Source: Pachysolen tannophilus NRRL Y-2460 (taxonomy: Eukaryota). From it: a stretch of 64,000 bases of DNA. Positions 1 to 64,000 of this stretch are shown one piece after another. Where the stretch lies: positions 650,147-714,146 of the forward strand of contig KV454012.1 of NCBI GenBank assembly GCA_001661245.1, in the 5' to 3' direction. The position numbers were made by a program, and so were the translations under genes. A model generated the notes under the pieces. The model had not been told where the DNA came from, did not search any database, and saw only the letters and a list, made by a program, of their open reading frames with translations. Numbering within the stretch: the first letter of the stretch is position 1; each line of letters opens with the position of its first letter.

Positions 1-410
1 AAGCCTTCCCAGGGAGAAAATTTGAAAAAATTCAAGATTTAAAAGACAGTGATGATTTAGATCGAAATAATCAGTATTATTTCTTTATACGTGACTATTC
101 TACTAACGATAAGACATTGTTTAAATTGGATGGAGAAAGCGTCATAGCAGATATAGTCAAGAATAAGACTGTGCTAGAGTTCCCGACCATTTACTTGTCA
201 TTGGATACTACCATCGATGGCTATAAGATCCTAGGCGATGGTGAAGATCATGAAAATGAGACTAAAAGCAATAACAATAGTAGTAGTAGTAGTAGTAGCA
301 ATAGTAGTAATAGTAGCAGCAGTAGCAGCGAGGAAAGCGATACCGATGATAACGTTAACAATTCAGAAGAAGATATAGACGAGGGACCCACTGAGGAATC
401 AGCAAAATAA
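1..410 (+). CDS. BCD1: Box C/D snoRNP assembly protein Bcd1, C-terminal part (5'-truncated by window)
   Basis: Frame is open from base 3 (AFPGRKFEK...). It contains the KNKTVLEFPTIYL motif typical of the Bcd1 C-terminus, followed by an acidic Ser-rich tail. BCD1 lies near BRL1 in S. cerevisiae. Confidence 0.7.
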   Translation, partial: AFPGRKFEKIQDLKDSDDLDRNNQYYFFIRDYSTNDKTLFKLDGESVIADIVKNKTVLEFPTIYLSLDTTIDGYKILGDGEDHENETKSNNNSSSSSSSNSSNSSSSSSEESDTDDNVNNSEEDIDEGPTEESAK

Positions 411-613
411 AACAAAAAGAAAGAAAGAAAGAAAGTGAAAAAAAAAAATTGCTGAAACTTGAAATTTATATGTATGTACAAAGTTGAAATGTAAATTTTT
501 TATTTAATTAAGTAAAATTCTTTAAATTGTATATTTTATAGAATTAGTGATAAATTTATAAAAGTGAAAGATTTAAGATATAAGAGTTGGAAGGGCTCTT
601 TATAGTTATGTAA

Positions 614-2362
614 ATGGCGTCATCGCAATTTGGTGATTCCAATAATTTAGATGAAAGTCTTTTAATTTCGTCACTTTCATTAGGTGAATCTGTTTCAAAT
701 TCAGATTTGATGCAGTTAGAAACACCTTTCAAACAAGGTGATAGCGATGATAGTAATAATAATAACAACAATAATAATAATAATATGAAACACTCGTTGA
801 ATGTTTCTTCGTTGAGAAGGCTGTATGACATTGATGGGGATGTGATAATGACAGACTCGCCATTACCCAAGAGGTATTATAATTATTTTGATACAATTAA
901 AAAAGTTCAAGATATAAGGACAAGTAATAATACTACTGGGACTATGGATATGAATGGTTATGGTTATAATTATGGGACTGTAATTGGTGATGCTAATGCT
1001 CATAAAGATGGAAATAACAATGATAGAAATAAGAATATGAGCTTGGATTTGTTAAATTTGCAAAATAAGTTACAAGTGATTGATAGTGATATTGAAATTT
1101 TAAATCATAGAGAAGAAGATATTTTAACAAATTATGATACTGAGAATGTAGATATAAATACCAATTACAATGAAGAAAAGGAAGATTTACAAACTCCACA
1201 AGTTGTAACTTATAAAAAAAATGGTGGTGATAGTTTGATAAAGACAATACTTTCACCAACTTTATTGGGAGCAAAGACAGCTTATAAAATTTCTCCTCAT
1301 AGTAATCCAAAGAAGCTATTATTAGAAATGCCTCAACAGGAACTGGAATTTCAAGAAAAGTGCAAATGGGGAACAGATCATGGAAATCAAGAAGAAGAAG
1401 AAGAAGAAATTTTAGAGTATGATACTGCAAAGAATCTGGTGGCTGTGTCCAATTACAACTATATGGGAAGTATTAATCGGGACAGTAGTTCATCAAACGT
1501 TACTATCCAGGAGCCAGATGATAATTTTGGAAATCAGGTACGACAATTATGGAATAGAAATGAGAATGACCCAGCTCTTCCGATCCAGTTTCAACTCCAT
1601 CAGCATCAGCATCAGCATCATCATCATTACTACAACAATAATAACAACAATAACAACAACAACAGTCAATTGCAAAAAAATAATAGCGCAGGCGCAAATG
1701 GTAATTCTTTAACAAAGGTATCACCAACAACCTCAGGACCTTCAGTACCTTCATCACAAAGGTTTCAAAGCTTAGCACAAAATCAACAGCAACATAGGTT
1801 AGATTTAGAACCTTATTACTTACCTTCTCCTTGGATGGTAAAAATTTCCAAATTTCCATATGTGATATCATCTTATTTGCAAATCTTTTTCAACATTTTA
1901 ATCCTGGGATATTTCCTGGTTGTTGTTTTCAAAATGACCAAGACTATAAATTTCGATATCAATTTAAAAATTAAAGAAAATTTAAACAATATTCATAGCG
2001 AGGCAATTCTTTGTAGGAAACATTACGAAATAAACATGTGTTCCCCAGAGACAATAGCACCAGCATTACACAAACAATGCCAAACTTGGGAAAAATGCAT
2101 GCTCAAAGATCCATATCTTCTATTACCAGATGGTAGAGCAGACAATAGTGATACTACTTTTTTCTTGAATAAGGCATCTATCGGTGCTGAGATTTTTGGA
2201 GGTGTTATAAACTCTCTTGTAGAACCAATAGACTACAAAAATTTAATCAAAATCTTATTGCTACTGATAAGCATATTTCTACTCAACTTCATGTTCGGAT
2301 ACTTGAGATATAAGCTCTTCTACTACCAGGAAACCAAGTATGAATCAAAGAAAAATATATAG
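614..2362 (+). CDS. BRL1: Brl1/Brr6 nuclear envelope protein
   Basis: Two TM segments flank the four-Cys luminal domain (C-RKHYEINMC-SP...PALHKQC-QTWEKC-MLKDP). The long low-complexity N-terminus favours BRL1 over BRR6. Confidence 0.75.
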   Translation: MASSQFGDSNNLDESLLISSLSLGESVSNSDLMQLETPFKQGDSDDSNNNNNNNNNNMKHSLNVSSLRRLYDIDGDVIMTDSPLPKRYYNYFDTIKKVQDIRTSNNTTGTMDMNGYGYNYGTVIGDANAHKDGNNNDRNKNMSLDLLNLQNKLQVIDSDIEILNHREEDILTNYDTENVDINTNYNEEKEDLQTPQVVTYKKNGGDSLIKTILSPTLLGAKTAYKISPHSNPKKLLLEMPQQELEFQEKCKWGTDHGNQEEEEEEILEYDTAKNLVAVSNYNYMGSINRDSSSSNVTIQEPDDNFGNQVRQLWNRNENDPALPIQFQLHQHQHQHHHHYYNNNNNNNNNNSQLQKNNSAGANGNSLTKVSPTTSGPSVPSSQRFQSLAQNQQQHRLDLEPYYLPSPWMVKISKFPYVISSYLQIFFNILILGYFLVVVFKMTKTINFDINLKIKENLNNIHSEAILCRKHYEINMCSPETIAPALHKQCQTWEKCMLKDPYLLLPDGRADNSDTTFFLNKASIGAEIFGGVINSLVEPIDYKNLIKILLLLISIFLLNFMFGYLRYKLFYYQETKYESKKNI

Positions 2363-2559
2363 ATTTTAAAAACTCAACTTTTCAACTTTTCAACTTTTCA
2401 TTTAGTTTTCGTATATGAAAAATTCATATAGCGATTTTATATAGTTAATATTAATAAGAAAGAAAAAAAATAAAAAATAAAGAAGAAAAAATATAAAATA
2501 AAATAGTAATCATAAATTATATAATAAAATTGAATGAATTAAAGGTGGAAAGTTGTACT

Positions 2560-4242
2560 ATGAGCATCCCAGAGGCTCACTATCCCGAATCCGAGTTAAA
2601 CAAGTTTCTTCAGATACATGAACCAGAAGATAAGAATTTGAAGGCATCAGCTGTAGCGAAACCTCAATCACATTTGGCTGATATTCGTACTGGTGGAGTT
2701 AATGATGATTCCGACTATGGTATTGACTCACTGGATATGGAACCAATCAGGGTTAAAGTAACGAAAAAATTGAAAAACACACTGTCTTCATCTTCACAAG
2801 TGGTTAGAATTCAGAAACAGAAACAGGATCAAAAGGCGAAATTTAGGCGTCATATAAGCGAATCTAGATGGACTATTAGAAATTGGTATTGTCATCTTCA
2901 TTGGAAGAACATTTTCTTGAATATAATATTACCTTGTTATGGTGTGATTATACCTCTTTTATCATATGTTTTTGGATTTAAATTAATCAATTTTTGCAAA
3001 GATTATTTAACAATTTTCCTGATAAACTATTTTGTGACATGTTTATCGATAAATATAATATATCATCGGTATTATTCTCATAAATCTTTTAAAATTGATT
3101 CAATTTTTTTCAAATTTTTTCTTTTACTTGTTGCCACTTCTGGAGGTGTTGGTAATGCTAAATGGTGGTGTTTGAGTCATAGAGCTCATCATAGATTTTG
3201 TGATACGGAGAGAGATCCATCTAATGTAAGAAAAGGTTTTTGGTATAGTCATTTGGGTTGGATAGTATTAGTTCATCATCCAAAGATTCAAAAAGCAATG
3301 CAAGAATTAGAGTATGAAGATTTGAATAATGACTATTTAATAAAATGGCAACATGAAAACTATTTTAGATTATTTCTAGTATTTGGTTTAATTTTACCAA
3401 TAATAATATTGAAACAGTTTTTCCTAGTACATGAATCTATTCTTGGAATAAGTGTTGTATTTGTGAGTTGGAAAGTTTTCTTGGTACAACAAACTTTTTC
3501 TAATATCAATTCTTTATGCCATTGCAAAATTAGAGGAATAGGATCAACTCAACCATTTGATAATAGAAAGACTCCTAAAAACAATTTTTTATTTAATCTT
3601 ATAACTTTTGGTGAAGGTAATCATAATTTCCATCACGAATTTCCTTCAGATTATAGGAATGGAACACAATGGTATGATCTTGATCCGACAAAATGGGTTT
3701 TAAAAATTTTTTCTTTATTCAAAATTGTTTCGGATTTGAAAAAAACAAGCAAAACATCTATCGATCAATTATTAATTCAACAACAACAAAAAATTATAGA
3801 TTTGAAAAGATCACAGCTTAATTGGGGGATTCCAATTGATAGATTACCTAAAATCACACCAGAACAGTTTAAAAAAATTCTTGAAGGTAATGGAAATAGT
3901 CGACTGTTAGTTGTTGTTTCTGGGATAATCCATGATGTAACTCCTTTTATTAATGACCATCCAGGTGGTGTTGTCTTGATAAAATCCTCTATTGGCAAAG
4001 ACGCTACAAGCGCGTTCAACGGTGCAGTGTATCTGCATTCGAATGCGGCACATAATTTATTGGCAACTATGAGAATAGCAGTATTGAAAGGAGTAGATAG
4101 TGAGCAGATTGTATGGAAGCAACAACAGATGGAAAATAAGGATATTCCATTGAAAAATGATAGCGAAGGAAAAAAAATTGTAAGGAGTGGAGAACAGGTC
4201 ACTTTGATAAAGGCGCACTCGACCACTGCTGGTGCTGCCTAG
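2560..4242 (+). CDS. Delta-9-type acyl-CoA desaturase with C-terminal cytochrome b5 domain (divergent, OLE2-like)
   Basis: His boxes HRYYSH, HRAHH and HNFHH; FPSDYRNG..WYD.DPTKW; b5 motif HPGG...HSNAAHNLL. First in-frame ATG is at 2560. Confidence 0.85.
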   Translation: MSIPEAHYPESELNKFLQIHEPEDKNLKASAVAKPQSHLADIRTGGVNDDSDYGIDSLDMEPIRVKVTKKLKNTLSSSSQVVRIQKQKQDQKAKFRRHISESRWTIRNWYCHLHWKNIFLNIILPCYGVIIPLLSYVFGFKLINFCKDYLTIFLINYFVTCLSINIIYHRYYSHKSFKIDSIFFKFFLLLVATSGGVGNAKWWCLSHRAHHRFCDTERDPSNVRKGFWYSHLGWIVLVHHPKIQKAMQELEYEDLNNDYLIKWQHENYFRLFLVFGLILPIIILKQFFLVHESILGISVVFVSWKVFLVQQTFSNINSLCHCKIRGIGSTQPFDNRKTPKNNFLFNLITFGEGNHNFHHEFPSDYRNGTQWYDLDPTKWVLKIFSLFKIVSDLKKTSKTSIDQLLIQQQQKIIDLKRSQLNWGIPIDRLPKITPEQFKKILEGNGNSRLLVVVSGIIHDVTPFINDHPGGVVLIKSSIGKDATSAFNGAVYLHSNAAHNLLATMRIAVLKGVDSEQIVWKQQQMENKDIPLKNDSEGKKIVRSGEQVTLIKAHSTTAGAA

Positions 4243-4520
4243 TAGAAAGAACGAAAAATGGTTTCGCTTATATATATATATATTTAGTAACTTATATATT
4301 TATTTATATTTATTTAATTGGTTTTAAAGTTACAAATGTAAAAACTTTTATTTTTTCTTTTGATTGACTCTGAATTACCTTGAAATTCAAAAGCTGAATA
4401 AGTTTTCTTGAAGTTTTGAAAAAAGAAATAAAGTCTAAATGGAATTGGCAATTTTACATATGTGTTTGTTTTATCTGTTTTCAATGAAGCATAAAAAATA
4501 CAAATTGTTTTCTATATAAA

Positions 4521-6008
4521 TCAATTTTCTAATGACTCTTCGAATTCCTCGATTCTGTCTGTTCTTGCGTCAACATCTTTACTATCAAGTGGGATTCCAC
4601 CGCTGACGCTAAATTGACCTCCTGCACCTATGATTAATATATCATGATCTCTAGTGGCTGTATTGTCAATTCTTTTTGGTTTTTCAATATCGTCCTCACA
4701 ATTACCTAAACCTACAGCATAAGTATCGGCAAAACCCCAAGAAAATACATAACCATCATTCGTGACAGCTAATGAATGATGTGATCCAGCAGCAATGGCT
4801 TTAGCTTTAGGTAATGTTGTTAATTTAGTAGGAACAGGTAAAGATCTAATTTTTCCATGTGCATCCTTATATGCGCCATCTAATTTTGATAATTCTTCTA
4901 AAGAAATACCAATTTCCTTCATGTCGTATCTTCCAAAAGTATAGACATCACCATCTTTAGACAAAGCAATGGAATGATGTTCCCCACCAGTGATGCTTAC
5001 AATCCCTTTACCTGCCAACTCCTTAATTTCCATAGGCTTTGAAACAACTGCACCATCCTCAATATCGATTTCTATACCACATTGACCATATTGATTAAGA
5101 CCCCATGATAAAACTCTTTCATCAGTAGTTATAGCAAAAGCATGGAATTCACCACTTCCAATAGCTTTAATATTTTTTAAACCAAATTCTCTTGGAACTA
5201 ATGATTTCAATCTAGTTCTTTCCAAGATTCTACGACCTAATTGATATTGTTGACCGTTACCCCACGCAAAAACAACACCTTTAGTATTAAGACCCAAAAT
5301 ATGGTCTTTACCTGCAGCCAATTGAGTGATGTTTTCAAACTCTGGAATTTTCATTGGTGTTTTTTGAATCAAAATATCATCCATAAAACCCAAGAGACCT
5401 TCATTGCATCTAAAAGTACCCCAAGCATAAACATCTCCATTCGACATCAAGCACGCTGATAAATTATCAGTAGCTGCCACTCTTACAATTGTCAAATCTT
5501 TTGGCAATCCTTCAACTGGAGCCGGGGTAGATTCAAGAACGTTCAAATCACCATCATCATCATCACTATCAGACGCATCAATATCTTTTAATTTTTCAGC
5601 ACCTTCTTTGTTCGTATCTCTACCTAAAACACCACTATCATTACCACCCCAAGACCAGATTTGATTATTCTTGTCCAAAGCCAAAGTATGCATACCACCA
5701 ACGGCAAAATCAACAATACCAACTTTATCCTTAGGTAACAATGTATTTAATCTTGGTCTTTTAACTTCTTTTGTGTTTGCAGCTGGTCCTAAACCTAATT
5801 CACACATTGAACCAGTTCCCCAAACAAAAATATCTAATGGCTTACTATTTGGCTCCGAAGGAATCTTATTAATATCCGGAAGATGTGAAAGCTTCTGAGT
5901 AGCAAAACTTAATCTCGACTTTGATCTCTTAGCTCTCGAACTTGTAGATCTTTTCGGAGCTGACCCATTGCTATCAGGTGCCAGACGCTTTCTAACTAAT
6001 GCAACCAT
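4521..6008 (-). CDS. SRM1: RCC1 / Ran guanine nucleotide exchange factor
   Basis: RCC1 repeats, WGTGSMCELGLG, AVGGMHTLALD and a basic N-terminal NLS. Confidence 0.95.
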   Translation of the reverse strand: MVALVRKRLAPDSNGSAPKRSTSSRAKRSKSRLSFATQKLSHLPDINKIPSEPNSKPLDIFVWGTGSMCELGLGPAANTKEVKRPRLNTLLPKDKVGIVDFAVGGMHTLALDKNNQIWSWGGNDSGVLGRDTNKEGAEKLKDIDASDSDDDDGDLNVLESTPAPVEGLPKDLTIVRVAATDNLSACLMSNGDVYAWGTFRCNEGLLGFMDDILIQKTPMKIPEFENITQLAAGKDHILGLNTKGVVFAWGNGQQYQLGRRILERTRLKSLVPREFGLKNIKAIGSGEFHAFAITTDERVLSWGLNQYGQCGIEIDIEDGAVVSKPMEIKELAGKGIVSITGGEHHSIALSKDGDVYTFGRYDMKEIGISLEELSKLDGAYKDAHGKIRSLPVPTKLTTLPKAKAIAAGSHHSLAVTNDGYVFSWGFADTYAVGLGNCEDDIEKPKRIDNTATRDHDILIIGAGGQFSVSGGIPLDSKDVDARTDRIEEFEESLEN

Positions 6009-6230
6009 ATTCTCAAGAAATTGCTATACTCTGCTCAAACTTCTTTCTTAAAACTCTGATAAGTACCACAACACCAATATCTACTTAGTCAAGGAGATTG
6101 GAAGCAATTATTTGTTTAAATGTTTCAAATGATTCAAATGTTTTAAATGAGCTTCAATATCTTCAATCTTCTTTGAATGAAAATTACATCAAAATTCAAA
6201 ATATGTTTATTGCCAGATTCGGTGGTTCAC

Positions 6231-6324
6231 CAAAGACACCACTCACACCACACCCTACACCACTCACACTACTTACACACCACTTGCACCATTGACACCA
6301 TTAACACCATTGATACCATTAATA
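6231..6324. repeat. CA-rich degenerate tandem repeat
   Basis: CACCACTCACAC occurs twice, followed by about four (A/G)CACCATT-type units. Confidence 0.7.
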
Positions 6325-6507
6325 TCAACAAGAGAGGAGTATTTACACCAACAGCTAATAGAATTCTATCTTCAATTTAAGATTTCAAACATTTTTAAAA
6401 GTTATTTCACCAAACACTGAAGTTTTATTATTTATATGAATGTTACAAAGAGCTAATATCTATTAAAAGTTCAAAAATTACATTAGAAATGATCTATTTA
6501 TAACTAA

Positions 6508-8214
6508 CTACAATTCCTCATCATCTATTCTGACTTGCAAACCTTTATTCTTCAAATAAAGTTTAACATCTCTGACGGTATACTCTCCTCTATGGAACAT
6601 TCCAGCTCCAAGAGCAGCATCAGTCTTTGTATTTTTGAATACTTCTTCGAAATGTTCTGGTTTACCAGCACCACTAGATGCAATAACTGGTAATTTTGTT
6701 GAGGTTTTAATAAAATCAATTAATTCCAAGTCATAACCTGAATTACTTCCGTCTTTATCGATACAGTTCAACAAAATTTCACCTGCACCTAGTCTTTCAC
6801 AGGCATAACATAATTCCCAAGCACCCAAGTCATGAACTTTACGGCCACCTTGTGATGTTACTTTATAATAACAATATTGTTCGCCATTTGGTCCAGGAAT
6901 AGAGGTACGTATAGATTTATACGGGATATCTTTTGGGTCATTGATATAAAATCTTTTTGGATCAACAGATATTACCACTGCCTGAACACCATAAGGTTTT
7001 GATATAGTTTCCATTGGAGATTCACCAGTAGGCACTTGATTGTTTTTATAAAAATTCTCAGCAGCTATGACTGCATCAGAACCAATACTAACTTTATCAG
7101 CACCAGAACGGAAATACATAGTAGCAACATCTAAGGCAGGAATCTTTGTTCCATCTGGGTCAATGACATCTTTAATACCACCTCCAACGGTTAAAGGAAC
7201 AAATATAGTCTTTGCAGCTTTTTTCAAAACTTGTAACATTGGAGCATCTCTTAATGGTGAATTTCTAAAAGAAGTGATATTTAAAAATGTAATCTCATCT
7301 GCTCCTTGCTCGTAATATTTTTGTGCCAACTCTACTGGTTTACCCAAATTGACAACATCACCAGAAGATCCATCTTTCGATTTCTCTCTGACATCATACT
7401 GATCACCTTTAGTGACTACCAAATCACCTTGATCGTTTGTTCTAACATCTAAACATGCAACAACTCTTCTAGATAACCCTGTAAAAGTGTGCTCTGTGTT
7501 TGCAACTTCTGGAACATTTGACTCTTTTAAACTGGTCAAGTCTGCAAATTTTTGTTGTTCCAAAAATGCTCTAATAATTTTTAAACCTGCAGTTCCAGAT
7601 TTTTCAGGATGAAACTGTGTTGCAAATACATTATCTTTTACAACAGCAGCAATAAATTCCTCATTACCGTATCTTCCTGTAGCTAATTCCCAATTCTGAT
7701 CATTAATTAATTTTGATTTTTCATTTTTTGAAATAATAGCTGCATAAGAATGAACAAAATAGTAATTAGAATTAGGATTTAAACCATATAAGGTCTTACC
7801 AACACCATTCAAATCATCGATTTGTAAACTATTCCATCCTATATGAGGAACAGACTTATCGCTATCATCAAACTTTGATAATTTGGAATCTATGATACCC
7901 AAACCTTTTGATCCAGGACTCTCTTCACTACCGTTGAATAAAGCTTGCAAACCTACACAAATACCCATAATAGGTTTTCCAGATTCAATATAACTCTTGA
8001 TAGGTTCCACAAAACCTCTATCACGTATCTGATCAACAAAATGACCAAAATTACCCACTCCGGGCAAGAAAAGCTTTTCTATCTCATCAATCTTGAACTC
8101 AGATGCATTACTTATAAATTGCACCTTATAACCCAAATATTCAATGGCATTTTGCAATGAACGTAAGTTACCACTCTCCACATCAATGATATGAACAACT
8201 TCTTCTGCTGCCAT
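6508..8214 (-). CDS. HIS7: Imidazole glycerol phosphate synthase (HisH-HisF fusion)
   Basis: GICVGLQ and QFHPEKSG glutaminase motifs, plus the ACLDVRTND cyclase domain. ATG at 8214 (MAAEEVV). Confidence 0.97.
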
Positions 8215-8297
8215 CTTGAAATCACCAGTTTCTGTAACAAAAAACTCTATGTAAAGAAGATAAATCAAATAAAAAAAATTGTTATATTAATTTTAAA

Positions 8298-8303
8298 GAG
8301 TCA
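8298..8303 (-). promoter_or_regulatory. Gcn4 core site (TGACTC) upstream of HIS7
   Basis: GAGTCA on the + strand, about 85 bp upstream of the HIS7 ATG. HIS7 is a canonical Gcn4 target. Confidence 0.5.
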
Positions 8304-8492
8304 GACTGAAAAATGAAAAATTTTTTAATTTCTTTATTCTATTTTTGAAGTGCATCATCACCATACAATTAGTTAAGGAACTATATACTTCTTTTAAATA
8401 TTGATTATAATAACAAGAGCAATTCAAGGCAATTACAGTGATAGTTGGTGAATGCATTAGATTTGAATTGTGGGCCATGGTTTACTGATAGT

Positions 8493-11222
8493 ATGTTCAA
8501 GAGTTTGAAGGTTTTTAGGACATGTTATTTGTCGGTTAGATTATATTCTTCTAGTTCTAGTCAGTTACCTTACCAGGAATCAAAACTATTGATAAAATTA
8601 CGGGATGCTCATTTCAGCCGATATAGAACCAGTTTCCAGTTAAGACCTCATAATTTGTATTATTTTAAAAACATTCAAGATTGTTCTTTGTTGATAAAGA
8701 ATCATATTCAAGGTACAAATGTTAATCAGTGGAGTTTGCTTAATTCTAGTTTTAAAATGCTTGAAACTTATTCACCAACTAAATTTGTCAAGAATAACAG
8801 TGATGCTATGTTGGAAAGATTTTTCGTTTTACTTTATCTCTCATTGCATACGTATTGCTCTGTGAGCTATTATGAGATACCGAATTTTAAACGAATAGTG
8901 AAGCTAATAGATTTCAATATAAAGGATGGGTTTGTTAGAAAATATGATAAAATGCCAAAAGATATAGATATAGATCGAGACATAGATCTAGATATTATTG
9001 TTAATCAATTGATAAACGAGTATTGTTTCAACTATTCAACAAATTTACATTCTCAAATTTTAGATAAGGTGGCCTACTCAAATATTCGAAATTCTTTATA
9101 TTTGGTTTTATTGTATTTTAAAGAACATGGAGAAAATTATACAATCAAGGATTTGAGCAATTGGTTAATATCATTAAACTCATCTTCAATTCTGGTTAGC
9201 TATAAATCCATTGATGGGTTGGGAAAATCTGTTCCAATTTTCATAATTAAGGATTTTTTAATGAGGCAGCCTAGATCAGCGGAAGATATAAATATTTTGA
9301 TAAAGTTATACGATCAATATTGTTGTAATAATAGTTTTGAAATAGTAAAAGAAAATAATTTACCTTCAATTTTTAAAAATCTTGTTCATGGTTCAGTAAG
9401 TTATAATACTGCAAAGTTATCGAAACTAGTTGAGATTTTTATGGATAGACAATTAATTTCATTACAAGATAGAAATTGGAAAATCATGATTTCAAATTCT
9501 TTAATTTATGAATTGTCACAGACTAATGTAGTCAAAATAAAAGATCCCAGGTTTTTCTATGATATATTGAATGCTCAACAGTTGATAATTTTGAAATTGA
9601 CTAAACTATATCCCGAAGTAACAGTTAATGATTTACTTTCCATTGAAGGATATCTTGGATTGACAGAAACTTTAGCAAATTTACACCAATTTGAAAAAGC
9701 AGGCAAGATGATGGAATTAGCTAAACAAGAAGATAAACAATTTTTATTGAATTCCTTGAAAAAAGAAGGATTTGAAAAAATTTCTGCTAATAAAGACACC
9801 AATGATAAGTCTTTTAAAGAATTTTATATAGAACAAATATCGAAAAAAGATTTGAAAAGATTGGAATTACAAGCCAGGATGTTTAGTTCAGAATTGAAAT
9901 TATGTTCAACTTCAAGCGATTTAATTGAACTGTTTTCAAGGCTAACCAGATCGACTCATTCCAAGTTTTTGTTAGTTAAATATCCAATTATATGGCGAAC
10001 ATATGTTTTAAAATTAAAACAGTTCAAATTATTAACTTCGGGGAAAGCCAGAAAAATTTGGGAACAATACCATACGCTTATAACTGAATCAGAACAACTC
10101 ATTACTTATAATATCGATTCAAGATTTATCACAGAATTAATAAAGTCCATAGACAGTATAAGCTATGTCAATGAAATTATTGGACTTATAACGAGAAATG
10201 GAAAGGCTTTGAACTCAAACGTTTTAAATGCTTATCTTTTGAAATTATACAAGCAATCCAAATCAGAGTTAAATTATGAAATTTTTACAAAAAACTCAAG
10301 ACAAGGTAGAAACTTGGAAATAAAAAAATTGTTTGATTTAGAGAATGGTTCAAATTATAAGAAGAATCTGATGCATTACCAATATTTGGAAAGCAAAAAT
10401 TTCAATAAAACAATTGACTATGTTAGATCATTATACAGGCATATTTCTACTCCTAAGAGGAGTACTATTAGTTCAATGTTATTAGGTGAATCTTATGTTA
10501 ATCCATTGAATATTTATAAATTATACAAGACTGAGCTTGGTTCAAGGAAATTAAGACCAGATGAAAATTGTTTATTAGCTTTACTCAATGCTGTTATAGT
10601 TTTTGATAACTATAAAGATAATAATAAAGGATTTAAAGATGAATTTTTGAAATGGGACAATCAGTATGCTTCACAAATAGTAATATCAGAAATGAAGAAG
10701 AATTGTTATCAAGATATATCTAAGAGTACTTTAAACATTCAAAACAACCAAGAAGATGGAATATTGATATATCCTTCGGATCAAATTTGGTTCAAATATA
10801 TTAAAATGTTATATAAATTCAACTATACTGATGAATTAATCTTTATTTTAAAATGGTGGGAAAGTTTAAAATTTATTCCTCCTAAACTTTTACTTTTAGA
10901 TTATTTGCTGAGGTTACCTTTTGATTTGAGTAATGATTTACGAAAACATGGAGAAAAATATTTTTTAAATAAGATCCAACCAGATAGAATTAAAAGTGAA
11001 ATGGAGTTTAATAATACCACTACTAATACTGAATTCCATACCACATATTCACAACAAATAGGCAGAGAAAGATTAAGTAAAGATCAAGATATTTACCTAT
11101 TATCCAAATGGCCTTGGCCAACACGAGATGAGTTAGACAATTATCGTATTGTAATGGAACTGAACTTTGTAAAGGAAATCGAAACAAAAGAACATAAAAA
11201 CAAGACAAAGTCGTATACATAA
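8493..11222 (+). CDS. Uncharacterised ~909-aa protein, probably a mitochondrial helical-repeat (PPR-like) protein
   Basis: Long ORF. N-terminus MFKSLKVFRTCYLSVRLYSSS resembles a mitochondrial presequence. Leu/Lys/Ile-rich helical composition. No family recognised with certainty. Confidence 0.55.
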   Translation: MFKSLKVFRTCYLSVRLYSSSSSQLPYQESKLLIKLRDAHFSRYRTSFQLRPHNLYYFKNIQDCSLLIKNHIQGTNVNQWSLLNSSFKMLETYSPTKFVKNNSDAMLERFFVLLYLSLHTYCSVSYYEIPNFKRIVKLIDFNIKDGFVRKYDKMPKDIDIDRDIDLDIIVNQLINEYCFNYSTNLHSQILDKVAYSNIRNSLYLVLLYFKEHGENYTIKDLSNWLISLNSSSILVSYKSIDGLGKSVPIFIIKDFLMRQPRSAEDINILIKLYDQYCCNNSFEIVKENNLPSIFKNLVHGSVSYNTAKLSKLVEIFMDRQLISLQDRNWKIMISNSLIYELSQTNVVKIKDPRFFYDILNAQQLIILKLTKLYPEVTVNDLLSIEGYLGLTETLANLHQFEKAGKMMELAKQEDKQFLLNSLKKEGFEKISANKDTNDKSFKEFYIEQISKKDLKRLELQARMFSSELKLCSTSSDLIELFSRLTRSTHSKFLLVKYPIIWRTYVLKLKQFKLLTSGKARKIWEQYHTLITESEQLITYNIDSRFITELIKSIDSISYVNEIIGLITRNGKALNSNVLNAYLLKLYKQSKSELNYEIFTKNSRQGRNLEIKKLFDLENGSNYKKNLMHYQYLESKNFNKTIDYVRSLYRHISTPKRSTISSMLLGESYVNPLNIYKLYKTELGSRKLRPDENCLLALLNAVIVFDNYKDNNKGFKDEFLKWDNQYASQIVISEMKKNCYQDISKSTLNIQNNQEDGILIYPSDQIWFKYIKMLYKFNYTDELIFILKWWESLKFIPPKLLLLDYLLRLPFDLSNDLRKHGEKYFLNKIQPDRIKSEMEFNNTTTNTEFHTTYSQQIGRERLSKDQDIYLLSKWPWPTRDELDNYRIVMELNFVKEIETKEHKNKTKSYT

Positions 11223-11248
11223 CATAGTGAGCCCATAATTCACTTTTC

Positions 11249-11279
<31 letters not shown>

Positions 11280-11525
11280 TTTATTTAATTTAATTTAATT
11301 TAATTTATCTCTATATATTCACAAATATTTATCTAGTTATTTTTTATTTAAGTTTGATAGAAAGCAGAATAAAAGTTTTTAAAGTGATTAAGATAAAGAA
11401 AAAAACAATTTAATCTACACCCTCCCTGGTTTGACTCTCTTTTTTTACTTCTTTTTTATTGTTATATTTTTCTTTTTTTTTTTTAAAAACAAAACCTCGT
11501 TAAATTAGAATAAATAAGTACTTGC

Positions 11526-12620
<1,095 letters not shown>

Positions 12621-12857
12621 TTACTTATTTTTTTTTTTAACTTCTTTCTTCTTATTAGTTCAAAAATTAAAATCAATATATATTTTCTAATCCAAAGTTT
12701 TTAAATAATCTTTCAAAAATCTCTTTGATCTTTAAATAATTTTTGATTATAAAAACTTGATTAATACCAATAGTTTTATATAATAAGTTATATATCATCA
12801 ATTGAATTTTATTGAAAAATTTTTTTTTATAGTGCAATTTAACAAGTCGTGTTCAAA

Positions 12858-12866
12858 ATGACTCAT
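12858..12866. promoter_or_regulatory. Perfect Gcn4 site ATGACTCAT upstream of ARO4
   Basis: Exact consensus about 240 bp upstream of the ARO4 ATG. Confidence 0.75.
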
Positions 12867-12947
12867 TTGATTGGTACAACTGTTTAAAACGACAACGACG
12901 ACAAGAAAGAGAAGGAAGAGAAGAGGTTTAGTTGATTAGTTGGGACA

Positions 12948-14000
12948 ATGGTTTTGCATAATAGCAAGTGGGATAAGAAGGCCAAGAAGAATTATGAGAG
13001 AAAACATGGGATCAGTAATAGTTCCAAGTTAACAGATGACATTGATAAGAATAGAATTAACACTGCAGAAAAGCTGCATTTTGTTCAAAATAGATATGAT
13101 GCTGAATCGAGTGCAGAAGAAGAAGAAAAAGAAGGAGTTTCTTCCGATAGCGGTGATGATAAGTCTAATAAGTCTGATAAGTCTGATAAGTCTGATGAAT
13201 TTGAAGAGTCTGAAGAGTCCAGTACCGATACACGAGGACCTAGGCAGAAAGTTTTACAATCCAATGATTGGAGATATAGAGAACTTCCTAAAGAAGATGA
13301 TTTTATGGATTTAGATCTCACGAATTTGAAAATCAAAGAATTTAAAACCGTCAAGCAGTTGAAAGACGTGAACAAGTTATCTGCATCAGATTTGAAGAAT
13401 TTAAGAATAGGTGGGAACCAGGACAATAACAATGATAAGAAATCACATGTTTTCTATTTGGATGATGCAAAATCTAAAGAAGAATTTTATGATCTTGAAA
13501 AAAAAGCCGAAAGAATGAAAATTTACAGAGAAATTAAAGAAAAATTTGGACAAGAGCCTAATAAGAACAACACTAGAAACATCAATATCAATAACTCGGA
13601 GAACCTGACAAAAGTTCTTGATTTAAGATCAAATAACGATATCTCAAACGCTCTTGACAAGAAATTACACAAAATACAAAAAGAAACTTACCGAGCAGAT
13701 CAAGATAAATATCAGAATCATGATAATAATAATAATTTTGATGCTGACTTGAATGAATTACTAGGTCTCTCACACAATTCAAACCATGAAACCGTTAAAG
13801 ACAAATCCTCTAATACTGAGACCAATATTGACGATTTTTTACATAGCTTAAAAACCAATACAACACCTACGGAACCACCAAAACCATCATCAGAACAACA
13901 ACACAAATCTAAACCCCATTCCATCGAACCCAACCACTCTAACCACTCCAATTCCAAGACAGAAGACGAAGACTTCTTGGACTCTTTACTCAAACTATAG
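12948..14000 (+). CDS. YER034W-like hydrophilic protein (AVEN-like motifs)
   Basis: Basic N-terminus (RKH), LQSNDWRY-E motif and C-terminal EDFLDSLL. Adjacent to ARB1/EDC as YER034W is in S. cerevisiae. Confidence 0.6.
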   Translation: MVLHNSKWDKKAKKNYERKHGISNSSKLTDDIDKNRINTAEKLHFVQNRYDAESSAEEEEKEGVSSDSGDDKSNKSDKSDKSDEFEESEESSTDTRGPRQKVLQSNDWRYRELPKEDDFMDLDLTNLKIKEFKTVKQLKDVNKLSASDLKNLRIGGNQDNNNDKKSHVFYLDDAKSKEEFYDLEKKAERMKIYREIKEKFGQEPNKNNTRNININNSENLTKVLDLRSNNDISNALDKKLHKIQKETYRADQDKYQNHDNNNNFDADLNELLGLSHNSNHETVKDKSSNTETNIDDFLHSLKTNTTPTEPPKPSSEQQHKSKPHSIEPNHSNHSNSKTEDEDFLDSLLKL

Positions 14001-14041
14001 ACCGATGCCCTTGTCCGGGTAAAGTTTCCATTTTTTGTTAG

Positions 14042-14051
14042 TGAAAAATTT
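14042..14051 (+). promoter_or_regulatory. RRPE element upstream of ARB1
   Basis: TGAAAAATTT upstream of a ribosome-biogenesis gene. Confidence 0.55.
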
Positions 14052-14213
14052 TTTAGTTTCACGACCTTTTTTTGATGGTTTTTTTTTTTGTAGAAGAAGA
14101 ACGGCGATGTGTATAATAGAAATGAATAGAATATAATTATATATATATATTTATTAATTGATTCGATTATTTAAAAATAGTTGTTTTGGAATAATTAGGA
14201 TTGAAGGTTGAAT

Positions 14214-15995
14214 ATGTCGGTTTCAGCATCAAAGGCTAAGAGAGAAGCAAAAAGAGTTGCTCAAGGTAAAAAAACTAAGAAGACCAAGAATGAGGTTGAA
14301 GAAGCAGCTGAAGAAATTGCAAATTTGAAATTACAACAGGATAAGCATGGTATATCTGATAGGGTTACTACTGGTGTTTTAGATTCTTTGGAAACTTCTA
14401 GGGATATTAAATTATCTTCTGTATCGTTATTGTTTCATGGTAAAGTTTTGATTCAAGATTCTACTTTAGAATTAAATTATGGAAGACGTTATGGTTTATT
14501 AGGTGAGAATGGGTGTGGTAAATCCACTTTATTAAATGCTATTGCAGCAAGAGAATTCCCAATCCCGGCGAATATAGATATTTACTTGTTGAATGAACCA
14601 GCAGAACCAACTGAATATTCAGCATTAGAATATGTTGTTAGAGAAGCTGAACATGAATTACTGAGATTAGAAAAACAAGTTGAAGATATAATTGTTGAAG
14701 ATGGTCCTGAATCATTACTTTTAGATCCTTTATATGAAAGAATTGATTCTCTTGATCCTTCAACTTTTGAATCTAGAGCAGCTGTTATCTTGACTGGTTT
14801 AGGTTTTAACCCAAAAACAATTCAAAAAAAGACAAAAGATATGTCTGGTGGTTGGAGAATGCGTGTTGCTCTTTCAAAAGCTTTATTTGTTAAACCAACC
14901 TTATTATTATTGGATGATCCAACTGCTCATTTAGATTTGGAAGCATGTGTTTGGTTGGAAGAATACTTAAAAAGATTTGATCGTACATTAGTTCTTGTTT
15001 CTCATTCTATGGATTTCTTAAATGGTGTATGTACAAACATGATTGATATGAGATTACAAAAAATTGCAATGTATGGTGGTAATTATGATTCTTATATTAA
15101 GACAAGATCAGAATTAGAAACAAATCAAATGAAACAATATCAAAAACAACAAGATGAAATTCAACATATAAAAAAATTTATTGCATCTGCAGGTACTTAT
15201 GCTAATTTAGTTAGACAAGCAAAATCAAGACAAAAAATTTTAGATAAAATGGAAGCTGATGGTTTAATTCAACCAGTAGTTCCAGATAGAGTTTTCTCTT
15301 TTAGATTTGCAGATGTTGAAAAATTACCACCACCAGTTTTATCATTTGATGATATTTCATTTTCTTATGATGGTAATCCAGAAAATAATTTATATGAAAA
15401 TTTGTCATTTGGTGTTGATATGGATTCAAGAATTGCATTGGTTGGTCCAAATGGTGTTGGAAAATCAACTTTATTAAAAATTATGACTGGTCAATTACAA
15501 CCACAAAGTGGTAGAGTCTCAAAACATACACATATCAAAATGGGTGTTTACTCACAACATTCTGCAGATCAATTAGATTTAACAAAAACTCCATTAGAGT
15601 TTGTTCGTGATAAATTCTCAAGCATTTCTCAAGATTTCCAATATTGGAGACAACAATTAGGAAGATATGGTTTAACTGGTGAAGGTCAAACAGCGCAAAT
15701 GGCCACTCTTTCCGAAGGTCAACGTTCAAGAGTTGTTTTCGCTTTATTGGCATTAGAAAGTCCTAATATTTTACTTTTAGATGAACCTACAAACGGTTTA
15801 GATATCCCAACCATTGATTCTTTAGCTGATGCCATTAACGCCTTCAGCGGTGGTGTTGTTGTTGTTTCACATGATTTCCGTCTTTTAGATAAAATTGCCA
15901 AAGACATCTTTGTCGTTGAAAACAAAACCGCTACAAGATGGGATGGTAGTATCTCACAATATAAGCAAAAATTGGCAAAGAATGTTGTTTTATGA
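14214..15995 (+). CDS. ARB1: ABCF-family ATPase Arb1
   Basis: Two ABC domains (GENGCGKST, GPNGVGKST), no TM segments, and FIASAGTYANLV. ATG at 14214. Confidence 0.95.
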   Translation: MSVSASKAKREAKRVAQGKKTKKTKNEVEEAAEEIANLKLQQDKHGISDRVTTGVLDSLETSRDIKLSSVSLLFHGKVLIQDSTLELNYGRRYGLLGENGCGKSTLLNAIAAREFPIPANIDIYLLNEPAEPTEYSALEYVVREAEHELLRLEKQVEDIIVEDGPESLLLDPLYERIDSLDPSTFESRAAVILTGLGFNPKTIQKKTKDMSGGWRMRVALSKALFVKPTLLLLDDPTAHLDLEACVWLEEYLKRFDRTLVLVSHSMDFLNGVCTNMIDMRLQKIAMYGGNYDSYIKTRSELETNQMKQYQKQQDEIQHIKKFIASAGTYANLVRQAKSRQKILDKMEADGLIQPVVPDRVFSFRFADVEKLPPPVLSFDDISFSYDGNPENNLYENLSFGVDMDSRIALVGPNGVGKSTLLKIMTGQLQPQSGRVSKHTHIKMGVYSQHSADQLDLTKTPLEFVRDKFSSISQDFQYWRQQLGRYGLTGEGQTAQMATLSEGQRSRVVFALLALESPNILLLDEPTNGLDIPTIDSLADAINAFSGGVVVVSHDFRLLDKIAKDIFVVENKTATRWDGSISQYKQKLAKNVVL

Positions 15996-16380
15996 AAAGT
16001 TTTATTTTCTTTATTTTTCTTTTTCCTTTTTTTTTATTTGTTTTTTTGTTTTTGTTTTTTTTTTCTTTTTCTTTTGAAATATTTATTCTCTTATTATTCT
16101 CTTACCATCTATCATCATATATATATATTATCTTTGTGATTTTAACTGATTTCTTGTTCTCGTCTTAATTGTTAATAAAATTGTACGTGAAAATTCAAAG
16201 TAGTGCAATTGAAATCCAAACCTCCAATTTACCAAATTCTTAGTATTAAAGGTTGGAATAGACAAAACAGAAGGTTGTTATATAAATATATATATATATA
16301 TAGATAATAGTTTGTTAATTAATCAATTAATATTTTTATTTCCACAAATTGCTGTTTGTTAATTAAATTTATGGATCAAA

Positions 16381-17036
16381 ATGGAGTCTTATGAGGTATG
16401 ATATGTTTTTAAAAAAAGGGGATAGATTTTTATTAAAATTTCAATTTAAATTCTAACGATTATTTGTAGTTAATTGATAGTGACCCATCGTTTAATCGTG
16501 TTGTCAGATATATGAGATTTTCGGATTATGCTTCTTGGATTCTGGGGACAGCAGGTGCACCAGGATTGCTTCTTCTTTTTGAAAAACTTGAGCCATTAGA
16601 GGGTAAGACTTTTAAAATGCCACTGGCATCATTATTAAGAGTTTCTACTACTGTGGGGTTTATTGGTGGATTTCTTTATGCTTATTCTTCTTCAACAAAA
16701 AGATTTTGGGGATGGACTGAGAATTCAAAAGAAGTTAGCAAAGATCGTTATGAAGTTAAGAAACTGCTTTCTGCAAAACAATCTCCTTGGGGGAAATCAA
16801 GATTATCACCTTATCAACAAGATATGAGTAGTAAGAATTCTCAAAATTCTCAATTGTTATTATCAATTTTCCCATGGTTTAACTTTACTAGTCATCAAAA
16901 TCATGGTATTGATTTAAGAAAATATTACGAGGTTAGACAAGGTGAAGAGAAATGGGGATTTGAATTACCACCTTTAGAAGAAGTTAATGACTTAGCTGTT
17001 GGAAACCAATTTAAAGTTTACACCAATTATCCATAA
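16381..17036 (+). CDS. Complex I accessory subunit NUXM (21 kDa); exons 16381-16395 and 16470-17036
   Basis: Intron 16396-16469 (GTATGA...TTCTAAC...TAG). Splicing gives MESYE|LIDSDPSFNRVVRYMRFSDY. Family motifs RFWGWTEN and PWFNF..H.NHG are present. Confidence 0.85.
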
Positions 17037-17077
17037 GTGAATACTCTTTTAACACAGGATTAACAATTATATTTACC

Positions 17078-17108
<31 letters not shown>

Positions 17109-17201
17109 TCTTTATTTATTTTATTTAGCAATACTACTACAATTGATCTCGGTAACCCAACTAAAGAATTTATTAATTAATAATCCATCTGTAATGAGTT
17201 G

Positions 17202-17259
<58 letters not shown>

Positions 17260-17863
17260 NNNNNNNNNNNNNNNNNNNNNNNNNNNNNNNNNNNNNNNNN
17301 NNNNNNNNNNNNNNNNNNNNNNNNNNNNNNNNNNNNNNNNNNNNNNNNNNNNNNNNNNNNNNNNNNNNNNNNNNNNNNNNNNNNNNNNNNNNNNNNNNNN
17401 NNNNNNNNNNNNNNNNNNNNNNNNNNNNNNNNNNNNNNNNNNNNNNNNNNNNNNNNNNNNNNNNNNNNNNNNNNNNNNNNNNNNNNNNNNNNNNNNNNNN
17501 NNNNNNNNNNNNNNNNNNNNNNNNNNNNNNNNNNNNNNNNNNNNNNNNNNNNNNNNNNNNNNNNNNNNNNNNNNNNNNNNNNNNNNNNNNNNNNNNNNNN
17601 NNNNNNNNNNNNNNNNNNNNNNNNNNNNNNNNNNNNNNNNNNNNNNNNNNNNNNNNNNNNNNNNNNNNNNNNNNNNNNNNNNNNNNNNNNNNNNNNNNNN
17701 NNNNNNNNNNNNNNNNNNNNNNNNNNNNNNNNNNNNNNNNNNNNNNNNNNNNNNNNNNNNNNNNNNNNNNNNNNNNNNNNNNNNNNNNNNNNNNNNNNNN
17801 NNNNNNNNNNNNNNNNNNNNNNNNNNNNNNNNNNNNNNNNNNNNNNNNNNNNNNNNNNNNNNN
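17260..17863. other. Assembly gap (N run) flanked by long poly(A) tracts
   Basis: N run preceded by about 58 A residues. Confidence 0.99.
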
Positions 17864-18262
17864 TTAAAAAAAAAAAAAAAAAAAAAATCAAAAAAAAAAG
17901 CAAAAAAAAAAAAAAATACATACAATTGGTAAAAACAAAAACTCCCCTATTCATAATAAAAAGCCTTAACGTTTCAATCAAAGGAATTCATGGATTGATG
18001 GATGAAACCTCCATAAATGCCACTGAACCAAAAAAGTAAAAAAAAAAAAAAAGATAAATAAATAACAGAAAAGCAAACAAAACAAAACAAATAAAAAAAA
18101 ATCAAATCAAAAAAAAAACAACAGAAAATCAATAAACTCAACGCAACATAACATGAATCAAAAAAAAAATCATGATGAACACAAAGAAATGAAAACAGTA
18201 AACAAAAAAATGAAAATGTAAAGAACTAAAATGCATATATTTTAAAAAACAAATATTTATTC

Positions 18263-18745
18263 TCAATGTTTACCTCCTAAAAAAGTTGGTTTAGGTAAAG
18301 AAATTGCTGAAGGAGATGAATAGTTAAATGAGTTACCTGCATATGCGTCACCAGTTTTGATCCTTGACGTTGAAGAAACAGATATATCCGATGTATGTGG
18401 TCGTTGACCATGATAATAGTTATAATTATTACCGTTATTATTATTTCCACCTTCTTTTTTCTTTGTAGTTGAGTTTTCATCACTATTACGACTAAAAGAA
18501 TATGAAGAGTCAGAACTTGAAACAGAACTTCCACCTCCATTTAATAAAGACATCAAATCATTTGAAGCCTCTTCTTTTGTATTTTTATAATTTTTCCGTA
18601 ATGTTGCTCTATTTTTATGAGAATCTTTGTTATTACCAAAATTTGGTTTTTCTCCATTAGGTAACAGTTGAACAGAATATTCATTTTCCTTTTTAAGATA
18701 AACATTGTTGTTACCTTTAGATATAGACTTTTTCCTTTGATGAAC

Positions 18746-18778
<33 letters not shown>

Positions 18779-19216
18779 GTTATTGTTATTGTTATTGTTA
18801 TTGTTGTTGTCATTTACAGAGCCAAAATCGGGGGAAGACCCATTCGGTAACCTTGGTTTTTGTGAATTCACTGATGATGACGATGGAGACCTTTTACTTC
18901 TTGGCCTCTTATCATTATAACCGTACCCATGTCCATTACCGTTATTGGAAGGATTACTACCAAAATTAACCTGAACCACAGGCGGTGGAATCGCTATAGG
19001 TGGAGGCCTGCTACCATTTTTGTTGTTATTACTATTAGAGCTACCACTTGAACTCACTGACCTTTTATTATTATTATTATTATGATTATGACCTGAAGCA
19101 ACTTTCGAATTCGTCAACGGCGGCGAACCCAGCTGAGACTTCTTCTTCGAACCTGGAGGTGAAGACTTATTTGAACCAATATTATTATTATTATTATTAT
19201 TATAACTATTTGCCAT
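18263..19216 (-). CDS. Edc1/Edc2-type mRNA decapping activator
   Basis: Disordered Asn/Ser-rich protein ending YAGNSF...SP...LPKPTF (decapping-activation YAGxxF plus Dcp1-binding LPxP). Syntenic with ARB1, like EDC2. Confidence 0.8.
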
Positions 19217-19937
19217 CACCTATTATTTATATTATTTATTATTTATTTATCTGGTATTTAAAATTTTCCTATGTTATAAACACTATTATATCACTCTTAA
19301 CACTATTGTAAACTTTTTCAAAACTAGATGTATATTTCATTTGAAGAAACAATAAATATATGATTTAATCTTATTACTATCTCTAAATAATACTATTTGA
19401 TTACAGTATTAAATATTAATATATTAATTATATTAAATAAATTAAATATATTAATATTCGTATAAAAGAAATAAGAAATAGAAATAGTCAAGGTTTCCCA
19501 TCCATCAGGTCAGTCAGTCAGTTTTTTTTTTCTTTTCTTTCTTTTTTCCTTAAAACAGAAAATCCACAAAATATGCGTTGCGCTATTGACACGTGTAGGA
19601 GAAGAAAGTTCTGGGCCTGGGAATTAGCAGAACAAAGCGGGAACCTCCGATTTTGGGCGGAACAATTTTGGCTGAACACTGAGGGCGGCTGGCGGATGGG
19701 CGGGAAAGAAAATCTATTTGGCGGAAGCCACCGCCCAAAAGGTGGTAGAGACTCCTACTCTCTTACCCACCCACCTACCTACCTACCTACCTGGGGGAAG
19801 TACATATAAGAAGTAATTACAATAGCAACTAACTAACTACAAGAGCGATAACGCCAAAGATTTTTTTTTTTTTTTTTTTTAGCAAAATGTATTTATTACA
19901 AAGAATGAATTTTTAAGCTATATGAGTATGAAATCGT

Positions 19938-20591
19938 TTAATAGATTCTGAAAGCTGGACCCATGGTAGATTTAATAACCAAGGAACCAACATTTTGCCA
20001 GTTTTTCTTTAATAAAGAGACTAAAAAGTTTGAAGACATTAAAACTTGGTTAACCAAGATATCTTCTTCCATCTCAACGTTACCAACAGCAACAGCTAAA
20101 CATAAAACTTTTTTCAATTGGAACTTGATGGTAGATTTAACATCGTTAACTTTTTGGTATAAATCATCATTATGAGAAACTGGAGTTGGGAATTTACCAG
20201 CTTTTGATAATTGAGGACCTAATAATCTTGGAACTTGCTTGATTAAAACATCAGAAGCAACAAAAGCATTATATTTCTTTGCCAATTTCTTAATCAATTT
20301 CTTGTTCTTGTTTAATTTTTTCAAATCTTCAACTGACATAGCATCAATACCTAATGATTTAGCTCTATCAACATCAAAAGCATCACCAAAGATACAAATA
20401 GTCATGTTTGGTCTTGGAACTTGAGGTAATTTTAAAGTACCAGAGAAACGCTTATCTCTTTGAGGATCATAATTCTTTAAACCAACTTGTAATTCAACAG
20501 TTTCTAAAAAGTTTCTCTTCTTAGTTTCAGAAGAGTACTTTAATAACTCTTGAACGTTTTCACGAACAGTACTGGTAGCTAACTTGGACAT
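19938..20591 (-). CDS. RPL1: 60S ribosomal protein L1 (uL1)
   Basis: [28 protein letters not shown]; 217 aa; strong codon bias. Confidence 0.98.
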
Positions 20592-20830
20592 CTTTGCTAT
20601 CTAAAATATATCGTCTCCCTAAAGAATAGGTAATACCTTAAATTGGTTGATTCGACGAAGATAGAGATTTAAATAAATAAAAAAGGCAAAAAGGAAAAAG
20701 GAAAAGAAAAAAAAAAAGAAGAAAAATTTTTTAAAACAACAAAGTGTAAAACACTTGAAAAGAACTACTAACTTTCCAAAAGGATATGATACTCATAAAA
20801 ATTTTTTGCGTGAAAAATTATTTAGGTGAG

Positions 20831-20900
20831 GTCACATGAGCACAAACAGCCATACACCACAATTGCCTGCTTTTTCTCCTGACATAGGGCTCTACCCTAA
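20831..20900. promoter_or_regulatory. Ribosomal-protein promoter module: GTCACATG (Cbf1/Homol-D-like) plus inverted TAGGG-N5-CCCTAA (Tbf1-like)
   Basis: Motifs at 20831-20838 and 20885-20900, upstream of RPL1. Confidence 0.55.
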
Positions 20901-21192
20901 TATAAAGTTCAAATAAGTTCTCTTCGTGGTGTGCGGATGCAAAAGAGAAAAAGGCAAAAAAAAAAAAAGAAAAACACAAATTACTTAAAACGGACATTGA
21001 TATTGGTAAACACTACCTAAGTTGAAGAGTTTCTTCTTCGTTTCCTTTTTGGGGTATTTGATATTTGAATGGACGACCTTTGTTTTATACCTCTTTTAAA
21101 ACCAAAGTTGAGTGAAGTTGGTGGTATTAAAGATTGATTAACAGTTTTGTTTTTCTTTTTTCGAAAGTGTTGTTTGTAATATATATGCTAGA

Positions 21193-22273
21193 ATGATAAT
21201 GATGCTTCAGATAAACAATAGGAATTTGTTTCACCGAAGCAATGGAGATATAATATTTAAACTGGTAGTTTCTGCTAAGTTTTATTCGTCATCTTCATCT
21301 TCATCATCTGCATCTTCACATAGATGGCTTAATAGGGCTAATTCTGATCATTATACTAGGGAAGCTAAGCTGAAAAATTATAGATCAAGAGCAGCATTTA
21401 AGTTACTTCAGATTAATGAGAAATTTAAGATTTTTAATAATAAAGTTCCAATGAATGTTGTAGATTTAGGATTTGCGCCTGGAGCGTGGTCTCAAGTTGC
21501 ACATGATAAGACAAATATTAAAAGCATAATATTAGGAATTGACATACTTCCTTGTAAACCTATAAAAGGAGTGAGTGCAATGCAAGCGAATATCTTATCG
21601 AAACAAACACATGAAAATATTAGAAAATTTTTTGCAGAAAAGGTTAGCTCGGCAGATGAAGAGTTGATAAATGATTTCCAATCGGTGGAACAAAAATCCT
21701 ATATTGAAACTGAATTAGAAAGAAATGTTACAACTAATGAAAATGATAGTAATATAGAGAATGGGAAATATTTAGATGAAAAGAATAAAGTGGTAGCTTT
21801 GACGCGGCAACCAATTGATGTGGTAATTAGTGATATGTGCGCACCTTTTTATCAAGAAACAGGTTTTTGGAATCAGACTACTAACTTGCCTTATTATAGG
21901 ATGAGCAATACAACGGGACTAGCTATTAGAGATCATTTGATGAGTATGGTAAGTAAACAAAAAATAACTTGAAGAAGCAGAAAAAGAAAGATTTTACCAA
22001 GACAAGCCAAAGATTGATTTCTAACACAAAATATAGGATTTATGTGATGCTGCTTTGATATTAGCAATTGATTTGTTAAAACCAAAGGGCTCATTTGTAT
22101 GCAAGTTCTACACGGGTAAGGAAGATAAATTGCTAGAGAAAAGATTGAGCAAAGTTTTTTCAAAAGTCAATAGATTCAAACCAGATGCTTGTAGACTTGA
22201 ATCAAAAGAATGTTATTTTGTTTGTTTGGATAAGAAAAAAAATGTTGATAAAATTGAGGTTTTCAAAAATTGA
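21193..22273 (+). CDS. MRM2: Mitochondrial 21S rRNA 2'-O-methyltransferase; exons 21193-21948 and 22037-22273
   Basis: RSRAAFKL and DLGFAPGAWSQ motifs. Intron 21949-22036 (GTAAGT...TTCTAAC...TAG) joins DHLMSM|DLCDAAL in frame. Confidence 0.92.
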
Positions 22274-22467
22274 ATTAGGTGATTTGAGTGATGTAAATAG
22301 ATAAAAAAAACATTCGATTAACAATTATAAAAACACAATTAGTACAAAAGTAAACATTATGTTTTGAAAAAATGAGTCTTGTCCAGATTCTTTTTTGAAA
22401 TATATATATATATATATTTATATATTTTTTTTTTTTTTTTCATTTTTTATTTTTCCAATATTCTATT

Positions 22468-25156
22468 TCAACTTTCAGTAGCTTCTTCTTCTTCCAGAGC
22501 TTCTTCTTCCTCTTCTTGTTCTTCATGATCTTCTTGTTCTGCTACTTGTTCTGACAGTGGAACAAGTTCAGCCTCATCTACAAGATCTTCAGCTGCTTTA
22601 TCATTATCATCAATGTCAATTAAATCGCCGTTTTTTGTTGGGAAAATGTCACTATCTTGACCAGGCATACACAACCTATCAGCCAACAGTTTCTTGTCTT
22701 CAGCAATTAATCTTTCTTTCCATTCAGCAACAGTTGCATCAATTTGATCATTTGAATAACCATAGGCCAACGATAAAATAGTAGCTTCAGGTAATCTATT
22801 GTTCAATTTTAACAATTCAAGTAAACCATTTAAATCATTTGCTTGTAAATATGAAGCAAACGCTATATTATATTTACCTTGTTTTATAGAATTTTCAGCT
22901 AATTTTTTCAATCCAACAACATTGTTTGAAGATGTATACATTAACAATAAAGATTCATAATCTTTTGCCTTCTCATATCCTTCAATTGCTAACGGTATAT
23001 TCCAACTTTTTAAAGCGGTATCAGCCAAGACTTTCCATTTATGTTCAGCTTGATCTGATTTAATAATTTCATGAGCTTTCTCTAAATCACCTACTTCAAT
23101 TGCCAATTCAAATTTTTGTTCATGATCATTTGTTAAATCTAAAGCTAATTCTTTATATCCTTGATTTTCCAAAAATCTTGCAATTTTAGTTCTTTCTTCC
23201 AGAGGTATTGAAGGTAATAACTCATTTGCTTGTTCTAAATCACCTCTTAAAACTATTGTTTGATATTCTAATACTGTTAATGATAAATGATATGATGAAA
23301 CGTATATATCTTTATCCGCAACGTAAACTCTATTATCTCTTGGTAAATATCCTAACAAATACATTGTTTTATCAAAATGAGCAATATTGTATACAGTACC
23401 ACCAACAAGATAATTCAATCTATTTGCACTTGATGTATAAACAAAAACATCTCCTACCCATTTACCACTTGTAATTGAATCATTTACATCTGACAAGACA
23501 TCAAAAGCTTGTTCAACACCTTCTTCAGGATCATGAGTACCATTTTCAATTGCTTCTTGGAAAATTTCTCTTTCAAATTTTAAGGCAAATGCAGAATCAT
23601 TAGAAACAATCAAAACCAATTCACCAGATTCTGACCAAATAACATCATTTGCTTCAACATCAACTCTTCTAATCAATAAACCAGATTCCCAATCATGGAA
23701 TGAAACAAAACCTTCTGATTTGATGGCTAATAATGTACCACCAAAGATTTTATCTGCAGAATATAATAAATCTAATCCGCCATTTGTCTTTTCTTTAAAA
23801 TTTTTAAAAATTTTAACAGATGATGTAGATTCTCTAACAGCGAAAAAATTTGAATCTTGTGCCCATACAAAATCCAAGGCATTACCATAAGATTTATTCC
23901 TCCATGCCAATGCTGTATAGATAATATATTCACCATCACCTGTTACTGTAACAAATCTACCATTTGGTGAATGTTTTAAAGAAGTTGGAAAAATTTCTAC
24001 AGTTCCCAATTCTTTCTTTGGTAATGGAATAATTTCACCATCTTCTACTGATACTGTATCTGATTGTTTAATTACAGATGTATAAATATCTGATTGTTTG
24101 GACCATATGATTTTACCTGTTGGGTCCATTGATAATGCTGGTTCTTCATTACCCATTTGTAAAACAACATTACCAGCATCGAAACCAAACGCAATTAAAT
24201 TACTTCCCTTTCTTGAAGCAACACACCAAGCTCTTTCCATACCATAATTTAATGATTTTTCTAATTTATAAGTATTTGCATTCCAAATTTTAATTGTTGC
24301 ATCTTCAGAACCAGAAATAATCAATGGTAATTCTGGATGAAATATAGCAAATGAAACATTTGCCAAATGACCTTCCATAGTGGCAATACATGCTTTAGTT
24401 TGATAATCCCATACTTTAATGGTTCTATCATCAGAAGCAGTAATAAGATAAGGTTTATCAGATTGAGGATAATATTCAACATAATTAACACCTTTTGTTT
24501 CATGAGCCACCAAAGTGAAATTTGGTACAGAAGAACCAAGAGACCAAATTTTAACTGTTCTATCAATACAAGCAGAAGCAAAAGTATTTGGATCTTTTGG
24601 ATTAAAAGCCAAACACATAATATAATGTTGATGTCCTTCAAATACTTGTTCTAATTTCCAATTATTTTCAAAATTCCACATCTTAATAGTTAAATCATCA
24701 CTAGTAGTTAAAACATATGGCCTTGTTGGATGAACAACAATTGCCCTAATATAATCAGGATGTGCTTCAAATTGAGTAACTTTTTCTCCAGTATTATAAT
24801 TATAAACTCTAATTTGGAAATCATCAGCACCAACAATAATCCAATTTTTCCTAGCAATAAAACGACCTGTTCTTACAGGAACATCACATACATCAATGCT
24901 TTTAACCTTGGCGCCCGTATCATACGCCCATATTTCAAGCTTCCCCGAGTATAAAGTAGTCAAAATCCATGGTTCAGTAGGATGGAAATCTATACCTTTA
25001 ACACGATCCGAACGTGCACTAAAATGTTTCTAGTCAAAAATAAATAATATAAATTAAAATTAAAATTAAATTAATTTTAATTTTATTTTTTTTTGTTAGT
25101 TTGAAAATGAATTGACACAATTAAAAACATAAACTTACTTTAATATCTAACTTCAT
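22468..25156 (-). CDS. SEC27: Coatomer beta' subunit; exons 25156-25139 and 25029-22468
   Basis: WD40 repeats. Intron 25030-25138 (GTAAGT...AACTAAC...TAG) yields MKLDIK|KHFSARSDRVKGIDFHP. Confidence 0.96.
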
Positions 25157-25404
25157 GATATATGAAAGTAAAGATCTTTAATATTTCACCGTTCTTTCTT
25201 TAACTTTCTTTATATATATATATATATATATATTAGTTAACCGCCGTTACACTTGTTTAAAAAAAAGACAACAATCAAGTTTTTTTAATGGAATTTCGAA
25301 TTGAACAAATCGAGAATTGAGGTTTGCGGACACGACCACTTTTGTCTTTTTTTTATTTTTTGTACAATGGAAAAATTGGTCAAAGGAGCAACAGATCTAT
25401 CTAA

Positions 25405-25442
<38 letters not shown>

Positions 25443-25517
25443 TAATTAAAGATAATAATATATTGTATATCAGTAATTTTATTTGAATATTATAGTTGAA
25501 TTAAGTTATCTAGCATT

Positions 25518-26224
25518 ATGTGGTTATTTACTTGGTGTATGTGAATAAAATTAAATTGATCAATATATATATATATATATATATTGTTATTGTTTTGTAT
25601 GGCATGATTGCCTCTTTATATTGTTAAATTACTAACTAAATAAATTAACTAATACATTGTTGTGAATTAGTCCAAGATATTTTATCATCGCTTGGTTTAT
25701 GGAATAAGCATGCCAAATTGTTGTTTTTGGGTTTGGATAATGCGGGAAAGACAACGTTATTACACATGTTAAAGAACGACAGGTTGGCAACTTTACAACC
25801 AACATTACATCCTACTTCAGAAGAATTGGCTATTGGATCTGTTAGATTCACTACATTTGATTTGGGTGGTCATCAACAGGCAAGAAGACTTTGGAAGGAT
25901 TATTTTCCTGAAGTCAATGGTATTGTCTTTTTAGTTGATGCAGCTGATTCGGAAAGATTTGAAGAATCAAAAGCAGAATTGGATGCATTATTCCAAATTG
26001 ATGAATTGAAAAAAGTTCCATTTTTAATCTTGGGTAATAAGATTGATTCAGTTAGGGCTGTTAGTGAAAATGAATTGAGACAAGCCTTGGGTTTATATTA
26101 TACTACTGGTAAAGATAGAAGTTCAGTAGATGAAAATCAAAGACCTGTTGAACTTTTCATGTGTTCAGTTGTTATGAGACAAGGTTATGGTGAAGGTTTC
26201 AGATGGTTATCTCAATTTATTTAA
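25518..26224 (+). CDS. SAR1: Sar1 GTPase (COPII); exons 25518-25536 and 25671-26224
   Basis: [14 protein letters not shown] and NKID motifs. Intron 25537-25670 (GTATGT...TACTAAC...TAG) yields [22 protein letters not shown]. Confidence 0.96.
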
Positions 26225-26563
26225 ATAAAGAAAAAAAAAAAAAAAAAAAGAATTTCTAAAATACAAAAATTAAGAAAACTGAAGTCAATTGCAATTGAAA
26301 AATCATTTTCTATTATGAATAAAAAAAGGTGAGTTCAAAAAATATTTTTCACTTTTGTATTTTTAGATAGTCAGCCTAATATTTTTTGAATTCACCTTTT
26401 ATATTTGTTTTTTTTCCTTTGAAAAGAGATTTTTATTTTAATTTTTTTTTTTCTTTCTTCCTTTCTTTTGCGAATACATTTTATCAACTAGTATAATTAA
26501 TTATAATTATATCATCTATAAAACATAACATAACGTAACATAACAAAAAAAAAATAAAACATT

Positions 26564-29500
26564 TTAAGATCTTCTCTTTTTGGAATCACCATCTCTATCA
26601 CCACTTCCACCAAATCTTTTCTTTTGTCCCTGTTTAGCAAAATAATCCTTTTTACGTTCTTTTTCTTTTTGTGCTCTAAGCTCATCTTCTTTGGCAAATT
26701 TTTTCAATTTTTCTTTAAATTTCTCTCTTTTTTGTTTATTTCTCTTTTCATCTTTATGATTCTTAATTGTTGATATTGTCTGAATTAAAGATCTAGCCTT
26801 CTTCTCATCACCATTCAATACTACTGCTCTTTTTTGCATATAAGTGGTCTTCTTTTGAGGCTTCATTTGATGAATTTGAGATTTAAATGGTAAATCAGCT
26901 TGAATAGATTTTGGAACTCTTAATGGATTAAACCTTCTTTCTACTCTTTCAATCTTAGAATATTGACTGTTTGCATCCATTTGTGTCTCTATACCGTTTT
27001 CATGTCTTATTTGACCAGTTAATCTCATACCTTTCCAATCAGTTTTATCCTCTAATAATAAAGAAGTAACAGGATTATAAAATTTCTTAACTTGAACAGG
27101 GTACCATGTACGTAAAATAATAATATCACTTAACAATATCTTATCTTCAAATGTAGCCCTGAAATGACCTTCTGGTTTTGATAATGCTCTCTTAATTTCA
27201 CCACGAATACCACTAACAGTCTTAATTGATGCACCTTCAAATTTGGCAACTTCTAATGCAGTAGAAAACATATCCTTGATGAATGCTGTATTACGGAATA
27301 TCTTATATGGATAACCAACTAATTTTAATTTTTTAACAATTTCAGTTGATGAATTCAAATCCTCAACTACACCAGTTGCTGCAATTCTAAAACTCCCAGT
27401 AGTCTGAGTATTAGCAACAACTTGAACACCACAGAAAGTCGTATTAGGCGCAACAAGTGGACCATAAAATGTACCATTACAATAAGCATGTTCCGGGGTA
27501 TATTTCAACATCCTGGTTCTTGTTCTCGAATCAGTGGTAGTATATATAGGTAAAGTTTGGAATCTTCTCCAACCTAATGATAAAATTAATGGATCATTGG
27601 ATTTGAGAATCTTCTTGTGCCATCTATGTTTTCTTATACGGACATTTAAAAAACCGAACCGTTCTTCAGTTGATAATAATCCACCAACAATAATTGGATA
27701 AACTGGGTTTAAATTCTCAATAAACTCTTTTGGTAAATTGTTGAAAGTTAATTTGACATAAGACCCACTCTTGAAGCCTTCAATTTTATTTCTTGTAAGT
27801 TCATCCATTTCTTCCAATTCTTTCTTATTGATTTCCAATTGCTTTGACATTTTGGCTTTTTGCAAATCATACCACGTGTCATGCTCTTCTCCATTGAAAT
27901 CATCACCTTCTCCAAAACCTTCCTCGGCTTCAAATTGTAACAGTAATTGTTCCTTTTTCTTGGCATTCAAAGCTCTTTTCTCCTCAATCGGTAAAGAAGG
28001 ATCAATTTCATCTTCCTCAGAACTATTATCTCCTTCTTCTTCTTCAGCATCGAAATCTGGAAAATCCTCCTCATCTTCATTCTCCTGATTTTGTTCTTCT
28101 TCATCGGCAGCACCACCTTCACCATTTTCTAAATCTTCAAAATCACCATAGACATCATCATCATCATCTTCTTCTCCATCATTATCTTTATCCTCAGCAT
28201 CTCCATCATCGTCGCCACCTTTCTTAATCTTTGGAGCAACAAAGAATCTTGATTTAATTTCATTAAAGGCGTCCTGCCTGTTTTCACCTTCCCATTTTGA
28301 TTTCAACTCGTCTAGTTTGTACATAGGCTGAAAATGGTCTAAATCTTCATCAGTTTTATCACTTGGCTCCTTTTTTTGGAAAAAATCCTCCAGTTCTTCT
28401 TCTGCTTCTTCTGATAGCAGTTCATCGTTTGATAATTCATCTTCTTCTTGTCTCCATCTCTTGATGACATCATTTGGGTCTATATTATTCAAATAAAGTA
28501 ATTCGTTTAAATCCCATTTTCTTTTAACGTTATGAGAATTTTGTAATTTTGAACCCATCAGCTTCCAATCATTTTCCTCATTTAAATCATCCAATTCTGA
28601 ATCTGAATAAAATTCATAATTTTCATTTTCTTCAAGGTGTGAGTTATCAAAGTTGATGTCAACAAGTTTTCTTTCCAGTTCATTTTCATCATCATCGTCA
28701 ATGTTATAATTCACTTGTGCATCATCGTCATCTTCTTCTTCTTCATTGTCTGAGAAATTTTCATTTTCATCAGCCTCAGTTATTGGTTTTCCGTAAACTC
28801 TTGGTTTTCTTAAAGTCTTTCTACCAGAATCAAAATTGTGAGAATTTTCTTCTTCCTCTTCTTCTTCTTCTTCTTCCAATTCTCCTAGTAATCCTTGTTC
28901 ATCTTGTTCAATTTCCTGTCCATTGTCATTTAGTTCTTTTGAATTACTAAATAATTTTAATCCAGATTGGTAATTTCTATTCAGTAAGTTTGAAGCATTT
29001 TGTAAATCAACAACTAATTTTTCTCCAATTCCTTTTAATTCACCATTTTCATTATTAAAACTTTCTTCTTTCCCCACATCAATGTAGACTGCATCTTTAT
29101 CGATCAATACACCATGAACATCTGACATTGGTGCATAAATGATTTTTTGTTTATCCTCTAATCTTTTTCTTGCTCTTCTTATTTTAGGAATAGTTTCACC
29201 ATTTTGTTCAGAAATTTTTGCTTGTTCTCTTTCCAATTCTTCTAATTTTTGTTCAAAATAAGGTGTTGGACAAGGATCTGGTAATTTTTCAACTGAAGAA
29301 ACTGTATAATCACCAACACCTGCTAAATGAACTCTTGCATTTTGAAAAGGTAATGAAGTACCTCTTAAATAACCATATATGGCAATTTTTCTATCACAAA
29401 TTGGATTTTTTTCTATTAATGCTGGATGTGTTAAGTCTGTAACTCTATCACATAATAAATATGGATGTTCATTTCTCCATTGTAAAGGTCTAAATTTCAT

Positions 29501-30193
29501 TACACTTAAAAATCTTGTTAAATTTAAAATTTCTCTATCTGGATATCTACCATTCATTACACCAGAAAGGTAAAATAATTTAGCACCTTGATAAACTTCA
29601 GTCCAAAATCTATGTTTCAATTTTTTTTTAGATGTTCTTAAAGTAGCTTGTGATTTAAATAAATCTAAATGTGTTGCAACACCTAATACTCTTGGCATAC
29701 CATGATGTTGAGCAATATTTAAAAATTCCATTGTTTCCATTTCTAAACCAAAATTCCCATCAATCATCAATAAAACCAAATCAGCAATCTTGGCAATATC
29801 AATCATCGAATTCAAATCATTTGTAACTTCAATAAATGTTAATCTTCTTCTTTTCCCACTAACTACTGTTATTGGACCTTTTACTTCAGTTAAACTTGTC
29901 TTTGTTAATCTTCTAACTAAAGATTTAATTAACGTAGTCTTACCAGTCCCTGGAGGCCCCACAACAGCAACAATCACCGGCGGTGGATCATCATCAGGAG
30001 TACGATTCACCATTGGAACATGTAATCTTGATTCTGTCTTTTCACTTGATCTCTTGGCCATCCTCTCTAATTTCTTTGGAGCGCTAACGGCAAAAGCCTT
30101 TGCATTATACCCCTGAGAATGCAATTTTTTCTTAGCAGTCTGTTTATTAGAGTCGGCGCTTCTATGCGCCTTGTTAGACTGTTTGGACTCCAT
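26564..30193 (-). CDS. BMS1: 40S biogenesis GTPase Bms1
   Basis: GPPGTGKTT motif, AARP2CN region, acidic middle and conserved C-terminal domain. Confidence 0.97.
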   Translation of the reverse strand: MESKQSNKAHRSADSNKQTAKKKLHSQGYNAKAFAVSAPKKLERMAKRSSEKTESRLHVPMVNRTPDDDPPPVIVAVVGPPGTGKTTLIKSLVRRLTKTSLTEVKGPITVVSGKRRRLTFIEVTNDLNSMIDIAKIADLVLLMIDGNFGLEMETMEFLNIAQHHGMPRVLGVATHLDLFKSQATLRTSKKKLKHRFWTEVYQGAKLFYLSGVMNGRYPDREILNLTRFLSVMKFRPLQWRNEHPYLLCDRVTDLTHPALIEKNPICDRKIAIYGYLRGTSLPFQNARVHLAGVGDYTVSSVEKLPDPCPTPYFEQKLEELEREQAKISEQNGETIPKIRRARKRLEDKQKIIYAPMSDVHGVLIDKDAVYIDVGKEESFNNENGELKGIGEKLVVDLQNASNLLNRNYQSGLKLFSNSKELNDNGQEIEQDEQGLLGELEEEEEEEEEENSHNFDSGRKTLRKPRVYGKPITEADENENFSDNEEEEDDDDAQVNYNIDDDDENELERKLVDINFDNSHLEENENYEFYSDSELDDLNEENDWKLMGSKLQNSHNVKRKWDLNELLYLNNIDPNDVIKRWRQEEDELSNDELLSEEAEEELEDFFQKKEPSDKTDEDLDHFQPMYKLDELKSKWEGENRQDAFNEIKSRFFVAPKIKKGGDDDGDAEDKDNDGEEDDDDDVYGDFEDLENGEGGAADEEEQNQENEDEEDFPDFDAEEEEGDNSSEEDEIDPSLPIEEKRALNAKKKEQLLLQFEAEEGFGEGDDFNGEEHDTWYDLQKAKMSKQLEINKKELEEMDELTRNKIEGFKSGSYVKLTFNNLPKEFIENLNPVYPIIVGGLLSTEERFGFLNVRIRKHRWHKKILKSNDPLILSLGWRRFQTLPIYTTTDSRTRTRMLKYTPEHAYCNGTFYGPLVAPNTTFCGVQVVANTQTTGSFRIAATGVVEDLNSSTEIVKKLKLVGYPYKIFRNTAFIKDMFSTALEVAKFEGASIKTVSGIRGEIKRALSKPEGHFRATFEDKILLSDIIILRTWYPVQVKKFYNPVTSLLLEDKTDWKGMRLTGQIRHENGIETQMDANSQYSKIERVERRFNPLRVPKSIQADLPFKSQIHQMKPQKKTTYMQKRAVVLNGDEKKARSLIQTISTIKNHKDEKRNKQKREKFKEKLKKFAKEDELRAQKEKERKKDYFAKQGQKKRFGGSGDRDGDSKKRRS

Positions 30194-30652
30194 TCTCTAA
30201 TAATCAAGTGAAAACCTCTAATTCTACCTTAACAGACTCTTTATATAAGTTATCACTAATTAAATAAATAAATAAATAAATATATACCTCTTGTTTTGTT
30301 TTCCTCCTATACAAAGAAAATTTTTAAAAAATAAAAAAAAAAATTTTTTTTTTCTTTTTAATTAGTTAAAGTACGCAGAGAAGACTTTAAAAAAACGTAA
30401 GTGCGTACCACTTAAGGAGCGCAGAATATACCCTTAAGTGCGGTACACATTTAAAAAATTTGAAATTCCAAATGTGTAACGCTGTTGCGTATCCTCAATT
30501 TTCTACAAGCGCGTACCGTTTTTTAGCGAAATTTTTCAAAAAAAAAAAAAAAAAATTTTTTTTTTTAAGGTTTCACAGTAGTAAATAATAATTTTAGAGA
30601 TTTCATATACCAAAATGGGTATTAATTTATTTATTTTATATTTTATAGCTGC

Positions 30653-30684
30653 TGTTAAAGTGTTAAAGTGTTAAAGTGTTAAAA
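30653..30684. repeat. Tandem repeat (TGTTAAAG) x4
   Basis: Read directly from the sequence; the last copy is imperfect. Confidence 0.8.
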
Positions 30685-30866
30685 GTTTTTGAGATCATTT
30701 TCATAAATTTTACCGTTGTTGTTGTAATTTAAAGGTGAAATTTTTTAATTTTTTAATTTTTAATTAATTGATATTATCAATTTCTTTCTTTTTTTTTTTT
30801 GAATTGGGAGGGGGGTTTTCTTTTTTTTTTGATTTGGGTTTCTTTTCCCCCAGGAAAATTTGCATT

Positions 30867-32834
30867 ATGGTTAAGCATTCTAGTATGGGTCATATACCGT
30901 TTTTTTATTATAGGAATAAGAAAATAAAGAGACTTTTAACTCTTGTAGTGATAGGGCTTGTATTGGTATTTTCTATAATTGGGCTTCAAAAAAAAAGTAA
31001 TGAGCCTTCAAGGAAATCGTTAAGATATGTTGATACTATAAATCAAAAACAAAAAGATCGATTGGCTAATATAGCTGATGGTGATACTATTCCACAAAAA
31101 TCTGAAGATACTTATAAACCAAAATTACTTTCTGAAATGAAGTTGGATGATTATAAGAAAGAATTGAAGGAATTTCAAACAAAACATTCATATTTAAATT
31201 ATGTTGAAGCTACTGTAGAAAGATATTTAAAAGAAAATCCAATAGCAACAGATCAATTTTATAAAAGTAATAGTGATTTTTATTCAAGAATTTTTAAATT
31301 AATTTTAAATAATAAACCAAATTTAAAACCATTGGATAAATCTAGATATTCGAAACTTAAAGTTGGAGATCATTCAATGGAAGATTATTATTATAAAGAT
31401 GGATCACCTCAATTAAGTACTCTGGAATTATCATTTCCAAATGGATTAGAATTAGAATCTAATGAAGTTCAAGAATTAAAATCAAAACATTCATCATTTG
31501 TTAGAGAATTATCTCAATTATCAACATCTAATTTGAATTATAAAGGAACAGGAATTGTTTATGTTGGAGGAGCAAAATTCACTTTTTTAGTATTATTATC
31601 AATTGTTTCATTAAGAGATGCAGGTTCAACATTACCTGTTGAAGTTTTAATTCCAAATGATTTGGAACTGGAACCTGAATTTTGTGCAATTCATTTCCCA
31701 CGTTTAAATGCTAAATGTATTTATTTATCAACTATTTTAAATAAAAATTCAAAAATTGGTGGATATCAATATAAATCAATTGCTTTATTAGTTTCAAGTT
31801 TTGAAAATGTTTTATTAATGGATAGTGATAATTATTTTATAAATAATCCTGAACATATTTTTAATACTAATCCTTTTATATCAAGTGGTTTGGTTGTTTG
31901 GCCAGATTATTGGAGAAGAGTTACTTCTCCTTATTATTATCAAATTGCAAATTTAGATATTGGTAATGAAAGAATAAGATATGGTATTGATAAATATACA
32001 TATAGAAAGACAAGTAATTCTTTTTTCAGGAAATTTTTCAATAAAAATTCATCTAATGGGAAAGATCTTTCTAAAATTCCATTACATGATAGAAGAAATA
32101 CAATTCCAGATCCTTCAAGTGAAACAGGTCAACTTTTAATTAATAAAAAGACACATTTAAAAACAATTATATTAAGTTTATATTATAATGTTTATGGTCC
32201 GGATTTTTATTATCCAATTTTTTCTCAAGGAACACAAGGACAAGGTGATAAAGAAACTTTTATTGCTGCTGCTAATGCTTTAAAAGAAAATTATTATCAA
32301 GTAAATAAAAAAGTGGAAGCTTGTGGTTACTGGGAAAAGGAAGAATTTAAAGGAACTGGAATGTATCAATTTGATCCTGTAATAGATTATAAAAATTTAC
32401 AATTATATTTAAGATATAATGATCGTCCTTCAGATAATTATGAAGATTATAAACCGAAAAAATTTCCAAATTTTTTCACTCAAGAAAATTCAAAAATATT
32501 ATTTTTACATAATAATTTTCCAAAGATGGATCCTTACAGATTAATCTTGGATGAAGCACTTATAGAAACTACTAATGTTAATGGGAATGAAATTTTAACC
32601 AAAATGTTAAGATTATTTGGCCCTGTGGATTTAAAAAGATTAGATAAAGATTTTGAAAAAATCTTATGGAAATATATCAACTTGTACGTTTGTGACTTAC
32701 GAGTATATTTAAGATCATGGGATTTAGATATTTATAATGACACCCCTGGAATGGATAGGGATAATGTATGTGCTTATATTAAACGTCACTTGAAATTTTT
32801 AGAAATAAGTGATAGGTCAATAAGTTTATGGTGA
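30867..32834 (+). CDS. Alpha-1,2-mannosyltransferase, MNN2/MNN5 family (GT71)
   Basis: Type II TM anchor; GIVYVGG, SSFENVLLMDSDN, WPDYW and GDKETF motifs. ATG at 30867. Confidence 0.9.
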   Translation: MVKHSSMGHIPFFYYRNKKIKRLLTLVVIGLVLVFSIIGLQKKSNEPSRKSLRYVDTINQKQKDRLANIADGDTIPQKSEDTYKPKLLSEMKLDDYKKELKEFQTKHSYLNYVEATVERYLKENPIATDQFYKSNSDFYSRIFKLILNNKPNLKPLDKSRYSKLKVGDHSMEDYYYKDGSPQLSTLELSFPNGLELESNEVQELKSKHSSFVRELSQLSTSNLNYKGTGIVYVGGAKFTFLVLLSIVSLRDAGSTLPVEVLIPNDLELEPEFCAIHFPRLNAKCIYLSTILNKNSKIGGYQYKSIALLVSSFENVLLMDSDNYFINNPEHIFNTNPFISSGLVVWPDYWRRVTSPYYYQIANLDIGNERIRYGIDKYTYRKTSNSFFRKFFNKNSSNGKDLSKIPLHDRRNTIPDPSSETGQLLINKKTHLKTIILSLYYNVYGPDFYYPIFSQGTQGQGDKETFIAAANALKENYYQVNKKVEACGYWEKEEFKGTGMYQFDPVIDYKNLQLYLRYNDRPSDNYEDYKPKKFPNFFTQENSKILFLHNNFPKMDPYRLILDEALIETTNVNGNEILTKMLRLFGPVDLKRLDKDFEKILWKYINLYVCDLRVYLRSWDLDIYNDTPGMDRDNVCAYIKRHLKFLEISDRSISLW

Positions 32835-33288
32835 ATTATGTTTTTTTTTCTTTATTTTAATTTCAGTTTTTTTTTTTTTTTTGTTTTTCTACATTTTTTT
32901 CTTTAAATGTTATGATCCCTTTGATTCTCTGTTTCAATTCTTATATAGCTCTCATCATTTTGCATCTATTTGTCATTCATTATGGGAGTTATCACCTTCT
33001 ATAACGTATGTATTTTGGTTTCCAACTAGTTTTTTTAAATGAACATTTTTAACTTAATTAATTCATAGTGAAAAATTTCAAAGGAAATAATATGAAAAAC
33101 GAAAAATGTAAAAAAAAAAATAAAAAAAAAAAGCAAAAAAAAGAATTTGAATAGTAAAAATGGAAGCAAACAATATCAAAACTAGTTAGAGAAGATTAGA
33201 TTTTAATGATAGTTTCTTTATATCATTTATAAATTGTTTTACCGAAGAAGGTTTTATAGAGTTAATTTTTTTTCCCCAGTGTGAAAAG

Positions 33289-34269
33289 ATGGAGTCTCGG
33301 AAGATTAAAGATATTAATGTTAAAGAACTTTTTGAAAAAATTGAAAAAAATAATTATAAACTCGACGAGATTAGTCCCATTGAAGCGTTGAGTTTATTCA
33401 ATTTACAAATAGCAAACCTATTGAAACTAGAAGAGTTGATGGAAATAGATGATAGAAGTATAAATTTTTTTAGATTATTGTTTAAAGATAATGGTTCAAC
33501 AGGAGTTTTTAAAGATGATGATGATGATAATTCTTTAAATTCTTGTGATTTAACAATTAACAATTTACAAAATATTGCGCATCAAGACGATTTGCAATTG
33601 CCCCTTAGAAGAAATTCCAAATTACAGACGAATTTTGAAGAATTGGATATAAATGACAGTTTAGAAGGTGGCAGTGAGAGTCATCGGGATCTGCAATTGC
33701 TGCCTGATGTACCTAGTATGTCTAGTTTACATAGTGTACCTAGTGTGGTGCTATGCGATCAAGAGATGGAGCTACAATTAGAACGCAAACACCGTTTACG
33801 TTCAGGATTGATTAAAAAATTTTATTTGAAAGAAATACCGTCTTTATCAATTGTTGCCTATTTGGAAAGAATATTCAAATATGGAGAATTATCTACTGGG
33901 GTCATATTAACTGCATCAATTTTTCTATTTAGCGTCATATTTAACATAAATTATAAATTAGATTATCATAGAGAATCTACAATAAATATCAACTCACCAG
34001 CAAAGATAAGACCCCTCCCTGTCAATAAGTTCAACATTTTCCGCATTGTGTTGACTGTAATAAGAGTAGCTTTGAAATTAATAGAAGATAAAAATTTCAA
34101 ACAATCATACTATTGTAAAATTACTGGTTTAGAAAGTAACTCTGATTTGTTCAAATTAGAATTAAATCTTTTATTTTTAACGGATTTCAACTTATTCATT
34201 AACGAATTGGTAATAGTTGAAGGCCTCAAAATGATTAGAATCTTGGACAACAATATCCAAAAATTATGA
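33289..34269 (+). CDS. Pho85 cyclin, Pcl8/Pcl10-like
   Basis: Cyclin-box motifs PSLSIVAYLERI, K.IED.NF and LFKLELNLLF. Syntenic with RPL1/SAR1/FLC, like PCL8/PCL10. Confidence 0.75.
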   Translation: MESRKIKDINVKELFEKIEKNNYKLDEISPIEALSLFNLQIANLLKLEELMEIDDRSINFFRLLFKDNGSTGVFKDDDDDNSLNSCDLTINNLQNIAHQDDLQLPLRRNSKLQTNFEELDINDSLEGGSESHRDLQLLPDVPSMSSLHSVPSVVLCDQEMELQLERKHRLRSGLIKKFYLKEIPSLSIVAYLERIFKYGELSTGVILTASIFLFSVIFNINYKLDYHRESTININSPAKIRPLPVNKFNIFRIVLTVIRVALKLIEDKNFKQSYYCKITGLESNSDLFKLELNLLFLTDFNLFINELVIVEGLKMIRILDNNIQKL

Positions 34270-34788
34270 AAAAAAATGCTTTATCGTTACTATGGATGTA
34301 ATATGTATATATATGCATAAAAAAAAGTGCTTTTGTGGTTTTTTTTTTCAATTTCTGTTGTTGTTAACATTCAAGAAACCAAAACCAAAAGTATCACAAC
34401 TGTTCACTATTCAAATGATTTTGCGTCTCCCAGAAAGTCATCGCAACAGAGACTATTTAACAAGTATCTTTTTTTTTTTTTTTTTCTTTTGTTTTAAAAC
34501 CATTTTACATGCAGTGAATTTTTGTTATAATTTGCTAAGTCATTTAGAAAAATTTATTCCAAAACTACAGTATTTTATCAGAAATCGATGAAACTATTTC
34601 AAGTCTTTTTGATTTATATATTTTTCTTGATTTTCATCCACTGAAAGTAAGGCAGTAAGTCAAAGACTGTAATTTTTCTCTTTTTTTTACTGTCTTGATA
34701 ACTTGTCTGTGTTACAAAGAAGAAAGAAAAAGAAAAAAAAAAAAAAAACTAAAAAACCAAAAAACCAAAAAAAAAAAAAAAGAAAGTG

Positions 34789-36447
34789 ATGATCTTCTGG
34801 ATGTATTTGAGGCAGATACTATTATTCATACTTTTAAAGTTCTCCACTCCCGTGTACTCGTCATTTTATTCAAAAGAAGATAAGGTATGTGATCCATTGA
34901 GCAAAGGTTTAGTTACATATTCTGGTTTTAGGATCCATAGAGAGTACATAATAAATAGTTTGAATCCTCCAGTTTTGCATTTCAATAGCATAAGCCATTG
35001 TGAGCATGGGACAGTGGATTTCGAAAGATTAGTGAAAGTGGACAGAAATACAGATATTTCTTTCAATAAACCTTTTTGTATGTTAAAGCCAAATTATATT
35101 GCATCAAAAGAAAGTGAAAAACAAAAATCAACAAGTGTGGAAAATACTATAAAGAGAAGTGTTACAAACGATGTAGATTTGATCCAGGGACAGGGCACCA
35201 TTAAAGAAATTAAGAGAAGAAATCAACATGATGACCAGAATTTGAAAGATGTCATTGATGGTATAAGAAGTGGTCGTCTCAAAATTGATAAAGGAAGGCG
35301 TGGGGGTGTGATGCGCCATAGAAATGTAAAGATTAATCCTAGAGGAGTTGGAGTTGGAACTGGAGTTGAAGATGAAGATGAAGATGAGATTGAAGTATAC
35401 GATTACTCTGAAATTCAGGATATATATGAAGTTCTCAAAAACTTAGAAGATGAAGATGAATATGAAGATGATAATGAAGAAGAACAAGAACCCGAAAATT
35501 TAACCAAAACTAATTTAAATTTAGGAGACGAGTACCATAATGAAACATATTATAATTATTCAAATTATGATTTTTTGATGGAAAATAATTCAGAACTGAA
35601 CTTGGATCGGGAAATGGAGAACAATCTGCTTAAACTGGTATCTTCCTATAGTTTGATGTCATATATCATGGATTTCGCTCAAGGAATTATTTCAAAATTA
35701 GTCACTAGGACGAAATTTGAAGAATATATTGGTCGTAAAAAATCTGTGAGATCCAAAAAATTTGAAATTTTAACACCTGGTAATATAAAATCTCTGAAAA
35801 TTGATGATTTAGTGTGTTATAACATGGTTAGAAGAAAAAAATATGCTAAACGAAAATTGAGTATTTTTGCTCCTTTTAGATTTGTAGGTGGGTTATATGA
35901 ATGTGGATTACCTTTGGAAACAAAGAAAAAAATATTTGATGGTTATTCAAAATCATTATCCACCCCGGAATTAAAATGTGATCCCTCAATGTCAAAACCA
36001 GTTGCACCTTTGATTTCTGATCAGATTTCAGGTCAATGGTTTCAAATATCCAGTGGTATAAATATAATGCAACGAATACCATATCTATATTCACCACAGC
36101 TGTACGATCTTAGATTTAGTGGGTTGTTTGAAGCCAAGTCTAATCGTGAAAGCTGGTACAGTGAATTAGATGTTAACGAGGATTATGAGTACAAAGATAT
36201 TGAATTAAGTTTAATTTCTAAAGCTGTTACAGAAACTTCAAATAGATTATGCAAGATTGTCTTGGATATAGAGAGGATGTTCAAAAAAGATCATCAACTT
36301 GATGTGGATGAAAAAAGTTCTTATTTGTTGAAATTACTTCGGAATCTTGAATTTAGGTCATTGAGTTCTTTGGGGTTATTGAATAGGGAAGAAGCTCTGC
36401 TGAAATTGGAGGTTGTTGAAAAAGCCTGGGATGAGTTAAACATATAA
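34789..36447 (+). CDS. Uncharacterised protein with signal peptide (positional candidate for YGL138C-like)
   Basis: Hydrophobic N-terminus, scattered Cys and an acidic middle. Convergent with FLC, as YGL138C is with FLC3. Confidence 0.5.
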   Translation: MIFWMYLRQILLFILLKFSTPVYSSFYSKEDKVCDPLSKGLVTYSGFRIHREYIINSLNPPVLHFNSISHCEHGTVDFERLVKVDRNTDISFNKPFCMLKPNYIASKESEKQKSTSVENTIKRSVTNDVDLIQGQGTIKEIKRRNQHDDQNLKDVIDGIRSGRLKIDKGRRGGVMRHRNVKINPRGVGVGTGVEDEDEDEIEVYDYSEIQDIYEVLKNLEDEDEYEDDNEEEQEPENLTKTNLNLGDEYHNETYYNYSNYDFLMENNSELNLDREMENNLLKLVSSYSLMSYIMDFAQGIISKLVTRTKFEEYIGRKKSVRSKKFEILTPGNIKSLKIDDLVCYNMVRRKKYAKRKLSIFAPFRFVGGLYECGLPLETKKKIFDGYSKSLSTPELKCDPSMSKPVAPLISDQISGQWFQISSGINIMQRIPYLYSPQLYDLRFSGLFEAKSNRESWYSELDVNEDYEYKDIELSLISKAVTETSNRLCKIVLDIERMFKKDHQLDVDEKSSYLLKLLRNLEFRSLSSLGLLNREEALLKLEVVEKAWDELNI

Positions 36448-36960
36448 TAATTACTAGAAAACATTATATATATGTATATATATATATACTGGGATTTTTA
36501 ATGCATTTTTAGTCATAGACGAATATAAATTTAAATCTAAAACATTGAAAATAATTTAAGATCCAATTTTTGAATATTAAAAATCATTGATTTTTCAATT
36601 TTTTACTGAACACTTTTGAAAGTATAATCTAGTATATATGAAGTATTAAAGTAATTATATAGTACAGCTCAAAGAAAATGAAAATAAATGAAATATATGA
36701 TGAAAAGGACTTCCATCTCTGAAGAGAAAAAAAAAATCAGTATAAAACATATTCGTATAAGAAAGAAAAAAAAATAATAAAAACCATATACATAAAACTT
36801 TCAACATTAATGTGTCTAAAAACCCCCCAAATCAAGCTTAAAAAATTAATAATTCAAATTTTCTATGAAAAAAACAACCAATACAATGATAACTTAAGCT
36901 ATCCCCTCGCTTTCTTTTTTTTTTTTTTTTTTTCTTGCTTTAATTGTTATTATCCACCTT

Positions 36961-39636
36961 TTATGTAGTTGAAGATTTAGATGATTCTCCGTCAATTGAA
37001 TTATTTAAAGATGTACTTGGACCTTCGTAAAAGTTGCTTCCTTTTCTTGAAGGTGTTAAATTATTAAAACTAAAATCATTTTCATTGTAGATATCTTGCC
37101 CTCCTACATTTTCAATATTATGGTAAGCATCTGCGGTACTAGCAGACGTTGCTTCTGGCATCTTGGATCCTTGAACCAAAATTGGTGTAGCAGATTCTGT
37201 TCTATTATGAACTGCTGAAGCAGGATTCTGGAGGTCAGCAGGACCAGCTGGAGATAACAAAGTATCGGAAATTCTTTTCACTTGAACTTGTTCATTATCA
37301 TTTGTATTTGCAGCATCATTAGAAATAGTACCTGCTGGTAAGGGTGGCAGCCCATCTGACAGCAGCAGTTCTGCTAATGCTTGTTTTCTCTTTCTCAAAA
37401 GAGACTTTCCACCAGTTAATTTATGTACTATTTTCGAACCTAAAGATTGATTTACTTCAACCGGCGAATCAAAATCGTCCTTTTCATGTGTAGTCATCCT
37501 ACCATTAGGAGACATTGATGAGCCTTTCAGATCCAATGAATTTTTATTATCGCTTCCAACATAATCTTTTAATTCATACATTTGACCTGCCCAGTTTTCT
37601 CCATGGTCTCTGGCTGTTTGACCTAATGCAAATAATTCCCCAAATTCTTCAGGATTTGAAACATCTTTTGACATTTCAAGATCTCCTTCTGTCTCATTTT
37701 CTTCACCATCAGCTGATTTCTTGTCTTTATGCAGGAAAATGTTAAACCTTTTTTGAAATGATGTTCTATCATCTTTTGCCGGAGCAAATCTTGCATCTGG
37801 ATTCTTGGAGAAAACAGCCATACATGCGTAAACAATAATCATCAACAATAGAATTAAGCTGAAAGCTGCATTTAAAATAAAGAAAACCCAACCCATAATA
37901 GCAGCAACAGGAGCTGGTTGTCCATATAAGTTTGAGAAAAATGTAAATAAGAATGAATTGACTGTAACAACAACATTGATGAGGATATTAATAATATTTG
38001 TTGGTTTATCCATATACGGCATTTCTCTAATCATGTAAGCGGTATAAAATAAATCTAAGATAAAAATTGCAAGTGCTTGAAATTTACCAGATGTTTGGGC
38101 AAATGCAATAAAAATTGCCTTGATAACAATATGTACAAGTACAACACTACCAAACCAATATTTTTTAGCATCAAACATGGTATAAAACCAACCATATCTG
38201 TTTAAAATTCTTGAATCACCATATAATAATGCAGCTGGATTTTTATGTAATTTGACAGAAAGAGAACCAAAGTTTAAAGTTCTATAACATGCCCAACCCA
38301 TGACTGAAATAATCAATAACAAGAATAAACATGCCAATACAATAACAGCTGGGGAATCACGTTCAATAAACTGCCATAATGAAAGAATCAATAATTGAGT
38401 AAATCCAATATACATATATCTTTGTAAAACCCCTTTCAAGATCTGATTCCAGTTTTTTCTAAATTCAATAGCAGTATCAGGTTTAATCCATCCTAATTTA
38501 ATTAAAAATGCCAATGATGATTTAAAGATTAAAAATGCACCTACTAGTACATAACCACAAAGAATGAAAAATGTAAAACCTGTGCAACAAACGCTTGTAA
38601 TTTCTATTCCTGCCTTATATGCTATTCTTTTAATACCTCTAAAAATTAACAAGTTTGAATTACTGTTTAAAGAATATAATCCATCATCTCTTTTAGAAAA
38701 TTTATTTGTAGATGACAATATATTTGGAAATTCTGAATCATCTAAACCATCAAATCCTAAACTTTTTTTAACAAAATTAAAAGATCTTTGAACCAAGATT
38801 GCAATTGTTTCACTTGATAAATATAAAGTTGGAGTACCACCAGTCAGTTGAACGTACCATCTAAATATATCTTGCATAAATGTAATTCTTATTAATCCCA
38901 TTGACCATGCTAAATTTTCCGACCATGCAGCAGCAATAGGAGGTACTTCTTGGACATGTTCCATAGAAACAATAACAACACTTTGGAAATACATGAATAA
39001 TGAAAAAGCATTTGCTGCAATATGAGAAGCGGCATTGGAATTTCCGAAAGCACTTAATAAAGAACCTGATAATAATCCAATACCTGCAACTACTGCTGTA
39101 GCCCATTTTGCACCTACATGGGCAACAGTTTTACCATTTGTGAAACTTGCTTGCATACATGCCAACTCTGTTCCATTATAATAATCCAATACTCTAACTC
39201 TAACTATAGCGTCAATATCTGGAACTTTGTATGCTATTCCTGGGATCTCATCAACATAAGTCAGAGAGATATATTCAATAGAATCGATTTCTACAGAACC
39301 TGGATAAAGAGGACAAAATTGTTTCCACCCAATAGAACATAAATCAATCTCTTTACTAATGATTTGGAATCCATAAGCGTAAACTTCTAAATATGCCATG
39401 ATGTAATCGGAGATTTCCGAAGTGAAGGCCAAATCATATTCCAAAGCTCTAGTATCCGGATTAAAAGTAACATCAAATGTAGAAGCACTTAATAATGATC
39501 CATCCATACATGTCACCAAAGAACTAGCAGATAACTGTCTAGTTGCCGCAGTTCCAGAAATCGAAAATAAACTGAAAAATAGCAACGGAAACACCGGTGA
39601 TATTCGAAATGGTAACGACAACAACCCGAATCTCAT
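36961..39636 (-). CDS. Flavin carrier / TRP-like channel, FLC1/FLC3 type
   Basis: ML-like N-domain (SLVTCM, YAYG, IPGIAYKVPD), VPPIAAAWSENLAWSMGLI and multiple TM segments. Confidence 0.92.
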   Translation of the reverse strand: MRFGLLSLPFRISPVFPLLFFSLFSISGTAATRQLSASSLVTCMDGSLLSASTFDVTFNPDTRALEYDLAFTSEISDYIMAYLEVYAYGFQIISKEIDLCSIGWKQFCPLYPGSVEIDSIEYISLTYVDEIPGIAYKVPDIDAIVRVRVLDYYNGTELACMQASFTNGKTVAHVGAKWATAVVAGIGLLSGSLLSAFGNSNAASHIAANAFSLFMYFQSVVIVSMEHVQEVPPIAAAWSENLAWSMGLIRITFMQDIFRWYVQLTGGTPTLYLSSETIAILVQRSFNFVKKSLGFDGLDDSEFPNILSSTNKFSKRDDGLYSLNSNSNLLIFRGIKRIAYKAGIEITSVCCTGFTFFILCGYVLVGAFLIFKSSLAFLIKLGWIKPDTAIEFRKNWNQILKGVLQRYMYIGFTQLLILSLWQFIERDSPAVIVLACLFLLLIISVMGWACYRTLNFGSLSVKLHKNPAALLYGDSRILNRYGWFYTMFDAKKYWFGSVVLVHIVIKAIFIAFAQTSGKFQALAIFILDLFYTAYMIREMPYMDKPTNIINILINVVVTVNSFLFTFFSNLYGQPAPVAAIMGWVFFILNAAFSLILLLMIIVYACMAVFSKNPDARFAPAKDDRTSFQKRFNIFLHKDKKSADGEENETEGDLEMSKDVSNPEEFGELFALGQTARDHGENWAGQMYELKDYVGSDNKNSLDLKGSSMSPNGRMTTHEKDDFDSPVEVNQSLGSKIVHKLTGGKSLLRKRKQALAELLLSDGLPPLPAGTISNDAANTNDNEQVQVKRISDTLLSPAGPADLQNPASAVHNRTESATPILVQGSKMPEATSASTADAYHNIENVGGQDIYNENDFSFNNLTPSRKGSNFYEGPSTSLNNSIDGESSKSSTT

Positions 39637-40264
39637 TTCCTTTCACAGTATTCAACTTATTAGCAAAATTTTTAAAGTAAAAGTATCTTTAAAAGAAAAG
39701 AAAAAAAAAAGAAAAAGAAAAAGCAGTTATAGTTGTATTTGTATCTTGTATATGTATAAATCAACAGATCAAAATAACAACTCCCTGCAAAATAATAGAA
39801 AAAAATAATTAAAGAAAAAAAAAAAAAATTAGAAGGAATCAAAAACGAAAGCAAAAGAGATAGCAATAAAATAGCTAAACTCAAAGATTCAAGCAAAAAA
39901 AAAAAGGAATAAAAAGAATTGAATATAAATTTAAAAAAATAGAGAAATGAATAAAAAGAAGAAAAAATAGTATGTATTTATGTATTTATTTTATATATTT
40001 AGATTTTAACGGTCAAGTTTAAAACAAAATCAATAAAAATACGACATTACAATTGTTGTAAATTTTTTTTGTTTGTTTTTTTTGTTTGTTTGTTTGTTTT
40101 TATTTTTAGTCTGATTTTTTTTGGCGTGTACACGAGATCAAACGGATACACGGGGAAAGAAACAAAGAAACAAAGAAGATGAGGTGTTGATTCAATTGAA
40201 GTTAGTGTGGGATTGAAGTTGATTTAAAACCTTTTTTTTTTATTTTTTTTTGTTGTTGTTGCTG

Positions 40265-40288
40265 ATGCAGATGAGTATGGGTAAGGGC

Positions 40289-40352
<64 letters not shown>

Positions 40353-40981
40353 GGGTAAAAGCCAGACGAGAATTACTACGAGATTTTTTCAAAGAGGGTG
40401 ACTACGATGAGGATGCAGTGTTAGAGAAATTAAACAAACTAGAGAAATTTCCCGAATTGGAAGAAGAGGTTTTAAAGGTTTTGGAAGATATCTTTACGAC
40501 TAAATCTGGATTACAAGAAATTGTTCTGTTAGTTTTTTCAAATAGTGAGAGAAGTGAAGAAGAATTGGTTAGAGATGTATCTCATTTAATTGGTGGTTCA
40601 TGTATCAGCGGTTATATTGACCGAATTGAACCTAGTCAATTGGATCCAACTTTAATTAGAAATAGATTAGCCGCCGATAAATATCTTCGTCAAGTGATAT
40701 TGAAAAATCCACAAAGTAAGGCAAAATTAAAAAGTCTTAAATTGAAACAGAAAAATTTTGAAATAAAAGAATTTGAAAAAAGGCGCTTATATACAAAAAG
40801 TGAACAACAAGCTCAAATTGATTATGAAATTCTTGAGAAATCAAAGAAACTATACAAGGAACTTCATACAGATTTTAAATTTTTGAAAATACCCTTTTTC
40901 TGTTTGCGCAGAGATTTGTACTACAAAGGTTATAAGCTGGACAGAAAGTATATTGTAAGCTTAATAGATGATTTAGTCTAG
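40265..40981 (+). CDS. Hypothetical protein, DUF2458-like C-terminus (copy 1)
   Basis: Poly-Asn, coiled-coil, and a C-terminal LKIPFF...SLIDDL pattern. First ATG at 40265. Confidence 0.5.
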
Positions 40982-41092
40982 CATACTCTGTTAGATTCTA
41001 ACAGACTCTAAAAGACTTTGAAAGACTTTAAAATGGTCCAGTTTAAGATCTCCTCCATCTCCGCGAATTTTCTTGTTTTCCAAAATTTTTTT

Positions 41093-41230
41093 NNNNNNNN
41101 NNNNNNNNNNNNNNNNNNNNNNNNNNNNNNNNNNNNNNNNNNNNNNNNNNNNNNNNNNNNNNNNNNNNNNNNNNNNNNNNNNNNNNNNNNNNNNNNNNNN
41201 NNNNNNNNNNNNNNNNNNNNNNNNNNNNNN
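41093..41230. other. Assembly gap (N run)
   Basis: N run in the sequence. Confidence 0.99.
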
Positions 41231-41392
41231 ATTTTTAGTCTGATTTTTTTGGCGTGTACACGAGATCAAACGGATACACGGGGAAAGAAACAAAGAAACA
41301 AAGAAGATGAGGTGTTGATTCAATTGAAGTTAGTGTGGGATTGAAGTTGATTTAAAACCTTTTTTTTTTATTTTTTTTTGTTGTTGTTGCTG

Positions 41393-41416
41393 ATGCAGAT
41401 GAGTATGGGTAAGGGC

Positions 41417-41480
<64 letters not shown>

Positions 41481-42109
41481 GGGTAAAAGCCAGACGAGAA
41501 TTACTACGAGATTTTTTCAAAGAGGGTGACTACGATGAGGATGCAGTGTTAGAGAAATTAAACAAACTAGAGAAATTTCCCGAATTGGAAGAAGAGGTTT
41601 TAAAGGTTTTGGAAGATATCTTTACGACTAAATCTGGATTACAAGAAATTGTTCTGTTAGTTTTTTCAAATAGTGAGAGAAGTGAAGAAGAATTGGTTAG
41701 AGATGTATCTCATTTAATTGGTGGTTCATGTATCAGCGGTTATATTGACCGAATTGAACCTAGTCAATTGGATCCAACTTTAATTAGAAATAGATTAGCC
41801 GCCGATAAATATCTTCGTCAAGTGATATTGAAAAATCCACAAAGTAAGGCAAAATTAAAAAGTCTTAAATTGAAACAGAAAAATTTTGAAATAAAAGAAT
41901 TTGAAAAAAGGCGCTTATATACAAAAAGTGAACAACAAGCTCAAATTGATTATGAAATTCTTGAGAAATCAAAGAAACTATACAAGGAACTTCATACAGA
42001 TTTTAAATTTTTGAAAATACCCTTTTTCTGTTTGCGCAGAGATTTGTACTACAAAGGTTATAAGCTGGACAGAAAGTATATTGTAAGCTTAATAGATGAT
42101 TTAGTCTAG
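41393..42109 (+). CDS. Identical copy of the DUF2458-like gene (likely assembly duplicate)
   Basis: Same translation as 40265-40981. Confidence 0.45.
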
Positions 42110-42380
42110 CATACTCTGTTAGATTCTAACAGACTCTAAAAGACTTTGAAAGACTTTAAAATGGTCCAGTTTAAGATCTCCTCCATCTCCGCGAATTTTC
42201 TTGTTTTCCAAAATTTTTTTTTTTTTTTTTTTTTTTTTTCTTTTTTTGATTTTCACATACAAAAAATTTTTTTCTTAGTGGTTATAAAGAGCACACGAAC
42301 AGTAAATATTATTGTTATTATTATTATTCTTATTATAATAATAATAGTAATAGAAGGAAGAAGTATTAGTGGTGATAAGA

Positions 42381-43916
42381 ATGGCAGAAGAATCTGAATT
42401 TATAGCAAAGGCAAATTCATTTAAGGATGAAGGTAATAAGGAGTTAAAAAATAACAATTTTCAAAGTGCTATAGATTTCTATTCACAGGCTATTGATCTT
42501 TATCCGCAGAATGCAATTTTTTTTTCAAATAGAGCACAGGCAAATATTAAACTTGAAAATTATGGATTAGCTATAGAAGATGCTTCCAAAGCAATTGAAG
42601 TTGATCCAAACTATTTGAAGAGTTATTACCGTAGGGCCACTGCATATACAGCTATTTTACAATATAAAAATGCTTTACTGGACATTAAAGTTGTTGTATC
42701 AAAACAACCAAATGATAAATTAGCTTCAAATTTATTTAATGATTTGAAAAAAATCTTGAAAAGACAAGCATTTGAAAATGCAATCAGTGTTGATGATAAG
42801 GATATGAGTTTGATTCAGGCTTTAGATTTTGATTGGATATCAATGGAACCAAATATTAGTGCTCCTGAATTAAATATTAAAGTGGAGAAGGAAAATGATC
42901 AACAAATTGTTAATATAGATTTAACTAGAGAATATGTTGAAGAAATGAACCGTATTTTTAAAAATGGTGGCAAAATTCCTAAAAAACATGCATATGCAAT
43001 AGTAGCAGTTGCTAACCAATTATTTTTAAAAGATAGTTCTATGGTGGAAATCGGTTTACCTATAAATGGTAAAAATCATGGTGATGATGAAATCATATTA
43101 GATGGATGTGAAATAATAACAATATGCGGGGATACTCATGGTCAATATTATGATGTCTTGAATATTTTTGAAAAATTTGGTCAAGTTGGTGATAAACATG
43201 CTTATCTTTTTAATGGTGATTTCGTTGATAGAGGTTCATGGTCTTGTGAGGTTGCATTTTTATTATATTGTTTAAAAATTTTGTATCCTACAAGATTTTT
43301 CATTAATAGAGGTAATCATGAAACAAACGATATGAATAAAGTTTACGGATTTGAAGGTGAATGTAAATATAAATATTCAGAAAAATTATTTAAACTTTTT
43401 GCAGAAAGTTTTAATTCATTACCATTTGCTACTTTAATTGGATCTCAATATTTAGTTATGCATGGTGGATTATTCAGTAAAGACGATGTTAAAATTGCAG
43501 ATATAAAGAAAATTAACAGATTACCAAATAAACAACCTCCTAAAGAAGGTTTAGAAATGGAATTATTATGGACAGATCCTCAACCAGAAAATGGTAGATC
43601 ACCTTCAAAAAGAGGTATAGGAATGCAATTTGGTCCCGATATCACAAAGAAATTCTGTGAATTGAATAATTTAAAATGTGTCATCAGGTCCCACGAAGTA
43701 AGAATGGGTGGTTACGAAGTAGAACATGATGGAAAATTGGTCACTGTATTTAGTGCTCCAAATTATTGTGATTCTCAAGGTAACTTGGGTGCCGTCGTCA
43801 ATTTAAAATTAAAACCTAATGGCTCAGAATATGATATGACTTTTGAAACATTCCAAGCCGTCCCACATCCAGACATTAAACCAATGGCATACAACAATAC
43901 CAGTTTTGGTTACTAG
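42381..43916 (+). CDS. PPT1: Ser/Thr protein phosphatase 5 (TPR + PPP)
   Basis: N-terminal TPRs; GDTHGQ, GDFVDRG and RGNHE motifs; C-terminal VPHPDIKPMAY. Confidence 0.95.
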   Translation: MAEESEFIAKANSFKDEGNKELKNNNFQSAIDFYSQAIDLYPQNAIFFSNRAQANIKLENYGLAIEDASKAIEVDPNYLKSYYRRATAYTAILQYKNALLDIKVVVSKQPNDKLASNLFNDLKKILKRQAFENAISVDDKDMSLIQALDFDWISMEPNISAPELNIKVEKENDQQIVNIDLTREYVEEMNRIFKNGGKIPKKHAYAIVAVANQLFLKDSSMVEIGLPINGKNHGDDEIILDGCEIITICGDTHGQYYDVLNIFEKFGQVGDKHAYLFNGDFVDRGSWSCEVAFLLYCLKILYPTRFFINRGNHETNDMNKVYGFEGECKYKYSEKLFKLFAESFNSLPFATLIGSQYLVMHGGLFSKDDVKIADIKKINRLPNKQPPKEGLEMELLWTDPQPENGRSPSKRGIGMQFGPDITKKFCELNNLKCVIRSHEVRMGGYEVEHDGKLVTVFSAPNYCDSQGNLGAVVNLKLKPNGSEYDMTFETFQAVPHPDIKPMAYNNTSFGY

Positions 43917-44268
43917 TGATGATCTCAATCTCATATTCAAATTGTATTTTTTTTGCAATTTATTTATTGAAATAGTTAAGTAGTTGTTTAGAAGTAGAGA
44001 GAGTTGATGAAAAATAAAGCGTCGTGTAACTTCTTGTATTTAAAAATAAAAATAAAAAATCACAAAAAAAAATTAAAAAAAATTTTTTTTTTCACTTACT
44101 CACCACCACCGAGAACTCATCATCAACTGAGCTGAATCAAACTAGATTCTAGACTTTAAGAGCTCAACTAGTAAAATCAAACTTCTGACCTTTTCATTGT
44201 TTTGATATTACTTAATTATTTGCAGCAATAGACTTTGAGAGCTATAGAAATTTAATTTTGAAATAATC

Positions 44269-45846
44269 ATGACAAGTGCTGTTCAACCGTCACTGGAGTC
44301 TTTGTTTGAGACTATCAGCAAAGATAGATTGACTTATGAGGATAATGAGTTACCAAACTTGTATCCAATTTACTCTTATGTTTCCTCAGATTATCTTACA
44401 CCTCATTTGGCATACTTAAAGTTAACAAGACCGGGAGATCCGTTGCACAAGAAGACTCCAAATTTTTTATTTGAAAGTGCAAAGAATGGAGATACTTTGG
44501 ATAGATATTCTTTTATAGGTTTTAATCCAAAAAAAATCATTAAAACTGGTCCTACTGAAGGTGAAAATATGAATGTTGACCCGTTGTTACTTTTAGAACA
44601 AGAATTAAAAGATGTCAGACAAGCTCAGCTTCCTGCAATTCCAAGATTAAGTGGAGGTGCCATTGGATATATTTCATATGATTGTATTAAATATTTTGAA
44701 CCAAGGACAGCAAGAGATTTAAAAGATGTATTGAAATTACCAGAAGCTGCATTGATGTTATTTGATTTAATAGTAGCGTTTGATCATGTTTTCCAAAGAT
44801 TTCAAATCATAAACAATATTCAAATAAATCCTCAAGATTCAAAACAAGAAATAATTATTAAACATTTAAATGCTTCAAAAGAAATAGAAAATATTAAAAA
44901 AACTTTAACTGATACTGATTCATCTATTCCATATCCTCCACAACCAGAAATTAAACAAAATCAAACTTTTACTTCGAATATTGGACAAGAAGGTTATGAA
45001 AACCATGTCAAATTTTTAAAAGAACATATCATGTGTGGTGATATTTTTCAAGCAGTTCCTTCTCAAAGAATAGCAAGACCTACGTCATTACATCCTTTTA
45101 ATATATATCGCCGCTTAAGAACTGTGAACCCATCACCTTATCTTTTCTATATAGACTATCTTGACTTCCAAATCGTTGGAGCTTCTCCTGAACTTTTGGT
45201 CAAGACAGATCTGAATAACAAAGTCATTACACATCCTATTGCTGGTACATTACCTAGAGGTAAGACTAGAGAAGAAGATGATGCAAATGCAGTTAAATTA
45301 AAAGCTTCATTAAAAGATACCGCTGAACATGTTATGTTGGTTGATTTGGCAAGAAACGATATTAATAGAGTGTGTCAGCCTTCATCTACAAACGTGGATA
45401 GACTCTTATCTGTTGAAAGATTTTCACATGTCATGCACTTGGTCTCACAAGTTAGTGGAACTTTAAGAAAAGATAAAACTAGATTTGATGCCTTTAGATC
45501 AATTTTCCCCGCAGGAACTGTTTCCGGTGCACCAAAAATCAAAGCAATGGAATTAATCAGTGAGTTAGAAAAAGAAAAAAGAGGAGTTTACGCTGGAGCA
45601 GTTGGTCAATGGTCATATGATGGTAGAACCATGGATACATGTATCGCATTAAGAACAATGGTTGTTAAAAACGGTGTTACATATTTACAAGCTGGAGGTG
45701 GTATTGTCTATGATAGTGATCCTTACGATGAGTATGTGGAAACTATGAATAAGATGAAGGCCAATAATAATACGATTGTTGAAGCTGAACAAATTTGGAC
45801 GGAAAGATTGAAGGAAAATAGTTTTGATAGTCAAACTGAAGACTAA
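44269..45846 (+). CDS. TRP2: Anthranilate synthase component I
   Basis: NPSPY, THPIAGT, AEHVMLVDLARND and PAGTVSGAPK motifs. Confidence 0.97.
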   Translation: MTSAVQPSLESLFETISKDRLTYEDNELPNLYPIYSYVSSDYLTPHLAYLKLTRPGDPLHKKTPNFLFESAKNGDTLDRYSFIGFNPKKIIKTGPTEGENMNVDPLLLLEQELKDVRQAQLPAIPRLSGGAIGYISYDCIKYFEPRTARDLKDVLKLPEAALMLFDLIVAFDHVFQRFQIINNIQINPQDSKQEIIIKHLNASKEIENIKKTLTDTDSSIPYPPQPEIKQNQTFTSNIGQEGYENHVKFLKEHIMCGDIFQAVPSQRIARPTSLHPFNIYRRLRTVNPSPYLFYIDYLDFQIVGASPELLVKTDLNNKVITHPIAGTLPRGKTREEDDANAVKLKASLKDTAEHVMLVDLARNDINRVCQPSSTNVDRLLSVERFSHVMHLVSQVSGTLRKDKTRFDAFRSIFPAGTVSGAPKIKAMELISELEKEKRGVYAGAVGQWSYDGRTMDTCIALRTMVVKNGVTYLQAGGGIVYDSDPYDEYVETMNKMKANNNTIVEAEQIWTERLKENSFDSQTED

Positions 45847-46233
45847 TTAATTTCACTTTGTTTTTTTTTTTTTTTTTTTTTTTTTTTCACCTTTTTTCTT
45901 CAATTGTTAATACTAAATACTAAAGAACTCATAAAATAGAATAATACGATATCGAAAACTAAATCATCAATTAAATTGTAAACCAAAATCTATCTTTATA
46001 TAATTCTTGTATTTTATGGCCCTATGTGCTTACGTAATTATGGTTTTTTTTTTTTCAGTTGTTTGGAAAAAAGAAAAAAGCCAAAAAAAAAAAAAAAAAA
46101 TTGCAAACAGGTGTGATGGCCAAACTTTAATGATAACGAATCGAAGTTGTTAATACTACTATTAGGATATATGTATTATCATTGATTAACTATGGGCTAA
46201 AAAAAAAATAAAATAAAGAAAAGAAATGGTATA

Positions 46234-47379
46234 ATGCAAAGAAATCAAAATCATAATCAAAGTGAATTGAAACAACTTAGGAAAGATGGATTTCAGATTT
46301 TACAAAATTTAGAAGATGATTTTAGACACGATTTATCTCTACACTTGTATTCAACTTTCCTACTACACTTGAAAAATCCATTTTTCCCTGAGAGAAGATG
46401 GAGCGCATGGCCATTACCTTATAGTGAAGTTCCAGATCCTAAAAACACGTCGACATACATTGATATCAATGATGTTATGGGTACTGAGTACGAGAATCAA
46501 AGTGAATTTGCTGACACGGAGACAGAAGAGGCTAAGAAAGAAAATAATGATGGGACTTCAACTCCAACTCCAAATTCAACTCCAGCTCCAGAAAATCCTG
46601 CATCAGAAGGTTTAGATGAAATTGCCAAGTTGATACCTAGATCTCATAGAGTGTTTGAATTGGAAGAGAGATTATCAGATCTGAATAAAAATTTAAAAAT
46701 CGAATTGAATTCTATTTTCCAAAGTAAAATATATAATCAGATTTCGTCATTGAATAAGGGCAAGAAAACTGATGAAATTAAATATCAGGCTATTATTGAT
46801 CCAAATATAGAAATTCCGAATTTGCTTTATGAAAAAGTTAAAAACAGAATTAACTCTAAGATTGACTCTTTAGTGAAAATGAGGTTAACGTCAAGAACAA
46901 AGTTTAAACGTGATACAGATGTAATTGCACGTTTATACAATTGGCGAGATATATTAATGGATGAAGGGAACTTGGAAGCAGAAAAAAGATGTCGTAAATT
47001 GTTTACTAATATTAAGGTTTATAATACTAATTCTACTGTCACTGAAAATACTAGACCTATAGATACAGAAATTTTTTCAAATGAGGAAGATACTGAGGAT
47101 GAGTATTACACTGGCGAAGAAAGTGATGAGGGTACAAGCTCTGGAGAAGAAATCGAAGCTGGAAACGATCAAAACAATACAAATGATCAAAATAATAAAT
47201 CTCTTTTGGAAAAATTCGAAAGTAGAAAATCTGCTGCTCTATTGTTCGATCAATTTAAAGATAATATCTTACAAGAAAAGACCATCTTCAATGAGGAAAA
47301 ATCTAAAAAAATCCCAAACATTAACATTACTGAAAATTATATATTCAAGTTATCTAACAGAGATATGAATACTAAATAA
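46234..47379 (+). CDS. RRN9: RNA polymerase I UAF subunit Rrn9
   Basis: DLSLHLYSTFLL...WSAWPL Rrn9 domain. Near the RSN1/PPA2/PRP24/TMA23 block, as in S. cerevisiae. Confidence 0.8.
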   Translation: MQRNQNHNQSELKQLRKDGFQILQNLEDDFRHDLSLHLYSTFLLHLKNPFFPERRWSAWPLPYSEVPDPKNTSTYIDINDVMGTEYENQSEFADTETEEAKKENNDGTSTPTPNSTPAPENPASEGLDEIAKLIPRSHRVFELEERLSDLNKNLKIELNSIFQSKIYNQISSLNKGKKTDEIKYQAIIDPNIEIPNLLYEKVKNRINSKIDSLVKMRLTSRTKFKRDTDVIARLYNWRDILMDEGNLEAEKRCRKLFTNIKVYNTNSTVTENTRPIDTEIFSNEEDTEDEYYTGEESDEGTSSGEEIEAGNDQNNTNDQNNKSLLEKFESRKSAALLFDQFKDNILQEKTIFNEEKSKKIPNINITENYIFKLSNRDMNTK

Positions 47380-47732
47380 TTAAGAGTCGTGTGATAAATT
47401 TGTAATTTTTCACTTTGTATTTTTATTTAACTTTTCAGTTTATTTTTTATTTTTTAATTTTTTTTTTTTTTTTGGTTTTTTTCGTTTTTCTCTTTTTGCT
47501 TTATTTTTTTGATCAAAACAGTTAGTATATAATTCACAATCTCTATCTTGGGTTTAGCTTTTTATATTGTATGTATATGTGATCTTTATTGGTATTAGAT
47601 ATTTTAGTAGTAGTTTGTCAAAAAATTTTGAAAATTGTTTTCTCTGATTTATGTGTATAATAATAATAAGGCGTATATAAAATTTTTAAAAAAAAATAAA
47701 AAAAAGGTTAGTTGTTTGTTTTTTTTTTTTCG

Positions 47733-48668
47733 ATGTTGGATTTGGATAAGATAATAGACGATGTTAAAAAATGCAATCATGTCCCGGAGAATGATATATT
47801 AGAATTATGTCTCTTGGTACAAGAGATATTAATCGAAGAACCAAATATCCAATTAATAGATACACCGATCACGGTATGTGGGGACATCCACGGTCAATTA
47901 CACGACTTGCTTACTTTATTTTCAATTGCTAAATATCCACCAGAGACGAAATATTTATTTTTAGGAGATTTTGTCGATAGAGGTTTTTATTCGTTAGAAA
48001 CTTTTCTTCTATTATTATGTTATAAGATACGATACCCAGATAGAGTTTTCTTGATTCGTGGGAATCACGAATCAAGACAAATTACAACTGTATATGGATT
48101 TTATGATGAATGTTTAAGAAAATATGGATCTGCAAATGTATGGCGATATTGTTGTGAAGTATTTGATTATCTTGCCTTAGGGGCATATATCACTAATGGC
48201 TCTTCAGGAGGTGATGGCGGTGTCTTTTGTGTTCATGGAGGCTTAAGCCCGGATATAACTTCAATAGATCAAATAAAATATATAGATAGAAAACAAGAAG
48301 TGCCCCATGAAGGTTCGATGTGCGATTTACTTTGGTCCGATCCTGAAGAAAATATCCCTCTGTGGGCAGTCTCACCAAGAGGCGCTGGTTTTTTATTTGG
48401 ACAAAACGAAACAGAAAGATTTTGTTATAAAAATAATTTAAACTTAATTGCACGCGCACATCAATTAGTTATGGAAGGTTATAAAGAAGTTTTTGATGGA
48501 AGCTTGGTTACAGTTTGGTCCGCACCAAACTATTGCTACCGTTGCGGTAATATTGCAGCTTGTCTCACTATAGATGACGATTATAACAGAACTTACCAAG
48601 TATTTGAAAGCGATGACTCCTCTATGGTGGTGCAGTCCAAAATATTACCAAACGATTATTTTTTATAG
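47733..48668 (+). CDS. PPH3: PP4 catalytic subunit
   Basis: PPP motifs, [23 protein letters not shown] and C-terminal DYFL. ATG at 47733. Confidence 0.85.
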
Positions 48669-48669
48669 C

Positions 48670-48700
<31 letters not shown>

Positions 48701-49504
48701 TAAATATAAATATAATTTTAAAATATAAAGTTTAGTTTACTTTAGTTTAGTTTAAAAGTATTACGTAATGCATACGTTTTAATCAGTATTTTTAATTTTT
48801 AATGACACAACAACAAACTTTTAAAAGCAAGCAAACATTGGGCATGACGTTAAAATGACACGTACCATATTGTACTATGGTTACCATGTCCGCAAATGAT
48901 ATACTATTTAAATTTTTTGCTCATAGATACGTACGTAGATACTAATCATCCATCAAATCCTACTTCTGATGTCATCAATTTCAAATTTTTTTTTACAAAA
49001 ACAATATTTAAAAACTATAGTTAGAAACTATAGTTTAAGCTTTTACTCACTCTTCTTAAACTTCTATTATTTTAAGATCTTTAAATCTTGTTTTTCTCTT
49101 TGCAGATTTGCCCTTTTTTTTGGCTGAAAGTTTATTTTCTTTTCATTTTCATTTCCATTTTCAGGGGAAAAAAAAAAAAAATAAACTAAAAAGTTTACGT
49201 AGTTTAAAAAAAGCATAGAAAAACAAAACAGTTTCATATTTATCATTTATATTAAATTAAACTACTTCAAATTGTTTCTTTAACGATATAGTTGATATTA
49301 TTATATTTTTTTTTTTTTTTATTTTTTTTTGTTTTTTTTTTTGCTCTCTCTCTGGTTTTCTTTTTATTTATTTTTTTTTTTTTTTTGTTTTATTTTTCTT
49401 TTGATTACTTACGACTATCTTAAGGATTGTTTACTGTTTTGATCGATGATTCATTATTGATTGATTGATTTTTTTTTTTTTTTTTTTAGTTTGTTGATTA
49501 AAAA

Positions 49505-52273
49505 ATGACTGAAACAAGTACTTCATCAACCTCATCGGTTTTATCATCATTGGCATTGTATGGCGCTATATTTGGTGTTTTCTTGACTGGGTTCCTCTTG
49601 TTGAGAATTAAATTCAAGAGGATTTATCAACCAAAATCGTCGTTTGATTTGGTTGTTGCAGAAGAGAAACCAGAGCCTTTACCGCCAGGGTTGTTCTATT
49701 GGGTGATCAAGTTAATAAAAAAACCTGATTCTTTTATCATTCAACAAAGTGGTTTGGATGGATATTTTTTCATTCGATATATTGGACTTATTTCACTGAT
49801 TACTGGTGTAGGTTGTTTAATGTTGATTATTTTATTACCGGTTAACGCCACAAACGGTAATGGTGATTCTGGGTTTGATCAGTTGGCTATATCAAACGTA
49901 AAACATCCAAAGAGATTTTATGCACATGCATTACTTTCATGGTTTTATTATGGATTTCTAATCTATGTTATTTATAGAGAATTAGTTTTCTATAATTCCC
50001 TTAGATTAGCTGTTTTATCTTCTCCAAAATATGCAAAAAAACAATCGTCAAAAACGGTATTATTTCAAACTGTTAGTAGTCAATATTATAATATCAATGA
50101 ATTTTATAAATTGTTTGATGGTGTTAAACGTGTTTGGGCTGCTAAAGGACCGAAAGAATTGGCTGGAAAAGTTCTGATGAGAGATCAAATTGCTTATCAA
50201 TTAGAAAGGGCTATTACAAAAGTTCTTCGTAAAGCTGTTAAAGTACAGAAAAAGGCATCAAAGAAAGGAAGGTCAATTGAACCTGCAGATGATTTGGATG
50301 CTTATGTTCCTTATAAGAAAAGACCAACTTTCCGTAAGACAATACCAATATTTGGTAAAAAATTAAACACTATTGATTTTTGTAAAGAGAAATTACCTGA
50401 ATTAAACAAAGAAGTTGAAAATTTACAAAAAGATTATGCAGATGCAAGACCAATGAACTCTATATTTGTAGAGTTTGAAAGTCAATATGCTGCTCAATTA
50501 GCAGTTCAATCTTGTCCTTATCATGTTCCTTTCCATTTCTTGCCGCTGTATGTTGGTATTGAACCTGCTGATATTATTTGGCCAAATATGAGATTGTTTT
50601 GGTGGGAAAGATTAATAAGAAGTTCATTAGCCCTTGCTGCTGTACTTGCTCTTATTATCTTATGGGCATTCCCAGTTGCCTTTATCGGATTAGTTTCAAA
50701 TGTCCAATATTTAATTGAAAAACTTTCTTGGTTGGATTGGATCAATAACTTGCCATCTCAGTTATTAGGTATTATTACATCTATTTTCCCAACTGTTGTA
50801 TTGTCATTTTTCATGGGATTATTACCTCCATTTATGAGATTGATGGCAAAAATTGCTGGTGCTCCTTCAGTCCAAGATGTTGAATATAAGACTCAACAAA
50901 GTTATTTCATCTTCCAAGCAATACAGGTTTTCTTAGTTACTGCTCTTGCATCTTCTGCAACGTCGGCAGTTGAGGAAATCATTGATAAACCTTCAAATGC
51001 AATGAAGTTATTAGCATCAGATTTACCTAAATCTTCAAATTTTTATATTTCATATATCATATTACAAGGTTTAGCAGTATCTGCAGGTGCGTTGTTCCAA
51101 ATTGATACTCTATGTTTATTTTATATCTTGGGTCATATCTTGGATAATACCATTAGAAAAAAATATGAAAGATTTACGGGTATATCTATGTATGGTTGGG
51201 GTACAGTTTTTCCAATTTATACCAACTTGACTATTGTTATTTTAACATATTCAGTTATTTCTCCATTGATTTTACCATTTGCTACTGTTGGGTTTGCTTT
51301 GTTATATATTGCTTTCTTACATAATACCACATATGTTTTTGGACAAACTCCAGATGCAAGAGGTCAACATTACCCAAGGGCATTATTTCAAACATTTGTT
51401 GGTATTTATTTGGGAGAAGTTTGTTTATTAGGTATCTTTATTGTAGGAAAAGGATGGGGACCTATTGTCATTGAAGCAATTTTGATTTGCTTCACAGTTT
51501 ATTGTCATATCACAATTAATAATGCTTTTGATAGATTATTAAAAGTTGTCCCTGCAGATGTTATGAAACCTTTGGATGGATACTCAGAAACCCCATCATG
51601 TACTGCTGCTACTCCAGAAATGAGAAATGCTCATTTAAAGGCGGAATTCAAAGCAACTGCTTCCCATCTGTTTGTTTCATCAACAGATTCATCCGAAGCT
51701 GGTGATTCAAGAAACTCACAGGAGTCACAGATGTTTAAGGAAGATAAGCAAGAACAAAACATAACAACTTTCAACTATGTTACGAACAAACAAGAGACAA
51801 ATCCAGAAGTTCCATTATTAGCGGATGGAGATGAATTCTTGATTCCTGATGCGATTATTAAGAAAAACCACTTTGTATCGAGATTCTTTGCTCCACATAT
51901 ATATTTATCCTATCATGTTGCCAAAAGAATGCTTCCAGCATCATATTATGAAGAGCCAGATGCTTTAGATCCTGAGACGGAGAAACATGCATATGATTAT
52001 CCTGATGTGACTGCACAGGCACCTGTCTTATGGATACCTAGAGATCCGATGGGATTTTCAACCAAATTTATAAAAGAGTTTAAAGATATTATTCATATTT
52101 CAGACGAAGGTGCTGATTTTGATGAAAAAGGCCGTATGAGATGGTTAGGAGATGCTCCTCCAGCGTATACTGAGGACAGTAATGGTGAAAGTGGTTCCTC
52201 GGATAGCGGAAAGGAATCCTATGGAAAGGAAGATACAGGAAAAGATGAATATGATTCAATGGAAAAGAAATGA
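49505..52273 (+). CDS. RSN1: OSCA/TMEM63-family calcium-permeable channel
   Basis: GLDGYFF.RY, LLPVNATNGN and YPRALFQTFVGIYL motifs. Directly upstream of PPA2, as RSN1 is in S. cerevisiae; PHM7-type paralogy is not excluded. Confidence 0.75.
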   Translation: MTETSTSSTSSVLSSLALYGAIFGVFLTGFLLLRIKFKRIYQPKSSFDLVVAEEKPEPLPPGLFYWVIKLIKKPDSFIIQQSGLDGYFFIRYIGLISLITGVGCLMLIILLPVNATNGNGDSGFDQLAISNVKHPKRFYAHALLSWFYYGFLIYVIYRELVFYNSLRLAVLSSPKYAKKQSSKTVLFQTVSSQYYNINEFYKLFDGVKRVWAAKGPKELAGKVLMRDQIAYQLERAITKVLRKAVKVQKKASKKGRSIEPADDLDAYVPYKKRPTFRKTIPIFGKKLNTIDFCKEKLPELNKEVENLQKDYADARPMNSIFVEFESQYAAQLAVQSCPYHVPFHFLPLYVGIEPADIIWPNMRLFWWERLIRSSLALAAVLALIILWAFPVAFIGLVSNVQYLIEKLSWLDWINNLPSQLLGIITSIFPTVVLSFFMGLLPPFMRLMAKIAGAPSVQDVEYKTQQSYFIFQAIQVFLVTALASSATSAVEEIIDKPSNAMKLLASDLPKSSNFYISYIILQGLAVSAGALFQIDTLCLFYILGHILDNTIRKKYERFTGISMYGWGTVFPIYTNLTIVILTYSVISPLILPFATVGFALLYIAFLHNTTYVFGQTPDARGQHYPRALFQTFVGIYLGEVCLLGIFIVGKGWGPIVIEAILICFTVYCHITINNAFDRLLKVVPADVMKPLDGYSETPSCTAATPEMRNAHLKAEFKATASHLFVSSTDSSEAGDSRNSQESQMFKEDKQEQNITTFNYVTNKQETNPEVPLLADGDEFLIPDAIIKKNHFVSRFFAPHIYLSYHVAKRMLPASYYEEPDALDPETEKHAYDYPDVTAQAPVLWIPRDPMGFSTKFIKEFKDIIHISDEGADFDEKGRMRWLGDAPPAYTEDSNGESGSSDSGKESYGKEDTGKDEYDSMEKK

Positions 52274-52661
52274 ATTTAGAAGGAAATGAATAAATAAATG
52301 AATAATTAAAGAACTAGAAGCATTCACCCCCAACCCACTCTTTTATATATTATTCTTGGTTTTTTGGTTTTTGTGTTTTGTTTTTGCTTTCTTGCTTTTT
52401 TACCTTTTTTTTTCTTTTTTTTTTTAGTTGTTGTTTTTGAGTTTTTGAGAAGAAATGATATCTGTGTTTTGTCGCATTATTAACTTCAATCGCTTTTTTA
52501 ATTTATTTGAAAAGACGTATAGACGGTTGAAATTTAAAGAATTTTATTGTATGTAGTATTAAATGTATGTGCATGTATGAAAAATGAAAAACTTGAAATA
52601 AAAAAAAAACATGATTTTGAATTAAGAACTTTTGTTTAAAACAATTTGAATTCTTGAGAGA

Positions 52662-53648
52662 ATGCATCAATTTTATAAAAAACTTGGTACTGATATTCTG
52701 AAGAAGATGTTTACCGCTCCAATTGCTAGGTTAGCATTAACTCAAGGACATTTATCAACTTCTTCTTCTTCTTCTTTGGCTTCAATTCTTAATAGTAGGA
52801 AATACACTTCAATTACTCAAGGCCGAAAATATACACCAGATTTTAAAAATTATTGTAAATTACCAAATGGAGAAGTTGTTTCATATTTCCATGACATTCC
52901 TTTAGAGTTCAACAAACAAGATGGTACTGTCAACATGGTTGTTGAGATTCCGAGATGGACAAATGCGAAATTTGAAATTAATACCAAGATTGAGGGAAAT
53001 CCAATTACACAAGATATTAAAAAGGGAAAAGTTAGATTTGTGAATAATATATTTCCACATCATGGGTATATGCACAACTACGGAGCCATACCACAAACTT
53101 GGGAAGACCCAACTGTTAAAAATTCCAGTTTAGATTTGTTTGGAGATGGTGATCCATTAGACGTTATTGAAATTGGATCTCAAATTTTAGAATTGGGCCA
53201 AGTGAAAAAAGTTAAGATATTAGGATCATTGGCATTGATAGATGACGGCGAATTAGACTGGAAGATTGTTGTTATCAATGTTGAAGACGAAGCATCAAAC
53301 AATTTAAATGATATCGAGGACGTATATAAGCAATTTCCTCAATTATTGGAAGAAACCAGAAGATGGTTTAAGCTTTATAAGTTACCAACTGGGAAACCAG
53401 AAAATACTTTTGCGTTCGACGGAGAATATAAGAGCAAACTAGAGACACTTGAAATTATTGAAGAGTGCCATCAAAGTTGGAAGAATTTAATCAATGGTAA
53501 AACTGATTCGAAAAAAATATCTACTAAAAACTCAACCATTGAAGGCTCAATTGGGTACACAAACTTCCAAACCCTAAGTTCCATAACAGAAGAGAACCTC
53601 CCAGACACAGAGATACCTTCAGAAGTAGACAAGATCTACTATTACTGA
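52662..53648 (+). CDS. PPA2: Mitochondrial inorganic pyrophosphatase
   Basis: NYGAIPQTWEDP, GDGDPLDV and DDGELDWK motifs; presequence-like N-terminus. The start may be 52707. Confidence 0.9.
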   Translation: MHQFYKKLGTDILKKMFTAPIARLALTQGHLSTSSSSSLASILNSRKYTSITQGRKYTPDFKNYCKLPNGEVVSYFHDIPLEFNKQDGTVNMVVEIPRWTNAKFEINTKIEGNPITQDIKKGKVRFVNNIFPHHGYMHNYGAIPQTWEDPTVKNSSLDLFGDGDPLDVIEIGSQILELGQVKKVKILGSLALIDDGELDWKIVVINVEDEASNNLNDIEDVYKQFPQLLEETRRWFKLYKLPTGKPENTFAFDGEYKSKLETLEIIEECHQSWKNLINGKTDSKKISTKNSTIEGSIGYTNFQTLSSITEENLPDTEIPSEVDKIYYY

Positions 53649-53773
53649 TCCAATAACCTGATTGTATTTGATCATTGGTCCAACAGTTGAACCATTTGTA
53701 TATAGAAACATCCACCCAATTTGTACTTCCTAATTGGGTAATCTCCGTTTCAGGAAATTTTTGTTTTTTCAAA

Positions 53774-53804
<31 letters not shown>

Positions 53805-54014
53805 AATTTTCTTTGAAATGTAAACATTTAAGAATCAAGTTCAAACGGCGGTTTGAAGACAAATCTATAAAATTAAATTATATAACATTTATTTAAATTA
53901 TAACTATAACACAATAAATCTTTTTTTTTTTCACCCTTTATTGGTTCATCGTTGTTGTTCTTGATTGATATTACAGTTTTGCTGGGGGTAATTGTAATTA
54001 ATTGAGATTTGACG

Positions 54015-57000
54015 ATGGGTGAATCTAGTGAATCTAGTGTTAATTTAGGATATGATGATGATGGAAAAGAGCTTTCTCCATTAGAGCCAGAAGCATCATG
54101 GTAAGTTTATATGTTTTTTGATCTTTTTCTTATTCTTTTTCTTTTTTGAAACTGATTAAAGTTCATGAAGATACTAATACTCTTTTTTTTTTATTTGTTT
54201 GGGTTAATAGGACAATCGACCATGCCATATTATTACTTCAGGAGACGAGCAACCCAACTATGCTTTCTGCAGTGGGTAAGTTTTTAGTTATGAATAAGCC
54301 TATTTTAAATCAATCGTTACCGTTTAAATTGTCAAAAGAATTTAAAGACGAAGAAATTATGAATTTGAAAGAATTGTCTTTAAGGGGTATTAAATATTCG
54401 AACGTGACTGAACAAAATAAGAAAGATGCGATTAAAATTGCAAGATTATTTAAATTGGACCCTTTTGAGACGTTGAGAATTGTTTTACAGACATCTCAAA
54501 AGATTCCAGGAAAGATAATAGTAGAAGAAGCGACGGTGAAACTTTCAGCTAAGAAGGAAAAATCACTTTTACCTATTGATAAATCAACTTCTTATGAAGA
54601 CGAAAGAATTCAACTTCTTTCAGAAAAAATATTAAGAGAAAGAAGATTAGTTTTACAATTGATGTCATTGTTAATCCAAAATCAACACAATAATCTATTT
54701 CCTCAAACTGTGCGTTCAATAGGGTATGAAATTACAACAAATCCAAGCTTAATGGGAAATAGTATTGAAAGTTATGAAATATTAGTAGATTTTATAATGG
54801 AACAAAGCTATTTAACCAATGCTTCAAAACAATTGAATGATTTGAATATTAAAGAACATTATTTATTATTGATCGATTCGGCTAAGCTTCTAATAAATTT
54901 GATTTTAAATAAAACTCTTGAAAAAAAATTGCTGTTAAAATGGTTTCAAATCATGGCAAAGATAAATTTCATGTCAACTATGTCTAAAAAAATTCCACAA
55001 GATACATTGATAATAATAGAAGCTTTACTGACTATAATAACAGTGTTAGTACTCGATTTAGATAATGAGAAAACTGATTTGGAAGATGATGTATCTTTCA
55101 TCAATGACCCTAATATTTTCAATGAAATCAATACTATCCTTTCAAAGGCACCAACAAATCCAATAGTTTTGTATGCATGGAGTATTATACTTTATAGAAA
55201 ATCTTTGACAATTGAAGAATTTCCATCAAGCCTGCTGGTTAAGAATTTTGTCTCGCATTCTAAAAACTACTTGTCAAATTTAAAGCTTATTTTTAATACT
55301 TTTCTCACCAGGGCAAACGAATTGGATGTTTGTAATTCATTAATTAAGTGTTATAATATTTTAAAATTTGATCAATTATATACATTGATATTAGGTTCAT
55401 ATGTTTTATCCATGTTGCCATATGTTGTATTAACTCCAAAAATTGCTACTCTTATAGAAACTATCATAAGTGGGGCACCAAAGCATATTATCGAGAGATT
55501 TTTCAAAGATAAAGACACAAAATCGTTAATTTTAGTATTAAAATCAAAAATCCCATTGTCGTTTTTATCATATATCCCATTCTGTAATATCAACGGATAT
55601 TTTGCATTTAAAGATTTGTCATCACTAAAATCTTATATGGTGTCTTTTAATGAAGAACAATTAATTAATAAATATGTGTTTGATGAATCAAATCCAGAAT
55701 TTATTACACTCACTGAAAACATTGATGTTTTACCCCCTTATGAATCATCAGGAGAATTATCATTACTTTTGAAGCCAGGAACAAGAGGAAAATTTATATC
55801 TATTTCGAGTGAAAAAGAACAATTCGTGTCTTTCATATATGAATATAATGGTTTGTCCTTAATTGGTAGAATATTACAAAATATTTGCAAAAATTTTGAT
55901 GTTGAAAATGAAGAAAAAACTTCACTAGCAGTCTATATTTTGAACTTACTATCAAATATATTTCTGGTATGTTCTAAGAGTGATCAAGAAGAAGCTTTAA
56001 GAGTTACGAGTGCCTTTGTTGATGGCAATGACATTATCAAAGTCGTTTGTGATATATATAGTAGAGCTTTGATTGAGAGACACATCAAAATATTGGTTGC
56101 TGGAAATAAGTTGTTTAATTCCTTAACTCGAAATTTTTCTGAAAAAGTCTGGACTTCTTTAAAAACTTCTGTCCTTTTAGAAAATAAATCCAGAGGAGAG
56201 TATTATGCAATAATTTTAGGATCGGTAGAAATGGTGCATGGTAATTATGATTTTACTATATCGTTACTTGAATTAATTGATAACTTGATAAACAGCTGCT
56301 TTTCTATTACTGAAAAATATATAATGACTGAAAGACAAGAAATTTTGAAGAAGTTTACAATCTTTTTGATCCAGATTTTTGAAGGCTTTATTTCTTGGAG
56401 ATATAATCACAAATATCAGAAAATGCAAATAGGTACTCTTGTCAGTGATTTGTTTTCCAATATATTAGTTTCATTCTATGGTATGGGCAAACCCGAACTG
56501 AAATCTGAACAAAGAGTAAAAACAACCAAAGTGCTAGAAGGATCCGCCTCAAAAATTATTGATGCATTTTTGATTTCGAATTCTAATGATGTTAGATCAA
56601 ATAAACCAATAATTTCAATGATTGAGTCACTATCAGTTGCTTTGTCGACTTTTCTGACAAGTGATTATACATCAATGTGGTACAAAAACTGGATAAAAAG
56701 CTCATTTAACCTTTCTACTTTGTTGATTTCTGCTAGGTCTATGTTAGGTTTAAAACCATCCACTTTTGAGAGATCCATATTTAGCAAATCATCGACATTA
56801 ATTTCTGTTTATGCTCAATTCGTACAATTAAGGATTAACATTATTAATTTATTAACTAGTTTAGTTAGTGCCAAATGGCCAAACGAGCCTCCTTCATTAT
56901 TAGCGCATTTGGGCGATTATTACTCAAATGTGTTATTACGGTCATTAGCAACAGATTTAAATAATACATTCGATGACTATGAAATCAAAATTAGAATTTA

Positions 57001-59077
57001 CGATTTTTTCTCTGCTGTTATGGAAGGAAACCAAGAAGGCTTATCAATAATGTTCATAACGGGGCGTGATATTCGTGAATCAATATTACACGAATCACCA
57101 GTCACTGATGGTAAACTGTTATCAATACTAAACATTTTGAAAAAAAATGTTTCAAGTATTTATAAGTTTCCGGATTATGTGAGTATACATCTTGTTGTTG
57201 CCATTTCACTTGCTTTCAATTCCTGGACTACAGCTAAGGAAGGAGGAAACGATAAAGAATTTATCAACGAGTTGATCAAAAGGATACAAAGGAGACCTCA
57301 GTTCAAAACATTGAAACCTTATACGTCAGAAGACTACGTTAATATCTCGTATGAATATAAACTTATTTCCAAGATAGCAGAAATTCTAGCCTTATATTTA
57401 TTTGTTTCCAAAGACGAAGAGTGCAGTAAAAATATTGAAAATTTGTTAACAGATGAGAAATTTATGAAAAGTATCGAAAGTATTTTTAAGATTACAGGGT
57501 ACAAGCCTTCATTACATAGTGATTTACGCAATGCCTTCAAAAGAAAATGGCCCGAGTTCAAATTACTGGGATTTATCAGGTCACCCTTGGTTAAAACCAA
57601 AACGTACGGTGTTGATTCGATTTATGATTTAGCAATCATGGACAAAGTTTTTAAAGATGAAAGTGATTGGGAAGGGTATAAAGAAGATATTTTCTCATCA
57701 AGTATCAACTTGAAATATGTTGAGAGTCAAATTGCTGCAGCTAAATCTTTAGGTGCTTTGTTGACATCATATTGTAACAAGGTGAAAACCCCTTTGAATC
57801 CAATATATTTGAAATTAGTTTCAAAATTGTTGGAATTGAATAATGAAGAAAGTATTACAGCTCCTGTTTTCAAAGATATTTATCGTGAACGCATTGAATT
57901 GTCATTTTTCATAATATATACAGTTTTAAAAAATAACGGAGAAATCAATGATGATCCGACACTGTATGAAATCATTGAGAATTGTTCAAATACTTTGGTC
58001 TCCAATGATTTGGACTTAATAACAGGGTTGTCAGATGTAAATATTTTCTACTATAGACCGTTGTTACGAACTTTATTAACGGCATTAAAAATGGCTAAAA
58101 ATGATGAGCATTTACTAGAAGAACATTCGGAAACTTTTGTAAGTCTATTTAATTTGGTTATTTCCAAAAGTTCGAGGTTTCTATTTTCTTCCATTCAGAA
58201 CGAAGCATTGTCAAGTAATCAAAAAGAATTTGCAGATTCAAAAATTATTAATCAAAGATTAGAAGATGTTTTTTTAATTTTGTCGATTTTGAAAGTAATG
58301 ACCAGGCTAAAATTTTCAAAAGCTGTACATTTGAAATTTGCATCAAGTCTTGTTGAAAATGGAAGCATAAAAACAATCTTCAACTTATATTCATGCTCTC
58401 ATATAATCAAAATAAATAATGAACCGGTTTTTGCTGAATTGACATTATCGTTTATATACGAGCTTGTTTCTATTCGGCCTATTGCTGAAAGACTAATTTC
58501 CAATGGGTTGTTTTCTATTTTGGTCGAAAGTCCAATATCTATTATTATTCAAAAAGGTGGAATTAGGCCAAGTGCGTCATTGACTTACCATAGGATATGG
58601 AACAATGGTCTTTTGTCAATTTTGCTAACGTTATTGAGCACATTTGGAGAAAGAGTCCTTCCAGAAATAGTTATGTTTTTGATTTATTTTTCAAATCAAT
58701 TGACTACAAGCATTAACGCTTGGTTCCAGGATTCAATTATCATTAGCAGTGCAGTTATTCAGGAAACCAATCAATTCGTTTTGTTGTATAAGGTTTTGCA
58801 AGCTTTGAACGTTGAAAACTATCTTCTGAGTTCTAATACGAATACAGGTGCGGTAGGAGCAAGTGAAATCCAATTTATACCAGGACTAGATACAAAGGAG
58901 CAAAGACAGGAATTAGTTAATGTTTTTAACTATTTGCTCTCGCATCCAAAGTTTTTATCAATGAGGGTTAGTCCAATTACTCCAGAAGAAGAAATATCTT
59001 ATGAAAGAGATAATAAGAAGTTTATTGAAAATATTGTAAGCGACATTCGTGAATTGAGAGATTCACTAATATATTAG
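54015..59077 (+). CDS. NUP188: Nucleoporin Nup188; exons 54015-54100 and 54211-59077
   Basis: Intron 54101-54210 (GTAAGT...TACTAAT...TAG) gives ...EASW-TIDHA in frame. PSLLAHLG, FFSAVMEGNQEGL and HRIWNNGLL motifs. Near MDM1, as in S. cerevisiae. Confidence 0.88.
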
Positions 59078-59195
59078 TTTTAAAAAGGGCTGCTTCGAAA
59101 TTTAGAAATTTATTGTTTACAGAATGAAGTAATAATTTATATTAAATAGTGTAATGATACAAAAATAAATTCATTTGGACAGATTTTAGCAAACA

Positions 59196-62100
59196 TTACT
59201 TTTTGTTGAGAAACATTTTCCTGAAATCGGCGTTTGTCTTCTCTTTCATATCCGTGTTTCTGTTACCATCGTTGTCTTTCGCGATAATGTGATTATTACC
59301 ATTTTCAGTTGAAGCATGGATATTGAACTTCATGCGACGATTACGTCTATTGAGCGCTGAAGGCACCATTAAGCTATCATTTTTCTTATTAAAAGTAGTT
59401 TTTTCGGTATTGTAAATATTCTGAATTTTATTTAATTCCTTTCTATCTCCTATTTTTATTACTCTCCCATCCAACTCCTTACCGGTCAAAAGCATCTCTG
59501 CCTTTCCCGCATCCTTGATAAATTCGAACTCTACTAGAGCGCCGTCGATGTCCCGTCTCAAATCAATTCTTCTGACACTGCCAACTTGAGATTCCAAAAA
59601 ATCCTTCAATTGTAGGGCACTAATCTTATCTGAAATATTTAAAACACTTATTGTTTTCGGACCTATCAAATCATATTGAGTATTAGTCAATGAAACCGAG
59701 TCATGAGATTCTATGATATCTCTTTTCTTCGATTTTACCTCAGCTATAGAAACATCAATTGGTCGTCCTTCTAATATCGAATGGTTCAATTCTAATGAAT
59801 CTTGAGCTGATTTTTTGGTTGCGAAAGTTATGAAACCATAACCGTCATGCAATCTTCCCATGCTTTTACTTCTCAAACTTAAAGGCATATGAATTTTCTC
59901 AATTTCCCCAAATCTACTGAAAATCTCTGATAGCTTATTTTTATCAACTTTGTGGAAATCTAATTTAGAAACATAGACCTCTCTTCCTTCCTCAGTGGCA
60001 CCCGATCTTTGCTTTCTAATTTCAGGGTTTGAGATCTTAACTACAAGTCTGTAAGACGTATTGCCAGTTTTGTCTTTAAACTCTTTATCGTCAAGTTCCT
60101 TTGATGCACGATAAGCTGCCTCTGATGAGGAAAATTCAACATAGCAAAACCTTCTGGACGTATTAGACAGTAATGAAGGAAACCTAATGCTTAAGACATT
60201 ACCAAATTTTGAGAAAACATCTGAAATAAATTCTTTGTTTGCAGTCGGAGGAAAATTAGTGACCCAGCAAGTCGTATTTATTGCACGCTGGACTTCAATT
60301 TCTTTACCATCAATCTTTTTGAAGTTTTTAGTTAATGCAGCCAACACATCACCATAATTAGTGAACTCAATACTTGCCTCGCTTGAATCATCATTGGTTT
60401 TGATAATAGATATATTGAAAATAGTTCCGCAGTCTTTGAAAAAAGCCTGTAACCTTGCCTGCGTTATATCTAAGGGCAAATTCTTGACCAAAACAGTCAA
60501 ATGTTCACGGTCCCTGGTTGGTTTTGTTTCTATCTTTATCTTTTTGTTAGCCGGTACCGTATTTGACGAAGGGCCTGATTCAATAGATCTCTTATTATTA
60601 TTATTATTATTATTATTATCGTGCTTTAATTCCTGCAAAATGGTCTGCTCTTGTTCTTCAATTCTCTTGTTATTAACTTCTTTCATCGACTTTTTGACAT
60701 AATTCTCAGCAGACATATATGCGGCCATCGAACCAAATATTTCTTCATATCTTATGTATTCATCAAAAATTCTCTCAGGCCAATCCATATTCACCGCATT
60801 AAAAATAGCCTCTTTGAAAACCTTACTTACTTGAGTTGCATTCTCTAATTTTTGTTCATATTGAATTCTTAATAGCCAAACTTCTGCTTGTTGCTTAAGT
60901 ATTTCATTTGAAGTTAACAATTTCAACAATTGAAGACACATCTTATTTTCTTGAATTATATCACACAGCTGAATTACTAACCTTTCAATAGTGTGATAAA
61001 CATCGTCAGAATGGTTTTCAACAGCTAGAGTAAAAAAATAGTTCAAGTCATCTTTGAAATCCAGATAAATTGCTTTATTTTGCAGATAAAATTTCAATTG
61101 CCAACGTATGATGGCACCTATTAGCTTTTTTGTATTATCATATGGTACTTCATGATTAAAACATTCACGATAATTTTTCAATATATGAGTTTTTGCATCA
61201 TTAAATTCATCTAGTTCATTAATTTCAAGATCCCATATATAAGCACACCAGCTTAAGCAACTATTTGGATAGGTTCGCACAAATCTTTTTAAAAACTTTC
61301 TTATAGAAATTGATCCATATTCATAAGAAAGATTTATAAAATCTTGCCAAACTGGAATCCAATTTGTATCATCAAATCGATTTCTTACTGCTCTTTCAAA
61401 AATTCCTGTCAAAATAGGTAATTTCTTGAAACTCTTGTTCCCTTTCAATTTCAAATATTCTGTCCAAAATAAAGGATCATCTTTATATTCTTTTTGTAAA
61501 GCTTTAATTTCATTTGACTCTATAAAATCAAGCAATTTTTTTGTTGGTGTATAATAAAATTTTTGTGCATTTAACATTTCCGATTCATAAACTTTATTAA
61601 AATGTGATGAAATAAAAGATGAATATAAACTCCAAGTTTCTTGTAGTTTTAAATGAGGTACTTTTAATCTTTCAATTATGATTTTTTTAACAAAATCTAA
61701 ATTGTACGGTTTTTTGTTCATATTGTTCAAAATGAACTGATAATAAGCATTCCATACAAGATGACTCTCTGGAATATCATACATTGTTTCGGTAACACCT
61801 TTCTCTATCAGTACTTGTAACTCATCTCTAGAAATAAACAGCTCAGATTGTTCATGATATGATATTAAAAAATCAATATAATTTTTCCATAACAGAGATG
61901 ATGATGGGTCATCATTTAACCGAAGTTCAAAATACTGCTTAACCCCACAAAACCTGTCTTTTAAATCTTTGTTCCCCAACTCATCATCATACCACTCATC
62001 CCATTCTTCCAGCAAGGGTACCAAATACTTGAGCATTGAAATCCTACAAGATCGCAACTCTTTGAACATCTTATTTTTTTGTAAACGCAAACATGATATC

Positions 62101-62240
62101 AACTTTGAATACGCATCTCTATTATACGGATCTGCTTCCACCTCCAGATAAAGTTCATCCATATCTTTTGAAACATCCTTCTCTATACACATTGAAACAC
62201 CTATACTCTTCTCATCTTTGCCCAATTCCAATTCTGACAT
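59196..62240 (-). CDS. PRP24: U6 snRNP recycling factor Prp24, long SART3-like form (HAT repeats + 4 RRMs)
   Basis: RDREHLTVLV, RFPSL..NTSRRFCY and the C-terminal Lsm-binding motif TNADFRKMFL. Confidence 0.93.
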   Translation of the reverse strand: MSELELGKDEKSIGVSMCIEKDVSKDMDELYLEVEADPYNRDAYSKLISCLRLQKNKMFKELRSCRISMLKYLVPLLEEWDEWYDDELGNKDLKDRFCGVKQYFELRLNDDPSSSLLWKNYIDFLISYHEQSELFISRDELQVLIEKGVTETMYDIPESHLVWNAYYQFILNNMNKKPYNLDFVKKIIIERLKVPHLKLQETWSLYSSFISSHFNKVYESEMLNAQKFYYTPTKKLLDFIESNEIKALQKEYKDDPLFWTEYLKLKGNKSFKKLPILTGIFERAVRNRFDDTNWIPVWQDFINLSYEYGSISIRKFLKRFVRTYPNSCLSWCAYIWDLEINELDEFNDAKTHILKNYRECFNHEVPYDNTKKLIGAIIRWQLKFYLQNKAIYLDFKDDLNYFFTLAVENHSDDVYHTIERLVIQLCDIIQENKMCLQLLKLLTSNEILKQQAEVWLLRIQYEQKLENATQVSKVFKEAIFNAVNMDWPERIFDEYIRYEEIFGSMAAYMSAENYVKKSMKEVNNKRIEEQEQTILQELKHDNNNNNNNNKRSIESGPSSNTVPANKKIKIETKPTRDREHLTVLVKNLPLDITQARLQAFFKDCGTIFNISIIKTNDDSSEASIEFTNYGDVLAALTKNFKKIDGKEIEVQRAINTTCWVTNFPPTANKEFISDVFSKFGNVLSIRFPSLLSNTSRRFCYVEFSSSEAAYRASKELDDKEFKDKTGNTSYRLVVKISNPEIRKQRSGATEEGREVYVSKLDFHKVDKNKLSEIFSRFGEIEKIHMPLSLRSKSMGRLHDGYGFITFATKKSAQDSLELNHSILEGRPIDVSIAEVKSKKRDIIESHDSVSLTNTQYDLIGPKTISVLNISDKISALQLKDFLESQVGSVRRIDLRRDIDGALVEFEFIKDAGKAEMLLTGKELDGRVIKIGDRKELNKIQNIYNTEKTTFNKKNDSLMVPSALNRRNRRMKFNIHASTENGNNHIIAKDNDGNRNTDMKEKTNADFRKMFLNKK

Positions 62241-62303
62241 CCCTGATTACAGGAAATAAACTGAGAACCAGATTGATTAATACTTTATATTATTAAAAAA
62301 TAC

Positions 62304-62346
62304 CTCATCATCTTTCTTTCAAGTCGTGTGTTGAAATTTTTTTTCA
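62304..62346. promoter_or_regulatory. PAC core (CTCATC) plus RRPE-like element in the PRP24/TMA23 divergent promoter
   Basis: CTCATC at 62304-62309 and TGAAATTTTTTTTCA at 62332-62346. Confidence 0.55.
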
Positions 62347-62423
62347 AACTAATTTTAAAGGAAAATTTTTTAAAAGACCAGATCAAAGGTAAAAGTTGAT
62401 TTAAAAGTTGGTGTTGAGGCAGT

Positions 62424-63053
62424 ATGAATTCCAGTGATTATCTTAAGTCTTATGGCTGGAAAGAGGGAGAACCTTTGAGAAGAGGTGGTTTGAAAAGACC
62501 TATTTTGGTGAAGCACAAGAAGGATACAAAAGGCTTGGGACATGATAGTGGTGATAGTGAAGCATGGTGGGAGAGAGTATTTGATGGACTGTTGAAAGGA
62601 TTAGATGTTATGGGTAATGCTGCGGATGGGATAACGTTTAAACAAAATGAAATAAAGGCCAGTGCGGTGACGAAGAGTCAGTCGCCGTTGTATAAGATGT
62701 TTGTGAAAGGTGAAGGTTTGGTTGGTACTATTGGAAAGACTAGTCACGTGCAGGTGGAACAGATAAAAGTTAATGATATTGAAGAAGTCATTGAGAATTC
62801 TACAAAAATATCGTTTGATTCTCATGGAGGGGTGAAACCGATAAAAGGAAAGAAACTGAAAAGTGGGAAAACTCGAAAAACTGGGAAAACTGGGAAAAGT
62901 GAGAAGAAGGAAGACAAAAAGAAGAAGAAGAAGAAGAAAGAAAAGAAAGAAAAGAAAAGTAGAGATGAGTCTAAAAGTAAAAACAAAAAACGAAAATCTT
63001 CAAATAGTGATGATGATATTTCCAGGAAAAGGACTAAAAAATCGATAAAATGA
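62424..63053 (+). CDS. TMA23: G-patch nucleolar protein Tma23
   Basis: YLKSYGWKEGE...KGLGH, WWERVFDG and a Lys-rich tail. Divergent from PRP24. Confidence 0.9.
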   Translation: MNSSDYLKSYGWKEGEPLRRGGLKRPILVKHKKDTKGLGHDSGDSEAWWERVFDGLLKGLDVMGNAADGITFKQNEIKASAVTKSQSPLYKMFVKGEGLVGTIGKTSHVQVEQIKVNDIEEVIENSTKISFDSHGGVKPIKGKKLKSGKTRKTGKTGKSEKKEDKKKKKKKKEKKEKKSRDESKSKNKKRKSSNSDDDISRKRTKKSIK

Positions 63054-63162
63054 TTGTTGTAAAGATTATAAGGCAGAGAGCAATTGTATGTATACTAGAT
63101 CGGATTTTTAATAAAAATGTTTTAATTAAAATAGGTTAAAAAATATGTCATGTTTCTATCAT

Positions 63163-64000
63163 CTATTTATCTGAAATTTCCGGAAATATTTCAATCAAAA
63201 TCTCATCATATAAAGTATACACCAAATGGTTCAACAAAATCTCATTTTGAAACATTTCGTGAACTTTAATAGCAGCAAACTTACTGTTTGATAATCCAAA
63301 AATTTTGGAAGTTGAATCGATTAAAAATCTTTCCAATATCATTTTTGATTCATTTTTTGTAAAACTTTTTTCTACATTAGACCTAGCTTTAGAACTTTCT
63401 CTAAAAATCCCATTTGGCCATAAAGCATCTTTTAAAAAATTTAAATTATCCAAAATTTTCTCTTCTGACTTGATCAGAAACAAAATATTTTCTCTGGTTT
63501 TTTTCTCTATGGTTGAACCTAATATTCTTTGTAAAATTACCAATACTGCCCGTCCTCTTAACCAACTATTAGATTTATTAAGTGAAAAAATAGATATTAT
63601 AAAATCGCAAATTGGTTTGACAAAAGAAATCTCGCCTTGATCATCAAATGCATTCAATTCATTTTGCATTTCATTTACTTGTAGCTCATATTCGTCCATG
63701 TCAGTTACTGGCGAATCAGATTGCAGTCTATCAGATTGCAGTCTATCACTTGAATTCTTGTTGGTCGAATCACTAGATTTCTTAGAGGACAATCTGTTCG
63801 ATGAAATAGAACTTGGATTGGCAAATGGAAATGTATTTGATATTCCATTATACAACTTGGTTGCAACAGTTTCAAGATTTGACCGTTTACCATTTTTGGT
63901 AGACGAATTTAAAGAATCACTAAATTCCAAATTAAAAACTTCTGATGATAAAAACGATCTGAATAACTTATTGGAACATACATCTGGCATTTTAATCAAA
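63163..64000 (-). CDS. MDM1: Mdm1 sorting nexin (PXA-RGS-PX-Nexin_C), C-terminal part
   Basis: FVKPICD.I..IF.L....WLRGRA...LQ.ILGSTIEK and LWPNG motifs. Truncated by the window end. Confidence 0.85.
   Translation of the reverse strand, partial: LIKMPDVCSNKLFRSFLSSEVFNLEFSDSLNSSTKNGKRSNLETVATKLYNGISNTFPFANPSSISSNRLSSKKSSDSTNKNSSDRLQSDRLQSDSPVTDMDEYELQVNEMQNELNAFDDQGEISFVKPICDFIISIFSLNKSNSWLRGRAVLVILQRILGSTIEKKTRENILFLIKSEEKILDNLNFLKDALWPNGIFRESSKARSNVEKSFTKNESKMILERFLIDSTSKIFGLSNSKFAAIKVHEMFQNEILLNHLVYTLYDEILIEIFPEISDK

Follow-up and report, generated by a model that had tools for sequence, protein, structure and literature searches.

The CTG codons of the 64-kb stretch of DNA analyzed here (the window) raise the question of which amino acid they specify. 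The earlier note on this DNA had argued for alanine, based on the apparent scarcity of CTG and on the residues surrounding individual CTG codons. This reading proved right, and it rests on the exact identity of window-encoded proteins to public proteins under NCBI translation table 26 together with the literature, not on the contextual arguments. The window is almost certainly nuclear DNA of Pachysolen tannophilus, which uses genetic code 26 with CTG as Ala. That CUG encodes Ala in this species was already shown in 2016; the call is therefore correct and not new.

CTG codons in the window

The 32 open reading frames (ORFs) of at least 150 aa contain 95 CTG codons among 16,776 codons, or 5.66 per 1000. 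When only the 31 real ORFs of this length are considered, 27 have at least one CTG, for a total of 93 codons and 3.0 per ORF. This density is similar to that published for the Pachysolen genome, in which 5288 predicted genes have 16,824 CUG codons, or 3.2 per gene (PMC4937558). The description of CTG as rare did not hold when base composition was considered: positional base frequencies predict 80.3 CTG codons (observed/expected ratio of 1.16), and the corresponding ratios are 0.35 for CTA and 0.34 for GCG. Other observations were confirmed. RPL1 (19938-20591, minus strand) encodes Leu by TTA and TTG only (21 and 6 codons, respectively, with zero CTN codons), and the nine CTG codons quoted as examples are all located where reported and in frame (Table 1). 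Two of the five CTG codons of the desaturase ORF (2731 and 2782) lie 5' of the start of the public protein and are probably non-coding. The ORF at 62424-63053 had no Pfam match.

Table 1. Genes and CTG codons of the window discussed in the text
Feature	Position	Strand	Basis
Ole1-type acyl-CoA desaturase with cytochrome b5 domain	2851..4242	+	Pfam FA_desaturase, Cyt-b5
Ole1 CTG codons, long-ORF residues 154, 449, 492	3019, 3904, 4033	+	Columns of homologues
Arb1 CTG, residue 150	14661..14663	+	S. cerevisiae Arb1 (chain 6r84_A) has K here
Complex I NUXM/21 kDa subunit, 3 CTG (residues 11, 38, 85)	16512..17036	+	Pfam
Sec27 CTG, ORF residue 729, acidic C-terminal tail	22495..22497	-	Past the alignable part
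Flc/TRP-like channel CTG, residue 264	38845..38847	-	Pfam TRP domain
Trp2 CTG, residue 315	45211..45213	+	Variable, poorly aligned or unaligned spot relative to solved TrpE-family chains
Pph3-type phosphatase CTG, residue 210	48360..48362	+	Human PP2A catalytic subunit has G here
Rsn1 (OSCA/TMEM63-like), 4 CTG (residues 98, 224, 348, 722)	49505..52273	+	Pfam
Nup188, 11 CTG	54260..59077	+	Exact table 26 match to P0001
Prp24/SART3-like protein, 9 CTG including 60168-60170	59196..62240	-	Table 26 match to P0025
CTG in ORF 62424-63053 (Tma23 in the earlier note)	62589..62591	+	In-frame context

Identity to public proteins under table 26

Four ORFs of the window (Nup188, Prp24, Ole1 and Rsn1) are identical, letter for letter, to public proteins when translated with table 26. 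For instance, the Nup188 translation is contained without a mismatch in P0001, a protein named as Pachysolen tannophilus NRRL Y-2460. The same protein is the best match under table 1, at 99% identity, and the second-best match reaches only 50%. For the three other proteins, the identity is obtained with table 26 only: P0025 is contained without a mismatch in the Prp24 ORF from residue 17 onward, P0175 likewise in the Ole1 ORF from ORF residue 98 onward, and P0295 corresponds to the whole Rsn1 ORF. With tables 1 and 12, the translations of Nup188 and Prp24 differ from the public proteins solely at CTG and at every CTG (11 out of 11 and 9 out of 9, respectively), although the Ala in the public proteins reflects only the translation chosen by the depositors. 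No exact match to the public proteins was found for Ole1 and Rsn1 under tables 1 and 12.

In the four compared genes, the window cannot be told apart from strain NRRL Y-2460. The named Nup188 match and the three further exact matches under table 26 place the window in the clade known to read CUG as Ala, which comprises Pachysolen, Nakazawaea and Peterozyma (PMC5951914). The earlier note had considered that the reassignment would be novel if the species lay outside this clade; the source is Pachysolen tannophilus itself, and no novelty is left. The nearest named relatives are Pichiaceae-type yeasts (Candida arabinofermentans, Ogataea, Komagataella and Kuraishia). Given that code 26 is used in Pachysolen tannophilus, each in-frame CTG of the window, approximately 93 in total, would be decoded as Ala.

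Orthologue columns exclude leucine

We analyzed the orthologue columns of the 24 alignable CTG sites in the four families Nup188, Prp24, Ole1 and Rsn1. The mean fraction of Leu is 0.09 at CTG sites vs 0.40 at CTT, 0.49 at CTA, 0.56 at CTC, 0.53 at TTA and 0.46 at TTG, and CTG is significantly below the other CTN codons (Mann-Whitney p=3e-8). The mean fraction of Ala at CTG sites is also 0.09, whereas GCN codons reach about 0.40 (p=3e-6), and that of Ser is 0.11, vs 0.24-0.43 at Ser codons (p=1.5e-5). The columns are thus dominated neither by Leu, as the standard code would have it, nor by Ser. Among the 24 sites, none belongs to the quarter of columns with the highest conservation (0.75^24 = 0.001).

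We then compared the likelihoods of the 20 residues. Without matching (24-25 CTG sites), Ser ranks on top (-75.4), followed by Lys, Thr, Asn and Val, and then by Ala (-78.1); Ser came on top in 891 out of 2000 bootstraps and Ala in 22. When the reference profiles are matched for column entropy, the order becomes Val (-67.1), Ala (-68.5), Thr (-69.8), Ile (-70.4) and Ser (-70.7). Leu is 13th without matching and 11th with it. As a control, the likelihood method assigned each of the 54 other codons represented by 10 or more sites to its standard residue. Bin-matched controls were recovered in 490-498 out of 500 draws, a figure that overstates the power of the test since the controls were drawn from the sites used to train the profiles. 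Ala is the commonest residue at two of the 24 sites, Ole1 449 (53 out of 119) and Rsn1 348 (54 out of 119). The nearest homologue has a residue at 18 CTG sites, of which three are Leu, two Ser and one Ala. This comparison is uninformative: for Prp24, its most identical rows are short fragments with gaps at eight of the nine CTG sites.

The orthologue columns firmly exclude Leu, and they leave Ala, Ser, Val and Thr indistinguishable at the CTG sites of the window. Thus the alignment of CTG codons proposed in the earlier note eliminated Leu and did not single out Ala. The new amino acid cannot be named from the columns because the CTG codons are young and located at variable sites.

Individual sites

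The statement that CTG occupies non-Leu positions is correct on average and weaker at single sites. Homologues could be compared for six of the nine quoted examples, and Ala is the commonest residue at one of them, Ole1 449 (A 53, G 27 and Y 17 of 119), and not at the other five. The Tyr-CTG-His context of Ole1 492, which had been taken to favor Ala, lies in a column led by Leu (L 27, N 25, Q 19 and D 18 of 119). Other columns read as follows: V 49, F 30 and I 21 among the homologues at Ole1 154; L 31 and A 22 of 119 at Rsn1 98; K 38 and R 23 at Rsn1 224; K in 86 out of 148 at Prp24 691; and L 8 and I 8 out of 21 at Nup188 1235.

Nine further sites were inspected by eye in pairwise alignments to PDB chains (Pph3, Trp2, Arb1, NUXM and Sec27), in which the top matches are redundant, and the aligned residues are inconsistent across the nine comparisons. 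For instance, NUXM residues 11, 38 and 85 align with L/A/L, P/F/S and A/R/R, respectively, in 9iho_O, 7zm7_X and 6gcs_X. In Sec27, the alignments with homologues stop at residues 671-683, and other CTG codons correspond to G in yeast and K in mammal (494) and to T or a gap (665). Low-complexity stretches, for example a row of three CTG in the tail of Flc and the acidic tail of Sec27, were also considered for distinguishing Ala from Ser and set aside, as both readings are plausible there.

Published evidence and alternative readings

Our own results consist of the identity to public proteins under table 26, the rejection of Leu and the lack of CTG at conserved columns; the identity of the tRNA and the proof by mass spectrometry come from the literature and not from the window. 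ARAGORN and Rfam scans of the 64-kb window found no tRNA gene and no other RNA family. The tRNA(CAG) reported for the same strain, NRRL Y-2460, has G3:U70 and A73 and is without a long variable arm, and mass spectrometry detected Ala at 97.2% of 907 well-supported CUG positions (PMC4937558).

The reading of CTG as Ser, of the table 12 type known from the Candida/Debaryomyces or Saccharomycopsis/Ascoidea clades, finds some support in the columns, in that Ser tops the unmatched likelihood and its mean is slightly above that of Ala. This mean is, however, much lower than the one at genuine Ser codons, and entropy matching puts Ala ahead of Ser by 2.2 log units. The named nearest relatives lie outside the Ser clades, and table 12 conflicts with the public Nup188 and Prp24 at every CTG site. 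Although a comparison of 26 proteins published in 2014 placed Pachysolen under the Ser code (PMC4986446), its own authors reversed the assignment in print after mass spectrometry and tRNA analysis of the same strain (PMC4937558). We consider Ser extremely improbable. The standard code, in which CTG would be Leu and merely rare, avoiding conserved sites in an AT-rich genome, is vanishingly improbable. CTG is not below its compositional expectation (93 vs 80) and Leu is the commonest residue, or shares that place, at a few columns (Ole1 492, Rsn1 98 and Nup188 1235), yet the other rare Leu codons CTA, CTC and CTT keep Leu-rich columns, Leu ranks far down under both likelihoods, and the published mass spectrometry contradicts this code (PMC4937558).

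A further possibility is mixed decoding of the kind seen in Ascoidea asiatica, in which CTG would be mostly Ala while a competing tRNA inserted another residue in a biologically meaningful share of cases. The window itself is silent on this point. In the published data, 2.8% of the well-supported CUG positions departed from a pure Ala reading (8 ambiguous and 18 with another residue), but AUG, an unambiguous codon, deviated at a similar rate, from which the authors concluded that CUG is equally unambiguous (PMC4937558). Mixed decoding is highly improbable. If the 2.8% were instead due to a near-cognate Leu tRNA that truly competes for CUG in certain contexts, and not to noise, some CTG codons, for example those at the Leu-rich columns named above, would be partly read as Leu. 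We regard this as very unlikely, and the AUG control again speaks against it (PMC4937558).

Comparison with known codes and implications

In everything tested, the window behaves as expected for the Pachysolen tannophilus nuclear code (table 26): the organism is the same, the four compared proteins match exactly and conserved Leu positions lack CTG. With no difference found, the window represents the type case itself and not a new instance. The CUG-Ser1 code of Candida albicans (table 12) is alike in that CUG was taken from Leu, is depleted at conserved Leu columns and has re-arisen elsewhere; it differs in the amino acid (Ser), in the tRNA, a tRNA-Ser(CAG), and in the clade. The CUG-Ser2 or stochastic decoding of Ascoidea and Saccharomycopsis likewise arose independently, as a further reassignment of CUG among budding yeasts (PMC5951914, PMC6041473). 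In these yeasts, a Ser- and a Leu-tRNA(CAG) can occur side by side, whereas Pachysolen is reported to read CUG unambiguously as Ala (PMC4937558).

According to the literature, the tRNA with the CAG anticodon is an alanine tRNA by both descent and identity, charged with alanine. In the published model, the original CUG-Leu codons disappeared along with the tRNA that read them, and mutation later created CTG codons anew, following capture of the codon by the Ala tRNA. The confinement of CTG to variable positions in the window fits this model of loss followed by capture.

From a methodological point of view, a small orthologue-column test rejects Leu here and yet cannot name the new amino acid. 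The same limitation of small column tests explains why Pachysolen was called a Ser decoder in 2014 (PMC4986446). The value of the finding is otherwise practical only: translation with table 1 inserts a wrong Leu into most of the proteins encoded in the window, and table 26 should therefore be used.

Gene content of the window

The window is AT-rich (G+C about 30%), includes two N runs and is densely packed throughout with budding-yeast genes. The Pfam matches name Brl1, an Ole1-type desaturase, RCC1, His7, DAHP synthase, Arb1, the complex I 21-kDa/NUXM subunit, RPL1, an FtsJ methyltransferase, Sec27, an Arf GTPase, Bms1, a mannosyltransferase, a Pho80-type cyclin, Flc, Ppt1, Trp2, Rrn9, a Pph3-type phosphatase, Rsn1, an inorganic pyrophosphatase, Nup188, a long Prp24/SART3-like protein and a sorting-nexin C-terminal domain. 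No tRNA genes were found within the window by ARAGORN or Rfam. One ORF returned by the ORF finder is not a gene and consists mostly of an N run. The Sec27 and Arf ORFs begin inside their domains, so each gene probably has a short 5' exon followed by an intron. The window also contains an exact direct repeat, which may reflect a true tandem duplication or else the duplicated flanks of an assembly gap; the ORFs in its copies are identical, Asn-rich at the N-terminus and unmatched in Pfam.

Coordinates of features in the window
Feature	Position	Strand	Remark
Desaturase ORF, upstream part	2560-2850		97 codons before the start of P0175
CTG codons in that part	2731, 2782		
Rejected ORF	17121-17954	-	
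N run	17260-17863		604 nt
Sec27 ORF	22468-24681	-	alignment from residue 123 of yeast Sec27
Arf ORF	25766-26224	+	alignment from Pfam profile position 33
Flc, three CTG in a row	37360-37368	-	disordered C-terminal tail
Direct repeat	40116-41092, 41244-42220		977 nt; spacing 1128 nt
ORFs in the repeat copies	40265-40981, 41393-42109		238 aa; 717/717 bases equal
N run between the repeat copies	41093-41230		138 nt
N-terminal extension of P0001	54125-54259		45 residues

Matches to public proteins

The earlier note held that CTG is most likely read as Ala in this window. This is correct, and its support comes from the matches to public proteins under table 26 (CTG as Ala) and from the published data on the strain. 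For the Nup188 ORF we found 24 relatives (E up to 1e-10). The best match, P0001 (99% identity), is a hypothetical protein that its source assigns to Pachysolen tannophilus NRRL Y-2460; the second, P0002, has 50%, and further matches come from Candida arabinofermentans (39%), Ogataea (36-37%) and Wickerhamomyces ciferrii (37%). The table 26 translation of the ORF lies within P0001 without a single difference, and P0001 has Ala at all 11 CTG sites. With table 1 (Leu) or table 12 (Ser) there are 11 mismatches, located exactly at the 11 CTG codons. Prp24 (against P0025, at 9/9 CTG sites), the desaturase (against P0175, which begins at ORF residue 98) and Rsn1 (against P0295) likewise match their public counterparts under table 26 only. 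These matches identify the window as P. tannophilus DNA, for which the public annotation reads CTG as Ala already.

P0001 extends at its N-terminus beyond the longest ATG-started Nup188 ORF of the window, so the annotated start lies upstream or in another exon. The two CTG codons upstream of the P0175 start are probably not translated. Ten of the Pachysolen CTG sites can be aligned with P0002, which has L at three of them; these residues could be CTG codons if its organism is an Ala-clade yeast translated in the standard code. The genes for P0002 and P0296 (the nearest relative of Rsn1 after P0295, with about 57% identity) may be neighbours in their organism, as Nup188 and Rsn1 are in the window, since the longest contig given for both proteins is 25,390 bases.

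Codon usage

The 32 ORFs that start with ATG and reach 150 aa or more contain 16,776 codons, of which 95 are CTG. In a corrected set, with the N-run ORF removed and the desaturase cut back to the start of the public protein, the count is 93 per 16,401. CTG had been described as rare, which holds in absolute terms but not relative to base composition: positional base frequencies predict 80.3 codons (ratio 1.16, no under-representation), and rarity by itself is therefore no sign of reassignment. Under-represented against the same expectation are CTA (0.35), CTC (0.60) and GCG (0.34). All nine CTG codons quoted as examples had been placed correctly and in frame, and RPL1 indeed encodes Leu by TTA (21) and TTG (6) only, with zero CTN codons. 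In Flc, a fourth CTG lies four codons downstream of three consecutive ones.

Orthologue columns at CTG sites

We masked every CTG of the window proteins as X and aligned them to 21 Nup188, 149 Prp24, 119 desaturase and 119 Rsn1 homologues, leaving out the window's own proteins (P0001, P0025, P0175 and P0295) and the two weakest Nup188 matches (P0023 and P0024). The four ORFs contain 29 CTG codons, 25 of them in columns with an occupancy of at least half; removal of desaturase residue 75, upstream of the public start, left 24 sites.

The window's CTG sites are unlike typical Ala, Ser or Leu sites. Weighted column frequencies at the 24 sites are 0.09 for Leu, 0.11 for Ser and 0.09 for Ala, compared with 0.40-0.56 for Leu at the other five Leu codons (Mann-Whitney p = 3e-8), 0.24-0.43 for Ser at the six Ser codons (p = 1.5e-5) and 0.35-0.46 for Ala at GCN (p = 3e-6). 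None of the 24 sites falls in the most conserved column quartile, where six were expected (0.75^24 = 0.001); the quartile holds 65/186 TTA and 20/71 GCT sites. Ala leads in only two of the columns, desaturase 449 (53/119) and Rsn1 348 (54/119). Several columns are V/I/L and several K/E/D/S, and residues are equally scattered at nine further CTG sites, which were compared by eye with aligned proteins of solved structure. At 18 comparable sites, the nearest homologue has L three times, S twice and A once.

We also scored each codon's columns against empirical per-amino-acid profiles, a likelihood method that gave the standard residue for 54/54 of the other codons represented by 10 or more sites. 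For CTG (25 sites) there was no clear winner among S (-75.4), K (-76.6), T (-76.8), N (-76.8), V (-77.9) and A (-78.1), and L was far below them all (-86.3). Entropy-matched profiles gave V -67.1, A -68.5, T -69.8, I -70.4, S -70.7 and L -73.8.

Discussion

Leu is ruled out for CTG by the window's own evidence. The alignment to orthologue profiles proposed in the earlier note excludes Leu, on the column frequencies, but does not single out Ala. The arguments from context (TM helices, R-A-L and Y-A-H) gave the right answer but are insufficient to carry it. The replacement amino acid is not recoverable from the window's evidence because the CTG codons act as recent arrivals at tolerant positions.

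That CUG is Ala in Pachysolen was rightly called established, this yeast being the textbook case itself. One of two 2016 reports of the reassignment is reportedly by Riley et al. in PNAS. The other, Mühlhausen et al. 2016, concerns the same strain as the window; it places the tRNA(CAG) among alanine tRNAs, with a G3:U70 pair and discriminator A73 and without the long variable arm that Leu and Ser tRNAs have (PMC4937558). It counts 16,824 CUG positions in 5288 predicted genes and reports Ala at 97.2% of 907 CUG positions with full fragment-ion support, CUG deviations being no commoner than AUG deviations (PMC4937558). In Krassowski et al. 2018, the Ala clade comprises Pachysolen, Nakazawaea and Peterozyma, and the 2016 report other than that of Mühlhausen et al. 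is cited as reference 12 (PMC5951914). A 2014 paper had put Pachysolen in the Ser code from 26 proteins, an assignment overturned later; the paper states that highly conserved Leu and Ser positions of Pachysolen never carry CUG and that it has no CUG positions in common with other species (PMC4986446).

CTG codons that behave like recent arrivals at tolerant sites fit this 2014 statement on conserved positions. They also fit the published tRNA-loss model, in which the original CUG codons would have been lost and new ones have appeared later; a single mutation in a Leu, Val, Met, Pro, Gln or Arg codon could have produced each of these. CUG-Ala decoding is an already known phenomenon in this yeast, and nothing in the window deviates from it.
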